Shown: one piece after another, positions 1 to 32,000 of the stretch
Layout: each line of letters begins with the position of its first letter
How positions within the stretch are numbered: the stretch's first letter is position 1
Assembly (NCBI RefSeq): GCF_000020385.1
Contig: NC_010814.1
Coordinates: forward strand, 150,001 to 182,000
Reading direction: 5' to 3'
DNA from: Trichlorobacter lovleyi SZ
GTDB taxonomy: Bacteria > Desulfobacterota > Desulfuromonadia > Geobacterales > Pseudopelobacteraceae
DNA: 32,000 nucleotides
The notes under the pieces: generated by a model
What the model saw: only the letters and a program-made list of their open reading frames with translations
What the model was told of the DNA's origin: nothing
Databases searched by the model: none
Position numbers and translations under genes: made by a program

Positions 1-1
1 C

Positions 2-133
2 AGCCGTGACACCTTTGATGAAAGCAAGTTTGCCTACAAGCCGTTCGCTGCCATCGAGAAGCATCTGCAGGAAACGGTAGAGATCAAGCAGATCCTGCAG
101 CCGGTCTACAACCTGAAGGCAGCCGGCGACTGA
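2..133 (+). CDS. 3' end of an unidentified CDS (partial, enters from left edge)
   Basis: Open frame from the window edge (…FAYKPFAAIEKHLQETVEIKQILQPVYNLKAAGD*) ending TGA 131-133. The stop overlaps the thpR ATG (TGATG). Product not recognised. Confidence 0.35.
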   Translation, partial: SRDTFDESKFAYKPFAAIEKHLQETVEIKQILQPVYNLKAAGD

Positions 134-687
134 TGCGACTGTTTGTGGCCATAGAGCTGCCTGAGGCCGTGCAACAGCAGTTGTCGCTCCTGCACGCAGA
201 ACTGACCGGGGTCCGCTGGGTGCGGCCGGAGCAGTTGCATCTGACGCTGGCCTTTCTGGGAGAGGTGGCCGAGGTACAGCTTGGTCAGCTCACCGAGGCA
301 TTGGGGCAGATTCGTTGTCAGCCGTTTACCCTGCAGTTTGGCCGCTTGGGCTGTTTTCCCGACCAGCGGCATCCACGGGTCTTCTGGATCGGGCTGGAGC
401 CCAATCCGGCCTTGCAACAGCTGGCCCAACAGGTACGGGCGGCGGTCAGGGCCTGCGGTATTACGCTGGAAGAACGTCTCTTCAGCCCCCATATTACCCT
501 GGCCCGCCTCAAGGAGGCCGATCCCCGGCAAGTAGCAGCGCTGTTGACGCAGCAGCCCGTTTTGCCGGAGGTGGCGGTCGATGCATTTCTGCTGGTTCAG
601 AGCAGCCTGTCAGCCCGGGGGGCGCAGCACCGGGTGCTGCGCAGGTTTGCTACTCCCCCGCACCCCACATGGCCCACTGCAGGTTGA
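133..687 (+). CDS. thpR: RNA 2',3'-cyclic phosphodiesterase (2H phosphoesterase, LigT/ThpR family)
   Basis: 184 aa with two HxTx motifs at the expected spacing (HLTLAFLG and HITLARL), the hallmark of the 2H/LigT fold. The last few codons run into a tolC-like relic, so the exact C-terminus is uncertain. Confidence 0.85.
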   Translation: MRLFVAIELPEAVQQQLSLLHAELTGVRWVRPEQLHLTLAFLGEVAEVQLGQLTEALGQIRCQPFTLQFGRLGCFPDQRHPRVFWIGLEPNPALQQLAQQVRAAVRACGITLEERLFSPHITLARLKEADPRQVAALLTQQPVLPEVAVDAFLLVQSSLSARGAQHRVLRRFATPPHPTWPTAG

Positions 688-733
688 GCCGGGCATCATC
701 TACCTCAAGCCGGGTCTTGACCCCGTATCGTTA
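648..733 (-). pseudogene. Relic of the 3' end of a TolC-family gene (paralog of the 3' end of 2331..3632)
   Basis: The minus strand reads YGVKTRLEVDDARLNLQWAMWGAGE*. It matches the C-terminus of the OMP gene (YGVKTRLEVDDAQTNLL…VNLLWAMGMAGEQEL*). At nucleotide level, 690-727 is near-identical to 2444-2481 and about 651-688 resembles about 2340-2377. Confidence 0.55.
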
Positions 734-806
734 GTCAAGCTACCCGGCTTATGGTAAATCGCCGCCGTGGTACTGCAACATGCAGAATGCCCGGCAAGAG
801 CGCTGT

Positions 807-1235
807 TTAGAGATGAAAATCACCGGCAGCTTCCGGTTGATACAGGACTTTCTTGATCTTCAGCTTCCTGACACCCCCCGGCACGCTCCAACTGATCCGG
901 TCGCCGGTGCGGTAACCGAACAGTGCGGTGCCGATCGGCGCCAGGATGGATATCTTGCCAAGGTTCAGATCAGCGTCTCCGGGAAAGACCAGGGTGTACT
1001 GCAGTTGTTCGCCCGAGTCGAGATCCTGCAGGCTTACCCTTGAATTCATGGTGACCACATCCGGTGGAACCCCTGTGGCATCAACAATCTCTGCCTTCAG
1101 CAGCTCCTGTTCAAGTTCCTCGATGTAACGACTGTCCCGTAATGAGCGGGTGACGCTGCTGTCAATCAGTTGCTCCAGGCGCTGCAGGTCAAAATCGGTG
1201 ATAAAAATCTGGCGTGGTACGATACTCTTTTTCAT
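807..1235 (-). CDS. rnk: Regulator of nucleoside diphosphate kinase (GreA/GreB-family C-terminal domain)
   Basis: 142 aa. It aligns by eye along its length to E. coli Rnk (…VVTMNSRV…, …APIGTALFGYRTGD…, C-terminal YQPEAAGDFHL versus YQPEAAGDYLL). Confidence 0.9.
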   Translation of the reverse strand: MKKSIVPRQIFITDFDLQRLEQLIDSSVTRSLRDSRYIEELEQELLKAEIVDATGVPPDVVTMNSRVSLQDLDSGEQLQYTLVFPGDADLNLGKISILAPIGTALFGYRTGDRISWSVPGGVRKLKIKKVLYQPEAAGDFHL

Positions 1236-1297
1236 GGTGATACCTTTCTGTCATAATTGCGGCATTGCTGGATGCCGGTTTGATAGTACAAGCCCTG

Positions 1298-2095
1298 TCA
1301 GGTCAGCAGGTTAAGCATCACCACTACCGGCAAGATGGCGCGGGCTCCTTCCACCACGCTGTCTCGCGGTTTTGGCGCCGTGACAACGTGTATGCCGGAA
1401 TGTTGTTCAAGGTAGCGGCTTAGTCCTGGGATCAGTGCCCCTCCTCCGGTGAGCAGGATGCCGTTTTCAATCACTTCACAGCCTGTTTCAGGCGAAAGAT
1501 CCTGCAAAAAATCGTCAATCAGCCCGGTAATGCTTTCCAGCACCGGCTGGAGCGAATGCCTGTCAGGGAGGCGGCCTGATTGCCGAAACGGTACGGGAGG
1601 CAGGCCGGTACGCATCTGGCCGCAGCCCACTCTGACGGCAGCGGTTGTCTGAATCCGGCTCATCTTGATCAAGGCGCAGTCGGTTACCCCTTCACCGATA
1701 TCCACCACCATCTGGGCATAGGGAGAAGAGACGTCGATGCCGGCCCCTACCGCGGCAGCCAGGGGCTCCGGTATGATCATGACCGACGATGCGCCGGCTT
1801 GCATGATCGCATCGTGGAGCCGTTGCCGCTCTTCCTGTGTGGCGTCGCTGGGGGCGCAGGCCAAGACACACGGTTTGACAATACCGAACAATCTGGTGCT
1901 GTCCAGGATCGGTCTGAGTATCTCGGCCACGGTTGCAGGGTCTACCACAACACCGCCACGCACCCCGGCCTTACTCCCCAGACAGGAGCAGTGCTCTATC
2001 AGCGGTCTAAGACCGGATGCTGCCCGGATGGTTGAGGTGCCGACATCCAAAGCCACCTGCTGACGCCAGTTAAGGAGAGGAAAACGGGTTTTCAT
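1298..2095 (-). CDS. Short actin-fold ATPase (MreB/EutJ-like, about 265 aa)
   Basis: Phosphate-1 motif ALDVGTSTIRAA, phosphate-2 VVDIGEGVTDCALI and adenosine motif LLTGGGALIPGL. I chose the start at MKTRFPLL (2095) because the longer ORF (to 2173) translates straight through a strong terminator hairpin. Confidence 0.7.
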   Translation of the reverse strand: MKTRFPLLNWRQQVALDVGTSTIRAASGLRPLIEHCSCLGSKAGVRGGVVVDPATVAEILRPILDSTRLFGIVKPCVLACAPSDATQEERQRLHDAIMQAGASSVMIIPEPLAAAVGAGIDVSSPYAQMVVDIGEGVTDCALIKMSRIQTTAAVRVGCGQMRTGLPPVPFRQSGRLPDRHSLQPVLESITGLIDDFLQDLSPETGCEVIENGILLTGGGALIPGLSRYLEQHSGIHVVTAPKPRDSVVEGARAILPVVVMLNLLT

Positions 2096-2110
2096 GGTTT
2101 CACCGAGCCC

Positions 2111-2144
2111 AATAAAAAACCCCCACTGGCTGTGCCGGTGGGGG
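2111..2144 (-). terminator. Rho-independent terminator ending the efflux/pabBC/OMP operon
   Basis: 10-bp GC-rich stem (CCCCCACTGG / CCGGTGGGGG, one G-U pair), 5-nt loop, followed on the minus strand by TTTTTTATT. Confidence 0.7.
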
Positions 2145-2330
2145 CTGAACGCGCAAAGGAGTACGATACGCAACTCTAGGCAGTCCCCTCCGTCATGCGT
2201 GCAGCCTGCTGCAGTACGATCTGCAGCAGTTCAATTTTTGAGGCGGTTGCGCGGTGCAGCATGGGGATGACCTTTCGGGTTGAATGCCTAAATATGTAGC
2301 ACAGAAGGGCTGCGGAGTCAAATCAGGAGC

Positions 2331-3632
2331 TCACAGCTCCTGCTCACCCGCCATCCCCATGGCCCAGAGCAGGTTGACTGAGGCTGCCAGATAATCCCGG
2401 TTGGCCCGGGCCAGGTTGCTCTGGGCCCGTAGCAGGTTGGTCTGGGCATCATCCACCTCAAGCCGGGTCTTGACCCCGTACTCGAACCCTTTCTCAGCCA
2501 TCTGCAGCAGCCGTTCCGCCTGTTTGACCGTGCCGGACAGGGCGGTGATGGTTTCAGCGGATTCGGCCAGGTTGTAGCGGGCGGTGCGCAGCTCCAGGGC
2601 AATGCTGTCCCGCAGCTTCTGCTCCTGCAGCTGGCTGGTACGCAGGTCACTGCGGGCCTGCTGGGTGCGTCCCCGGCTGCGCAGGCCGTCAAAGAACGGG
2701 AAGGTGAGGTAGATACCGGCATTCCAGGCCGGGCCATCCGATTGTCTGCGGGGGCCCGGATCAGAGACCTCAAGCTGGTGCCAGCCGGCTGTGCCTTTCA
2801 GATCCAGCCGCGGCTTGTCATCGGCATTGGCAATGGTGACCAGTTCCTGGTTGATGCCGATCCGCAGTTTTTGATCAGCCAGTTCAGGGCGCTTATCCAG
2901 GGCGATCTTGAGTGACTCGTCAAACCCCGGTATCTGCTCCGGTTTTGCCTCAATCCTGCCCGCCACATCCAGTTCCGGTTGGTCTGCCCCCAGCAGGAAA
3001 CGCAGCCGTTCCCGGCTGGTGCGGATGCTGTTCTCTGTGCGGATCAGTTCCGGCCGGGCGTTCTGCAGCTCCACCTCGGCTGCCAGCAGGTCATAGTCGG
3101 TGGCCACCCCGGCCTCAAATTTGCGTTTGGCCTCGGTATGGTGGCGTTCCTTCTGGGCCAGATTTTCCTGGGCCAGGCGGTGCAGCTCCTTGGCCAGCAG
3201 CACGTCATAAAAAGCGATGGAGACATCCCGGAAGGCGGCCTGACGGAACAGCCGCAACTGCTGGTCAGCGGTCTTGAGTCCCACCTCGGCCGCCCTGAGC
3301 GCCGCACCGATCTTGCCCCAGGTATAGAGTGGCTGGGACAGGGAGAGGTCCACGGTGCGGTTGGCCTGCATCTGGCTGGCACCGTAGAGTGCCTTGGTGC
3401 TGTCATCCTTGCTGTAGCCGAAACCGGCCTGCAGCCCCAGTTGCGGCAGGGCAGCTGCCCGTTCTTCAACATAACGGCCCTGGACATAGTTGGCGTATTC
3501 CCTGGCCTTCTGAATATCCAGATTCTTGTCGCCAGCGATCTTCAGGCAGTCTTCCAGGGTCAGCAACTGGGGCGCTGCCAGGGCCTGACCTGCAACCAGC
3601 AGCGTTATCAGTACAATCGCAATTCTTAGCAC
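2331..3632 (-). CDS. TolC-family outer-membrane efflux protein
   Basis: 433 aa. Signal peptide MLRIAIVLITLLVAGQALA, a two-repeat OEP-like sequence, and last gene of the RND operon. Its start overlaps the pabBC stop by 7 nt. Confidence 0.9.
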   Translation of the reverse strand: MLRIAIVLITLLVAGQALAAPQLLTLEDCLKIAGDKNLDIQKAREYANYVQGRYVEERAAALPQLGLQAGFGYSKDDSTKALYGASQMQANRTVDLSLSQPLYTWGKIGAALRAAEVGLKTADQQLRLFRQAAFRDVSIAFYDVLLAKELHRLAQENLAQKERHHTEAKRKFEAGVATDYDLLAAEVELQNARPELIRTENSIRTSRERLRFLLGADQPELDVAGRIEAKPEQIPGFDESLKIALDKRPELADQKLRIGINQELVTIANADDKPRLDLKGTAGWHQLEVSDPGPRRQSDGPAWNAGIYLTFPFFDGLRSRGRTQQARSDLRTSQLQEQKLRDSIALELRTARYNLAESAETITALSGTVKQAERLLQMAEKGFEYGVKTRLEVDDAQTNLLRAQSNLARANRDYLAASVNLLWAMGMAGEQEL

Positions 3633-5389
3633 GTTCTTGCTCCTTTAATCAGCTCTGCCCGCAGCCAGCCCCGTACGCTGTTGATCAGCCAGATCTCTTC
3701 AGCCCGCTGCAGATCCTGCGGGTATAACACCTGCTCTTCTATGGTTCCCTGTTCCAGCAGTTGCTGACGCATCACCCCCGGCAGCAGACCACTGGCCAGC
3801 GGCGGGGTTACCAGCCGACCATCCAGCTTCAGCACCAGATTGGTGAAACTACCCTCAGTCAGTTCACCCCGATTGTTGCAGAGCAACACCTCATCCGCCT
3901 CTGGCTGTTCCTGACGGGCCTGTTCGTAGCGCTGGCGTTGTTCGGTTTTGAGGTACAGCAGCAGGTCAGTTGGGTCTACAAATGTTGTGGCCAGAGCAAG
4001 CTTCAGCGGCTGCTGGATCTGTAGTAACAGGGCTGATTCAATCTGAAAGGTACTATCCTGTGCCAGCAGCAGCCGGGTCTTGTGCTGACCGGTTGTGCCG
4101 GCGGCATGGGCCAGCAACGCCTGTCTGATCTGTTCCCGGTCACAACAATAGCCCAGCCGGGCCGCAGACCAGCCGAGCCGTTCAAGGTGCTGCTCCAGGC
4201 GGGGATAGTTGCCGTCTTCCAACAGCAGTGATTCCAGCAGTCTGGGTTGCGGACGCGGTTTGAGAAAGGCGGCCTTGTGCAGGCATTCAACATACTCGGC
4301 ATCGGGTCGGGCATCCCAGGTAATCCCACTGCCCACCCCCAGGCTGATCCGGCCGGTCTGTTTGTTTAGCACCAAGGTGCGGATGGCAACTGAAAAGGCC
4401 ATTTCACCCCCGGGAGCCAGATAGCCGATGGTACCGCAGTAGATCCCGCGCGGTTGACCTTCGATTTCAGCAATCAACTCCATGCTGCGGCGCTTGGGAG
4501 CACCGGTGACCGACCCGCAGGGGAACAGGGCCCTGAACAGCTCCAGCAGGCCGATATCCTGCTTCAGTTGTGCGGTAATGGTGGAGGTCATCTGATGCAC
4601 CGTGGGATAGGTCTCTACCTCAAACAACCTCTCGGTCTGCACCGTGCCGGTCCGGGCCACCTGCCCCAGGTCGTTGCGCAGCAGGTCAACGATCATCAGG
4701 TTCTCGGCCTGCTCCTTCATATCCTGCTGCAGCTGTTCTTGCAGGGCCCGGTCTTCAGCAGGAAAGCGTCCGCGGGGGGCGGTCCCTTTCATCGGCCTGG
4801 TGGTGATCAGACCATCCTTGATATTGAAGAACAGCTCTGGTGAAGCAGAGATGATCGTGTGGCTGCCGATATCCAGAAAGGCGCCAAAGGCCGGTTGCTG
4901 GGCCAGTAACAGGCTGCGATAGAGCTGTCGCGGATCACCCTGCCACTGCCCCTGCAGTGGAAAGGTGTGGTTGATCTGATAGGTCTCACCCTGCTCAATC
5001 GCCGTGTGAATCCGGCTGATGGCAATCCCGTAGTCGGCCGGACTGCAGGCAGGCTGGAGTTCCGGTGTGGCAGTCGTATGGTCCGGCAGGCCATCCCCCG
5101 CTGTTACGCAATGGCGCTCCCTGAACAGGCTGAACCAGGCCAGCGGCAGGCCGGCGCGGGGTGGCAGCGACGGCAGGTGCGGGTTTAATGCCCGGGCGGC
5201 CTCATAGACCACAAATCCCACGGCATACAGCCCCTGCCGGGTGGCTGCCTCGGCCTGCTCAAGTACTGATTGCACCTGATCAGAGGTCTCGGCAATCAGG
5301 GTACGGATGTGGCCGTCAAAGCGCCAGGATGCGCTGAAACGGTCTGCGCTGCAGGAGTCCAGCAGTATGGTAGGGCAGGTGTCAGGCAT
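3626..5389 (-). CDS. pabB: Fused aminodeoxychorismate synthase component I / class-IV aminotransferase-fold lyase (PabB-PabC)
   Basis: 587 aa. The N-terminal chorismate-binding domain has the motifs SPELFF and CGSVTGAPK. The C-terminal roughly 200 aa resemble the aminotransferase class IV / ADC lyase fold. Confidence 0.85.
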   Translation of the reverse strand: MPDTCPTILLDSCSADRFSASWRFDGHIRTLIAETSDQVQSVLEQAEAATRQGLYAVGFVVYEAARALNPHLPSLPPRAGLPLAWFSLFRERHCVTAGDGLPDHTTATPELQPACSPADYGIAISRIHTAIEQGETYQINHTFPLQGQWQGDPRQLYRSLLLAQQPAFGAFLDIGSHTIISASPELFFNIKDGLITTRPMKGTAPRGRFPAEDRALQEQLQQDMKEQAENLMIVDLLRNDLGQVARTGTVQTERLFEVETYPTVHQMTSTITAQLKQDIGLLELFRALFPCGSVTGAPKRRSMELIAEIEGQPRGIYCGTIGYLAPGGEMAFSVAIRTLVLNKQTGRISLGVGSGITWDARPDAEYVECLHKAAFLKPRPQPRLLESLLLEDGNYPRLEQHLERLGWSAARLGYCCDREQIRQALLAHAAGTTGQHKTRLLLAQDSTFQIESALLLQIQQPLKLALATTFVDPTDLLLYLKTEQRQRYEQARQEQPEADEVLLCNNRGELTEGSFTNLVLKLDGRLVTPPLASGLLPGVMRQQLLEQGTIEEQVLYPQDLQRAEEIWLINSVRGWLRAELIKGARTC

Positions 5390-5834
5390 GTTTAATCCTG
5401 CGTCTTAGATCATCATAGACACCTTCAAGGTTGTGCATGATTTCGTGGTTGGTATAGCGAACAACCGTAAGGCCATAAGCTTCCAATTTTCTGGTACGCT
5501 CAGCATCATATTCAACAGCCTCTGCATGGCTGTCACCATCAATTTCAATTACGAGTTGCAAGTCAGAGCAGTAGAAATCGACGATATAGCCCCCGATCGG
5601 TTTTTGGCGGGTGAATTTGTAGTTAAAAAACTGCTTGTTGCGTAGAAGTTCCTGCCACATTTTCTGTTCAGCCACTGTCGGGTTCTTACGGTTATTCCGT
5701 GCAAGGCTAGTAAGCGTTGTCTTGTACTGCAGGAAACCCACCCCCCGCCCTCCCTTGTCAGGGAGGGGGCTAACAGCACATCCAATATGCTTCCCCCCTG
5801 ACAAGGGGGGATTGAGGGGGGTTGCTTTTTGCAT
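5382..5834 (-). CDS. DUF559 endonuclease-domain protein (Vsr-like fold)
   Basis: The C-terminal 110 aa (…NPTVAEQKMWQELL…FTRQKPIGGYIVDFYC…LVIEIDGDSH…) is typical DUF559. The ATG at 5834 overlaps the RND stop as TGATG, and the stop overlaps the pabB ATG. The N-terminal 40 aa are translated from two G/C hairpins, so an internal GTG at 5741 is an alternative start. Confidence 0.75.
   Translation of the reverse strand: MQKATPLNPPLSGGKHIGCAVSPLPDKGGRGVGFLQYKTTLTSLARNNRKNPTVAEQKMWQELLRNKQFFNYKFTRQKPIGGYIVDFYCSDLQLVIEIDGDSHAEAVEYDAERTRKLEAYGLTVVRYTNHEIMHNLEGVYDDLRRRIKHA
5748..5810. repeat. Pair of G/C hairpins with TTGTCA/TGACAA loops inside the 5' end of the DUF559 ORF
   Basis: CCCTCCC-TTGTCA-GGGAGGG (5748-5767) and CCCCCC-TGACAA-GGGGGG (5793-5810). 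The loops are reverse complements of each other. Confidence 0.5.
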
Positions 5835-8800
5835 CAGTGCTGTTCGCCTTTCCACTTCCGTTTCAACCAGTTACTGAAATCATCCAGATAGGTGTACATC
5901 ACCGGCACTACAATCAGGGTCAGCACGGATGAGGTGATCAGCCCCCCCACCACGGCGCGGGCCATCGGCGCCCGGCCTTCGCCACCGGCACCGATACCGA
6001 AGAAGAGCGGAAGCATGCCGAAGATCATGGCCAGGGTGGTCATGACGATCGGCCGCAACCGGGTGCGGCCCGCCTCGATCACCGCTGCGGTGCGCTCCAG
6101 CCCGTCCCGTTTTCGCAGCACCTTGGCATAGTCCACCAGCAGGATTGCGTTCTTGGTCACCAGCCCCATCAGCATGATCAGGCCGATCAGGGACATGATG
6201 TTGATGGTGTCGCCCGTGATCCGCAGCATGCCGGCCATACCCACGATGGAGAGCGGCAGGGAGAACATGATCGCCAGCGGTTCAAAGAACGACTCGAACT
6301 GGGCGGCCAGAATCAGGTAGACGAACAGCACCGCCAGGATCAGCGACTCTCCCATGTAGCCGAATGATTCGGCCATATCCTCGGCCTCGCCGGAAAAGCC
6401 GATGCTGTAGCCCGGCTCCATCTTGATCCGCTTGGCTACCGCTTCCACCTGTTTGACCGCGGTGCCGATCGGCAGGTTGTCCAGGTTGGCCGAGACCGTG
6501 ACCAGGCGGGAGAGGTCACGACGGTTGATCTCGGTGGGGGAGGAGGCCACGACCTCACTGGTGATACTGGCCAGCGGTACCAGCCGGGTGCTGCCGTCGG
6601 GATCGCTGACCGAGATCTTCAGTTCCCGCACCTGGGCCGGATGCTCCCGCAGCTGCCTGGGCAGGCGTACCCGCAGGTCAACCGCATCACCGTCCTCATC
6701 TTCATAGGAGGAGACCGCCTCCCCGCCGATCAGCCGTGAAAGGCTGTCCACAATGGCACTGGAGGAGACCCCGGCAGAGCGGGCCTTTTCCCGGTCCACC
6801 CGCAGCCGGTATTCCGGGGTGTCGTACTCCAGGGTGGCGGAGATATCCACGACACCGGGAATGCTGTACATCTCCTGCTTGAGCTGGGCTGCGTACTTCT
6901 TGAGCAGGGCCGTATCATCCCCCTTGATGTTGACGTTGAGCGGTTTGGCAGCCGAGCCGATCGCCCCCACCTCTTCAAGCGAGAAGTTGATCCCGGCAAT
7001 GCTGCGGAACCGCTCCCGAATGACCTGTTGAATCTCAAACATGCCCCGGGTACGTTCCGATTTCTCCTTGAGTTTGACGTACAGCAGGCCGTCCCGCACC
7101 GTGCCGTTGTCGCCGGCGCCGATGGTGGCGTAGGTGTGGCTGATCTCTTTGATATCCTTGATCAGGGCCAGCAACTGATGCAGGCGGCCTTCGCTCTCCT
7201 TGATGCTGGCATCCGGCGCGGTCTGGAAGGAGATCTGGAATTCGCTGGTATCCTCTTTGGACATGAAGGATGACTCCAGGGTTGCCATCACTACCAGGCC
7301 CAGTACAAAGGCGATTCCGGCCGAGATCACCACCTTGAGCCGATGCTGCAGGGCCCAGGCAATTATGCCGCGGTACCTGTCGGCGCTGCGGTCAAACCAG
7401 TCGTTGAACCGCTCCAGCCAGCGGGCCAGCCCTTTGCGGTTGCCCCGGTTGTGGATCGAGGGGTCGTGCCAGCGGGAAGAGAGCATCGGGTCCAGGGTAA
7501 AGGAGACAAACAGCGAGACCAGCACCGCAAAGGAGACCGTGATGCCGAACGGGAAGAAGAAGCGCCCCACGATCCCCCGCATGTAGGCCACCGGTACAAA
7601 GACCGCCAGGATCGACATGGTGGTGGCAAAGACCGCCAGGCCGATCTCGGCCGTGCCGAAGCGGGAGGCCTCCATATGGTCCTTGCCCAGCTCCAGGTGG
7701 CGCACGATGTTCTCCCGCACCACAATGGCGTCGTCGATCAGCAGGCCGATGGCCAGTGACAGCGCCATCAGGGTCATCACGTTGAGGGTCATACCCATGG
7801 CGTTCATCACGATAAAGGAGGAAATGACCGAGATCGGCAGGGTCACACCGGTGATTACGGTGGAACGCCAGGAGTTGATGAACATGAACACGATCAGTAC
7901 GGTCAGGATGCCGCCCACCAGCAGGGTCTCCTCCACATCGGCCAGTGACTGGCGGGTCATGATCGAGCCGTCCCGCACCAGCGAGATGGTCACCCCGGGC
8001 GGCATTTCTGCCTTAACCTTTTGCATCACCTTTTTGACGTTATCCACCACCTGGACCTGGTTGGCGCCGGACTGTTTGTAGATATCCAGACCAATGGCAG
8101 GCTGGCCGTTGACCAGGGCCAGCTTGCGGCGTTCCTCGACCCCGTCGGTGACCCTGGCCACCTCCCCCAGGCTGATCGGCCGGTTGTTGCGGGCGGCAAT
8201 CACCATGCTGCTGTAGCTGTCAGCCTGTTCAGGCTTGCCCTCGATCCGCAGCGGGTATTCGGCCGTTGACTTGGTGATCTTGCCCAGCGGAGTGTTGATG
8301 TTCTCCCCCTTCAGGCCGTTGACCAGGTCATTGACCCCCAGCCCCAGGCTGTCCAGCCGGACCGGGTCCACCTCGACATTCACCTCGCGCTTGGCGCCCC
8401 CTACCAGTTCCACCTTGCCCACACCGGTAACACTTTCAAACCGTTTGCGGATCTTCTTGTCCACCAGGGTGGTCAGGTCGCGCTGGGAGAGGCTGCTGGA
8501 CTGGATTGCCACCGCTGCCGACGGCATGGCATTGAAATCCAGCTTCTGGATGATCGGCTCTTCCACCTCTTTGGGCAGCTGGCCGCGGATCGAGCTGATC
8601 TTGGCCCTGGCCTCCTGGGCCACCTCGTTGGTCCGCTCTTCCAGCCGGAATTCAGCCACCACCGTGGAGACCGACTCGCGGGAATAGGAGGTGACATGCT
8701 TGATCCCGGCGATCTGGTTGACCGCCTCCTCCACCCGTTTGGAGACCTCGCGCTCCACGGTTTCAGGCGAGGCGCCGGGGTACTTGGTGACAATCGAGAT

Positions 8801-8932
8801 CACCGGCATCTCAACATTGGGGTACATCTCCACTGAAAGCCGCTTGTAGGAGAAGAAACCCAGGGCAACCAGGGCCAGCATCATCACCGTGGCAAAGATC
8901 GGCCGTTTGATGGACAGGTCTGAGAGGATCAC
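5834..8932 (-). CDS. RND efflux transporter permease (AcrB/HAE1-type)
   Basis: 1032 aa. 12-TM/two-large-loop RND architecture with a typical N-terminus, MILSDLSIKRPIFATVMMLALV…. Start overlaps the adaptor stop by 4 nt. Confidence 0.95.
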   Translation of the reverse strand: MILSDLSIKRPIFATVMMLALVALGFFSYKRLSVEMYPNVEMPVISIVTKYPGASPETVEREVSKRVEEAVNQIAGIKHVTSYSRESVSTVVAEFRLEERTNEVAQEARAKISSIRGQLPKEVEEPIIQKLDFNAMPSAAVAIQSSSLSQRDLTTLVDKKIRKRFESVTGVGKVELVGGAKREVNVEVDPVRLDSLGLGVNDLVNGLKGENINTPLGKITKSTAEYPLRIEGKPEQADSYSSMVIAARNNRPISLGEVARVTDGVEERRKLALVNGQPAIGLDIYKQSGANQVQVVDNVKKVMQKVKAEMPPGVTISLVRDGSIMTRQSLADVEETLLVGGILTVLIVFMFINSWRSTVITGVTLPISVISSFIVMNAMGMTLNVMTLMALSLAIGLLIDDAIVVRENIVRHLELGKDHMEASRFGTAEIGLAVFATTMSILAVFVPVAYMRGIVGRFFFPFGITVSFAVLVSLFVSFTLDPMLSSRWHDPSIHNRGNRKGLARWLERFNDWFDRSADRYRGIIAWALQHRLKVVISAGIAFVLGLVVMATLESSFMSKEDTSEFQISFQTAPDASIKESEGRLHQLLALIKDIKEISHTYATIGAGDNGTVRDGLLYVKLKEKSERTRGMFEIQQVIRERFRSIAGINFSLEEVGAIGSAAKPLNVNIKGDDTALLKKYAAQLKQEMYSIPGVVDISATLEYDTPEYRLRVDREKARSAGVSSSAIVDSLSRLIGGEAVSSYEDEDGDAVDLRVRLPRQLREHPAQVRELKISVSDPDGSTRLVPLASITSEVVASSPTEINRRDLSRLVTVSANLDNLPIGTAVKQVEAVAKRIKMEPGYSIGFSGEAEDMAESFGYMGESLILAVLFVYLILAAQFESFFEPLAIMFSLPLSIVGMAGMLRITGDTINIMSLIGLIMLMGLVTKNAILLVDYAKVLRKRDGLERTAAVIEAGRTRLRPIVMTTLAMIFGMLPLFFGIGAGGEGRAPMARAVVGGLITSSVLTLIVVPVMYTYLDDFSNWLKRKWKGEQH

Positions 8933-10068
8933 TTGGCAGCTCCTGCGCCCTGTACCGCTATCCGGTCGCCATCCCGCAGGGTAAACGCGCCCCGGCTGAC
9001 ATACTTTTCGCCCGGCTTCAGTCCTTCCCTGACCTCGATCAGGTCGCCATTGGCAGCACCGGTCTTCAGCTGGCGCTGGCGGGCGATCTGCCCTTCTGCC
9101 ACAAACAGGCTGGCGGTCCGGGCAGCACTGTCATACTGCCCCAGCACTGCCCGGGGTACCTGCAGCACACCGGCCCGCTTGCCGGTTATGATCCGGCCTT
9201 TGGCAAACAGGCCGCCTTTCAGCAGCTCCGGCTGGTTCCGCACCTCGGCCACCACCTTCAATGAACGGTCTGCGGTGTTCAGCTCCGGGTTGATGAACAT
9301 GACCCTGCCGCTCAACAGCTTGCCGGGCAGGGCATCCACGCTAAACTCAAGCGGCTGGCCCACCTTGATCCTGGCCGAGTCAACCGACGGCACGGTCACG
9401 GTCAGGTTCAGGATCCGGTTGTCCACCACCCGGAAGATCGGCTTGCCTGCCGCAGCGTCGCTGGCCAGATCACCCACATTGACATCCCGCAGGGCCACCA
9501 CGCCATCCAGCGGCGCCGTGACCAGGCCCTTGCCAAGGCGGGCCTTGCTCTGACGCAGTTCTTCCTCTGCCACCCGGATCTGGGCCTTTGACGAATCAAG
9601 CCGGGCCCTGGCCGCTGCGGTCTCGGTGCGGCTGTCATCCACGGCCTGCTGGGTGGCCAGACCGGCCTCCTTCAGCTTCACTGAGCGCGCCTCTTCCCGC
9701 TCAGCCCGGGCAAGGGAGACCTGCGACTGGGCCAGCTGGGCCTTGGCCGCCACCACGGCAGCCTCGGCCCGCTTGGTCAGCGCCTCGGTCTCCGCCACAT
9801 CGATCCGCGCCAACGGCTGTCCCTTGTGGACCCGCACCCACTGGGTCACATAGACCTCTTTGACCAGGCCGGGGATCTGGGTCTTGACGTCGGCGCTGAA
9901 CTTCGGTTCCAGAGTGCCGGTCACCTCAACCCCCTCAATCAGTTCAGCAGCCGCCACGGTTGCCAGCTCCACCGCCAGCGGCGGTTTGACTGTTGCCGCC
10001 TGTTTTTTGCTGCAGCCTGCCAGCAGGGCCAGCGTTACTATCATCAGTGTTGCGGTATATCGTTTCAT
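8929..10068 (-). CDS. RND efflux periplasmic adaptor (MFP/HlyD family lipoprotein)
   Basis: 379 aa. Lipobox LLAGCS, coiled-coil hairpin region (AEAAVVAAKAQLAQSQVSLARAEREE…) and beta-barrel/MP domains. 4-nt overlaps with both neighbours. Confidence 0.9.
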   Translation of the reverse strand: MKRYTATLMIVTLALLAGCSKKQAATVKPPLAVELATVAAAELIEGVEVTGTLEPKFSADVKTQIPGLVKEVYVTQWVRVHKGQPLARIDVAETEALTKRAEAAVVAAKAQLAQSQVSLARAEREEARSVKLKEAGLATQQAVDDSRTETAAARARLDSSKAQIRVAEEELRQSKARLGKGLVTAPLDGVVALRDVNVGDLASDAAAGKPIFRVVDNRILNLTVTVPSVDSARIKVGQPLEFSVDALPGKLLSGRVMFINPELNTADRSLKVVAEVRNQPELLKGGLFAKGRIITGKRAGVLQVPRAVLGQYDSAARTASLFVAEGQIARQRQLKTGAANGDLIEVREGLKPGEKYVSRGAFTLRDGDRIAVQGAGAAK

Positions 10069-10667
10069 TTCCTGATCCCTTCAAACATAAGTGACAAAAG
10101 CCGCAGCAGGCCGGCGCGGTCAACCCGCACCTGGCCGGTTTGGTTGAACTGTTCCTCCATGGTGGCATTGAGCAGCGCTACAATGGCCCAGGCCGTATCA
10201 ACCGGGTCAACCTTCCGGAATTCGCCGGTGCTGATCCCTTCGTTGACCAGCTGCTCCATGTGGGTCAGCATGGTGCTGAAAGAGGCCTCAAAATCGATGT
10301 GCGGTGCGCCTTGGGGCGGACCGTAGTAGATGGCGTAAATCAGTCGCGCCACCGGCAGCCGTCCAACAAAGATATCCAGCAGCGCCGTGCAGTAGCCGCA
10401 AACGCGCTCCCGTACAGAACCGGGCGCCAGACGGGCCTGCTCTGCCACCTGATGGAATTCAGCCAGTCCATCCCCCAACAGGGCCAGATAGAGCCCTTCC
10501 TTGTTTTTAAAGTAGTAGTAGAGCACCGGCTTGGTGACACCGGCAGCCTCCACCAGCTCACGCACCGAGGTGGCGGCATAGCCTTTACTGGAAAACAGCT
10601 GCAGGGCGGCATCCAGCAGGCGCTGACGTACATTGCCGGATGTATCGGAAACAGGTTGCGTTGACAT
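10065..10667 (-). CDS. TetR-family repressor of the efflux operon
   Basis: N-terminal TetR HTH (RQRLLDAALQLFSSKGYAATSVRELVEAAGVTKPVLYYYFKNKEGL). Start placed at MSTQPV (10667) rather than the 10724 extension. Confidence 0.85.
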   Translation of the reverse strand: MSTQPVSDTSGNVRQRLLDAALQLFSSKGYAATSVRELVEAAGVTKPVLYYYFKNKEGLYLALLGDGLAEFHQVAEQARLAPGSVRERVCGYCTALLDIFVGRLPVARLIYAIYYGPPQGAPHIDFEASFSTMLTHMEQLVNEGISTGEFRKVDPVDTAWAIVALLNATMEEQFNQTGQVRVDRAGLLRLLSLMFEGIRK

Positions 10668-10691
10668 GGTGGCCTTTCGGAAAAGGGTGTT

Positions 10692-10751
10692 TACCGATCG
10701 GTATATAGCGGCCAGTCTGGTCACCTGTCAAGCAAAACCTACCGATCGGTA
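10692..10751. promoter_or_regulatory. Two copies of the perfect 12-bp palindrome TACCGATCGGTA (candidate TetR operators)
   Basis: TACCGATCGGTA at 10692-10703 and 10740-10751, 48 bp apart, immediately upstream of the tetR/efflux operon start. Confidence 0.6.
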
Positions 10752-10878
10752 AGCGAGGTGAGATGAACCTGTGAACCGCAGTATCCCCATGTCAAAACAT
10801 CTACGATCATGTATATTTTGATGTTGAGCGGGGATATCAACGTGCTATATCTATGATCGTATATTTGCAGGAGGTCAC

Positions 10879-11139
10879 ATGAGGATAACTACAGCAAAAG
10901 ATATTGGCCGGCTTATCCGACAAAAACGCAAGGATGACGGCATCACGCTTGAGGATGCAGCGGCACTCTGCAGCGTCAGCTATGCGTTTCTCTCGGCCCT
11001 TGAAAACGGCAAGGAAACCGTCCGGCTTGATAAAGTGCTGCAGGTCGCCTTATGTCTTGGTATTGAATTTGAGGCACATCCACGCAGTTGGACTTCCACC
11101 GGTGGCAGCCACCAGGTATTGTCCGACTGTACTGATTGA
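10879..11139 (+). CDS. XRE-family HTH protein, HipB/y4mF-like, without a partner kinase
   Basis: 86 aa. RLIRQKRKDDGITLEDAAALCSVSYAFLSALENGKETVRLDKVLQVALCLGIEF is the HipB-like pattern. AGGAGG RBS at 10868-10873. No HipA-like ORF follows. Confidence 0.75.
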   Translation: MRITTAKDIGRLIRQKRKDDGITLEDAAALCSVSYAFLSALENGKETVRLDKVLQVALCLGIEFEAHPRSWTSTGGSHQVLSDCTD

Positions 11140-11300
11140 TGCCGTTGATTGGCAAACAGACCGAACGAGCGAGGAGTGGGTGGGATGAGTGAATGGTTTT
11201 GTGGTGGAGAGCGATTCCAACTGGAAAGATCACCGATGGCATGAACAAGGCAACAAGAAGTCCCACGCTGCCTGCACTACTGTCTGAATAATGAGATAAT

Positions 11301-12317
11301 ATGCTGCCAACACTTCTAGAGATAGTGAGACACCTCAAAGCTGAACAGGAACGTGGACAGCGCTGGGCAGAGAAACATTTTGAAACACTGGAAGACGGCC
11401 ATTTTACCGCCGTCGCGATCAGTGAAGAAGAATTTGTCCTGGCACCATACCCCGAATTCTCTGCAATTATTTATAGAGGGCAAAGCCAATATTACAACCC
11501 ATGCCTACCCTCGCTATATCGTGAGAAATCGACCAAAATCGAAAGATTCATAAATATAGCTCGGCTCTCTGAATTCGAGCTCTTACTAAGAGATCACCCC
11601 GCGGTCAACGACTTGCGGCAATGGTCAATCATGGGGCTTAAACATAGGGTGGATTACGAGGCCCTTGCACAACATTACCATTTGAAGACGCGGTTGCTTG
11701 ACTTTACTACCAATGTTCTTGTGGCTGCTTTTTTCGCATGCACAGAGACAAACAAATCAAAAGGGTATCAGCCAATTATGAGCTGCCACCAGCCTCCTGG
11801 TGTTCTCTACAGCTTAAACGCTGCAGCAGAACACAGTCTTCGCCCCAACAACCCTTTCTCCGGCGCGGTAGGGTTACAACCTTTGCGGCGCCCCGCAGAA
11901 CAGTATGCATGGGGTTACAGACTTCCTAGAAGGGCATCGCTAAATTCGCAGCCGTTTCTCTCCATCTACCCATTTGCACATTCCCCAAGGGATTCTGTAG
12001 CAATTTTTGATGCTTTTGAGGGAGGCAAGAAGCTGTTCCCCTATGATCCAGTTTTGGATAAAGCACAACAAATTAGCCTAACACGACATTTAAGTAATGG
12101 TGCACTTGAACTGGCCATTCAACGAACAAGGGGCTTTAAAAGACAGTCTGCCTTGAATGCCCTTTCTCAAAAGGGCATTGAGGTGACCGATAGGCGAGAA
12201 CACACTTTTTCACAGTTGGAGTTGACGCAGATAGAAGAAGATTGGAAGCAGAGACAGCCTGATTTACTTTCACGCATACACTGGCGTCTTGCTGCTTATG
12301 GAAACGAGGATTGCTGA
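11301..12317 (+). CDS. FRG-domain protein
   Basis: 338 aa. IYRGQSQ…LPSLYR followed by LAQHYHLKTRLLDFTTNVLVAAFFA matches the FRG-domain signature (FRGQ … AQHYGLPTRLLDWT) as I remember it. Low GC relative to flanks, weak RBS. Confidence 0.7.
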   Translation: MLPTLLEIVRHLKAEQERGQRWAEKHFETLEDGHFTAVAISEEEFVLAPYPEFSAIIYRGQSQYYNPCLPSLYREKSTKIERFINIARLSEFELLLRDHPAVNDLRQWSIMGLKHRVDYEALAQHYHLKTRLLDFTTNVLVAAFFACTETNKSKGYQPIMSCHQPPGVLYSLNAAAEHSLRPNNPFSGAVGLQPLRRPAEQYAWGYRLPRRASLNSQPFLSIYPFAHSPRDSVAIFDAFEGGKKLFPYDPVLDKAQQISLTRHLSNGALELAIQRTRGFKRQSALNALSQKGIEVTDRREHTFSQLELTQIEEDWKQRQPDLLSRIHWRLAAYGNEDC

Positions 12318-12387
12318 ATAGTCTCAAAAGGATAGAGTGCTCTATTCCTAGTACTATTCCACTCATGATGGAACAGGGGGAAAACAG

Positions 12388-12600
12388 ATGCGTAGCAAAA
12401 CAATGAAACCGCTTAACGACGAGTTTGCCGGTATGGACGCTGCCCTGCGCCGGGCCGCCAAGGTCGCCCAGACCCTGGCCCGTAAGACCAAGACCCCGTG
12501 TTATGTATGGAAAGACGGCCAGATCGTGGATATCACGGCTGTTCGCCGAGACCGTAAAACCACTTCTGACAAGGCTTCTCTGGCCAGCACGAAGAAGTAG
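12388..12600 (+). CDS. Small hypothetical protein (70 aa)
   Basis: ATG preceded by GGGGGAAAA and followed by a strong terminator. No family recognised. Confidence 0.45.
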   Translation: MRSKTMKPLNDEFAGMDAALRRAAKVAQTLARKTKTPCYVWKDGQIVDITAVRRDRKTTSDKASLASTKK

Positions 12601-12622
12601 CAGCATACAAGGGACACGATAG

Positions 12623-12664
12623 AAAGACGGCCTGTCGCAGATGCGACAGGCCGTCTTTTATTTG
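12623..12664 (+). terminator. Rho-independent terminator
   Basis: 16-bp perfect stem AAAGACGGCCTGTCGC / GCGACAGGCCGTCTTT, loop AGAT, then TTTTATTT. Confidence 0.75.
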
Positions 12665-12722
12665 GATCTGAGTAGCACACATTATTCCGAAACGCAGAGA
12701 TGGCCTTGAAATGGAATCGGAA

Positions 12723-13532
12723 TTACTTCCAGGTCAGTGTTTCCCCCACCTTCATCTGGTACATCAGGAACTCCAGACCATAACGGCGCAGCGCCTTCTT
12801 GAACTCTTCCGGGGTGCCGGACAAGGCCGGAAAGGTGCCAAAGTGCATCGGGATGGCCTTCTTGGGCCGGATCATATCCACGGCCTGGGCTGCCCGGACC
12901 GGCCCCATGGTAAACTTGTCACCGATGCAGAGCAGCATCAGATCCACCTGGCCTTTCAACAGCGCCATATCGCTGAACAGGTCGGTGTCGCCGGTATGGT
13001 AGATGCGGGGGCCGTTTTTGACGCTGATCAGGAAGCCTCCCGGCTCACCGGCATAGACCGGGCCGTTGGGGGTATCCATGCTGGCACCATGGATGGCCGG
13101 CACGAACAGCACCGTGACCTCGCCATCCAAAAGTGAAATCGTGCCGCCAAAGCTGCCGGTCTCGGCCCGCTCGGCCTGTTTGGCAGGGAAGCCTTTGTAG
13201 GCCACCATCGCCTTTTGCAGGTCAAAGGTGGCCACCAGCTTGGCACCGGTCTTCTTGGCGATTTCGACCGCATCACCGATATGGTCGCCATGGCCGTGGG
13301 TCAGAAAGATCAGGTCAACCTTGGTCAGTGCTGCCAGATCCTTTTCAGCGTTGGGGTTGGAGGGGTTGCTGATCCAGGGGTCCACCAGCAGCACCTTGCC
13401 GTTGGGCGTGACCACCTTGAAGGCGGCATGGCCGTACCAGGTCAGCTGAGCCGGGGCAGCCAGGGCAGGTAGAGCGGCCAGCAGAAACAACAGCGCCGTG
13501 AACAGTATGAGCAGGCGTTTCATGTCGGTCAC
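12723..13532 (-). CDS. Exported metallo-beta-lactamase-fold hydrolase (UPF0173-like)
   Basis: 269 aa. Signal peptide …[11 protein letters not shown], then the THGHGDH metal motif and later H/D ligands. Confidence 0.85.
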
Positions 13533-13538
13533 CCCCTT

Positions 13539-13982
13539 TCAGGCTGTTGCATTAAGCTGAGAGGTGCAGTGAGGGCAACGGCTTGCTTCGTCATGCACCG
13601 CTGATTTACAAAAAGGGCACTCACGCGGTACCGGTGCCGGAGCGGGCTCTTCTGTCTTGCGAACCTTGTTGGCGGCCTTGATAATCATGAAGATCACCAG
13701 CGCCATGATCAGAAAATCCAGGGTTGTGTTGAGAAAGATACCGTAGTTGAGGGTGGGTGCACCGGCCGCCTTGGCTGCTGCAACAGTCGCATACTCGCCC
13801 CCTTTCAGGCTGATGAAGAGGTTGCTGAAATCAACCTTGCCCAAGGCCAGGCCCACCACCGGCATGATCAGGTCGTTGACGGCAGAGTTGACGATCTTGC
13901 CAAAGGCAGCGCCGATAATCACACCAACCGCCAGGTCCAGCACGTTGCCCTTCATGATAAAGGTCTTGAATTCCTGCAGCAT
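13539..13982 (-). CDS. mscL: Large-conductance mechanosensitive channel with C-terminal CxxC…CxxC zinc-ribbon tail
   Basis: The N-terminus [44 protein letters not shown] is canonical MscL. The tail [22 protein letters not shown] is an extra zinc-ribbon-like motif. Confidence 0.9.
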
Positions 13983-14011
13983 GGCAACCTCCCCTATGAA
14001 ATGTCGTCCGG

Positions 14012-14230
14012 CTATGCCTGCTCGATCACAAAGCTCGAGCTGCCGGTAAGTGCAATGGTGTCACCGGGATAGAGCTTGCGTCCCCGGCGGGTCTCAACCG
14101 CTCCGTTAACCCGTATCTGGCCTTCCTGAATCACGATCTTGGCCTCACCACCGCTCATGACCAGGTTGGCAAGTTTCAGGAAACTGTCCAGCTTGATGTA
14201 GTCGGTATCGATTGAAATTTTTTCAGACAT
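14012..14230 (-). CDS. S4-domain RNA-binding protein (YbcJ-like)
   Basis: 72 aa, [59 protein letters not shown]…, resembles E. coli YbcJ. The longer ORF (to 14413) runs through comM in another frame and was rejected. Confidence 0.8.
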
Positions 14231-14709
14231 GGGAAACCTTTCTATCCAGGCTACGGTACTGAATCGCCTCGGCCAGATGCGGTTCATGGATCGCTTCGGA
14301 ACCGGCCAGGTCGGCAATGGTGCGGGCCACCTTGAGGATGCGGGAGTAGCTGCGGGCCGAGAAGCCCAACTTGTCTCCGGCCAGTTCCAGCATTCGGTGA
14401 CCGGCGGCATCAAGCTCGCAATGCCTCTTGATCAGGCGGGCGTTCATCTGGGCATTGCAGTGCACTTTGGTGCCTTTGAACCGTTCCTGCTGTACCTGGC
14501 GTGCCCGGATCACCCGGGAGGCAATGACGGTGGAGGACTCGGTTTCACGGCTGTCTGACAGGTCGCGGTAGGCCACGGCCGGCACCTCGACATGCAGGTC
14601 GATCCGGTCCAGAAGCGGACCGGAGATGCGGGAGCGGTACCGCTTGATGGCAATCGGCGTGCAGGTGCAGGCATGGGCCGGGTCCCCCAGATAACCGCAG
14701 GGGCAGGGG
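14223..14709 (-). pseudogene. comM: comM (yifB, Mg-chelatase-like ATPase) 3' fragment A, host-like GC, cut off upstream of the CPCG codons
   Basis: Encodes PCPCGYLGDPAHACTCTPIAIKRYRSRISGPLLDRIDLHVEVP…AIQYRSLDR, the C-terminal roughly 160 aa of a roughly 500-aa ComM/YifB. The residues upstream (…NSRERCTH) are translated from the island junction, not comM. Confidence 0.85.
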
Positions 14710-14780
14710 TGTGTGCACCTTTCTCTACTATTCTGACTCAAAACGGCACTCGTTCTCAATTCAAATTCCCCTCGAAAAAC
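14695..14780. repeat. Island junction repeat, copy 1 (att-like core plus left arm)
   Basis: CCGCAGGGGCAGGGGTGTGTGCACCTTTCTCTACTATTCTGACTCAAAACGGCACTCGTTCTCAATTCAAATTCCCCTCGAAAAAC recurs nearly identically at 19086 and with more changes at 29007. Confidence 0.8.
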
Positions 14781-15196
14781 AGCAACTTCCCGGTTATCCT
14801 GAATTTCCCATCACAGTCGGTGAACACATTCGCAAACGACGCATGGATCTTGGCCTCCTCCAGAGTGAAGTTGCCAAGATCATCGGCGTTACTGAGTCTT
14901 CAGTATGGAACTGGGAGCACGGCACTGAACCTGAACTGCAGTATAACCCCAAAATCATCGAATTTCTAGGGTACGTTCCGTTCGACTGCCCGGATGACAC
15001 AGTGGGGCGGCTTGCGTGGTACAAACGGGTAAATGGGATGAATCTGGAATATCTGGGTGAAGCAATGGGCCGAGATCCAGAACAACTGTCAGACTGGTTA
15101 AGTGGGCGGCATCGTCCGTTCCGGAAGAACCGGGGGAAGATCGAACTGTTTTTGGAAGAGCAGGGAATATTCCTTCCGACAAAGAAGATTTCGTGA
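14711..15196 (+). CDS. Tandem-HTH XRE-family protein, island left-end gene (XRE1, copy a)
   Basis: HTH IRKRRMDLGLLQSEVAKIIGVTESSVWNWEHG plus a second HTH-like unit MNLEYLGEAMGRDPEQLSDWLSGRH. Three paralogs occupy the same position in each island. Substitutions look synonymous or conservative from PGYP onward. The start is uncertain; GTG 14711 is the only conserved in-frame start. Confidence 0.7.
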   Translation: MCTFLYYSDSKRHSFSIQIPLEKQQLPGYPEFPITVGEHIRKRRMDLGLLQSEVAKIIGVTESSVWNWEHGTEPELQYNPKIIEFLGYVPFDCPDDTVGRLAWYKRVNGMNLEYLGEAMGRDPEQLSDWLSGRHRPFRKNRGKIELFLEEQGIFLPTKKIS

Positions 15197-16201
15197 ATTG
15201 TTTCCTCCGTAAAAGGAAGCAACAGTTCCGTGTTCACACTTGCAATTGATATTTTGAACCCTCCAATCGGTATCGATATCGACCCCTGTTATATTAAGAC
15301 GGGGTGTGCCTGACGACAAAACTGCAAATGCTGATCCGCCATCTCCTGACACTACCCCGCCAAAAATAAAATATTTTCATCTTGCTCATTGACAGGGGTT
15401 TATTCCTTGTTACATTAAACTTTTCTTCTACAGTTGCTGCCTAATTTTGGCTAAAACTGTTTTGTAACTAATTGATTTTACTTTGTCGTTCTTTTAAAAA
15501 ACCGGAAAAAGTCGAAAAGTGTGGTGTCCAAACAGTTCAGACAATGCCTGATGGTGTAGCAAAGGAAAATAACACGTAAAGCATTGGAAAATAAATTGTC
15601 CGTTTAAACGATTATGGCGAGGTGTACACACCAACGGTTCCCGCCCGCATCACTCGTTCGAGCAAAACATCCTTATGCCCTTGGCATCAGACCTCTTCAT
15701 CTTAGTGCATGTAATTACAATGCGGGATATTAAGGACAGTATCTCGACACGACAAGAAAATATCGACCACAGCCCGGTTACGGGACTGACGTAAAGAAAT
15801 TTCCCATCGATATCATGCAACCCCAGCCGTGATCGGCATTGCCCCTCAGTGGACGTGGCCGGCGGACCCTCAGTCTCAGGTCAGAAACATACTGTCTTGC
15901 GATGTTGAGCTGAGTCCAGATAACAGCTGACCCTAAGACACGGAGGATTTTTCAATAACGCCTGGGGTTGGAACTGGGTGGTCCTGCTACTGATTGGCGT
16001 AGTCGGGATTGCGATCACGCGCCTTGCGGTGCTGGCTCTGGGAGGCAGGGTCTGCAACAGTCTTTTGGATACAGACAGAATGTGAAAAAAGGCTTTAGGG
16101 CTTGAGGTAACCCGAAGCGGACAGCTCTGTGGGCAAGATTAATATTTGCCTCAGCGCTGGAAAAGAAGCTGTTATTGTTTTCGGTTCGTAAGCTGTCCCA
16201 A

Positions 16202-16468
16202 TTATCTCAATTGACTGTCCTTGCTGCCGCGCCGGTTGTAGAGACTGAAGGTTGTCTGTTGTTTTTCGGCCTCAGCCTGGCATCCAACACAGAGCCTCAC
16301 CCCGGAGATTGCCTTGCGACGCGCTTCCGGGATTGCAGTTTGGCACTCCTCGCAATGAGTCAAGCTATCACCGGTTGGCATCCGGCTACGAACCTGCCCT
16401 ATGGCATCTTCCACGCTAGCGTCAATTTGATCTTGAACCGCCCCATCTCGGGACCAACCAACGGCCAT
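16202..16468 (-). CDS. ybiI: DksA/TraR-family C4 zinc-finger protein (YbiI-like)
   Basis: 88 aa from MAVGWSRDGAVQDQIDASVEDAI… to …CEECQTAIPEARRKAISGVRLCVGCQ…YNRRGSKDSQLR. It closely parallels E. coli YbiI, including the NRRGSKDSQLR end. AGGAG RBS. Confidence 0.85.
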   Translation of the reverse strand: MAVGWSRDGAVQDQIDASVEDAIGQVRSRMPTGDSLTHCEECQTAIPEARRKAISGVRLCVGCQAEAEKQQTTFSLYNRRGSKDSQLR

Positions 16469-16588
16469 GATTCGCTCCTGTTCAACCAAGGTGTCAGACT
16501 CTGAAGTTTTTTTATCCAACTACTCCAGTGTTTTCATTTTCACCGGCAGGTCGAAAGTGTTCGATAATACCGTATCGATTTAATAGAG

Positions 16589-16629
16589 GGGGCGGGTCTG
16601 TTTCACGCATGAACGACCCGCCCCTTTTT
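16589..16629. terminator. GC-rich hairpin between adh and ybiI-like gene, with the T-tract on the + strand side
   Basis: 10-bp stem GGGGCGGGTC / GACCCGCCCC (16589-16598 / 16615-16624), then TTTTT on the + strand. The minus-strand reading lacks a U-tract. Confidence 0.55.
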
Positions 16630-16659
16630 CTTCAATGATCCGTGTAACTTTGCTGATTA

Positions 16660-17811
16660 TTAGAGATCGACTACCTCGCCGTTAAAGCAACGCTCGAATA
16701 TTATTTTCATCTCTTCCGCAGTCGGTTGGCGAGGGTTAGTGCCGGTACAGGGATCGTCCATGGCATTCTGAACCATGGTGTCCAGCTTTTCTTCCCAGAC
16801 CTTCGGGTCAATGCCATAGGACTTGAAGCTATCTTCAATCCCCACACTCTGGCGGAGACGCTCAATCTCCAGGGCAAAATCCTCGACAGTCTTTTTACCG
16901 AGAGCCTGGGCCAAAAGCTGGTATTTGTCTGTGTCAAGACTATTGAAGCGAATCACGTTTGGCATCAGGATGGCGTTGGCGCGACCATGGGGAACACCGA
17001 ACATGCCGCCAATCTGATGGGCAATCGAATGGACGATCCCGAGAATTGCATTGGAAAAGGCCATCCCACCCATGTTGGAGGCGTCGTGCATGGCCTGGCG
17101 AGCCTCAAGGTTGTTGCCGTCTGCATAAGCACGGGGGAGGTTTTCGAAAACCAACCGGACCGAATCCAAGGCAAGCGCATCGGTATATGGGCTGGCCAAT
17201 GCTGCGACGAAGGCCTCTACGTCATGAGACAGTGCGTCCATGCCGGTGTCGGCGGTAACGTTGGGAGGCATGCTCTTGGCCAATTCCCCGTCCACGATGG
17301 CGATGTCGGGGGTAAGCTCATAGGAGACAATCGGATATTTAATCCCTTTGCAAGTGTCAGTGATTATTGTAGCGCAGGTTGCTTCGGTGCCTGTCCCGCT
17401 GGTGGAAGGTATCGCGACAAAGCGTGCCTTATTGCGCAGTGGTTTTATTGTAAATGGCTTGATGATTTCCTCAAAAGTTGCTTCGGGATATTCGTAAAAA
17501 ACCCACATGGCTTTAGCTGCGTCAATGGCCGAACATCCCCCCAGACCAATTATGAGATCAGGGTTCTCACGATTAAAAAACTCCACCCCTCTCAATACTG
17601 TTTCTACTGAAGGATCCGCTTCAACACCTTCGAAAACAGCAGAATCGATACCAGCCTCCCTTAATAAGCTGACGGTCTTGTCCAGGAACCCGAATTTCTT
17701 CATTGAACCGCTACCTGTAACAATAACCGCTTTACGGCCTTCAACCGTTTTCAGGTTTTCCAAAGAGCCAAGCCCGTGATACGTTTTCCGTGGAATGATG
17801 AATGCTGACAT
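16660..17811 (-). CDS. Iron-containing (group III) alcohol dehydrogenase / aldehyde reductase
   Basis: 383 aa from MSAFIIPRKTYHGLGSLENL. GGGS-like motif (GLGGCSAIDAAK) and His-rich metal site (…HSIAHQIGGMFGVPHGRANA). AAGGAG RBS. The 17844 start was rejected. Confidence 0.9.
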   Translation of the reverse strand: MSAFIIPRKTYHGLGSLENLKTVEGRKAVIVTGSGSMKKFGFLDKTVSLLREAGIDSAVFEGVEADPSVETVLRGVEFFNRENPDLIIGLGGCSAIDAAKAMWVFYEYPEATFEEIIKPFTIKPLRNKARFVAIPSTSGTGTEATCATIITDTCKGIKYPIVSYELTPDIAIVDGELAKSMPPNVTADTGMDALSHDVEAFVAALASPYTDALALDSVRLVFENLPRAYADGNNLEARQAMHDASNMGGMAFSNAILGIVHSIAHQIGGMFGVPHGRANAILMPNVIRFNSLDTDKYQLLAQALGKKTVEDFALEIERLRQSVGIEDSFKSYGIDPKVWEEKLDTMVQNAMDDPCTGTNPRQPTAEEMKIIFERCFNGEVVDL

Positions 17812-18010
17812 AATGTTTCTCCTTCTCTCGTTTTTTTGAACCAATTTATAGTCCGATAATATGCAGGATCTATTAATTGATCAATACACGTTTCTCTTGA
17901 AGTCTTGCCTAATTCTATTATATAAAGTACGATACGATAATCAATATGCTAATTTATTGTTTCTTTATACGAAGTGTCGTAATACCGTGACTTACAAGGA
18001 GGGCTTGAAA

Positions 18011-18946
18011 ATGACGCGAGTTTCAGAATCGCAACGAGAAAACAGGTTGGTAGAATTAATTGACTTCCTGGCGACAGGAGAAGGACTCTCTCCCTCCATT
18101 CTCGAGGGGGTACAGTTCATGCGTTCAGACAAGTACACCCCGCCGATTCCGATTATCTATGAGCCTTGTATAGTGATCGTTGGTCAAGGCCGTAAGATTG
18201 GGTACCTGGGAGATCAAGTCTACACCTATGACCCATACAATTACTTGGTGCTTTCGGTGCCGCTACCGTTCGTGTGCGAGACGAAGGCCAGCCCAGAGGA
18301 ACCCTTGCTGGCAGTCTCCATCCGGGTTGATCCGGCTACGTTGGGCGAACTGTTGATGGAAATGGATGATGACACCTCAATGAGTGGAACAGTGCCGCGG
18401 GGGATCTATTCGACACCATTGACCGGTGAACTGATCGATGCCACGGTTAGGTTGCTGGAGTGCCTGCGATCACCCATAGATAGCCGTATCTTAGGGCCAC
18501 AGATCATGAGGGAAATCATCTACAGGGTTCTCTGCGGTGAGCAGGGGGGGGCCTTGCAAGCAGTAGCTGCGCGTCACAGCCGTTTAAGCCAGATTGCCAG
18601 GGTTTTGCGCCGAATTCACACGGCGTATCAGCAAGAGATGAACATCGAAGCCCTTGCTGGGGAGGCCAGCATGAGTGTGTCAACCTTCCACCACAACTTC
18701 AAGGCGGTAACCTCAGTGTCGCCGTTGCAATACCTGAAAAGCATCAGGCTGCACAAGGCGCGGATGCTGATGGTCCAGGATGGCCTCACCGCCAGCAGTG
18801 CCTCTGGGAAGGTCGGCTATGAGAGCGCATCCCAGTTCAGCCGAGAATTCAAGCGATTCTTCGGAAACAGTCCGGCGGATGAAGCCATAAAGCTGCGGGC
18901 ATTGGGACCGGCTTCACTGCACTCTGTCAGCAATACGGGTAACTAA
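18011..18946 (+). CDS. AraC-family regulator with AraC_N (YqhC-like) sensor domain
   Basis: 311 aa from MTRVSESQ (AAGGAGG RBS). The C-terminal double HTH (…STFHHNFKAVTSVSPLQYLKSIRLHKAR…ESASQFSREFKRFFG) is divergent from the adh gene, as in the yqhC-yqhD arrangement. Confidence 0.85.
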   Translation: MTRVSESQRENRLVELIDFLATGEGLSPSILEGVQFMRSDKYTPPIPIIYEPCIVIVGQGRKIGYLGDQVYTYDPYNYLVLSVPLPFVCETKASPEEPLLAVSIRVDPATLGELLMEMDDDTSMSGTVPRGIYSTPLTGELIDATVRLLECLRSPIDSRILGPQIMREIIYRVLCGEQGGALQAVAARHSRLSQIARVLRRIHTAYQQEMNIEALAGEASMSVSTFHHNFKAVTSVSPLQYLKSIRLHKARMLMVQDGLTASSASGKVGYESASQFSREFKRFFGNSPADEAIKLRALGPASLHSVSNTGN

Positions 18947-19029
18947 GCCAGCTAAGATACTTTTAAAAAAATGTCATGCATCTTGCGGAAAAAAACTCAG
19001 CCTGGTGGTTAACGGGGTAAAGTACCGCC

Positions 19030-19101
19030 AAAAGTTGTTTCATTTAGCCGTACAATCGGTTGCTGAAGTCGGATCAGAAAGGTAGCCGCAGGGACAGGGG
19101 T
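19030..19101 (-). pseudogene. comM: Decayed stub of a second comM 3' copy
   Basis: The minus strand reads PCPCGYLSDPTSATDCTAK*, matching the PCPCGYLGDP…C.C start of the comM fragments. It is then interrupted, and homology fades within about 70 bp. Confidence 0.45.
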
Positions 19102-19171
19102 GTGTGCACCTTTCTCTACTATTCTGACTCAAGACGGCACTTGTTCTCAATTCAAATTCCCCTCGAAAAAC
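19086..19171. repeat. Island junction repeat, copy 2
   Basis: CCGCAGGGACAGGGGTGTGTGCACCTTTCTCTACTATTCTGACTCAAGACGGCACTTGTTCTCAATTCAAATTCCCCTCGAAAAAC differs from copy 1 at only a few positions. Confidence 0.8.
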
Positions 19172-19584
19172 AACCTGTTCCCGGTTATCCCGAATTCCCA
19201 ATCACAGTTGGTGAACACATCCGCAAGAAACGGATGGATCTCGGTCTCCTCCAGAGAGAAGTAGCAGAGATCATCGGCGTCACCGAATCCTCTATCTGGA
19301 ACTGGGAGCATGGCACCGAACCAGAACTGCAATATAATCCAAGAATTATCAAATTTCTAGGTTATATTCCGTTCGACTGCCCGGATGACACTGTGGGGCG
19401 GCTTGCGTGGTATAAGAGAGCTATGGGAATGAACCTGGATCATCTGGGTGAAGCTATGGGCCGTGATCCTGAACAATTATCTGACTGGCTGAGTGGAAGA
19501 CATAATCCATTTCTGAAGAACCGGGAGAAGATAGAGCAGTATCTGAAAAATCAAGAAACCTTCCTTCTGCCAGAGAAGAAATAG
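19102..19584 (+). CDS. Tandem-HTH XRE-family protein, island left-end gene (XRE1, copy b)
   Basis: Paralog of 14711..15196 along its whole length. The conserved GTG is at 19102. The TTG at 19060 lies in non-homologous comM-derived DNA and was rejected. Confidence 0.7.
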   Translation: MCTFLYYSDSRRHLFSIQIPLEKQPVPGYPEFPITVGEHIRKKRMDLGLLQREVAEIIGVTESSIWNWEHGTEPELQYNPRIIKFLGYIPFDCPDDTVGRLAWYKRAMGMNLDHLGEAMGRDPEQLSDWLSGRHNPFLKNREKIEQYLKNQETFLLPEKK

Positions 19585-19645
19585 TTGATTGTTTCTTCCG
19601 CAAAGGGAAGCTTTTCATAATTGGAACTTCCGGTACAACCCTTCA

Positions 19646-19984
19646 TCAAAAATCATCATTGACCTTTACCAGTCCACGAATCCGTTTGGGTAGCAGGGCC
19701 AGCTTATCATCGATGTGCCTGCCGAAGGTGTAACGAACTGAATTCTCCTCGTCGTTGAAAAGTTTCACTCCGACTATGTTGGCAACCTCAAACACCAGGC
19801 CGATTTCACATTTCGGATCGCCGCGCTCGATCTTCTGCAAGGTTCTTCTGGAAATCCCCGCCCGTCCGGACAGCTCTTCCTCGGTCATCTTGCGCTCTTT
19901 CCTTCCAAGCCGGATGAGCTTGCCCAGCAGTTCTGCTGCATCTCGGGTCTGACGGAGATATGTACGGTTCACAGGAGAGGCCAT
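19646..19984 (-). CDS. XRE-family HTH protein, HipB-like with C-terminal extension (XRE2, copy a)
   Basis: 112 aa. LIRLGRKERKMTEEELSGRAGISRRTLQKIERGDPKCEIGLVFEVANIVGVKLF. Convergent with XRE1. A near-identical copy lies at 26269..26607. Confidence 0.8.
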   Translation of the reverse strand: MASPVNRTYLRQTRDAAELLGKLIRLGRKERKMTEEELSGRAGISRRTLQKIERGDPKCEIGLVFEVANIVGVKLFNDEENSVRYTFGRHIDDKLALLPKRIRGLVKVNDDF

Positions 19985-20097
19985 AAACCACCGTTAGGCT
20001 ATTATCTTACTCATAATAATACTTATTGAGTACGATAGTAACCAAATGGTGGTAATTAAGTCAAATGCTATACATTCCACAGTTCGCTTTCGCTCTA

Positions 20098-20940
20098 TCA
20101 ACACAATTGAGGTTGCAGGACATTTTTCAGTTTTACTAACGCTCGCTCTTCAATCTGACGTACCCGCTCACGTGAAATGGAAAAGTGGTCCGCAATATCT
20201 TGAAGTGTTAGAGGATCATCATTGGTGATCCTGTGTTCAACAATATATTTCTCTTTTTCGTTCAACCCCTGCAGGGCATGGGCAATTGCTTTCTTCAGTG
20301 AATGCTCCTGCTGATACTCACCGAGCATTTCTTCCTGATTCATCCGGTCGTCAGCAATAGTCTCAAGTATCGTCAGGCCATCGCCCTCAATGATTTCCTC
20401 ATTGAGAGAAACTTCTCCTTTAAGCCGCTGCTCCATTTCTACGACTTCATGATCTGGTACGTGGAGCATACTGGAAACTTCAAATGCGTCGCTATCCCTG
20501 CCGGTTAACTTAAGTAGTGCTTCCTTGGTTTTGCGCAACCCATAAAACAATTTTCTTTGTGCTTGCGTAGTACCAATTTTTACCAGGCTCCAAGCGGAAA
20601 CAATGTAGTTTTGAATGTAAGCACGAATCCACCATACGGCATAAGAAATCAATCGAACCCCTCTATATGGATTGAATTTACGAACCGCCATCATGAGCCC
20701 AATATTGCCCTCCTGAATCAGATCGAGCATTTTCAGGCCGTAATGACGGTATTCGGAAGCGACTTTAACCACATAGCGAAGATTGGAAGTAATGAGGGTA
20801 TGAGCAGCCTCCAGATCCTTTTCCTCAAAGAACTTGACGGCGTAGTCCCTCTCTTCATCTTCTGTAAGTAAATTGAATTTGCGGATTTCGGAAAGATAGA
20901 GGGTAAGACTGTCGGAAATGATTGGCAGATTGGTAACCAT
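20098..20940 (-). CDS. rpoH: RpoH-family (sigma-32-like) heat-shock sigma factor carried on the island
   Basis: 280 aa from MVTNLPII (AGGAGG RBS). Region 2 reads LIQEGNIGLMMAVRKFNPYRGVRLISYAVWWIRAYI. RpoH-box-like QAQRKLFYGLRKTKE. Region 4 HTH reads LQDIADHFSISRERVRQIEERAL. Confidence 0.85.
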   Translation of the reverse strand: MVTNLPIISDSLTLYLSEIRKFNLLTEDEERDYAVKFFEEKDLEAAHTLITSNLRYVVKVASEYRHYGLKMLDLIQEGNIGLMMAVRKFNPYRGVRLISYAVWWIRAYIQNYIVSAWSLVKIGTTQAQRKLFYGLRKTKEALLKLTGRDSDAFEVSSMLHVPDHEVVEMEQRLKGEVSLNEEIIEGDGLTILETIADDRMNQEEMLGEYQQEHSLKKAIAHALQGLNEKEKYIVEHRITNDDPLTLQDIADHFSISRERVRQIEERALVKLKNVLQPQLC

Positions 20941-20969
20941 GACGCACCTCCTGAAAACTTGTATCATGA

Positions 20970-20996
20970 TTAGCACTCTATGGTGCTGACTGCTAA
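20970..20996. promoter_or_regulatory. CIRCE-like inverted repeat (HrcA operator type)
   Basis: TTAGCACTC-N9-GACTGCTAA versus the CIRCE consensus TTAGCACTC-N9-GAGTGCTAA (one mismatch). It lies between the predicted promoter and the start of the rpoH-like gene. Confidence 0.7.
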
Positions 20997-20997
20997 A

Positions 20998-21026
20998 AAT
21001 GTAGCAAATATTTTTAGCAGTTTCAA
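20998..21026 (-). promoter_or_regulatory. Candidate sigma70-type promoter of the rpoH-like gene
   Basis: The minus strand reads TTGAAA-N17-TACATT. The spacer is one arm plus the loop of a second perfect 11-bp inverted repeat, CTGCTAAAAAT-N9-ATTTTTAGCAG (20990-21020), that shares an arm with the CIRCE-like site. Confidence 0.5.
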
Positions 21027-21085
21027 GTAGAAAATCAATATAAGCTACATAATATCAGCGTGTTAACCTTACTAAAAAAACATCT

Positions 21086-21122
21086 CTTCCCCCCTTGATT
21101 TTTTGAAAACAGGAATTATTTA
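21086..21122 (+). promoter_or_regulatory. Candidate sigma32-type promoter of the hsp20 operon
   Basis: TCTTCCCCCCTTGAT (compare the E. coli sigma32 extended -35, TCTC-CCCTTGAA), a 14-nt spacer, then AATTATTTA (a weak match to CCCCATNTA, only ATNTA kept). About 40 nt upstream of the first hsp20 ATG. Confidence 0.45.
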
Positions 21123-21160
21123 TTGATCAGAAAGTCACACATCGAAAGGAGGTAATCCAC

Positions 21161-21610
21161 ATGGCAACCTGGGATGTATTCAAAGAACTGGACACACTGA
21201 GAAGGGAGATCGATGAAGCTTTTCGTGGCGCTGGTTACAGCCGTCCATTTGGCCCGACATTCCTTTCGCCGGTAACAACCCGCCGCTTCCCGCTGGTTAA
21301 CTTCAGCGAGGACGAAGGGCATGTCTATATTGAGGCACTGGTTCCCGGCGTAGATCCAAAGGATGTCGATCTGTCCGTACTACGGAACACTGTCACCATT
21401 AGTGGCGAGCGCAAACCGTTTGTCGAAACGGAAGGCCAGATCGTGCATCGCTCGGAACTCGGCTCCGGCAAGTTCTCCCGCACGTTGGAACTGCCGGTCG
21501 ACATCGACCCTGAGAAGATTTCGGCCCAGTGCAAAGACGGTATCATGCAGATAACACTGGCCAAGGCAGAACATGCCAAGCCAAAGAAAATCGAAATCAG
21601 ACTTTCGTAA
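21161..21610 (+). CDS. Hsp20/alpha-crystallin small heat-shock protein 1
   Basis: 149 aa, alpha-crystallin domain (…YIEALVPGVDPKDVDLSVLRNTVTISGERK…GKFSRTLELPVDIDPEKISAQCKDGIMQITLAK). GAAAGGAGG RBS. Confidence 0.9.
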   Translation: MATWDVFKELDTLRREIDEAFRGAGYSRPFGPTFLSPVTTRRFPLVNFSEDEGHVYIEALVPGVDPKDVDLSVLRNTVTISGERKPFVETEGQIVHRSELGSGKFSRTLELPVDIDPEKISAQCKDGIMQITLAKAEHAKPKKIEIRLS

Positions 21611-21643
21611 TCACACAGACCACTTGGAAAGGAGGTAATTATC

Positions 21644-22042
21644 ATGGCAGCAAACAGCTTGACCGAAAGAAATGATGAACGGAATGTTCAGGCTCGTGAA
21701 GAAACACGGTCGAATGAGAAATATATCCGCCCGGCGGTGAATATCATCGAGACCGAAGAAGGACTTGTCCTTACCGCAGATATTCCCGGTGCATCCAAGG
21801 AAGCTCTCGATGTCAACGTCGAAAAAGGCATCCTGACCATCACTGCGCCGGCCCAGCATACCACGCAGGGAACCTCTGCATATCGTGAATTCGAACTGGC
21901 CAGTTACTACCGGCAGTTCACGATTCCTGAAAGCCTCGACCATGAAAAAGCAAAGGCAGAGTATGTCAACGGTATTCTGACCCTGAAGGTGCCTAAGGCG
22001 GAGGTCGCCAAACCAAAACGGATTTCCGTACAGGTCGGGTAA
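21644..22042 (+). CDS. Hsp20/alpha-crystallin small heat-shock protein 2
   Basis: 132 aa (…LVLTADIPGASKEALDVNVEKGILTITA…YRQFTIPESLDHEKAKAEYVNGILTLKVPK). GAAAGGAGG RBS. Confidence 0.9.
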   Translation: MAANSLTERNDERNVQAREETRSNEKYIRPAVNIIETEEGLVLTADIPGASKEALDVNVEKGILTITAPAQHTTQGTSAYREFELASYYRQFTIPESLDHEKAKAEYVNGILTLKVPKAEVAKPKRISVQVG

Positions 22043-22071
22043 GGAAGGAGCATTAACGGGAGGTGATCACA

Positions 22072-22554
22072 ATGTCTAACCTGTTGCCTGAAAGATGGAG
22101 TGAGGCGCTGGAGCGGGTTAACGACAAGATCGGCCATTTCCTGACCAAGGTGGCGCCATGGAAGAAACAGGAACAGTCACCTGAAAGGATAACAACCGAT
22201 ACCCTTCCAGCATTCATGAAACTTGGTGGTCCGCTGCTGGACATGCATGAGACCCCTGAAGAGCTGATTGTCAGGGCAGAAGTACCGGGACTGAATAAAG
22301 ATGACTTTTCAGTCGAGCTTGTCGGCAGGCGGTTGACAATACATGGAGAGAAGAAAATCGTACGAGAACAGAAAGGGGGTGATGGGTGCCTTATTTCAGA
22401 ACGCAGGTACGGCAGTTTTTCCCGCAGCATCTCGCTGCCGTACGATATAGATGAGAAGACCATTAAAGCGGACCTCAAACAGGGGGTCCTCACGGTCCGG
22501 CTCCCAAAGCCGGAAAAGGAACAGCATACCCGCTATCGGGTGCCTGTCTCCTGA
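22072..22554 (+). CDS. Hsp20/alpha-crystallin small heat-shock protein 3
   Basis: 160 aa from ATG 22072 (GGGAGGTG RBS; the GTG at 22063 is less likely). …LIVRAEVPGLNKDDFSVELVGRRLTIHGEKK…GSFSRSISLPYDIDEKTIKADLKQGVLTVRLPK. Confidence 0.9.
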   Translation: MSNLLPERWSEALERVNDKIGHFLTKVAPWKKQEQSPERITTDTLPAFMKLGGPLLDMHETPEELIVRAEVPGLNKDDFSVELVGRRLTIHGEKKIVREQKGGDGCLISERRYGSFSRSISLPYDIDEKTIKADLKQGVLTVRLPKPEKEQHTRYRVPVS

Positions 22555-22570
22555 ATCAGCAGATTGTACC

Positions 22571-22592
22571 GAGGGCCGCTTCAGCGGCCCTC
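22571..22592 (+). terminator. Hairpin after the third hsp20 (possible partial terminator or attenuator)
   Basis: GAGGGCCGC-TTCA-GCGGCCCTC, a 9-bp perfect stem with only a weak T-rich tail (ACTATTTC). Confidence 0.4.
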
Positions 22593-22628
22593 ACTATTTC
22601 GGCAGGGTAATAATGGCAGGTGAACGTT

Positions 22629-23573
22629 ATGAACAACTACCAGGACTACTACAAAACACTCGGCGTCGAGAAAAAAGCAACTCAGGATGAAATCCAGCGG
22701 GCGTATCGCAAGCTGGCTCGCAAATACCATCCTGACATTAATAAGGAAAGCTCCGCTGAGGAAAAGTTCAAACAGCTCAATGAAGCCTACGAGGTTCTGG
22801 GTGACCCGGAAAAAAGAGCCAAGTATGATCATCTCGGCAGCGGTTGGGATGGGCAATTTGCCAATCAGGGTTATCAGGATGGCGATAATGTCCAATACCA
22901 TTACTCCAATGCCGACCCGGGGCAGTTCAGTGACTTCTTCCAGAACCTGTTCGGTGGTGGCGGATGGAACTTCACGGAGGAAAGCAATTTTCATGGTGGC
23001 GGCGTCAGGAGGCGTCGGGGGCGCGACCATGAAACCGCCATCAACATATCATTGGCTGATGCCTACCATGGCGCAAAGAAGAGCATCGAACTAGAGCGGG
23101 CTGAACTGGGCAGTGACGGCAGGCCGACCAGAACCAGGCGCAGCTATGATATCACCATCCCCCAAGGAGTGACTGATGGCTCCTTGATCCGCCTGGCTAA
23201 CCAAGGCGGGAGCGGGAGCGGTGGTGGAGATGCAGGAGACCTGTTTCTGCGGGTGAACATACTTCCCGATAGTCGCTTCACGCTCAACGGACACGACCTT
23301 GCCACTACCGTTGATATAGCTCCCTGGGAGGCTGCCCTGGGAGGGAAAGTCTTGGTGCCTACTGTCGATGGGCGCATTAACCTTTCCGTGCCCGCCGGCA
23401 CCCAAAGCGGTCAGAGCCTGCGGGTGCGTGGAAAGGGAATGCCGGTCGCCCCGGGCAGGTTCGGCGACCTGCTGGTAAATGTCCGCATTGTTGTGCCACA
23501 GCATCTCACAGCCAGGGAGCGGCACCTCTTTGAAGAACTGGCAAAAGAATCACGATTTGAGCCGCGAAAGTAA
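22629..23573 (+). CDS. cbpA: DnaJ-class co-chaperone without zinc finger (CbpA type)
   Basis: J-domain [35 protein letters not shown]-rich linker, no CxxCxGxG repeats, and C-terminal substrate-binding domains. Followed by a cbpM-like gene. Confidence 0.85.
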
Positions 23574-23586
23574 CTGAGGTACAGCC

Positions 23587-23889
23587 ATGACAGTCCAACA
23601 CTATGAAATTATTATCAGCAGAAAGCATGAACTGGTCTCCGTGCCGGGGATAACCATCCATGAGTTGAGCAGGCTGTGCGATTGTCACCTGACGGTGGCG
23701 AGACGGCTCTTCTCAATCGGCCTCATTGAACCGTTGACTGCCGGAGATACTCCGCTGTTTGATCAAAGCGCCGTGGTTCGGGCACGCAAAGCACTGCGAC
23801 TGAAACGGGACCTGCGGCTCAATTTCGATGCCATTGCCCTGGTAATGGATTTACTTGACCGCATCGACGAACTGGAACGACGAATATAA
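23587..23889 (+). CDS. cbpM: Chaperone-modulator protein CbpM (MerR-like)
   Basis: 100 aa directly downstream of cbpA. MerR-like HTH (ITIHELSRLCDCHLTVARRLFSIGLI) and C-terminal LVMDLLDRIDELERR, typical of CbpM. Confidence 0.75.
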   Translation: MTVQHYEIIISRKHELVSVPGITIHELSRLCDCHLTVARRLFSIGLIEPLTAGDTPLFDQSAVVRARKALRLKRDLRLNFDAIALVMDLLDRIDELERRI

Positions 23890-23914
23890 GCAATACCCTG
23901 ACAGGAGCTCAACC

Positions 23915-25042
23915 ATGATACAGAAAACTGCCGATCCGTTCCTGCGCCGCCTGCGTTGGTTGACCATCGCCGTTATCACCGTACTGTTTGCCTGGCATGC
24001 CCTGTCATGGGCAGACCGGGCTTTCCAGAAAGAATCGGCAACCCCACGTGCGGTTACCGCCCGCGGCGATCTGGCTGCCGATGAGAAATCGACCATTGAA
24101 CTGTTCGAGCGTTCACGAGATTCGGTCGTGTATATATCGACTTCAGAACGGGTCATGGACTTCTGGAGCCGCAATATCTTCACCATACCTCGTGGTACTG
24201 GATCAGGTTTCATCTGGGACGATAAAGGGCATATTGTAACAAACTTTCATGTTATCGAAGGGGCTTCAGAGGCCCGGGTCAGATTGTCGGACGGCAAGGA
24301 GTACAAGGCCAGTCTGGTCGGCGCCAGCCCCATGCACGATCTTGCTGTGCTGAAGATCGGCACCCGCTTCAAAGGACATTCGCTGCCGGTTGGCACCTCA
24401 CACAACCTGAAGGTCGGCCAGAAGGTCTTTGCCATCGGCAACCCGTTCGGTCTCGACTGGACCCTGACCACCGGGATCGTCTCTGCTCTGGACCGGTCAT
24501 TGAAGGGAGAATCCGGCAGCATCATCGAGCATCTGATCCAGACCGATGCCGCCATCAACCCGGGCAACTCCGGTGGGCCACTCCTTGATTCAGCCGGCCG
24601 GCTCATCGGCATCAATACCGCTATTTACAGTCCGTCCGGCGCATCAGCCGGAGTAGGGTTTGCCGTGCCGGTGGATACCGTCAACCGGGTGGTTCCACAA
24701 CTGATTGGTCAAGGGAAATATGTTCGTCCATCCCTGGGAATTGAAATTGACCAGGATCTCAACGAGGCGATTACGGAGCAGCTTGGCGTCAAAGGTGTGG
24801 CAATACTTAAGGTGCGTTCAAATTCTCCGGCAGCGCGGGCAGGGTTCAGAGGCATAACCATTAATCGTGACCGAACAATTACTCCTGGTGATATAATTAC
24901 AGCCGTACAAGGAAAACAGGTCGAAACGATTCCCAAATTGCTGGCTCGATTGGATGACTTCAAAGTGGGCGATACGGTGACCATCACCATTCTCCGTGAT
25001 GGCAAACAGCAGCAGCGCAGCGTTCAGTTGCAGGCAGAGTAA
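23915..25042 (+). CDS. S1C (DegS/HtrA-type) serine protease with N-terminal membrane anchor and one PDZ domain
   Basis: 375 aa from MIQKTADPF (CAGGAG RBS). Triad contexts are TNFHVIEG, HDLAVLKI and GNSGGPLL. C-terminal PDZ (…GDIITAVQGKQVETIPKLLARL…). Confidence 0.85.
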   Translation: MIQKTADPFLRRLRWLTIAVITVLFAWHALSWADRAFQKESATPRAVTARGDLAADEKSTIELFERSRDSVVYISTSERVMDFWSRNIFTIPRGTGSGFIWDDKGHIVTNFHVIEGASEARVRLSDGKEYKASLVGASPMHDLAVLKIGTRFKGHSLPVGTSHNLKVGQKVFAIGNPFGLDWTLTTGIVSALDRSLKGESGSIIEHLIQTDAAINPGNSGGPLLDSAGRLIGINTAIYSPSGASAGVGFAVPVDTVNRVVPQLIGQGKYVRPSLGIEIDQDLNEAITEQLGVKGVAILKVRSNSPAARAGFRGITINRDRTITPGDIITAVQGKQVETIPKLLARLDDFKVGDTVTITILRDGKQQQRSVQLQAE

Positions 25043-25067
25043 GCACAATCAAGCCAGGAGAAGCGGA

Positions 25068-25676
25068 ATGCCCCAAAACATTGACGATCTTATACAACGG
25101 ATCAAGGAACTGCAGGAGGAACTTGAAGTCGAGTTCAAGAAGAAACGGGACGAATTCGAGTTCATCATCGAAAAGAAACGGGTTCGTTTTGCCGAGGAGG
25201 TGGCACGGCAGCAACGTCGGTTGAAAATCGGCTGGTTCCGCTATCTGATCAAATCAAGACCGCTCAATGTCCTGACCGCTCCGGTTATTTACGCGGGGTT
25301 CATCCCCTTTATGATCCTGGATCTGTTTCTCTGGCTCTATCAGTCGATCTGCTTTCCGGTGTATGGTATTCCCAAGGCAAAGCGCTCCGATTATCTGATT
25401 TTCGACCGGGAAGACCTCCCGTACCTGAACGTCATCGAGAAGTTCAACTGTTTCTACTGTTCCTATGGCAACGGACTCATGGCCTATGGCCGGGAGATTG
25501 CGGCCCGGACCGAGCAGTACTGGTGCCCGATCAAGCATGCCCGCCGGATCAAGGCGGCACACGAACATTATCCGCGCTTCTTCGAGTACGGCGATGCTGA
25601 GAGTTGGCAAAAAGGGCTGGAACGGCTGCGTCGGCAATATCCAAAAGAACAACAACCTGCAACCGAGGTGAAGTGA
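25068..25676 (+). CDS. Membrane protein of unknown function (coiled-coil N-terminus, hydrophobic hairpin, Cys-rich C-domain)
   Basis: 202 aa from MPQNIDDL (AGGAG RBS). Hydrophobic stretch LNVLTAPVIYAGFIPFMILDLFLWLYQSICFPVY, then CFYCSYGNG…WCPIKH. Tightly packed between the protease and the thioredoxin. Family not recognised. Confidence 0.6.
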   Translation: MPQNIDDLIQRIKELQEELEVEFKKKRDEFEFIIEKKRVRFAEEVARQQRRLKIGWFRYLIKSRPLNVLTAPVIYAGFIPFMILDLFLWLYQSICFPVYGIPKAKRSDYLIFDREDLPYLNVIEKFNCFYCSYGNGLMAYGREIAARTEQYWCPIKHARRIKAAHEHYPRFFEYGDAESWQKGLERLRRQYPKEQQPATEVK

Positions 25677-25677
25677 C

Positions 25678-26121
25678 ATGGCTACGGCAAGCTACCTGAT
25701 TTCCTGCCCATCCTGCGGCACTGGCAACCGCATCCCGGCCGATAAAGAGGGTGTGCGGGGGCGCTGCGGCAACTGCAAGTCAGCATTGCCGCCGCTGTAT
25801 TGCCATCCACAGCAGATGACCGACCGGACCTTCGACTCTTTCATCAACTCCTATCCCGGTCCGGTGCTGGCAGAGTTTTGGGCACCCACCTGACCGCACT
25901 GCCACACCTTCGCACCGGTGGTGCGAACCGTAGCTGAAAAACTGGCCGGCCAGGCCGCAGTAGTGCAGATCAATACCCAGGACAATCCAAATCTGGCAGC
26001 CCGATTCGGTATCAGGGGTATTCCGGTCATTGTGCTGTTGAAACAGGGACGTGTTGTCGATCAATTACCAGGAGCACATCCGCTTGATGCGGTGCTGGCA
26101 TGGTTCCGTCGAAAGGTATGA
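25678..26121 (+). CDS. Trx2-type thioredoxin (N-terminal zinc ribbon) with in-frame TGA at the first active-site Cys position; probable selenoprotein (UxxC)
   Basis: The two track ORFs (25678..25893 and 25918..26121) are in the same frame, separated only by TGA 25891-25893. The read-through gives …VLAEFWAPT-U-PHCHTFAPVVRTVAEKLAG…ARFGIRGIPVIVLLKQGRVVD…, colinear with E. coli TrxC (…DFWAPWCGPCRNFAP…[21 protein letters not shown]…), with U aligned to the first Cys. N-terminal CPSC…CGNC zinc ribbon as in Trx2. Confidence 0.8.
25909..25927 (+). other. SECIS-like hairpin downstream of the in-frame TGA
   Basis: UUCGCAC(C)-GGU-(G)GUGCGAA: a 7 to 8-bp stem with a GGU apical loop. The stem starts 15 nt after the TGA, which is bacterial SECIS-like geometry with G/U in the loop. 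Confidence 0.6.
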
Positions 26122-26199
26122 TAAATTTTGAACTTGATTTCTGCTAAACGGAGAAAAATACAAACTTCAGCAGCACCATGTTAATTCTGTCTAAAGGTT

Positions 26200-26235
26200 A
26201 ATCAGAATAACTTCCCTCTGCCAGAGAAAGAATAG
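26200..26235 (+). pseudogene. Stub of the 3' end of a fourth XRE1 gene
   Basis: AATCAGAATAACTTCCCTCTGCCAGAGAAAGAATAG parallels the XRE1-b end AATCAAGAAACCTTCCTTCTGCCAGAGAAGAAATAG (…FLLPEKK*). It sits at the same distance and orientation relative to an XRE2 copy. Confidence 0.5.
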
Positions 26236-26268
26236 CGAATATATTTTTTCGTGAAAGGAAAAATCACA

Positions 26269-26607
26269 TCAAAAATCATCATTGACCTTTACCGGTCTAC
26301 GTACCCGCTTGGGCAGCAGGGCCAGCTTATCGTCAATGTGCCTGCCGAAGGTGTAACGAATTGAATTCTCCTCATCGTTGAAAAGCTTTACTCCGACTAT
26401 ATTGGCAACCTCGAACACCAGGCCGATTTCACATTTCGGATCGCCGCGCTCGATCTTCTGCAAGGTCCTTCTGGAAATCCCCGCCCGTCCGGACAGCTCT
26501 TCCTCGGTTATCTTGCGTTCTTTTCTGCCAAGCCGGATGAGTTTACCCAACAGCTCAGCGGCATCCCGGGTCTGACGGAGATATGTGCGGTTAACTGGAG
26601 AGGCCAT
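26269..26607 (-). CDS. XRE-family HTH protein (XRE2, copy b), downstream of fic
   Basis: 112 aa from MASPVNRTYLRQ, differing from copy a at only a handful of residues. The 26646 start was rejected by comparison with copy a. Confidence 0.8.
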   Translation of the reverse strand: MASPVNRTYLRQTRDAAELLGKLIRLGRKERKITEEELSGRAGISRRTLQKIERGDPKCEIGLVFEVANIVGVKLFNDEENSIRYTFGRHIDDKLALLPKRVRRPVKVNDDF

Positions 26608-26709
26608 AAAAAACACCAAATGGATATTATCGCAATCGCTAAACAATTGTATGGATACGATAGTATCCGTTTAGGTAAAGATCTAATGAAACGCGGGAAG
26701 CATGAAAGC

Positions 26710-28236
26710 TTACTCAACGCGGCACGAACGGACGAAAGCGGCAAATGGTCGTATATCGCCACCGAATGAGGCAGCATCAAGCGCTTCCATGTATTCTTTA
26801 CGTCGGTCCACCGGAATGATAGTCCAACTGAAACCGCCCGAAGCGAGCATGGCGTTCATCAGGAAACGACCGATCCTGCCGTTGCCATCCATGTAGGGGT
26901 GAATGTAGACAAAGATGAAGTGACCCAGCACCCCCCTGACAGCAGAAGAGGACTCAGCTTCAAGCAGATCACATAACTCCGGCATCATCTCGCGCACAGC
27001 CTCCTTCGAAGGGGGCACATGGGCGGCGTTGCGGATATACACCTGTGCGTTGCGGTATCCCGCAAGATCGACAGCCGACAGGATGCCGGCATCCACACTG
27101 GGCGAAAACAGACTGCGGTGCCAGGCGGCATGGTCTGAACGGAATGCCGTGCCCGGGTTTGCACCTGAAAATATCCTGCGGATCGTGGCCATGACTTCAT
27201 TGTGGGCCAACCAATAACCGCGCGCAGCCATGGCATTGCGCGACTCGGAATCCTCCCGGGTATTTTCCGGGTTCCAGTCACCACGGGATACACGACTGAT
27301 CAGTTCATCGGATACCCGGTATCCTTCTATGGAGAGAGAGTGGTAGGCATCCAGTTGATACTGCTCTTCAATACGGGACATGAAGAGATCGATATTTTCA
27401 GGAATCCCCGGTTCCTGTGGAAACAGTTCAAGAACCGGCTGGCGCATCTCATGCCACATGAGTCGTATCCGCAGAGCATGGCGGGATTCGCTGTGCGTCA
27501 GCAGATTCATCGGCAGAAGTTCCTCAAAAGGATTGGATTCCGTAACCATGTATCCGCCAGAACGCATGGTTGCCAGAATCTGATCGGCATGTTCCGCCCG
27601 CCCGACAGCTCGCAACGCTCCGGCAAGTCTGCCGGCGATTGTGCTGTGTCCACCCTCCAGAAGTTCCCGGAGAAGAGTGGATACATCCCTGACCCCGGAC
27701 AGCACAATTTGCGCATCACGGGCATGGTTTCGGTAAAAGGAGGGCGGAGCCTTTATCAGGGCGGTTTCAGGCATGAGAACGCGGAGAGTGCCGACCATCG
27801 TCACTTTGTCGGCAGTCATGGATTCCACAGCTTTGTAGTCAAAAAGACTGCAACCGTTCGGCAGGGAGAGAGTTCCGTTCTTTGCCAGGGGGGAGTGGAC
27901 CGTGACCTGTTTCGGCAACAGTGTGCTACCGGCATGGAGGGACAGGGACAGGTCGGGTGACACATGCCAGTTATCACCGAACCGTTCCGTGCAGTACCCG
28001 GCAATAAACTCACGCATGGCAGCAAACCAGGGGGTGCTGTCACCCATCTGTTCATCAGGACGGGACGGCATATACCAACCCTTGAGGATCTGTCTCAGGA
28101 AGCCGTTTTTTACAAGCGATGACAACTGGATTCGCTTGAGTTCAGTTGACTTGATGACGGATTTCCCGTCATCCTGCAGTTTTTTCAGGACAGTCAGGGC
28201 ATCTGCCAGATGTTGCTGAGTCGGACTGGTCTTCAT
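26710..28236 (-). CDS. Fic-domain protein (508 aa) with intramolecular inhibitory-helix-like motif
   Basis: Fic motif HPYMDGNGRIGR (HxFx[D/E]GNGRxxR with F to Y). Upstream, SLSIEG fits the [S/T]xxxE[G/N] alpha-inh motif. The long N-terminal region is unassigned. Confidence 0.9.
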   Translation of the reverse strand: MKTSPTQQHLADALTVLKKLQDDGKSVIKSTELKRIQLSSLVKNGFLRQILKGWYMPSRPDEQMGDSTPWFAAMREFIAGYCTERFGDNWHVSPDLSLSLHAGSTLLPKQVTVHSPLAKNGTLSLPNGCSLFDYKAVESMTADKVTMVGTLRVLMPETALIKAPPSFYRNHARDAQIVLSGVRDVSTLLRELLEGGHSTIAGRLAGALRAVGRAEHADQILATMRSGGYMVTESNPFEELLPMNLLTHSESRHALRIRLMWHEMRQPVLELFPQEPGIPENIDLFMSRIEEQYQLDAYHSLSIEGYRVSDELISRVSRGDWNPENTREDSESRNAMAARGYWLAHNEVMATIRRIFSGANPGTAFRSDHAAWHRSLFSPSVDAGILSAVDLAGYRNAQVYIRNAAHVPPSKEAVREMMPELCDLLEAESSSAVRGVLGHFIFVYIHPYMDGNGRIGRFLMNAMLASGGFSWTIIPVDRRKEYMEALDAASFGGDIRPFAAFVRSCRVE

Positions 28237-28288
28237 GGTCGCCTTGCTGTTACACGATTATTATGATCAAGCATTACAAGATTATTGT

Positions 28289-28519
28289 TGAAGTGGCAAG
28301 GGGATTGCGGTCGTGGTGGATCGCGGGGACGTACCTTGAACTCGCTGTCTGCCAGTGTTCATTGGTTGGTCCCAAACAAATCTGCATAGATTTAGTTACG
28401 CAGTGAGCTGCTTTGAGCTCTTCAAATGCTACAGGACTGATGCGACCATTAGCACTGTGGCGGCGGTTACGATTGTAGTCAACTTCAATATACTCAAACA
28501 CTGATCTCGGTAATGTCAC
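28289..28519 (-). mobile_element. IS3-family insertion-sequence relic (3' end of orfB plus terminal inverted repeat)
   Basis: The minus strand encodes …FEYIEVDYNRNRRHSANGRISPVAFEE…, the conserved C-terminal end of IS3-family DDE transposases. The + strand TGAAGTGGCAAGGGG at 28289 looks like an IS3-type TG-initiated terminal repeat. Everything upstream of the transposase tail is missing. Confidence 0.7.
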
Positions 28520-28540
28520 ACCGAAACTTCTCCCTATGAA

Positions 28541-29021
28541 TCACGATGTCTTCCTATCCAAACTCCGATACTGGATCGCCTCGGCCAGGTGCTGGTCGCG
28601 GATAGCTTCTGACCCGGCCAGATCGGCAATGGTGCGGGCAACCTTCAGAATACGGGAGTAGCTGCGGGCGGAGAATCCCAGTTTTTCTCCGGCCAGTTCC
28701 AGCATTCGGTGCCCGTTCTGGTCAAGTTCACAGTGTTTCTTGATCAGGCGGGCGTTCATCTGGGCGTTGCAGTGGACCTTGGTCCCTTTGAAGCGCTCCT
28801 GCTGCAGGTTTCTGGCCTGGGTTACCCGAGCCGCGATTGCGGCAGAGCTTTCAGTTTCACGGCTGTCAGACAGGTCACGGTAGGCGACGGCAGGAACTTC
28901 AACATGCAGGTCAATCCGATCCAGCAGTGGCCCTGAAATACGGGAACGATAACGTTTGATGGCGATGGGTGTGCAACTGCAAGTATGCGAAATATCTCCT
29001 AAAAATCCACAAGGACAGGGG
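28541..29021 (-). pseudogene. comM: comM 3' fragment B (divergent, lower-GC copy)
   Basis: PCPCGFLGDISHTCSCTPIAIKRYRSRISGPLLDRIDLHVEVP…AIQYRSLDRKTS*, colinear with fragment A. It has many nucleotide differences (roughly four in five positions identical by eye). Upstream residues come from junction copy 3. Confidence 0.85.
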
Positions 29022-29092
29022 TGTGTTAACCTTTCTCTACAATTCTTATGTAAGACGGCACTCGTTCTCAATCGAAATTCCCCTCGAAAAGC
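29007..29092. repeat. Island junction repeat, copy 3 (most divergent)
   Basis: CCACAAGGACAGGGGTGTGTTAACCTTTCTCTACAATTCTTATGTAAGACGGCACTCGTTCTCAATCGAAATTCCCCTCGAAAAGC. Confidence 0.8.
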
Positions 29093-29508
29093 TACCACTC
29101 CCCGGCTATCCCACCAATCCCGTGACCATCGGTGACCACATCCGCAAACGGCGAATGGATCTCGGTCTTCTCCAGAGAGAAGTCGCGGAAATCATCGGCG
29201 TTACTGAGTCTTCGGTCTGGAATTGGGAACACGGAGTGGAACCAGAACTGCAATATAATCCAAGAATTATCAAATTTCTAGGTTATATTCCGTTCGACTG
29301 TCCGGATGACACAGTGGGGCGGCTTGCGTGGTACAAGAGAGCGATGGGGATGAACCTGGATCATCTAGGTGAAGCGATGGGCCGTGATCCGGAACAACTG
29401 TCGGATTGGTTGAGTGGCCGGCATAATCCGTTTCGGAAGAACCGGGAGAAGATCGAGCTGTTTCTGGAAAACCAGAAGACCTTCCTTCTTCCAGAGAAAA
29501 GACGGTGA
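29023..29508 (+). CDS. Tandem-HTH XRE-family protein, island left-end gene (XRE1, copy c)
   Basis: Paralog of copies a and b (PGYPTNPVTIGDHIRKRRMDLGLLQREVAEIIGVTESSVWNWEHG…). Conserved GTG at 29023. The ATG at 28969 lies in comM-derived DNA and was rejected. Confidence 0.7.
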   Translation: MLTFLYNSYVRRHSFSIEIPLEKLPLPGYPTNPVTIGDHIRKRRMDLGLLQREVAEIIGVTESSVWNWEHGVEPELQYNPRIIKFLGYIPFDCPDDTVGRLAWYKRAMGMNLDHLGEAMGRDPEQLSDWLSGRHNPFRKNREKIELFLENQKTFLLPEKRR

Positions 29509-29565
29509 ATATCTTCTCCCGCAAAGGAAAACATTCAATACCTTGACTTCCTGCACGACCTGTCG

Positions 29566-29880
29566 TCAGAATTCATTATTGACCATTATCACTCTGCGAA
29601 CCCGCTTGGGCAGCAGTGCCAGCTTATCCTCAACGTGCCTCCCGTAGTTGTAGCGGTTCGAATTCTCTTCATCGCGGAAAAGCTTCACCCCAACCAGGTT
29701 GGCGACCTCGACACCAGGCCGATCTCACATTTCTGGTCGCTGCGCTCGATCTTCTGCAAGGTCCTTCTAGAAATCGCACCCGAAACCACAACAATCATGG
29801 TCGATGGCAAAGAGAAGACGATTCCGCTGTAGCAAGTGCAAGTCGGTAACCTGCTTCTTGTCAAGCCCGACGAGCGCATA
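29566..29880 (-). pseudogene. Degenerate third copy of XRE2
   Basis: Nucleotide homology to 19646..19984 runs from the stop (TCAGAATTCATTATTGACC versus TCAAAAATCATCATTGACC) onward. A 1-nt deletion near 29710 and a non-homologous block at about 29770-29850 break the frame. Only a 64-aa piece (…RRTLQKIERSDQKCEIGLV…) stays open. Confidence 0.6.
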
Positions 29881-30040
29881 CCTTTATCGCGAATTCCCCA
29901 TCAAAGCGCCGATGGCTTATTACTTGTTTACACAGTGATCATGCAAAACATAGTAGAATTTATTGCCGTAGTATTTGCGCTTGCACTGAATGTTTTTAGT
30001 GTTAAGCTAAAGTGAGTGCACACTTGCAAGAGGGTCTTAA

Positions 30041-30643
30041 ATGACTAAAAGAAGGCGGGAAACTACTGAGGTCAGGCAGCAGCAGATAACCGAGGCAGCA
30101 ATGCAGGTTATTGGACAGAAGGGAATAAATGGTGCGACTACAGTTGAGATCGCCTCTGCGGCAGGCATCTCCGAAGGAAACCTTTATCGGCATTTCCGAA
30201 ACAAAGAAGAAATCATAAAGTCGGTAATTGACAAGATCGGGAACGACTTGGCGGCGATACTGGCTGGCGTGGCAGAAATAAGTGATCCACTACAAAAGCT
30301 GGAAATCACATTTAAACGCCACCTCATGTACATAGAAGGGAATGTTGGCGTTCCAAGAACAATTTTCTCAGAAGAAACAATTGTGGCGAATGAGAATCTT
30401 CGAGCAAGGGTGAAAGGCACTATTTTAATGTACTTCCAAGGTGTCAAGGAAATAGTTGAACAGGGGCAGAAGATTGGTGCGCTTGGCACTGAAATGGACT
30501 CGCAGGCGATCACCAGCATGTTCATCGGCACTATCCACTTTGCTGTCACGCGGTGGTTGATGAGTAATTTTGCACCGAAACTTACCGATGAGGCGGAGGG
30601 GCTTTGGAAGAACTTTGCAATAGCAGTAACTCACAAAGATTAA
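30041..30643 (+). CDS. TetR-family transcriptional regulator
   Basis: 200 aa. N-terminal HTH ITEAAMQVIGQKGINGATTVEIASAAGISEGNLYRHFRNKEEI. Confidence 0.85.
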   Translation: MTKRRRETTEVRQQQITEAAMQVIGQKGINGATTVEIASAAGISEGNLYRHFRNKEEIIKSVIDKIGNDLAAILAGVAEISDPLQKLEITFKRHLMYIEGNVGVPRTIFSEETIVANENLRARVKGTILMYFQGVKEIVEQGQKIGALGTEMDSQAITSMFIGTIHFAVTRWLMSNFAPKLTDEAEGLWKNFAIAVTHKD

Positions 30644-30676
30644 AATTATACCAACACACCATTACAGGAGGAAATT

Positions 30677-31315
30677 ATGAAGAAACGTATCAATAAGTTT
30701 GCTGGAACTTTGGCTGTTGCTGTTGCCTGCTTCGGTCTGCTGCTCACCCCACGGTTTGCCGCAGCCCATTGTGACACCATGGATGGTCCGGTTGTCCAAG
30801 ATGCCCGAAAGGCTCTTAATACCAAAGATGTCACACCGGTTCTCAAATGGATACAGGTCAAGGATGAGAAAACTGTGAAAGATGCCTTCAAAAAGGCACT
30901 CGCCGCTCAAGGGAAGAAACAACAGCAAGCTGCGGAGAAGAAGTTTTTCGAATCATTGGTAAGGGTCCACCGTGCTGGCGAAGGCGCACCCTTCACAGGC
31001 CTGAAGCCCGCAGGCGAAGTGGAGCCGGTTATCGCCGAGGCGGACAAAGCGTTGGCCGGAGGTTCTCCCGACGGCTTGGTAAAGATGGTGACCGATTCGG
31101 TCAGCCAAGGTATTCGCCAGAGATACGAGAAGGTGGCTGAAGCGCTCAAGCACAAGGATGAGAAAGTACAGAAAGGACGTGAATACGTGGAGGCCTACGT
31201 CGAATATACCCATTACGTGGAGCGCTTGCAGATGGATGCGGAGGGGCATGCGGCGCATCATGGGGAGTCTGCTCACAAAAAACATGCAGTTCAGAAGCTC
31301 GAGCATGGCCATTGA
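30677..31315 (+). CDS. Exported protein with mature N-terminus HCDTMDGPVV and His-rich tail (DUF6448-like, from memory)
   Basis: 212 aa. Signal peptide ending FAAA|HCDT. C-terminal AEGHAAHHGESAHKKHAVQKLEHGH. AGGAGG RBS. The family assignment is from recollection only. Confidence 0.6.
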   Translation: MKKRINKFAGTLAVAVACFGLLLTPRFAAAHCDTMDGPVVQDARKALNTKDVTPVLKWIQVKDEKTVKDAFKKALAAQGKKQQQAAEKKFFESLVRVHRAGEGAPFTGLKPAGEVEPVIAEADKALAGGSPDGLVKMVTDSVSQGIRQRYEKVAEALKHKDEKVQKGREYVEAYVEYTHYVERLQMDAEGHAAHHGESAHKKHAVQKLEHGH

Positions 31316-31385
31316 TCACGCACTGAATAATAGGTTGTGATTTTCGTTTTGGAAATAAAACTGTCACAAGCACATGGAGACGACA

Positions 31386-31580
31386 ATGGCAAAAAAAGCA
31401 TGGGTTGATCAGGCTGAATGCATTAGCTGCGGACTGTGTGTTGACAACCTACCCGATGTCTTCCGTTTTGATGATAGCGGCAAGGCGGAATGTTTTGATT
31501 CCTATGCTGCAACCGAGGATGAAATCCAAGCCAATGCCATCGATATATGCCCTGTATCGTGTATCCATTGGGAGGAGTGA
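31386..31580 (+). CDS. Small single-cluster ferredoxin
   Basis: AKKAWVDQAECISCGLCVDNLPDVF…ICPVSCIHWEE (a CxxCxxC…CP pattern). I prefer ATG 31386, which has a GGAG 6 nt upstream, over ATG 31374. Confidence 0.8.
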   Translation: MAKKAWVDQAECISCGLCVDNLPDVFRFDDSGKAECFDSYAATEDEIQANAIDICPVSCIHWEE

Positions 31581-31608
31581 ATTTTAAATCGTAGCCAAAG
31601 GAGATGTT

Positions 31609-32000
31609 ATGCAAGAAATAACAGGGAACAAAACCATCGGTGAGATTGTCGCAACAGATTTCAGGACTGCCACAGTATTTGAAAAACACGGCATCGATTT
31701 TTGCTGCGGTGGCAAGGTTGCTCTCGCGGCAACTTGCACAGAGAAAAGACTCGATCTTAACACGATAACAAGCGAACTTGAGGCGGTGCAGAATGAACCT
31801 GTTGAACGGGACCAGAATTATTCATCATGGTCGCTGCCGTTTCTTGCCGACTATATCGTCAATACGCACCATGTTTATCTCAAGGAGAATGATGAGCAGA
31901 TTGCCGCTTATGCCCGAAAGATTGCCGGTGTTCATGGGGCACACCACCCTGAGGTAATCCGGATCGCGACAATTTTCGAGAAGATCGCAACCGACATGGT
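31609..32000 (+). CDS. ric: Iron-sulfur cluster repair di-iron protein (RIC/YtfE/ScdA family), 5' part, runs off the window
   Basis: MQEITGNKTIGEIVATDFRTATVFEKHGIDFCCGGKVALAATC… is the ScdA_N/DUF542 signature, followed by the start of a hemerythrin-like domain (…ADYIVNTHH…). AAAGGAG RBS. Confidence 0.85.
   Translation, partial: MQEITGNKTIGEIVATDFRTATVFEKHGIDFCCGGKVALAATCTEKRLDLNTITSELEAVQNEPVERDQNYSSWSLPFLADYIVNTHHVYLKENDEQIAAYARKIAGVHGAHHPEVIRIATIFEKIATDM

Follow-up and report, generated by a model that had tools for sequence, protein, structure and literature searches.

comM of Trichlorobacter lovleyi SZ is split by a tandem stack of related cargo islands, probably derivatives of one comM-targeting serine-recombinase element family

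Layout of the split comM locus

How did three pieces of the comM 3' end come to lie in one stretch of the Trichlorobacter lovleyi SZ genome, each beside the same junction and the same XRE gene, and what kind of element placed them there? In the window, by which the whole analysed stretch of 32,000 nucleotides is meant, a tandem stack of four or more related cargo islands (14.7-32 kb) splits comM, and the earlier note's proposal of such a stack is borne out by three junctions and a remnant at 26.2 kb. We consider it probable, at roughly 0.75, that the stack consists of non-autonomous derivatives of a single comM-targeting large-serine-recombinase (LSR) element family, inserted at the PCPCG codons. 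The same arrangement is found in an independent NCBI assembly at 100% identity across 18.7 kb, and its features are as follows.

14223-14709, minus: native host comM 3' end (copy A), ~161 codons from PCPCG to stop; Pfam Mg_chelatase and Mg_chelatase_C
14704-14729, plus: junction 1; CA 14704-14705, GGGG spacer, P half-site TGTGTGCACCTTTCTCTACT 14710-14729
14711-15196, plus: XRE1 copy 1; linker, HTH_3 (E=4.5e-10) and C-terminal extension
15197-19045: unit 1 cargo; DksA/TraR zinc finger, Fe alcohol dehydrogenase, AraC (Pfam)
19046-19100, minus: comM stub, PCPCGYLSDP (translation and sequence)
19095-19584, plus: junction 2 and XRE1 copy 2; CA 19095-19096, P half-site 19101-19120
19646-19984, minus: XRE2 copy 1, second HTH_3 gene, convergent with XRE1 (Pfam)
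20098-25676: unit 2a cargo, heat-shock module (Pfam)
26200-26646: fourth left-end remnant, XRE1 tail and XRE2 copy 2 (repeat families D5, D2, D3)
26710-28519, minus: unit 2b cargo, Fic protein and IS integrase core remnant (Pfam Fic, rve_2)
28541-29021, minus: comM 3' copy B, intact 159-codon ORF from PCPCG to stop (Pfam)
29016-29508, plus: junction 3 and XRE1 copy 3; CA 29016-29017, P half-site 29022-29041
29569-32000: unit 3, continuing past the window end; decayed XRE2, TetR, DUF6448, ferredoxin, ScdA/hemerythrin

The array continues rightward beyond 32000, as predicted, since contigs of other assemblies with identical proteins run on to ScdA, CopD, cytochrome c and NarG; its right end lies beyond the region seen, and the comM 5' part and a recombinase are absent from the window, in line with the original description. 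The units in the window are LSR-less and hold cargo only, namely ADH/AraC, heat-shock, Fic and nitrate-respiration genes.

Origin of the comM 3' copies

Copies A (14223-14708) and B (28541-29020), both on the minus strand, cover the C-terminal ~160 aa of ComM, with Pfam matches to Mg_chelatase (positions 156-205 of 207) and Mg_chelatase_C (E about 1e-35). They share 79% DNA identity and 87% protein identity, with a dN of 0.085 and a dS of 1.64 for copy B against copy A, and are intact and under purifying selection. The earlier note had described copy A as host-like in GC and copy B as lower, and the values are 0.63 and 0.56, respectively, against 0.61 in the host flank and 0.50 in the array. 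At the left junction copy A, the native host 3' end, is the B' side; its aa sequence is 98% identical to the corresponding end of the uninterrupted comM of the close relative L097, and it overlaps the beginning of the S4-domain gene that follows, an S4/MscL order also present in L097, L031 and L034. Copy B is foreign and of a Trichlorobacter-type lineage, its nearest relative being a native comM (P0001/L092, 91% aa) and its similarity to the other copies ending at the stop codon. The middle piece, at ~19046-19100, is indeed a stub, diverging after PCPCGYLSDP, and its sequence is Geobacter-type and not host-type. At the stub's position L016 holds a full comM 3' piece, and its 93% homology to the window starts at 19068, inside the stub.

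The proposal that each element carries its own comM 3' end as a lineage did not hold. In the tree, the comM arms interleave with native comM genes, which argues that they are captured host sequence, and in L084 a 590-nt repeat, 98.5% identical, includes 112 nt past the stop codon. On these relationships, the stub at 19.05 kb and copy B at 28.5 kb are of host origin, as 3' ends captured from earlier hosts.

Junctions and attachment sites

The junction and XRE gene that had been placed beside comM at PCPCG at three sites were recovered as a direct-repeat family, D1, with three copies (14695-14994, 19086-19385 and 29007-29306) of 82-86% identity; aligned over 700 columns, the three junctions have a mean column identity of 84%, and an HTH_3 ORF is intact in each (14711-15196, 19060-19584 and 28969-29508). 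The uninterrupted comM that the earlier note had wished to see aligned is found in L097, where the site is empty, and DNA homology to the window, at 93-95%, ends at 14710, exactly at the junction. In the resulting table of att sites, attB is gccatgaaCCCCTGcccctgcgg, the left junction is aggtgcacacaCCCCTGcccctgcgg, the tandem junction is ...acacaCCCCTGaatttgcaagg and the right junction, taken from L093, is gccatgaaCCCCTGgatttgcaagg, while in a second left-end subfamily attB identity ends directly after the CA, GGGG[CA]TACATGCGG. The attP spans ~50 bp within the integrase gene, with inverted arms of 20-24 bp on either side of a 2-bp CA crossover; in L177 it is AGTAGGGAAAGGTTCACACAGCTC[CA]TGGGTGTGTGCACCTTTTCCTACT, within a fused LSR-HTH gene, and its right half is the P half-site of junction 1 in the window. 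Exchange is at CA with ~24-bp inverted attP arms, of the LSR kind, and not within the 15-bp core around CCCCTG(C/T) that had been suggested for recombination.

A search of other genomes revealed the junction-comM association across ~75 loci. Among 66 distinct XRE1 copies from other genomes, a full comM 3' piece lies ~95 bp away in 43/66 and a partial one in 4/66, so the junction is neither a chance association nor a generic repeat; a conserved right end adjoins XRE1 in 12/66, and neither comM nor the right end does so in 7/66.

XRE1 as a detached part of the integrase

No recombinase was detected by phmmer or tblastn in the window or in the 75 XRE1 loci, where the only conserved features are XRE1 and the comM C-terminal piece. 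The identity of the recombinase was instead suggested by relatives. In L094 the comM 5' part ends ..AMNP and adjoins a 472-aa Resolvase+Recombinase protein, and the element end is an inverted copy of the window P half-site, TGTGTGAACCTTTCTCTACT. Among the best 120 homologues of this LSR, 8 are proteins of 598-658 aa with HTH_3/HTH_31, and the C-terminal ~150 aa of these fused LSRs correspond to XRE1. Against P0244, a 658-aa LSR-HTH protein, XRE1 copy 1 aligns with residues 496-643 (66% identity, E=1e-61), copy 2 with 489-645 (66%, E=1e-64) and copy 3 with 492-645 (63%, E=9e-59). P0244 reads ..GKGSHSSMG/VCTFSYYPSKRYSFS..GDHIRKKRMDLGLLQRE..WNWEHGTEPE..FLGYIPFDCPDD, and in sequence the att core is read in the same frame by both integrase halves. 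XRE1, which had been taken for a separate gene in the left end of an unrecognised element, is therefore better described as a detached 3' piece, ~150 codons long, of the LSR gene of the element itself. Its omega is 0.09-0.16, with a dS of 0.2-0.55 across the att/linker region, which takes up the first 35 codons, vs 0.8-1.5 in the HTH part.

The family itself consists of LSR elements, conjugative or prophage-like, with comM as their target. The fused gene of L177 is neighboured by TrfA and F-type Tra genes, and those of L179-181 stand in a phage/plasmid-like context. Both halves occur on one contig in JBFLZS010000009.1, in the order comM 3', XRE1, a 31-kb prophage-like element, a 500-aa LSR and comM 5', where the attP arms are inverted-identical at 17/24 positions. 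LSR involvement at the window array is suggested by the homology of its left ends and XRE1 copies to these relatives. A recombinase, tyrosine or serine, had been expected next to the comM 5' part: it is there, as an LSR, in the autonomous relatives L094, L098 and L178, although not at the seen ends of the LSR-less arrays L093 and L104. No tyrosine recombinase was found in the window or the XRE1 loci with an approximate XerD sequence as query and no positive control.

The comM-C fragment and divergent XRE gene could alternatively be a duplicated stand-alone gene pair, such as a defence or toxin-antitoxin-like module, as both genes are intact and conserved and many database "ATP-binding proteins" of ~176 aa consist of the comM-C fragment. 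This is very improbable, however, given that the start of the fragment always coincides with the crossover in PCPCG, that the first ~17 residues of the ~176-aa ORFs are an antisense translation of the left end, and that the reading is contradicted by the intact comM at the same place in L097 and by XRE1 running in frame into the LSR in un-integrated elements.

Cargo and a deletion-fused unit

The individual cargo genes are as follows, those of units 1 and 2 being identified by Pfam.

16202-16519, minus: DksA/TraR zinc finger
16660-17844, minus: Fe alcohol dehydrogenase (ADH)
17861-18946, plus: AraC regulator
20098-20976, minus: RpoH-like sigma-70
26710-28236, minus: 508-aa Fic-domain protein (Fic)
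28274-28519, minus: IS integrase core remnant (rve_2)
30041-30643: TetR, unit 3
30677-31315: DUF6448, unit 3
31386-31580: ferredoxin, unit 3
from 31609, truncated at the window end: ScdA/hemerythrin, unit 3

Beyond AraC, no right end of unit 1 itself (RE or P') can be recognised, and the comM stub follows ~100 nt after that gene. In L041, ORFs of the same ADH and AraC protein clusters occur upstream of a later RE-XRE1 junction; comparison of the two ADH/AraC regions at the DNA level gave no homology. The remainder of the heat-shock module comprises three HSP20 genes, a DnaJ-like gene, MerR_2, an HtrA/DegP protease and an unknown 226-aa protein, and the module is 93% identical in L016, where it is followed by a similar XRE1 tail. 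The fourth left end postulated at ~26200 was confirmed: the final ~12 XRE1 codons (26200-26260, plus) are followed by XRE2 copy 2 (26272-26607, minus), which has 95.5% aa identity to copy 1 by tblastn, and two units have been joined by a deletion at 26.2 kb. The third copy of XRE2, at 29569-29780 (minus), is decayed. In L177 an HTH_3 gene follows the LSR-HTH gene in the position of XRE2, yet it is just 27% identical. Identity of the Fic gene to its counterparts in L026, L033 and L044 is 89-90%.

Right ends and restoration of comM

Contrary to the expectation that each island leaves a comM 3' copy, some units neither carry nor leave one, and many LSR-less units terminate in a conserved right end (RE) of 70 bp, whose junctions with left ends, and also with the comM 5' part, fall precisely at the CA crossover. 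Neither the window nor any tested LSR-bearing locus contains the RE, and it has no resemblance to the P' arm of LSR-bearing relatives. Restoration of comM at the far end, likewise part of the earlier model, varies among the relatives: in L104 and L084 the 5' part continues in frame into a foreign comM 3' copy, whereas comM is unrestored in the 62-kb array of Geoanaerobacter pelophilus, the sole whole array with both ends seen.

Taken literally, the earlier model calls for autonomous islands with an unknown, probably tyrosine, recombinase, their own comM arm in attP, a ~15-bp core, invariable restoration of comM and repeated site-specific hits. The intact comM copies under purifying selection, with similarity stopping at or soon after the stop codon, the restored comM beside XRE1 units in L104 and L084, and the order of host 3' end, units and 5' end all fit this model. 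It is nevertheless quite unlikely: the family recombinase is an LSR that lies in no unit, partner-site identity can be just CA, the RE replaces the comM copy at the 12/66 junctions noted above, and comM is unrestored in G. pelophilus. Further, the L084 arm is a host copy complete with downstream flank, and arm divergence follows the unit at the arm's right and not at its left (78% vs 90% for Fic), so that the split LSR gene and the non-monophyletic arms contradict the model.

Proposed mechanism

Under the preferred reading, of non-autonomous derivatives of an LSR element family, the free element (a conjugative plasmid/ICE or phage-like form) would encode a ~650-aa LSR whose C-terminal domain is built around one Pfam-detectable HTH, with attP inside the gene ~150 codons before its 3' end. 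Recombination of attP with attB at the CA dinucleotide would split comM and the integrase gene alike, leaving the ~495-aa LSR body at the comM 5' side and placing the P half-site and last ~150 codons beside the comM 3' part, as the "85-bp junction + XRE1". Given this split, each junction/XRE1 copy in the window would be the footprint of one integration, here or in an earlier host, the window units having since lost the LSR body and kept their cargo. The canonical LSR reactions are attP x attB and attL x attR, and these alone do not make internal junctions of cargo, comM 3' and P half-site, from which we infer a separate stacking step of units with comM arms. Either an aberrant, lambda-dgal-like excision could take the adjacent comM 3' end and drop the LSR end, after which the circle would re-enter by homologous (Campbell) recombination in comM, duplicating the 3' end and restoring the gene, or an LSR acting in trans could integrate a unit at the attB regenerated by the comM arm, with subsequent accretion and cis-mobilisation.

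Another possibility is that successive complete ICE/prophage insertions each lost most of their genes to deletions and the array is what is left of them, its units immobile and its comM copies by-products of rearrangement. The LSR body is missing from all units, unit 1 lacks a recognisable RE or P', two units are deletion-fused at 26.2 kb, and decayed XRE1 and XRE2 copies exist, all as decay would have it. We nevertheless regard decay alone as unlikely, as precisely bounded short units, such as XRE1-XRE2-Fic and the heat-shock unit at 89-93% identity, recur across many genomes, the RE is conserved and joined exactly at CA, XRE1 and the arms are still intact with an omega of about 0.05-0.16, and a second LSR integration requires an attB, which decay by itself does not regenerate.

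Comparison with known systems

comM is a classical target of the Tn7-like AbaR/Tn6022-type family, and such elements are present in comM of Trichlorobacter relatives; the left end of the islands begins TGTGTG, with an inverted copy at the other end in L094. A Tn7-like transposon array is nonetheless extremely improbable here. The known insertions in relatives sit ~62 codons upstream of the island site, at ..SPKPGEV, and carry TnsA/TnsB/TnsC, whereas no TnsA, TnsB, TnsC or rve homologue was found in the window or at any XRE1 locus, and the inverted 20-24-bp arms surround a 2-bp crossover within an LSR gene, so that position, missing Tns genes and arms all contradict it. The proposed aberrant excision is like that of lambda-dgal in picking up adjacent host sequence, the N-terminal domain of the family LSR is matched by the catalytic domain of the TP901-1 integrase, and its HTH by the 434 repressor.

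Junction repeats and comM fragments in the window

The repeated junction with an XRE gene beside comM that had been described in the earlier note was confirmed. It occurs in three copies (84% mean column identity when aligned over 700 columns), each containing an intact HTH_3 ORF, XRE1, and each with comM sequence directly to its left on the opposite strand.

Junction repeats, comM pieces, left-end genes and cargo of the window
1-14222, host flank: MreB-like, OEP, PabB-like, DUF559, RND pump, TetR, HTH + FRG-domain pair, metallo-hydrolase, MscL and S4-domain genes
14223-14708, copy A: full comM C-terminal piece of the host, opposite strand to XRE1; Pfam Mg_chelatase 156-205 + Mg_chelatase_C, E ~1e-35
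14695, 19086 and 29007: junction repeats, ~300 nt plus, 82-86% identity between the three copies
19046-19100: comM stub, ~55 nt
19646-19984: XRE2 copy 1, after XRE1
26272-26607: XRE2 copy 2, with only the last ~12 XRE1 codons ahead of it
28541-29020, copy B: full foreign comM C-terminal piece, opposite strand to XRE1; same Pfam domains, E ~1e-35
29569-29780: XRE2 copy 3, decayed
Unit 1: DksA/TraR zinc finger, Fe alcohol dehydrogenase (ADH), AraC
Unit 2a: RpoH-like sigma factor, three HSP20, DnaJ-like, MerR_2, HtrA/DegP
Unit 2b: Fic protein and IS remnant
Unit 3: TetR, DUF6448, ferredoxin, ScdA

The recurrence of XRE2, a second, convergent HTH_3 gene, together with the XRE1 remnant at ~26.2 kb, implies at least four left ends, in agreement with the fourth left end proposed near 26200. 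The comM 5' part and a recombinase, both reported as missing, were likewise not found by searches of the window, and tRNA and Rfam RNA scans of the window found nothing. GC content is 0.50 in the array, 0.61 in the host flank, 0.63 in copy A and 0.56 in copy B, and the comM 3' sequence of the host has 93% amino acid identity to that of T. thiogenes. An independent NCBI assembly is 100% identical across window 3539-22256, short-read contigs end exactly at the junction, and contigs with window proteins are 6.4 kb or less, breaking at the repeats. Proteins identical to those of the window occur in a KB-1-type metagenome, and in contigs bearing identical proteins unit 3 continues with CopD, cytochrome c and NarG.

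Three further features were observed in or beside the host flank. A ~2-kb low-GC segment (10752-12717, about 0.49), containing a small HTH_3 gene (10879-11139) and an FRG-domain gene (11301-12317), has no counterpart in a contig of a close relative that is elsewhere colinear with the window, and is probably a separate small insertion. A 57-nt direct repeat (family D8; 671-727 and 2424-2480, 88% identical, 1.75 kb apart) has its second copy in the OEP-type gene (2331-3632). Within the conserved left end, a weak sigma-70-like match (14730-14759, minus strand, TTGAGA-18-CAGAAT), a consensus match only, faces outward toward the comM 3' piece and downstream host genes.

Insertion site and attachment sites

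A scan for XRE1 using one genome per species found 117 XRE1 relatives, from which 75 loci were kept, from Geobacterales and Nitrospirota and often with several on one contig. The association of the junction and XRE1 with comM extends to these genomes: 43 of the 66 distinct XRE1 copies have, ~95 bp away, a full comM 3' piece beginning precisely at PCPCG, and a further 4/66 adjoin a partial piece. A conserved ~70-bp right end (RE) adjoins 12/66 and neither feature is present at 7/66. XRE1 and the comM piece are the only sequences conserved among these loci, and the cargo is diverse.

Alignment with the uninterrupted comM of a close relative (JGI contig L097) located the empty site. The 3' part of this intact gene is 98% identical in amino acids to copy A, and DNA homology to the window (93-95%) stops at window 14710.

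Attachment site and junction sequences, in comM sense
attB: gccatgaa-CCCCTG-cccctgcgg
Left junction: aggtgcacaca-CCCCTG-cccctgcgg
Internal tandem junction: ..acaca-CCCCTG-aatttgcaagg (RE)
Right junction, Geoanaerobacter pelophilus: gccatgaa-CCCCTG-gatttgcaagg

These sites (attB, attL, attR and attP) are related by exchange at one point, with no long shared identity and no target duplication. In a second left-end subfamily (LE2), the sequence in common with attB stops directly after CA, which points to a putative 2-bp crossover and does not support the exchange within a longer identical core that had been suggested previously.

An integrase gene split by integration

A large serine recombinase (LSR) is present in relatives with the left end and XRE1 of the window (L094, L098, L177, L178 and L179). 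In the metagenome contig L094, the comM 5' part stops at ..AMNP and adjoins a 472-aa Resolvase+Recombinase protein, and the element ends in TGTGTGAACCTTTCTCTACT, an inverted copy of the left-end terminus of the window. Eight of the best 120 homologues of this protein are 598-658 aa with HTH_3/HTH_31 domains, and sequence comparison identified their extra C-terminal ~150 residues as XRE1. The window XRE1 copies align to residues 489-645 of P0244, a fused LSR-HTH protein of locus L177, with 63-66% identity (E=1e-59 to 1e-64). The P0244 gene is in an un-integrated context, between TrfA and an F-type transfer region (TraL/E/K/B/V/C), and is followed by an opposite-strand HTH gene, as XRE1 is followed by XRE2 in the window; a second fused gene (P0325) is in a phage/plasmid-like contig. 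Inside the P0244 gene is the attP site, AGTAGGGAAAGGTTCACACAGCTC[CA]TGGGTGTGTGCACCTTTTCCTACT, which has 20-bp inverted arms and a 10-bp spacer, GCTC[CA]TGGG, and one arm of which is matched by the window half-sites at 14710, 19101 and 29022.

In one Nitrospirota contig, comM 3' and XRE1 are at 3.9-4.8 kb, and ~31 kb further, past prophage-like genes, a 500-aa LSR body directly abuts a 352-aa comM 5' part; the arms at the ends of this element are 24 bp, with 17/24 positions identical when inverted, around CA. The reading frame through the core is shared by the LSR body and the XRE1 tail (..RG / V..), with a fused form of 598-658 aa on one side and, on the other, bodies of 472-500 aa that end ..RGSW..A and a stop codon in comM antisense, accompanied by a separate XRE1. 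Domain matches were to the catalytic domain of the TP901-1 integrase for the N-terminal domain of the LSR and to the 434 repressor for the HTH part. Judged from these sequences, the family appears to use an LSR with attP inside its own gene, which is split by integration into comM, and the previously noted 85-bp junction and XRE gene would be a P half-site (the attP arm next to comM 3') and the detached 3' end of the integrase gene. The detached XRE1 genes are under purifying selection (omega 0.09-0.16), and dS is 0.2-0.55 in their first 35 codons versus 0.8-1.5 in the HTH part; such low synonymous divergence at the start of the gene is consistent with a cis-acting role of this stretch.

The XRE1-type domain family has 1348 representatives at E<=1e-10, some of them proteins in which matches recur many times in tandem (for example, 11 stretches within 792 aa and 22 within 4162 aa; P0363, P0387, P0465 and others). 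Separately, a 493-aa LSR without an HTH tail, 55% identical to the comM-targeting LSR, is located beside rpsI/rplM in several Geobacteraceae assemblies (L182-L185, e.g. L184 2899-4798), so that comM is not the only chromosomal target of the LSR clade.

Integrase-less units and arrays

Only the 3' ~150 codons of the LSR gene, in three copies, are present in the window, where no LSR body or remnant was found. Searches of the window units and the 75 genome loci found no LSR body, TnsA/B/C or rve transposase; there was also no phmmer match to a tyrosine recombinase in the window or the 75 loci, using a hand-typed XerD query and without a positive control. Given the LSR evidence, a tyrosine-recombinase island need not be invoked. 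As they are without an LSR body, the window units are best regarded as non-autonomous derivatives of the LSR family and not as autonomous members.

Each unit begins with a left end containing XRE1, in most cases together with XRE2; cargo comes next, and RE or a comM 3' piece closes the unit. RE is absent from the window and differs from the P' arm, the attP arm at the LSR end, of LSR-bearing relatives. Its junctions, whether with the next left end or with the comM 5' part, fall exactly on the CA crossover, and on this ground it seems to behave as a right half-site. A candidate origin of RE, the 3' end of the P0283 LSR subfamily, was rejected as P0283 sits at rpsI/rplM and has no similarity to RE.

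Many contigs contain arrays of 2-4 units or more, and identical kinds of unit are found again in different genomes, with precise ends. In a G. pelophilus isolate, 62 kb separate the comM 5' piece from the native comM 3' piece, the right end is RE and comM is not restored. The recombinase predicted beside the comM 5' part was present in L094 and the Nitrospirota contig, but there was none within 10 kb of the G. pelophilus right end. Several features of accretion arrays were found, namely tandem units at one att site, members without a recombinase and a relative (L177) with conjugation genes. Scans of viral contigs with two LSRs gave nothing useful.

Origin of the comM 3' copies

The comM 3' copies are intact ORFs, and copies A and B, which are 79% identical in DNA and 87% in protein, have dN 0.085 and dS 1.64. 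Similarity among the copies ends at the stop codon or as far as ~500 nt past it, the host S4/MscL genes follow the outermost comM 3' copies only, and no conserved motif representing a possible second att site was found just past the stop codon of the copies. The earlier note had interpreted the copies as a comM 3' end carried by each element itself. An arm that is integral to the element and co-evolves with it was not upheld, as the copies interleave with native and intact comM genes in a neighbour-joining tree and the arms are absent from autonomous relatives. Copy B is nearest (91% amino acid identity) to the native comM of another Trichlorobacter-like organism, and the internal copy of locus L068 groups with the native G. 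pelophilus gene. Arm divergence follows the unit on the right of the arm; homology between the window and locus L016 (93%) begins 33 nt inside the stub and continues into unit 2a, and between the window and locus L026 the Fic genes are 90% identical and copy B with the next XRE1 78%. Copy B as a mosaic of Trichlorobacter-type and L026-type arms gave no clear signal. An indication that full-length ComM was missing from the best homologues was also rejected, as the protein search favours query-length matches and a DNA scan readily gave full-length comM.

Restoration of comM, which had been proposed for each insertion, was seen in loci L104 and L084 but not in G. pelophilus. In L104, the full comM is followed by HipBA, a decayed XRE1, the tail of another comM copy and more cargo. 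The C-terminal 159 residues of its restored gene are 97% identical in amino acids to the intact gene of L103, and identity between the two loci across the crossover is uniformly ~82%, which is uninformative on a foreign arm. The displaced and restored copies of L084 form a 590-nt direct repeat, 98.5% identical and including 112 nt past the stop codon. The comM 3' copies therefore represent captured host comM 3' ends, and these can restore the gene and, with the gene, presumably a functional attB.

Additional irregularities were observed among the comM copies. One clade (L036 5158-5634, L057 10041-10514 and L045 14524-14997) has an altered cysteine-rich start, PCKCSGNPANPDSCTCT(M/V)RELIQYRS versus the usual PCPCGYLSDPTHPCTCTP.AIHRYRS, with the rest of the ORF intact. 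The restored comM of L084 (17542-19406) appears in the gene calls as two ORFs, of 292 and 320 aa, and spans ~617 codons, with residues ~187-296 matching twice, which could be an internal duplication, a frameshift or the scar of another element. Partial comM 3' fragments (roughly residues 75-160; L064 8476-8724, L065 8757-9017, L068 5493-5687 and L069 8469-8708) are 650-900 nt past a full comM 3' copy, with a small conserved gene (M.QVTRFDD..) between, and look like nested relics of earlier replacement rounds.

Proposed routes of array formation and a possible state switch

Canonical LSR reactions explain single insertions and the tandem junctions of RE with a left end, but not how a comM 3' piece comes to lie between cargo and the left end that follows. 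For the stacking of such arm-bearing units, we infer two routes or a mixture of them. In route (a), aberrant excision resembling that of lambda dgal would pick up the adjacent comM 3' end and a variable flank while losing the LSR end, and the resulting circle would return by homologous Campbell recombination in comM, duplicating the 3' end, restoring comM and setting the newest unit beside the 5' part. Route (a), if right, would explain directly why every internal unit has lost the LSR, why arms vary in their outer boundary and can be partial, and why each arm is linked to the unit at its right. In route (b), an arm-bearing unit would restore comM, the regenerated attB would take a new element by LSR, and an autonomous neighbour could subsequently take the unit along on excision and transfer it to another host.

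A tentative overall explanation, to which we assign a probability of roughly 0.35, is that attP within the serine-integrase gene constitutes a built-in state switch, and that the XRE1/P half-site and captured comM ends make comM an integron-like collecting site. The full LSR-HTH protein would be made by the excised element only, and the integrated element would make a tail-less LSR and a free HTH-containing protein, XRE1, with this difference controlling directionality or expression. Retention of XRE1 and the P half-site would allow integrase-less cargo cassettes to be recognised, stacked and re-mobilised at comM, and the captured comM 3' ends would regenerate the gene and attB. If this is true, comM of Geobacterales and Nitrospirota would be an integron-like collector of stress and respiration modules.

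The recurrent pairs of an ATP-binding protein (~176 aa) and an XRE regulator in Geobacterales and Nitrospirota can be read as footprints of serine-integrase elements in comM. The array cargo includes a heat-shock regulon, KatG/Fur, efflux pumps and nitrate respiration, and the arrays probably shape niche adaptation in Geobacter-like bacteria, given that adaptive modules are carried and arrays reach 62 kb. The comM product is a helicase that promotes natural transformation, and whether comM is broken or restored by an array is relevant to how mobile elements and host competence conflict. A split integrase gene would be a simple means to encode different proteins in the free and integrated states, and the natural attB/attP pair, together with an LSR clade whose C-terminal HTH-containing domain is unusual, could interest users of serine-integrase tools.

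Comparison with known systems

LSR prophages and ICEs that integrate within host genes include SPbeta in spsM, skin in sigK, A118 in comK and elements with TP901-1/phiC31-type integrases. The comM family resembles these in the Resolvase, Recombinase and zinc-ribbon domains of its integrase, in an attP of ~50 bp with imperfect inverted arms, a 2-bp crossover and no long attP-attB identity, and in the position of the integrase gene at one end of an integrated element that splits a host gene. It differs in that attP is inside the integrase ORF, such that the ~150-aa C-terminal HTH-containing domain becomes a separate gene at the other end, and in that most of the copies seen are LSR-less units stacked in arrays. 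As a weak negative, literature searches gave no description of attP inside an LSR ORF. Mycobacteriophage integration-dependent immunity involves a tyrosine integrase and a split repressor that loses its degradation tag, with attP inside the repressor gene, as Broussard et al. reportedly described in 2013. Both systems have attP in a coding sequence, a changed protein C-terminus and different products in the free and integrated forms; the split gene here is instead a serine integrase, and the detached part is a whole putative DNA-binding domain under selection.

ICESt1/ICESt3 and the CIMEs at fda of Streptococcus thermophilus represent accretion with non-autonomous cis-mobilisable elements, and such arrays are able to grow and be mobilised by an autonomous relative. 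Tandem ssrA islands with a serine recombinase have been outlined for Dehalococcoides (PMC3146451). The comM arrays share with both a single attachment site, members without recombination or transfer genes, and retained att sites. Unlike in those arrays, the target is inside comM, every unit keeps the 3' fragment of the integrase gene, and neighbouring units are separated by an RE/left-end junction resembling attP or by a 480-bp copy of the 3' end of the target gene. Phage 21 and e14 at icd carry a replacement 3' end of their target gene as part of a tyrosine-integrase attP. As in those elements, the gene can survive insertion through a duplicated and diverged 3' end, with the displaced 3' end of the host left beside the element (L104, L084); the comM copies are, unlike theirs, host-derived, extend 0 to ~500 nt past the stop codon and are absent from autonomous relatives.

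The comM gene is a mobile-element hotspot; in Acinetobacter it is disrupted by Tn7-like AbaR islands and by further kinds of mobile element (PMC11472951). The target, the interrupted Mg chelatase/AAA+ domain and the accumulation of cargo islands are shared with AbaR/Tn6022, whereas the mechanism (DDE transposase and TnsABC in AbaR/Tn6022) and the comM site are different. A Tn7-like reading of the TGT ends was rejected, as TnsA, TnsB and TnsC are missing from the window and XRE1 loci and Tn7-like elements use a different comM site in relatives. Such transposons, with TnsA-like, Mu-transposase-C TnsB and TniB-type TnsC proteins, were observed in comM at L091 123-4219 and L092 4048-10705; they abut a 234-236-aa comM 3' piece with the break at ..SPKPGEVSLAH, ~62 codons upstream of the LSR site. 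A third comM site was observed at L093 8334-10435 (G. pelophilus, JAHCVJ010000001.1), where a different 532-aa LSR, with Rep_trans, small resolvase and RelA_SpoT genes, is directly upstream of a comM piece starting at the Walker A motif (MLMLGPPGSGKT). The comM gene of this organism is cut into at least three pieces.

A further parallel is aberrant excision of the lambda dgal/dbio type, followed by homology-driven (Campbell) re-integration. Purely by analogy, such a route would explain why the arm-bearing units have adjacent host DNA on one side (comM 3' and 0-500 nt) and have lost the other end (P' and the LSR body), and why a unit is flanked by comM 3' direct repeats. The concepts of LSR integration within genes, of tandem accretion that includes non-autonomous members and of duplications that restore a gene are well established. 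What appears to be unusual is the location of attP in a serine-integrase ORF, with a whole HTH-containing domain detached on integration, and the common, long-stacked occurrence of integrase-less cassettes that all keep the XRE1 fragment.

Follow-up and report, generated by a model that had tools for sequence, protein, structure and literature searches.

We conclude that positions 20098-26121 of the Trichlorobacter lovleyi SZ window (the whole 32,000-nt stretch of DNA that was analysed) probably represent an accessory proteostasis cassette that is exchanged horizontally among the Geobacterales, in which a sigma-32 paralogue, RpoH-M, is placed under sigma-70/CIRCE control and is divergent from an eight-gene operon with a sigma-32-type promoter. 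We demonstrate here the gene content of this segment, the conservation of its regulatory motifs, the separate clade of its sigma factor, the co-occurrence of that factor with canonical rpoH, and the mobility and mosaicism of the cassette.

Gene content and layout of the cassette

The cassette is approximately 6 kb long, or approximately 7 kb if its two XRE-type HTH genes are counted (19060-19584, plus strand, 174 aa; 19646-19984, minus strand, 112 aa; HTH_3 matches); these two genes accompany it in the lovleyi/pelophilus-type copies and are part of a repeat unit (repeat families D1, D2, D4, and D5). In the core, a minus-strand rpoH-family gene is divergent from a dense plus-strand operon that encodes three Hsp20 proteins, a CbpA-like J-protein, a CbpM-like MerR_2 protein, an HtrA protease, a Cys/His membrane protein, and a TrxC-type thioredoxin. 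Every gene listed in a first-pass annotation of this DNA was recovered at its position by ORF, Pfam, and NCBIfam analysis, and the tight packing that it described is evident in gaps of only 1 to 74 nt; however, its count of nine plus-strand genes has to be reduced to eight, because the two ORF halves of the thioredoxin are one gene read through a UGA codon.

The operon begins with the small heat shock protein genes hspA (21161-21610, 149 aa; PF00011, E = 1.6e-21), hspB (21644-22042, 132 aa; PF00011, E = 5e-19), and hspC (22072-22554, 160 aa; PF00011, E = 2.6e-23), all on the plus strand, like the genes that follow. The next gene (22629-23573) encodes a class B J-domain cochaperone of 314 aa with Pfam DnaJ and DnaJ_C domains and an HPD motif, in which Pfam found no zinc finger domain, and it is adjacent to a gene for a 100-aa MerR_2 protein (23587-23889; PF13591, E = 1.5e-19). 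Both members of the previously proposed CbpA/CbpM pair are present; however, the J-protein scored 238.6 bits against the NCBIfam curved-DNA-binding protein model (cutoff, 403) and its neighbor 34.9 bits against NCBIfam CbpM (cutoff, 138), both below the equivalog cutoffs, and we refer to them as CbpA-like and CbpM-like. The HtrA/DegS-type serine protease (23915-25042; Trypsin_2 and PDZ_2) has one PDZ domain, an N-terminal membrane anchor or signal sequence, and legible catalytic His/Asp/Ser motifs.

The gene at 25068-25676 encodes a 202-aa membrane protein for which the profile search suggested by the first-pass annotation returned no Pfam or NCBIfam family. It nevertheless belongs to a conserved family (1340 representative clusters) and comprises an N-terminal coiled coil, a hydrophobic helix, and a C-terminal domain with invariant residues, those of the family being C95, C128-x2-C131, C153, H157, and H165. 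The thioredoxin gene always comes next, and the pair is also present in the core genome (locus L098).

The thioredoxin itself (25678-26121, 147 aa; NCBIfam TrxC, E = 1.2e-32 when C is substituted for U) has an N-terminal zinc ribbon and the active site T-U-P-H-C. Its earlier designation as a selenoprotein is upheld by the in-frame UGA at 25891-25893, which is kept in six distinct variants, and by a SECIS-like hairpin at 25909-25927 (plus strand), which in the centroid fold lies 15 nt past the UGA and has an 8-bp stem, UUCGCACC/GGUGCGAA, closed by a GGU loop. The z-score of this fold was not significant; third-codon positions were invariant in 4 of the 5 hairpin codons versus 8 of 65 codons elsewhere (p about 0.002). 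The 147-aa product is recorded in NCBI assemblies (copies L001 and L004).

RpoH-M and the exchange of the cassette

The rpoH-M gene (20098-20940, minus strand) starts with ATG after the ribosome binding site GGAGGTG and encodes a 280-aa protein with Pfam Sigma70 r1.2, r2, r3, and r4, which scored 332.4 bits against TIGR02392 rpoH_proteo (cutoff, 323.1). The protein is identical to ACD93915.1 and MBT0663590.1, is labelled MULTISPECIES, and is shared at 100% identity by T. lovleyi SZ and Geoanaerobacter pelophilus. In a neighbor-joining tree, RpoH-M formed a clade apart from the canonical Geobacterales RpoH proteins, which track genera; likewise, the RpoH box reads QRKLFYGLRK in the cassette type and QRKLFFKL(R/N) in the canonical type. 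Genes with at least 70% identity to rpoH-M were divergently linked to hsp20, except at L014 and L019, which had no detected hsp20 neighbor, and at L020, where the contig spans 3.4 kb and rpoH is accompanied by an hsp20-like fragment only, whereas none of the genes with 61 to 69% identity was so linked.

Both types were found together in two MAGs: JAQUCQ01 has rpoH genes 100% (L015) and 66% (L061) identical to rpoH-M, and in GCA_013334345.1 the cassette lies on contig 10 (L001), whereas contig 68 carries a rpoH of the canonical type (L113) in a HisKA/sigma-54-activator neighborhood. RpoH-M is therefore an extra sigma-32 and not the sole one, a conclusion supported by direct evidence that comes from these MAGs, in which binning errors are possible, rather than from T. 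lovleyi SZ itself. That provenance would suit an ordinary chromosomal heat shock locus, in which the sole rpoH is inherited vertically beside sHSP genes and next to a recombination hot spot. Such a locus would also account for the right flank shared by L001 to L006 (DCC1-like through VIT1), for the restriction of the nearest cassette relatives to the Geobacterales, and for the presence of a paralogous hsp20-hsp20-Unk-Trx cluster in the core genome. We consider it improbable, however, given the position of the sigma factor outside the genus-tracking clade, the MAGs with both types, and the identical protein in two genera. In addition, G. sulfurreducens PCA and G. metallireducens are listed with one rpoH each (PMC2700814), that of G. 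metallireducens being of the canonical type, and the cassette-type sigma that bears the name of G. anodireducens was seen solely on contigs no longer than 117 kb.

The surroundings of the cassette also argue for exchange. The block common to the window and L001 to L006 (19068-26127) is sharp at both ends, and an identical HspA is encoded in 48 collection blocks whose left flanks are unrelated; more generally, the flanks differ from genome to genome. Over its left half, the cassette matches the pelophilus-type copy at 100% identity, whereas HtrA-Unk-Trx is 97 to 99% identical to the anodireducens/Geomesophilobacter type, so that the two parts have different nearest relatives. GC content is 0.43 to 0.55 at the cassette versus about 0.60 over the window's initial 10 kb, and repeats punctuate the segment. 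An IS is inserted in L001, and L099, an rpoH-less copy in G. sulfurreducens CP010430, is flanked by two IS copies; no integrase or defined att site was found in the 32,000-nt window. These data support a cassette that is horizontally exchanged and mosaic within the Geobacterales, in agreement with the island setting first proposed, and the comparison with other genomes showed the divergent rpoH/hsp20 arrangement recurring in differing flanks rather than a sole rpoH in conserved synteny. The more divergent cassette-type loci (RpoH 70 to 75% identical) have just rpoH and two or three hsp20 genes and may perhaps be stable chromosomal features of their lineages.

Regulatory sites between rpoH-M and hspA

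A sigma-70-like promoter for rpoH-M (20998-21026, minus strand; TTGAAA, 17-nt spacer, TACATT; 9/12 matches), with TG preceding the -10 element, lies directly upstream of a CIRCE operator in the rpoH-M leader (20970-20996), and a footprint of 13 variants shows conservation of its TTGA and TATAT blocks. The operator, TTAGCACTC-N9-GACTGCTAA, is a predicted HrcA site that departs from the consensus at one position (0.03 sites expected at random, allowing up to three mismatches); across 13 variants (RpoH identity, 70 to 100%) its half-sites are kept while the spacer drifts. CIRCE was found at 26 of 27 cassette-type loci, but also upstream of rpoH at 67 of 68 canonical Geobacterales loci, and likewise in G. 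sulfurreducens (Rodionov et al. 2004, PMC545781), as an ordinary chromosomal locus would lead one to expect. The operator is thus ancestral upstream of rpoH in this order and no special feature of the cassette. Since CIRCE before rpoH is the rule, induction would depend on the host HrcA, and the description of the module as self-regulated was overstated.

The predicted hsp20 operon promoter (21090-21121, plus strand), recognized by phylogenetic footprinting, has the -35 element CCCCCTTGAT (21090-21099) and the -10 element AATTATTT (21114-21121) and is conserved among cassette variants as CCCTTGAT...TTAT (consensus of 13 variants, CC(C/T)CTTGA(T/C)...TTAT). A C-run upstream of TTGA is a hallmark of sigma-32 -35 elements, as in E. 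coli groE and dnaK P1, and the -35 element here matches that of dnaK P1, TCTCCCCCTTGAT. The sigma factor, operator, and sigma-32-type promoter of the first-pass annotation were thus all found and conserved, although CIRCE does not set the cassette apart.

It can also be argued that the sigma gene merely happens to lie beside the operon, with sigma-70 or the host sigma-32 reading the operon and RpoH-M being redundant or having other targets. Upstream of the rpoH-less L099, and likewise before the core hsp20 cluster in G. pelophilus (L098), the promoter motif and ribosome binding site are the same, and the promoter can be read as a sigma-70 type (TTGATT/TTGACA, 16 nt, TATTTA/TATTTT). Because the promoter is shared in this way, the host sigma-32 probably drives the operon too, and RpoH-M may be dispensable for its expression. 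However, the divergent rpoH-M/hspA-hspB layout, with approximately 220 bp of intergenic DNA, is kept at sigma identities of 70 to 100% (exceptions, L014, L019, and L020) while the downstream cargo varies, and the conserved C-run favors a sigma-32 assignment; we regard mere adjacency as very improbable.

If RpoH-M does act on the operon, it can be envisioned that in unstressed cells the host HrcA, kept active by GroEL, would occupy CIRCE and hold rpoH-M off in parallel with the host rpoH. Folding stress would inactivate HrcA, RpoH-M would build up, and, probably with the host sigma-32, it would fire the hsp20 operon. The three sHSPs would then act as holdases, the CbpA-like J-protein and its CbpM-like modulator would pass clients to the host DnaK, HtrA would serve as an envelope protease, and the membrane Cys/His protein and the selenocysteine TrxC would form a thiol-redox pair. 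From these sequence features, we predict that the cassette is induced by heat and that it would protect against heat or oxidants.

Comparison with known systems

The cassette is reminiscent of the tLST/LHR/TLPQC-1 loci of Enterobacteriaceae and Pseudomonas aeruginosa clone C, which are also mobile xenologues of core proteostasis genes with several sHSPs, a zinc ribbon TrxC-type thioredoxin, and an HtrA/DegP protease. The resemblance noted earlier is apt: HtrA, an orthologue of DegP-GI, shares 63% identity, across 98% of its length, with the tLST orf16 protease of Klebsiella and E. coli plasmids, and sister variants encode a PsiE that has 52% identity to PsiE-GI and whose gene immediately precedes that of the protease, the same order as in tLST. 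Furthermore, tLST components occur in delta-proteobacteria, and a sigma-24-like factor is found on a Methylobacillus island (PMC8290217). The cassette could therefore be a reduced member of that family that acts alike, with constitutive or stationary-phase high expression and extreme heat resistance. We consider this unlikely, however, since the sHSPs are just 32 to 42% identical (hspC, 42% to sHSP20) and Trx just 33%, and since the window has no ClpK/ClpG-type AAA+ gene, as previously stated, and no YfdX1/2, HdeD-GI, orf11, KefB-GI, HtpX, or orf1 MerR-like regulator. In tLST, expression is from a promoter upstream of orf1 that is not heat induced (PMC8290217), whereas the sites here are CIRCE and a sigma-32 type. 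The Geobacterales cassette adds the CbpA/CbpM-like pair, the Cys/His membrane protein, which is novel, and a sigma-32 paralogue of its own that is placed under CIRCE, and its thioredoxin has a UPHC active site with selenocysteine in place of CGPC.

In E. coli cbpA-cbpM, a class B J-protein lacking a zinc finger is likewise followed by a MerR_2 protein of approximately 100 aa. That pair is controlled by sigma-S and Lrp, unlike the cassette pair, which scores below the equivalog cutoffs and sits inside a heat shock operon. Narberhaus et al. reportedly described, in 1996, the clustering of Bradyrhizobium japonicum rpoH1 with hspA, hspB, hspC, and groESL1, which is also an extra sigma-32 beside three small heat shock genes in a genome with a second rpoH. 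The B. japonicum cluster differs in being chromosomal, in having ROSE RNA thermometers instead of CIRCE, and in having no J-protein, HtrA, or thioredoxin genes, and we know of no transfer of it between genera. Multiple rpoH paralogues are carried by rhizobia (PMC3989490). An Rfam search of the cassette matched neither ROSE nor any other family.

The closest regulatory parallel is the canonical rpoH of G. sulfurreducens, which is under HrcA-CIRCE control with the same operator at a start codon distance of -51, versus -56 here; the wiring would therefore be the same, from HrcA to sigma-32 to the heat shock genes. Unlike GSU0655, the single housekeeping rpoH of that species (PMC2700814), which has no adjacent hsp20, rpoH-M is a second, mobile gene that is tied to an operon.

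Gene content of the cassette

The heat-shock cassette at 20098-26121 is real, and its interpretation in the first-pass annotation was largely right: an open reading frame map and profile searches confirmed every gene listed there (window proteins ACD93894 to ACD93928 of T. lovleyi SZ, CP001089). The rpoH-M gene (20098-20940, minus strand) encodes a sigma factor of 280 amino acids (aa) whose score of 332.4 bits with TIGR02392, the curated RpoH equivalog model, exceeds the cut-off of 323.1 bits. Its RpoH box reads QRKLFYGLRK, and the box consensus Q(R/K)(K/R)LFFNLR, located between regions 2 and 3, is matched by QRKLFYGLR with two clade-specific substitutions. On the plus strand, profile searches identified three Hsp20 genes (21161-21610, 21644-22042, and 22072-22554), a gene for a 100-aa MerR_2 protein with weak similarity to CbpM (23587-23889), a gene for an HtrA-type protease with one PDZ domain (23915-25042), and a gene for a 202-aa Cys/His membrane protein, here called Unk (25068-25676). 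Between the Hsp20 and MerR_2 genes, Pfam and the translation revealed a class-B J-protein with an HPD motif and without a zinc-finger domain (22629-23573, plus strand). The last gene, which begins one nucleotide past the Unk gene, encodes by translation and profiles a thioredoxin of the TrxC type that carries a zinc ribbon at its N terminus (25678-26121, plus strand; TGA at 25891-25893). The plus-strand genes are as tightly packed as had been described, with gaps of 1 to 74 nt; however, the operon has eight genes rather than nine, because the thioredoxin is a single gene when the TGA is read through.

The proposed CbpA/CbpM pair holds at the level of domains and gene order: the first protein has a J domain with HPD, a C-terminal DnaJ_C domain, and no zinc finger, and the MerR_2 gene lies 13 nt downstream. 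However, neither protein reaches the NCBIfam equivalog level (scores of 238.6 and 34.9 bits; cut-offs of 403 and 138, respectively), so that similarity of this degree to E. coli CbpA and CbpM cannot be claimed. The MerR_2 protein was also considered as an HspR/HAIR system; its NCBIfam match to that family was weak (E = 2e-4), and no HAIR-like repeat was seen in the intergenic region. HspR/HAIR was rejected, and a CbpM-like role is preferred.

The thioredoxin had been called a selenoprotein, and this call is very probably correct. An in-frame UGA occupies the position of the catalytic Cys in Cys-containing homologues (WCGPC in Trx-GI and TrxC), the fold continues downstream, and on read-through the active site becomes T-U-P-H-C. 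The UGA is kept in all six distinct thioredoxin versions recovered, including a G. pelophilus core paralogue that is only ~72% identical; NCBI assemblies give a 147-aa product for this gene. Selenocysteine insertion in the cassette thioredoxin is very likely, judging from these sequences; selA, selB, selC, and selD lie outside the window. Fifteen nucleotides past the UGA, the centroid fold places a candidate SECIS hairpin (25909-25927; 8-bp stem, GGU loop), which has no match in Rfam and whose folding energy does not differ significantly from that of shuffled sequences (z-score, -0.59). In a synonymous-site comparison confined to codons with an invariant amino acid, third positions were invariant in 4 of 5 hairpin codons versus 8 of 65 codons outside the hairpin (hypergeometric p about 0.002), and this unusual conservation points to constraint on the hairpin at the RNA level.

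The profile searches that the first-pass annotation had proposed gave no Pfam or NCBIfam match for Unk, which belongs to a family of 1,340 representative clusters at 50% identity for which neither database has a model. A coiled coil at the N terminus is followed in this protein by a long hydrophobic helix and by a C-terminal domain in which C95, C128-x2-C131, C153, H157, and H165 are invariant. AlphaFold2, run on a 32-sequence alignment, returned a low-confidence all-helical model (pLDDT 70, pTM 0.39) that gave no functional lead, and a Foldseek search of this model against the PDB retrieved nothing with an E value below 2.8. Homologues with ~45% identity are found on Paraburkholderia, Caballeronia, and Polymorphobacter replicons, where the gene adjoins cbpM in one case and lies among stress genes in two. 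Among plasmid loci (L095 and L096), the homologue on Paraburkholderia pOLGA1 is near cbpM, BON-domain, universal-stress, and VIT genes. A zinc-binding anti-sigma factor was considered and rejected: the CxxC motif lacks the preceding His of HxxxCxxC, and there are paralogues with no sigma gene beside them.

A core mini-cluster on contig 2 of G. pelophilus (L098:7967-10065) comprises two hsp20 genes, a gene for a 195-aa Cys/His protein, and a gene, interrupted by the same in-frame UGA, for a 149-aa thioredoxin; its promoter and ribosome-binding site (RBS) are as in the cassette, and a sigma-54 activator lies downstream. This cluster is a likely ancestor or template of the mobile operon. Since it also contains the Unk and selenocysteine thioredoxin genes, the pairing of the two is conserved, and we infer that Unk may serve the thioredoxin as a membrane-anchored partner of zinc or thiol-redox type.

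The sigma factor and its regulatory region

A scan of the genome collection, with one genome per species, yielded at least 80 rpoH loci. Among the matches listed, rpoH genes whose products share 70% identity or more with the window protein stand in divergent linkage with hsp20, except at three loci: L014 and L019, where no hsp20 neighbor was found beside rpoH, and L020, a 3.4-kb contig with an hsp20-like fragment only. All rpoH genes listed at 61 to 69% identity (Geomonas, Geotalea, Oryzomonas, Pelotalea, Geomobilimonas, and many metagenome-assembled genomes [MAGs]) have no hsp20 linkage. Cassette-type and canonical RpoH proteins fall into separate groups in a neighbor-joining tree, and their RpoH boxes differ accordingly (QRKLFYGLR in the cassette type versus QRKLFFKL(R/N) in canonical Geobacterales proteins). 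Two MAGs carry both types of gene. In JAQUCQ01, the two proteins (L015, 100% identity; L061, 66%) have accessions in one series, and in GCA_013334345.1 the cassette is on contig 10 and the canonical rpoH is on contig 68, where it adjoins a histidine kinase gene and a sigma-54 activator gene. The direct evidence for RpoH-M as an accessory, second sigma-32 rests on these two MAGs. G. sulfurreducens PCA and G. metallireducens have a single rpoH each (PMC2700814). Neither T. lovleyi SZ nor G. pelophilus was among the loci listed in the collection scan, neither species appeared by name among the best 120 matches listed for a canonical RpoH query, and SZ was absent from the protein clusters of ten canonical RpoH sequences.

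The rpoH-M gene is preceded by a sigma-70-like promoter (TTGAAA, 17 nt, TACATT at 21026-20998, minus strand), directly downstream of whose -10 element lies a CIRCE operator. The pattern searched for between promoter and start codon was the inverted repeat TTAGCACTC-N9-GAGTGCTAA; the window has TTAGCACTC-N9-GACTGCTAA at 20970-20996, with one mismatch, where 0.03 sites would be expected by chance. When the divergent region (~220 bp) was aligned from 13 cassette variants with sigma factors 70 to 100% identical, the blocks that were kept were the two RBSs, both CIRCE half-sites, and the rpoH -35 and -10 elements, while the 9-nt CIRCE spacer varied freely. Upstream of hspA, a further conserved block reads CC(C/T)CTTGA(T/C), followed 16 to 17 nt on by TTAT. 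E. coli sigma-32 promoters have an extended -35 element composed of a C-run and TTGA, as in dnaK P1 (TCTCCCCCTTGAT). The C-run and TTGA of the hspA promoter match this element. Its -10 element resembles the alpha-proteobacterial CYTATNT type and is similar to that of the predicted site CTTGAcA-N13-aCttAT (PMC545781). It is also possible to read the hspA promoter as a sigma-70 type (TTGATT, 16 nt, TATTTA).

The CIRCE element had been put forward as a distinctive trait of the cassette. It is present and conserved; however, with up to two mismatches and 44 to 89 nt upstream of rpoH, it occurs equally at 67 of 68 canonical loci (L028-L094 and L113) and at 26 of 27 cassette-type loci. CIRCE upstream of rpoH was reported earlier for G. 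sulfurreducens (PMC545781); because it precedes nearly every canonical Geobacterales rpoH in our set, HrcA control of sigma-32 appears to be an order-wide trait that extends beyond G. sulfurreducens as reported in 2004. The half-site variant TTAGCAGTC is common to the cassette copy and to Trichlorobacter/Pelobacter-like canonical rpoH genes; therefore, RpoH-M seems to have arisen by duplication of a Geobacterales rpoH, with its operator retained. Induction would depend on the HrcA of the host, and the description of the module as self-regulated is therefore too strong. There is no hrcA gene within the 32-kb window; the gene was found in six of seven delta-proteobacterial genomes studied, those of the Geobacter species among the six, in a set that did not include T. 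lovleyi (PMC545781). A scan of the window with Rfam at gathering thresholds gave no matches and hence no ROSE thermometer.

With its gene content, conserved motifs, paralogous sigma factor, and mobility, the cassette may be described as an accessory heat-shock regulon. We infer that induction would begin when proteotoxic stress inactivates host HrcA, so that rpoH-M is de-repressed alongside the host rpoH. As to sigma specificity, RpoH-M, probably with the host sigma-32, would then drive the operon, and the phenotype would come from added holdases, a J-protein that feeds DnaK, a protease of the envelope, and a pair of thiol-repair proteins. A stronger version, which we regard as speculative and rather doubtful, is that RpoH-M is a dedicated portable sigma factor and the cassette a plug-in regulon that would require nothing of a new host beyond the widespread HrcA/GroEL sensor and would amplify the heat-shock signal onto its own operon, with an altered RpoH box that may escape part of the DnaK/FtsH feedback on sigma-32.

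Mobility and mosaic structure

G. pelophilus has an identical copy of the sigma protein ACD93915.1, which is labeled MULTISPECIES, and an identical HspA is found in 48 collection blocks. Among the HspA matches listed, the left flanks have nothing in common (trehalose synthesis, FeoAB/P-type ATPase, two-component genes, and Hsp33). Nucleotide homology with other copies begins at 19068-19095 and extends to 26127, six bases past the thioredoxin stop codon. The GC content falls from ~0.60 at 1 to 10 kb of the window to 0.43 to 0.55. Variable presence, foreign composition, and different insertion contexts are the features of a genomic island and bear out that part of the earlier claim; however, no integrase open reading frame and no att repeats at the borders were found in the window. 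The published analysis of the SZ genome makes no mention of the region, rpoH, or heat shock (PMC3403914).

The cassette is a mosaic. Its left part, from the gene for the 174-aa helix-turn-helix (HTH) protein through CbpM, is closest to pelophilus-type copies, with most proteins 100% identical (HspC, 92%; CbpA, 96%). Its right part resembles the anodireducens/Geomesophilobacter type (HtrA, 97 to 99%; Unk, 98 to 99%; thioredoxin, 85 to 90%), which also has a PsiE gene. In MAG GCA_013334345.1, an insertion sequence (IS) with a DDE_Tnp_1 transposase lies between rpoH-M and hspA (L001:8693-9781, corresponding to window positions 21038-21044); the alignments on its two sides share 7 bp, a possible target duplication, and the IS parts the two divergent promoters without loss of either. 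In G. sulfurreducens CP010430 (L099:5906-10606), the operon without rpoH stands between two DDE_Tnp_1_4 IS copies and is accompanied by further members of the same gene pool (DCC1-like, PNPOx, SOUL, GSHPx, DUF2127, and DUF6448), which demonstrates reassortment of cassette parts.

The segment from 10.7 to 32 kb is punctuated by three repeat copies (a comM 3' fragment and two HTH genes) and an IS3-type remnant. The repeat unit, at 14223-15220, 19040-19984, 26267-26646, and 28541-29775 (three copies with 74 to 91% identity and a fourth, partial one), is made up of a ~175-aa 3' fragment of comM/yifB (Mg-chelatase-like; minus strand), an overlapping ~174-aa HTH gene (plus strand), and a 112-aa HTH gene (minus strand). 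Cargo segments sit between the copies, and the repeat looks like what repeated integration or recombination at a site derived from comM would leave behind; there is no intact comM in the window. In other genera (L002-L005 and L016), the cassette is found with the same fragments, which also flank rpoH in Pelobacter propionicus (L014). Between two copies, at 15200-19000, the cargo consists of a DksA/TraR-type zinc-finger gene, an iron-containing alcohol dehydrogenase gene, and a divergent AraC regulator gene; it is 98% identical in GCA_013334345.1 and absent from other cassette-bearing genomes. At 26269-28236 (minus strand), a gene for a 508-aa protein with a Fic domain precedes a paralogue (91% nucleotide identity) of the 112-aa HTH gene that adjoins rpoH, and the two may form a Fic toxin/regulator pair. 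This segment stands to the right of the cassette, where other genomes have a DCC1-like to VIT1 block, and the same Fic family occurs in Geomobilimonas luticola. A short open reading frame at 28274-28519 (minus strand), similar to the C-terminal end of an IS3-family (rve) transposase, is an IS remnant adjoining the third comM fragment.

Significance and comparison with known heat-shock systems

The heat-resistance islands of Enterobacteriaceae (tLST/LHR) are relevant to food safety and hospital hygiene, and their environmental origin and regulation are poorly understood. A related proteostasis module circulates among subsurface metal- and organohalide-respiring Geobacterales. Its own sigma-32 gene, wired to the HrcA sensor of the host, is unusual and suggests how a stress regulon becomes portable; it also offers a testable case of sigma-factor paralogy through horizontal transfer. 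If the plug-in reading were true, the cassette would be the first mobile sigma-32 regulon and would represent an evolutionary stage related to the tLST islands, before their gain of ClpK. Unk draws attention to a large uncharacterized family (more than 1,300 sequence clusters) tied to a thioredoxin and small heat shock protein (sHSP) context, and a selenoprotein on mobile DNA would limit useful transfer to hosts with selenocysteine machinery. In bioremediation strains such as T. lovleyi SZ, the cassette may influence stress tolerance in the field.

Literature searches found no account of a sigma-32 gene on a transferable stress island; judged by title and abstract, the papers retrieved deal with other organisms and topics. 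The Bradyrhizobium japonicum rpoH1 cluster, which has three sHSP genes, is a second precedent; it is chromosomal and ROSE controlled. In the tLST review, the sole sigma factor mentioned is a sigma-24-like one on the Methylobacillus island (PMC8290217).

The cassette HtrA shares 63% identity, across 98% of its length, with DegP-GI (orf16), the trypsin-like protease at the tLST end, and its DegP-GI matches lie in tLST on Klebsiella, Enterobacter, and E. coli plasmids. The three sHSPs are 32 to 42% identical to sHSP20 (orf2) and sHSP20-GI (orf7), and the thioredoxin shows 33% identity to Trx-GI, likewise a zinc-ribbon TrxC type. PsiE-GI is 52% identical to the PsiE of sister variants (L011, L012, and L016) and has no counterpart in the window. 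In contrast to the reference tLST (L112), which has clpK, there is no Clp-type open reading frame in the window, as had been noted, or in the flanks of L001-L013. For YfdX1, YfdX2, and HdeD-GI, the cassette proteins gave no tblastn match in L112, and no such Pfam domains occur among the window open reading frames; KefB-GI, HtpX, orf11, and the orf1 regulator are likewise missing. Because these similarities are combined with the absence of ClpK, YfdX1/2, HdeD-GI, orf11, KefB-GI, HtpX, and orf1, the cassette does not qualify as a member of the tLST group; what it shares with tLST is a sub-module and a design principle, namely, the carriage of xenologues of core proteostasis genes on mobile DNA.

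What the first reader, a model, noticed from the sequence alone, without database searches (positions are those of the whole stretch)
20970..21026. CIRCE-like operator interlocked with a second perfect inverted repeat over the island sigma-factor promoter
- TTAGCACTC-N9-GACTGCTAA (20970-20996) differs from the HrcA operator consensus at one base.
- Its right arm doubles as the left arm of CTGCTAAAAAT-N9-ATTTTTAGCAG (20990-21020).
- That second repeat spans the spacer of a TTGAAA-N17-TACATT promoter reading toward the rpoH-like gene.
- Together this gives three CIRCE half-site-like units (TTAGCAC, CTGCTAA, TTAGCAG) at regular spacing.
- It suggests the incoming island plugs its sigma factor into the host HrcA thermosensor circuit, an unusual HrcA-over-sigma32 cascade on mobile DNA.
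Basis: partly seen in the sequence, partly recalled or inferred. Interest (0 to 1): 0.65.

Follow-up and report, generated by a model that had tools for sequence, protein, structure and literature searches.

The report
HrcA operator on an accessory rpoH promoter
The repeat is a genuine CIRCE (HrcA repressor) operator sitting on the start site of a heat-shock sigma factor gene, an arrangement shared by every rpoH gene examined in the Geobacter order and already published for Geobacter sulfurreducens; the second, interlocked repeat is real but confined to this one allele and has no demonstrated role.

Summary
Both repeats exist as described. CIRCE (20970-20996) matches the consensus at 17 of 18 bases and is the only hit in the window. 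The second repeat is perfect, with 12-nt arms and a 9-nt loop (p about 0.001 for this intergenic region).

The gene below is a true RpoH, starting at ATG 20940. CIRCE starts 1 nt after the -10 of a TTGAAA-N17-TACATT promoter and so covers the predicted start site.

This architecture is not special to the island:
- All 80 rpoH loci recovered from Geobacterales species genomes carry CIRCE at the same place.
- 43 of the 80 carry the same one-base variant arm.
- Rodionov et al. 2004 reported CIRCE at -51 of G. sulfurreducens rpoH.

The island idea is largely supported:
- The gene belongs to a separate RpoH clade, tied to a divergent Hsp20x3-CbpA-CbpM-DegP operon with a sigma-32-type promoter.
- It lies between truncated comM copies.
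- It recurs in different genomic contexts.

A second, core rpoH in this genome was not shown.

The second repeat occurs only in this allele, 1 of 64 metagenome alleles. Its half-sites face the wrong way for HrcA. It looks like a single inverted-copy mutation. hrcA in this genome could not be checked.

The parts
20970..20996 (.). CIRCE operator. In the gene's orientation (minus strand) it reads TTAGCAGTC-N9-GAGTGCTAA and spans -56 to -30 relative to the rpoH ATG.
   Evidence: 1 mismatch, unique in the window, 0.03 expected; a CIRCE at the equivalent place in 80 of 80 related rpoH loci.
20989..21000 (.). Proximal arm of the second perfect inverted repeat (IR2). It overlaps the promoter-proximal CIRCE arm and the last bases of the -10 hexamer.
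21010..21021 (.). Distal arm of IR2. It fills the -35/-10 spacer and overlaps the last base of the -35 hexamer. It is present only in this allele.
20998..21026 (-). rpoH promoter P1: -35 TTGAAA, 17-nt spacer, TG-extended -10 TACATT. It also reads as a sigma-32-like CTTGAAA-N15-GCTACAT.
   Evidence: scan. (conserved cTTGAtt...TGcTATATT block immediately 5' of CIRCE in 80 loci).
20098..20940 (-). rpoH (280 aa, sigma-32) of the accessory clade I. The real start is ATG 20940, with GGAGG at 20951-20947, not the GTG at 20976.
   Evidence: TIGR02392 scores 332 bits against a cutoff of 323; the 280-aa product is the called gene on public contigs. RpoH box QRKLFYGLR in the translation.
21094..21121 (+). 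Sigma-32-type promoter of the divergent chaperone operon: CTTG-N17-ATTATTT.
   Evidence: ccCTTGAT and TTAT blocks conserved in all 12 aligned clade I intergenic regions. The consensus CTTG-N17-CYTATNT is recalled from memory.
21161..25676 (+). Divergent operon: Hsp20 (21161-21610), Hsp20 (21644-22042), Hsp20 (22063-22554), CbpA-like DnaJ (22620-23573), MerR_2/CbpM-like (23587-23889), DegP/HtrA (23855-25042) and an unknown 226-aa protein (24996-25676).
   Evidence: families. (linked to clade I rpoH in L001-L014, L017-L023, L091, L092).
21037..21066 (-). Possible upstream promoter P2 (TTAACA-N18-TATATT, 10 of 12 matches). Its transcripts would contain IR2 and CIRCE. It is weakly conserved.
   Evidence: Weak in the nearest allele L162. 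Its -10 is split by an IS in L001.
19060..19984 (.). XRE-type HTH pair next to rpoH (112 aa on the minus strand, 174 aa on the plus strand). Paralogous copies recur at other unit ends (14711-15196, 26269-26646, 29007-29849).
14223..14759 (-). Truncated comM (Mg-chelatase-like) 3' fragment marking one boundary of the island array.
   Evidence: only profile positions 156-207 plus the C-terminal domain are present; the same fragment sits at the variable junction in L001-L012.
28541..29098 (-). Second truncated comM 3' fragment, same orientation, on the other side of the heat-shock module.

Best explanation
The 27-bp repeat is the HrcA operator (CIRCE) of an rpoH gene.

Proposed mechanism:
- The operator starts one base after the -10 hexamer of the rpoH promoter and covers the predicted start site.
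- At normal temperature, HrcA kept active by GroEL would sit on the start site and hold transcription of this sigma-32 gene down.
- When unfolded proteins titrate GroEL, HrcA would let go and sigma-32 would be made.
- Sigma-32 would then drive the divergent Hsp20x3-CbpA-CbpM-DegP operon from its sigma-32-type promoter.

Origin: the promoter-plus-operator cassette is ancestral to rpoH throughout the Geobacterales. It travelled with this rpoH paralog (clade I) when the rpoH-chaperone module became part of a comM-linked, horizontally exchanged region.

The second repeat is a young, allele-specific feature. It was most likely created in one step, by an inverted copy (template switch) of the 12 bases at the CIRCE/-10 junction into the promoter spacer. 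It probably has no HrcA-related function.

Shown:
- Sequence, position and conservation of CIRCE and the promoter.
- RpoH identity.
- Linkage to the chaperone operon.
- The variable, comM-linked context.
- The restriction of IR2 to one allele.

Inferred:
- HrcA binding.
- The transcription start.
- Sigma-32 dependence of the hsp20 promoter.
- The mutational origin of IR2.
For: Site and gene:
- CIRCE has 1 mismatch and is unique in the window.
- The gene is RpoH above the equivalog cutoff.
- The promoter is found by the scan, with CIRCE 1 nt after the -10.

Conservation:
- 80 of 80 Geobacterales rpoH loci (61-100% protein identity) have CIRCE at -44 to -89, with one at -150. Mismatch counts: 25 perfect, 47 with one, 6 with two, 2 with three.
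- 71 of 80 have a perfect distal arm and 43 of 80 share the G-variant proximal arm.
- All are preceded by the same cTTGAtt...TGcTATATT block.

Literature:
- CIRCE at -51 of rpoH, and hrcA present, in G. sulfurreducens and relatives (PMC545781).

Clades and linkage:
- Clade I RpoH is monophyletic.
- Among the recovered loci, only clade I rpoH sits beside the Hsp20 cluster, and two clade I loci (L015, L016) and P. propionicus L093 lack it.
- Clade II has core synteny: HisKA-NtrC | rpoH | tuf-secE-nusG.

Mobility:
- Two truncated comM fragments and repeated XRE pairs flank the module.
- The same module occurs in different contexts.
- Identity across the module is mosaic.

IR2:
- Non-random.
- Present only in loci identical to the window allele.
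- The nearest allele, L162, differs by 5 clustered bases in the distal arm.
Against: - hrcA could not be looked for in this genome.
- No experiment shows binding, heat induction or the start site.
- Only one MAG (STCSWMC_134) shows a clade I and a core-type rpoH together, on short contigs, so mis-binning is possible. Two searches failed to find a core-type RpoH on the 3.9-Mb contig that carries this protein. In this host the gene may therefore be the only sigma-32.
- No integrase lies in the window.
- A perfect 12-bp repeat with p about 0.001 could equally be selected. All IR2 alleles are identical, so neutrality is inferred only from its absence elsewhere.
Confidence: 0.7

Rival explanations
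1. CIRCE plus IR2 form an array of three HrcA half-sites, so that HrcA binds cooperatively across the whole promoter (-35 to +25) and represses this island copy more tightly than ordinary CIRCE genes.
For: The distal IR2 arm contains TTAGCAG, identical to the variant CIRCE half-site. IR2 is far from random. Both repeats have 9-nt loops.
Against: - In the gene's orientation the order is CTGCTAA-N17-TTAGCAGTC-N9-GAGTGCTAA. The extra unit is a right-arm type placed upstream of a left arm, so it is everted with a 17-nt gap. It has no left-arm partner 9 nt upstream of it (read directly from the sequence).
- It is absent from every other allele, including close relatives that keep CIRCE perfectly.
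Confidence: 0.1
2. IR2 is the operator of a different, module-encoded regulator that occludes the -35/-10 spacer. Candidates are the XRE-type proteins next to rpoH (19060-19984) and the MerR_2/CbpM-like protein (23587-23889).
For: A 12-N9-12 perfect palindrome centred on the extended -10 is a typical dimeric repressor site. HTH genes are adjacent to the IR2 allele in L001-L007 and L009-L011 (contig L008 ends before them).
Against: - No second copy of the motif occurs anywhere in the window, including next to the paralogous XRE pairs. At up to 2 mismatches there are 5 hits against 1.85 expected, and the only perfect ones are the two IR2 arms.
- Relatives that have the same MerR_2 gene lack IR2 (L012, L091).
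- The match of the MerR_2 protein to HspR is weak (E 2e-4, far below cutoff), and no HAIR-like site is present (direct reading).
Confidence: 0.1
3. IR2 acts as nucleic-acid structure. One possibility is a hairpin in transcripts from the upstream promoter P2. Another is a DNA hairpin or cruciform that competes with CIRCE pairing because the two repeats share one arm. Either would give a temperature-sensitive or HrcA-antagonising switch.
For: - The IR2 hairpin dominates the predicted fold (DNA -13.2 kcal/mol, z -4.9; RNA stem -12 kcal/mol against -8.3 for the CIRCE stem).
- A sigma-70-like P2 matching 10 of 12 positions lies upstream.
Against: - From P1 the distal arm is not transcribed.
- P2 is poorly conserved and is split by an IS in L001.
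- There is no U-tract and no terminator call.
- The hairpin does not touch the ribosome-binding site.
- A 9-nt loop disfavours cruciform extrusion (general knowledge).
- IR2 is not conserved.
Confidence: 0.07
4. The CIRCE here is an inherited relic that no longer works, because the host lacks HrcA or the site is too weak with its one-base change.
For: hrcA was not verified in this genome. The site is imperfect.
Against: - The same variant arm is kept in 43 of 80 species and the other arm is perfect in 71 of 80. That pattern indicates purifying selection.
- hrcA was found in every Geobacter and Desulfuromonas genome examined in PMC545781.
Confidence: 0.03

Closest known systems
CIRCE/HrcA control of rpoH in Geobacter sulfurreducens (Rodionov et al. 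2004, PMC545781, Table 8; Ueki & Lovley 2007, Microbiology 153:838, cited in PMC2725144; that paper is not held and its content is recalled from memory)
   Same: Same operator consensus. Same position just upstream of rpoH (-51 there, -56 here). Same order of bacteria. Same logic: HrcA negative control layered on the sigma-32 positive regulon.
   Different: - Here the proximal arm carries the C-to-G variant shared by 43 of 80 loci.
- The gene belongs to a separate RpoH clade, tied to a divergent sHSP-CbpA-DegP operon and lying in a comM-linked variable region.
- This allele has an extra overlapping palindrome.
Canonical CIRCE operators of groESL and hrcA-grpE-dnaK operons (Bacillus subtilis and many other bacteria)
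   Same: A 9-N9-9 inverted repeat placed at or just after the start site of a vegetative-type promoter. HrcA is the presumed repressor.
   Different: The target is a sigma factor gene rather than a chaperone operon. That makes a two-tier cascade.
[quoted passage not shown]
   Same: A horizontally exchanged protein-quality-control module with several sHSP20 genes and DegP, with thioredoxin and PsiE in related copies. One tLST-like island is reported to encode its own sigma factor (a sigma-24-like one).
   Different: There is no ClpK/ClpG, YfdX, HdeD, KefB or FtsH. Instead it carries rpoH with a CIRCE operator and a CbpA/CbpM pair. It occurs in Geobacterales and is not a tLST member.
Multiple rpoH paralogs in alpha-Proteobacteria, including plasmid- and chromid-borne copies
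   Same: More than one sigma-32 lineage within a clade. Some copies sit on accessory replicons (one search lists annotated rpoH on Azospirillum, Bradyrhizobium and Sinorhizobium plasmids or chromids).
   Different: Those copies are only 43-46% identical to this protein. They are not known to me to carry CIRCE. No plasmid in PLSDB carries this module.

Membership tests
CIRCE / HrcA operator | A 9-N9-9 inverted repeat matching TTAGCACTC-N9-GAGTGCTAA | tested here: met
   17 of 18 bases match. It is the only hit in the window, with 0.03 expected.
CIRCE / HrcA operator | Located at the promoter or start site, upstream of the start codon of a heat-shock gene | tested here: met
   It starts 1 nt after the predicted -10 and spans -56 to -30 from the rpoH ATG. 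The promoter is predicted, not mapped.
CIRCE / HrcA operator | Conserved at the same position in orthologous and paralogous loci | tested here: met
   80 of 80 Geobacterales rpoH loci. 64 distinct metagenome alleles with the same layout.
CIRCE / HrcA operator | hrcA encoded in the same genome | not testable with these tools
- No Geobacterales HrcA query was available, and none of the roughly 1.4 Mb of fetched loci from this order contains hrcA.
- Indirect evidence only: hrcA is reported in all Geobacter and Desulfuromonas genomes studied.
CIRCE / HrcA operator | HrcA binding and heat or GroEL-dependent derepression | not testable with these tools
   This needs EMSA or footprinting and expression assays.
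RpoH (sigma-32) | Full-length match to the RpoH equivalog model above its cutoff, plus the RpoH box | tested here: met
   TIGR02392 scores 332.4 bits against a cutoff of 323.1. QRKLFYGLR is present in the translation.
Second CIRCE (IR2 as an HrcA site) | Half-sites in left-N9-right orientation | tested here: not met
   The IR2 half-sites are everted (CTGCTAA-N17-TTAGCAG), and no left arm lies 9 nt upstream of the extra unit.
Second CIRCE (IR2 as an HrcA site) | Conservation in related loci | tested here: not met
   Only the window allele has it. Of the 80 species loci only L011, identical to the window, has it, and only 1 of 64 metagenome alleles does.
Integrated genomic island (comM-targeting) | Truncated copies of the target gene flanking the element | tested here: met
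   comM 3' fragments at 14223-14759 and 28541-29098, in the same orientation. The same fragment sits at the junction in L001-L007, L010 and L012.
Integrated genomic island (comM-targeting) | Same element in different contexts, or absent from related genomes | tested here: met
   - Flanks differ among L001-L010.
- The module sits next to IDH, IS21 or an integrase in Geobacter.
- Most Geobacterales loci have only the core-type rpoH without the module.
Integrated genomic island (comM-targeting) | Integrase or other mobility genes within the element | tested here: not met
   The window holds only an rve_2 remnant (28274-28519). No tRNA gene is present. The intact comM and any integrase lie outside the window.
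tLST / LHR | Core genes sHSP20-ClpK/ClpG-sHSP, YfdX, HdeD, KefB | tested here: not met
   Pfam and NCBIfam annotation of the module shows none of these.

The most novel reading that the evidence does not exclude
The rpoH-sHSP-CbpA-CbpM-DegP unit is a self-contained, horizontally exchanged heat-shock regulon. It would comprise a sigma-32 paralog and the sigma-32-dependent chaperone operon it drives. It would carry its own CIRCE operator, so that any Geobacterales host supplying HrcA and GroEL provides the thermosensor. In the allele seen here, the overlapping palindrome IR2 would add a new, allele-specific layer of control at the shared arm.
Probability: 0.3. Interest if true: 0.55.

Novelty: new member of a known kind. 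Interest (0 to 1): 0.3.

Why it matters
The finding does not reveal a new regulatory principle. HrcA/CIRCE control of rpoH is an order-wide, published feature of Geobacter and its relatives.

Three points go beyond that:
- This wiring is universal across 80 species, including a conserved one-base operator variant.
- A distinct RpoH lineage travels with its own chaperone operon and its own CIRCE-controlled promoter through a comM-linked recombination hot spot. If confirmed, that would be a Geobacterales counterpart of the stress-tolerance islands of beta- and gamma-Proteobacteria, but one with a built-in regulator that relies on a host sensor.
- The interlocked repeat is a clean natural example of a one-step inverted duplication inside a promoter. 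It would be a convenient test case for whether such events are neutral.

Tried and rejected
- **hrcA in the same genome.** No route was available.
  - Literature searches for hrcA with lovleyi or Pelobacter gave nothing useful.
  - A tblastn with B. subtilis HrcA (recalled from memory) against all fetched loci hit only L155, an unrelated high-GC hrcA-grpE contig.
  - No extra CIRCE site was found in the fetched loci.
- **A core-type second rpoH on the 3,917,761-bp contig or the P. propionicus chromosome.**
  - Two protein searches with clade II queries (L057, L082) listed neither contig among their top 120 hits.
  - Look-ups of P0177, P0222 and P0122 did not fall in island-bearing assemblies.
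- **Plasmid carriage of the module.** None was found in PLSDB.
- **Extending the window rightwards** to find the intact comM or an integrase. Only short Logan contigs were available.
- **Known RNA families** around the intergenic region. Rfam gave only chance-level hits.
- **HAIR (HspR) operator** for the MerR_2 protein. Rejected on reading the sequence.
- **IR2 as a terminator.** Rejected: there was no terminator call and no T-run.
- **IR2 motif copies near the paralogous XRE genes.** None found.
- **The Ueki & Lovley 2007 paper.** It is not held.

Full report
**1. The observation**

- TTAGCACTC-TATGGTGCT-GACTGCTAA lies at 20970-20996. It has one mismatch to the CIRCE consensus and is the only match in the 32-kb window at up to three mismatches (0.03 expected).
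- The second repeat is perfect and one base longer per arm than reported: ACTGCTAAAAAT at 20989-21000 and ATTTTTAGCAGT at 21010-21021, with a 9-nt loop.
- It is the only perfect inverted repeat with arms of at least 11 nt in the window (0.017 expected for 12 nt). Only 0.08% of composition-matched simulations of the 220-nt intergenic region produced one.
- The promoter TTGAAA-N17-TACATT (21026-20998, minus strand, with a TG extension) is picked up by the consensus scan.
- "Regular spacing" of three half-sites does not hold. The units start at 20970, 20990 and 21014, and the third faces away from the second.

**2. The gene and its neighbours**

- The minus-strand gene is RpoH. TIGR02392 scores 332 bits against a cutoff of 323, and the translation contains an RpoH box, QRKLFYGLR.
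- Its real start is ATG 20940, preceded by GGAGG. This is the 280-aa product called on public contigs. It is not the GTG at 20976 that a mechanical ORF list gives. CIRCE therefore spans -56 to -30.
- The plus strand carries three Hsp20 genes, a CbpA-like DnaJ, a MerR_2/CbpM-like protein, a DegP/HtrA protease and an unknown 226-aa protein.

**3. CIRCE on rpoH is order-wide and already published**

- A scan of one genome per species returned 80 rpoH loci from Geobacterales, at 61-100% protein identity.
- Every one has a CIRCE upstream of rpoH, at -44 to -89, with one at -150.
- Mismatch counts: 25 perfect, 47 with one mismatch, 6 with two and 2 with three.
- The distal arm is perfect in 71 of 80.
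- 43 of 80 share exactly the C-to-G variant of the proximal arm (TTAGCAGTC) seen here.
- In all of them, CIRCE follows directly on a conserved cTTGAtt...TGcTATATT block.
- With CIRCE starting one base after the -10, the start site should fall inside the proximal arm. This is the classical repressor-on-start-site layout.
- Rodionov et al. 2004 listed CIRCE at -51 of G. sulfurreducens rpoH. They found hrcA and CIRCE in all Geobacter and Desulfuromonas genomes they studied (PMC545781).
- From memory, Ueki & Lovley 2007 reached the same conclusion experimentally. That paper is not held. Its reference is in PMC2725144.
- The HrcA-over-sigma-32 cascade is therefore real but not unusual for this clade.

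**4. Is it an island sigma factor?**

Largely yes, with one gap.

- *Linkage.* Every locus that carries the divergent Hsp20 cluster has an RpoH at least 70% identical to the query (L011-L014, L017-L023, L091, L092). These Hsp20 genes are 87-97% identical and often come with CbpA, CbpM and DegP. Three clade I loci lack the cluster: L015, L016 and P. propionicus L093. Loci at 69% or below never have it.
- *Phylogeny.* A neighbour-joining tree makes the first group a single clade, here called clade I. It also contains the Pelobacter propionicus copy.
- *Core copies.* Clade II copies sit in conserved core synteny: HisKA-NtrC | rpoH | tRNA-tuf-secE-nusG.
- *Flanks in the window.* The module lies between two truncated comM 3' fragments (14223-14759 and 28541-29098). 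Paralogous XRE gene pairs recur at unit ends.
- *Context elsewhere.*
  - The identical RpoH protein occurs on contigs whose flanks differ beyond the XRE/comM junction.
  - The module sits by isocitrate dehydrogenase, IS21 and an integrase in Geobacter benzoatilyticus and G. anodireducens-type contigs.
  - It sits among comM fragments and IS elements in P. propionicus.
- *Mosaic identity.* DegP and the 226-aa protein are 98% identical to those of Geomesophilobacter. RpoH is only 89% identical to the Geomesophilobacter copy but 100% identical to the lovleyi-like contigs.
- *Origin of the operator.* Clade I shares the G-variant arm and the promoter block with a large part of clade II. The operator was therefore inherited with the gene, not acquired by the island.
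- *The gap.* A clade I and a core-type rpoH in one genome are seen only in MAG STCSWMC_134 (L011 and L057). I could not find a core-type copy on the 3.9-Mb contig that carries this protein. No integrase is in the window.

**5. The output side**

- The hsp20 operon is preceded by CTTG (21094-21097), N17, ATTATTT (21115-21121).
- The ccCTTGAT and TTAT blocks are conserved in all twelve aligned clade I intergenic regions.
- This fits the sigma-32-type consensus CTTG-N17-CYTATNT, which I recall from memory.
- The module therefore looks like a sigma factor plus the operon it drives. This is inference.

**6. The second repeat**

- IR2 is present, unchanged, in every contig that has the window's allele (L001-L011, L132, L145).
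- It is absent everywhere else: in the closest clade I relatives, in all 79 other species loci, and in 63 of 64 distinct metagenome alleles that share the G-variant CIRCE and promoter spacing.
- The nearest allele, L162, is 88% identical over 5.4 kb and has the same CIRCE spacer. It differs in the distal arm by five clustered bases, ATTATCGGCACT against ATTTTTAGCAGT.
- A clustered change that creates perfect complementarity to the adjacent 12 bases is the signature of a template-switch (inverted-copy) mutation. One event explains the improbable palindrome without selection.
- As an HrcA site it fails on geometry. In the gene's orientation the order is CTGCTAA-N17-TTAGCAGTC-N9-GAGTGCTAA, so the extra unit is everted and has no partner.
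- No other copy of the motif exists in the window.
- No terminator is called.
- From P1 the distal arm is not transcribed.
- A possible upstream promoter P2 is weakly conserved. Its -10 is split by an IS in L001.
- The hairpin is nevertheless the dominant predicted fold, so a structural role cannot be excluded.

**7. Verdict**

- The CIRCE is a real, probably functional HrcA operator. It is a new member of a known and published arrangement.
- The island context is a worthwhile addition. The clade I rpoH-chaperone unit appears to be an exchanged module that keeps the ancestral HrcA-controlled promoter.
- The interlocked repeat is real but allele-specific, and is most simply a mutational by-product.
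- Still open: hrcA in this genome, the transcription start, HrcA binding, and whether a second core rpoH exists in this host.

Noticed in passing
window 14223-14759, 28541-29098, 14711-15196, 19060-19984, 26269-26646, 29007-29849: Two truncated comM (Mg-chelatase-like) 3' fragments in the same orientation, with three or four paralogous XRE-type HTH gene sets at unit ends. This looks like a tandem array of comM-targeted islands. One unit carries AraC, Fe-ADH and a DksA-like gene. Another carries a Fic-domain protein and an rve_2 remnant.
   Followed up: partly
L001 8557-9896, equivalent to window 21038-21044: In one related contig a DDE_Tnp_1 IS element is inserted between hsp20a and rpoH, with a 7-bp overlap (target duplication) at window 21038-21044. 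It separates the two divergent promoters and cuts the predicted P2 -10. P1, IR2 and CIRCE remain intact.
   Followed up: partly
window 21094-21121: Conserved sigma-32-type promoter (CTTG-N17-ATTATTT) in front of the three Hsp20 genes. It is conserved across all clade I loci.
   Followed up: partly
window 21037-21070: A block conserved among clade I loci, reading gTTAACa...ctgaTATTGTT in the rpoH orientation, between the two promoters. In the window it scores as a sigma-70-like promoter (TTAACA-N18-TATATT, 10 of 12), but the nearest allele has a weak version. Its function is unknown.
   Followed up: partly
window 20925-20968 (minus strand): The palindrome ATCATGAT right after CIRCE can pair with GTCATGG at the rpoH start codon, enclosing the ribosome-binding site. 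The fold is not better than shuffles (z -0.7), so it is probably not meaningful.
   Followed up: partly
window 22063-25676 compared with L001-L006 and L012: Identity along the module is mosaic. DegP and the 226-aa protein are 98% identical to the Geomesophilobacter sediminis copies but 89-92% identical to the lovleyi-like contigs. RpoH and Hsp20a/b show the opposite pattern. This implies recombination between module variants across genera.
   Followed up: partly
L016 (MAG labelled Dissulfurispiraceae), L011 and L057 (MAG STCSWMC_134): A clade I rpoH with CIRCE occurs in a MAG assigned to a different phylum. One MAG holds both a clade I and a core-type rpoH, on short contigs. Either reflects horizontal transfer or mis-binning.
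   Followed up: no
L155 1151-2226: The same one-base CIRCE variant (TTAGCACTC-N9-GACTGCTAA) lies directly upstream of hrcA-grpE in an unrelated high-GC metagenome contig.
   Followed up: no
L030-L034, L039-L041, L044, L048-L053 and similar loci: Many MAG contigs with the core-type rpoH end within 1-2 kb downstream of it. The next genes are tRNAs and tuf (EF-Tu), a duplicated gene that breaks assemblies.
   Followed up: partly
window 5382-5855: A DUF559 (Vsr-like endonuclease fold) ORF is wedged between a PabB/aminotransferase fusion gene and an AcrB-type efflux operon, in the 59-64% GC left part of the window.
   Followed up: no
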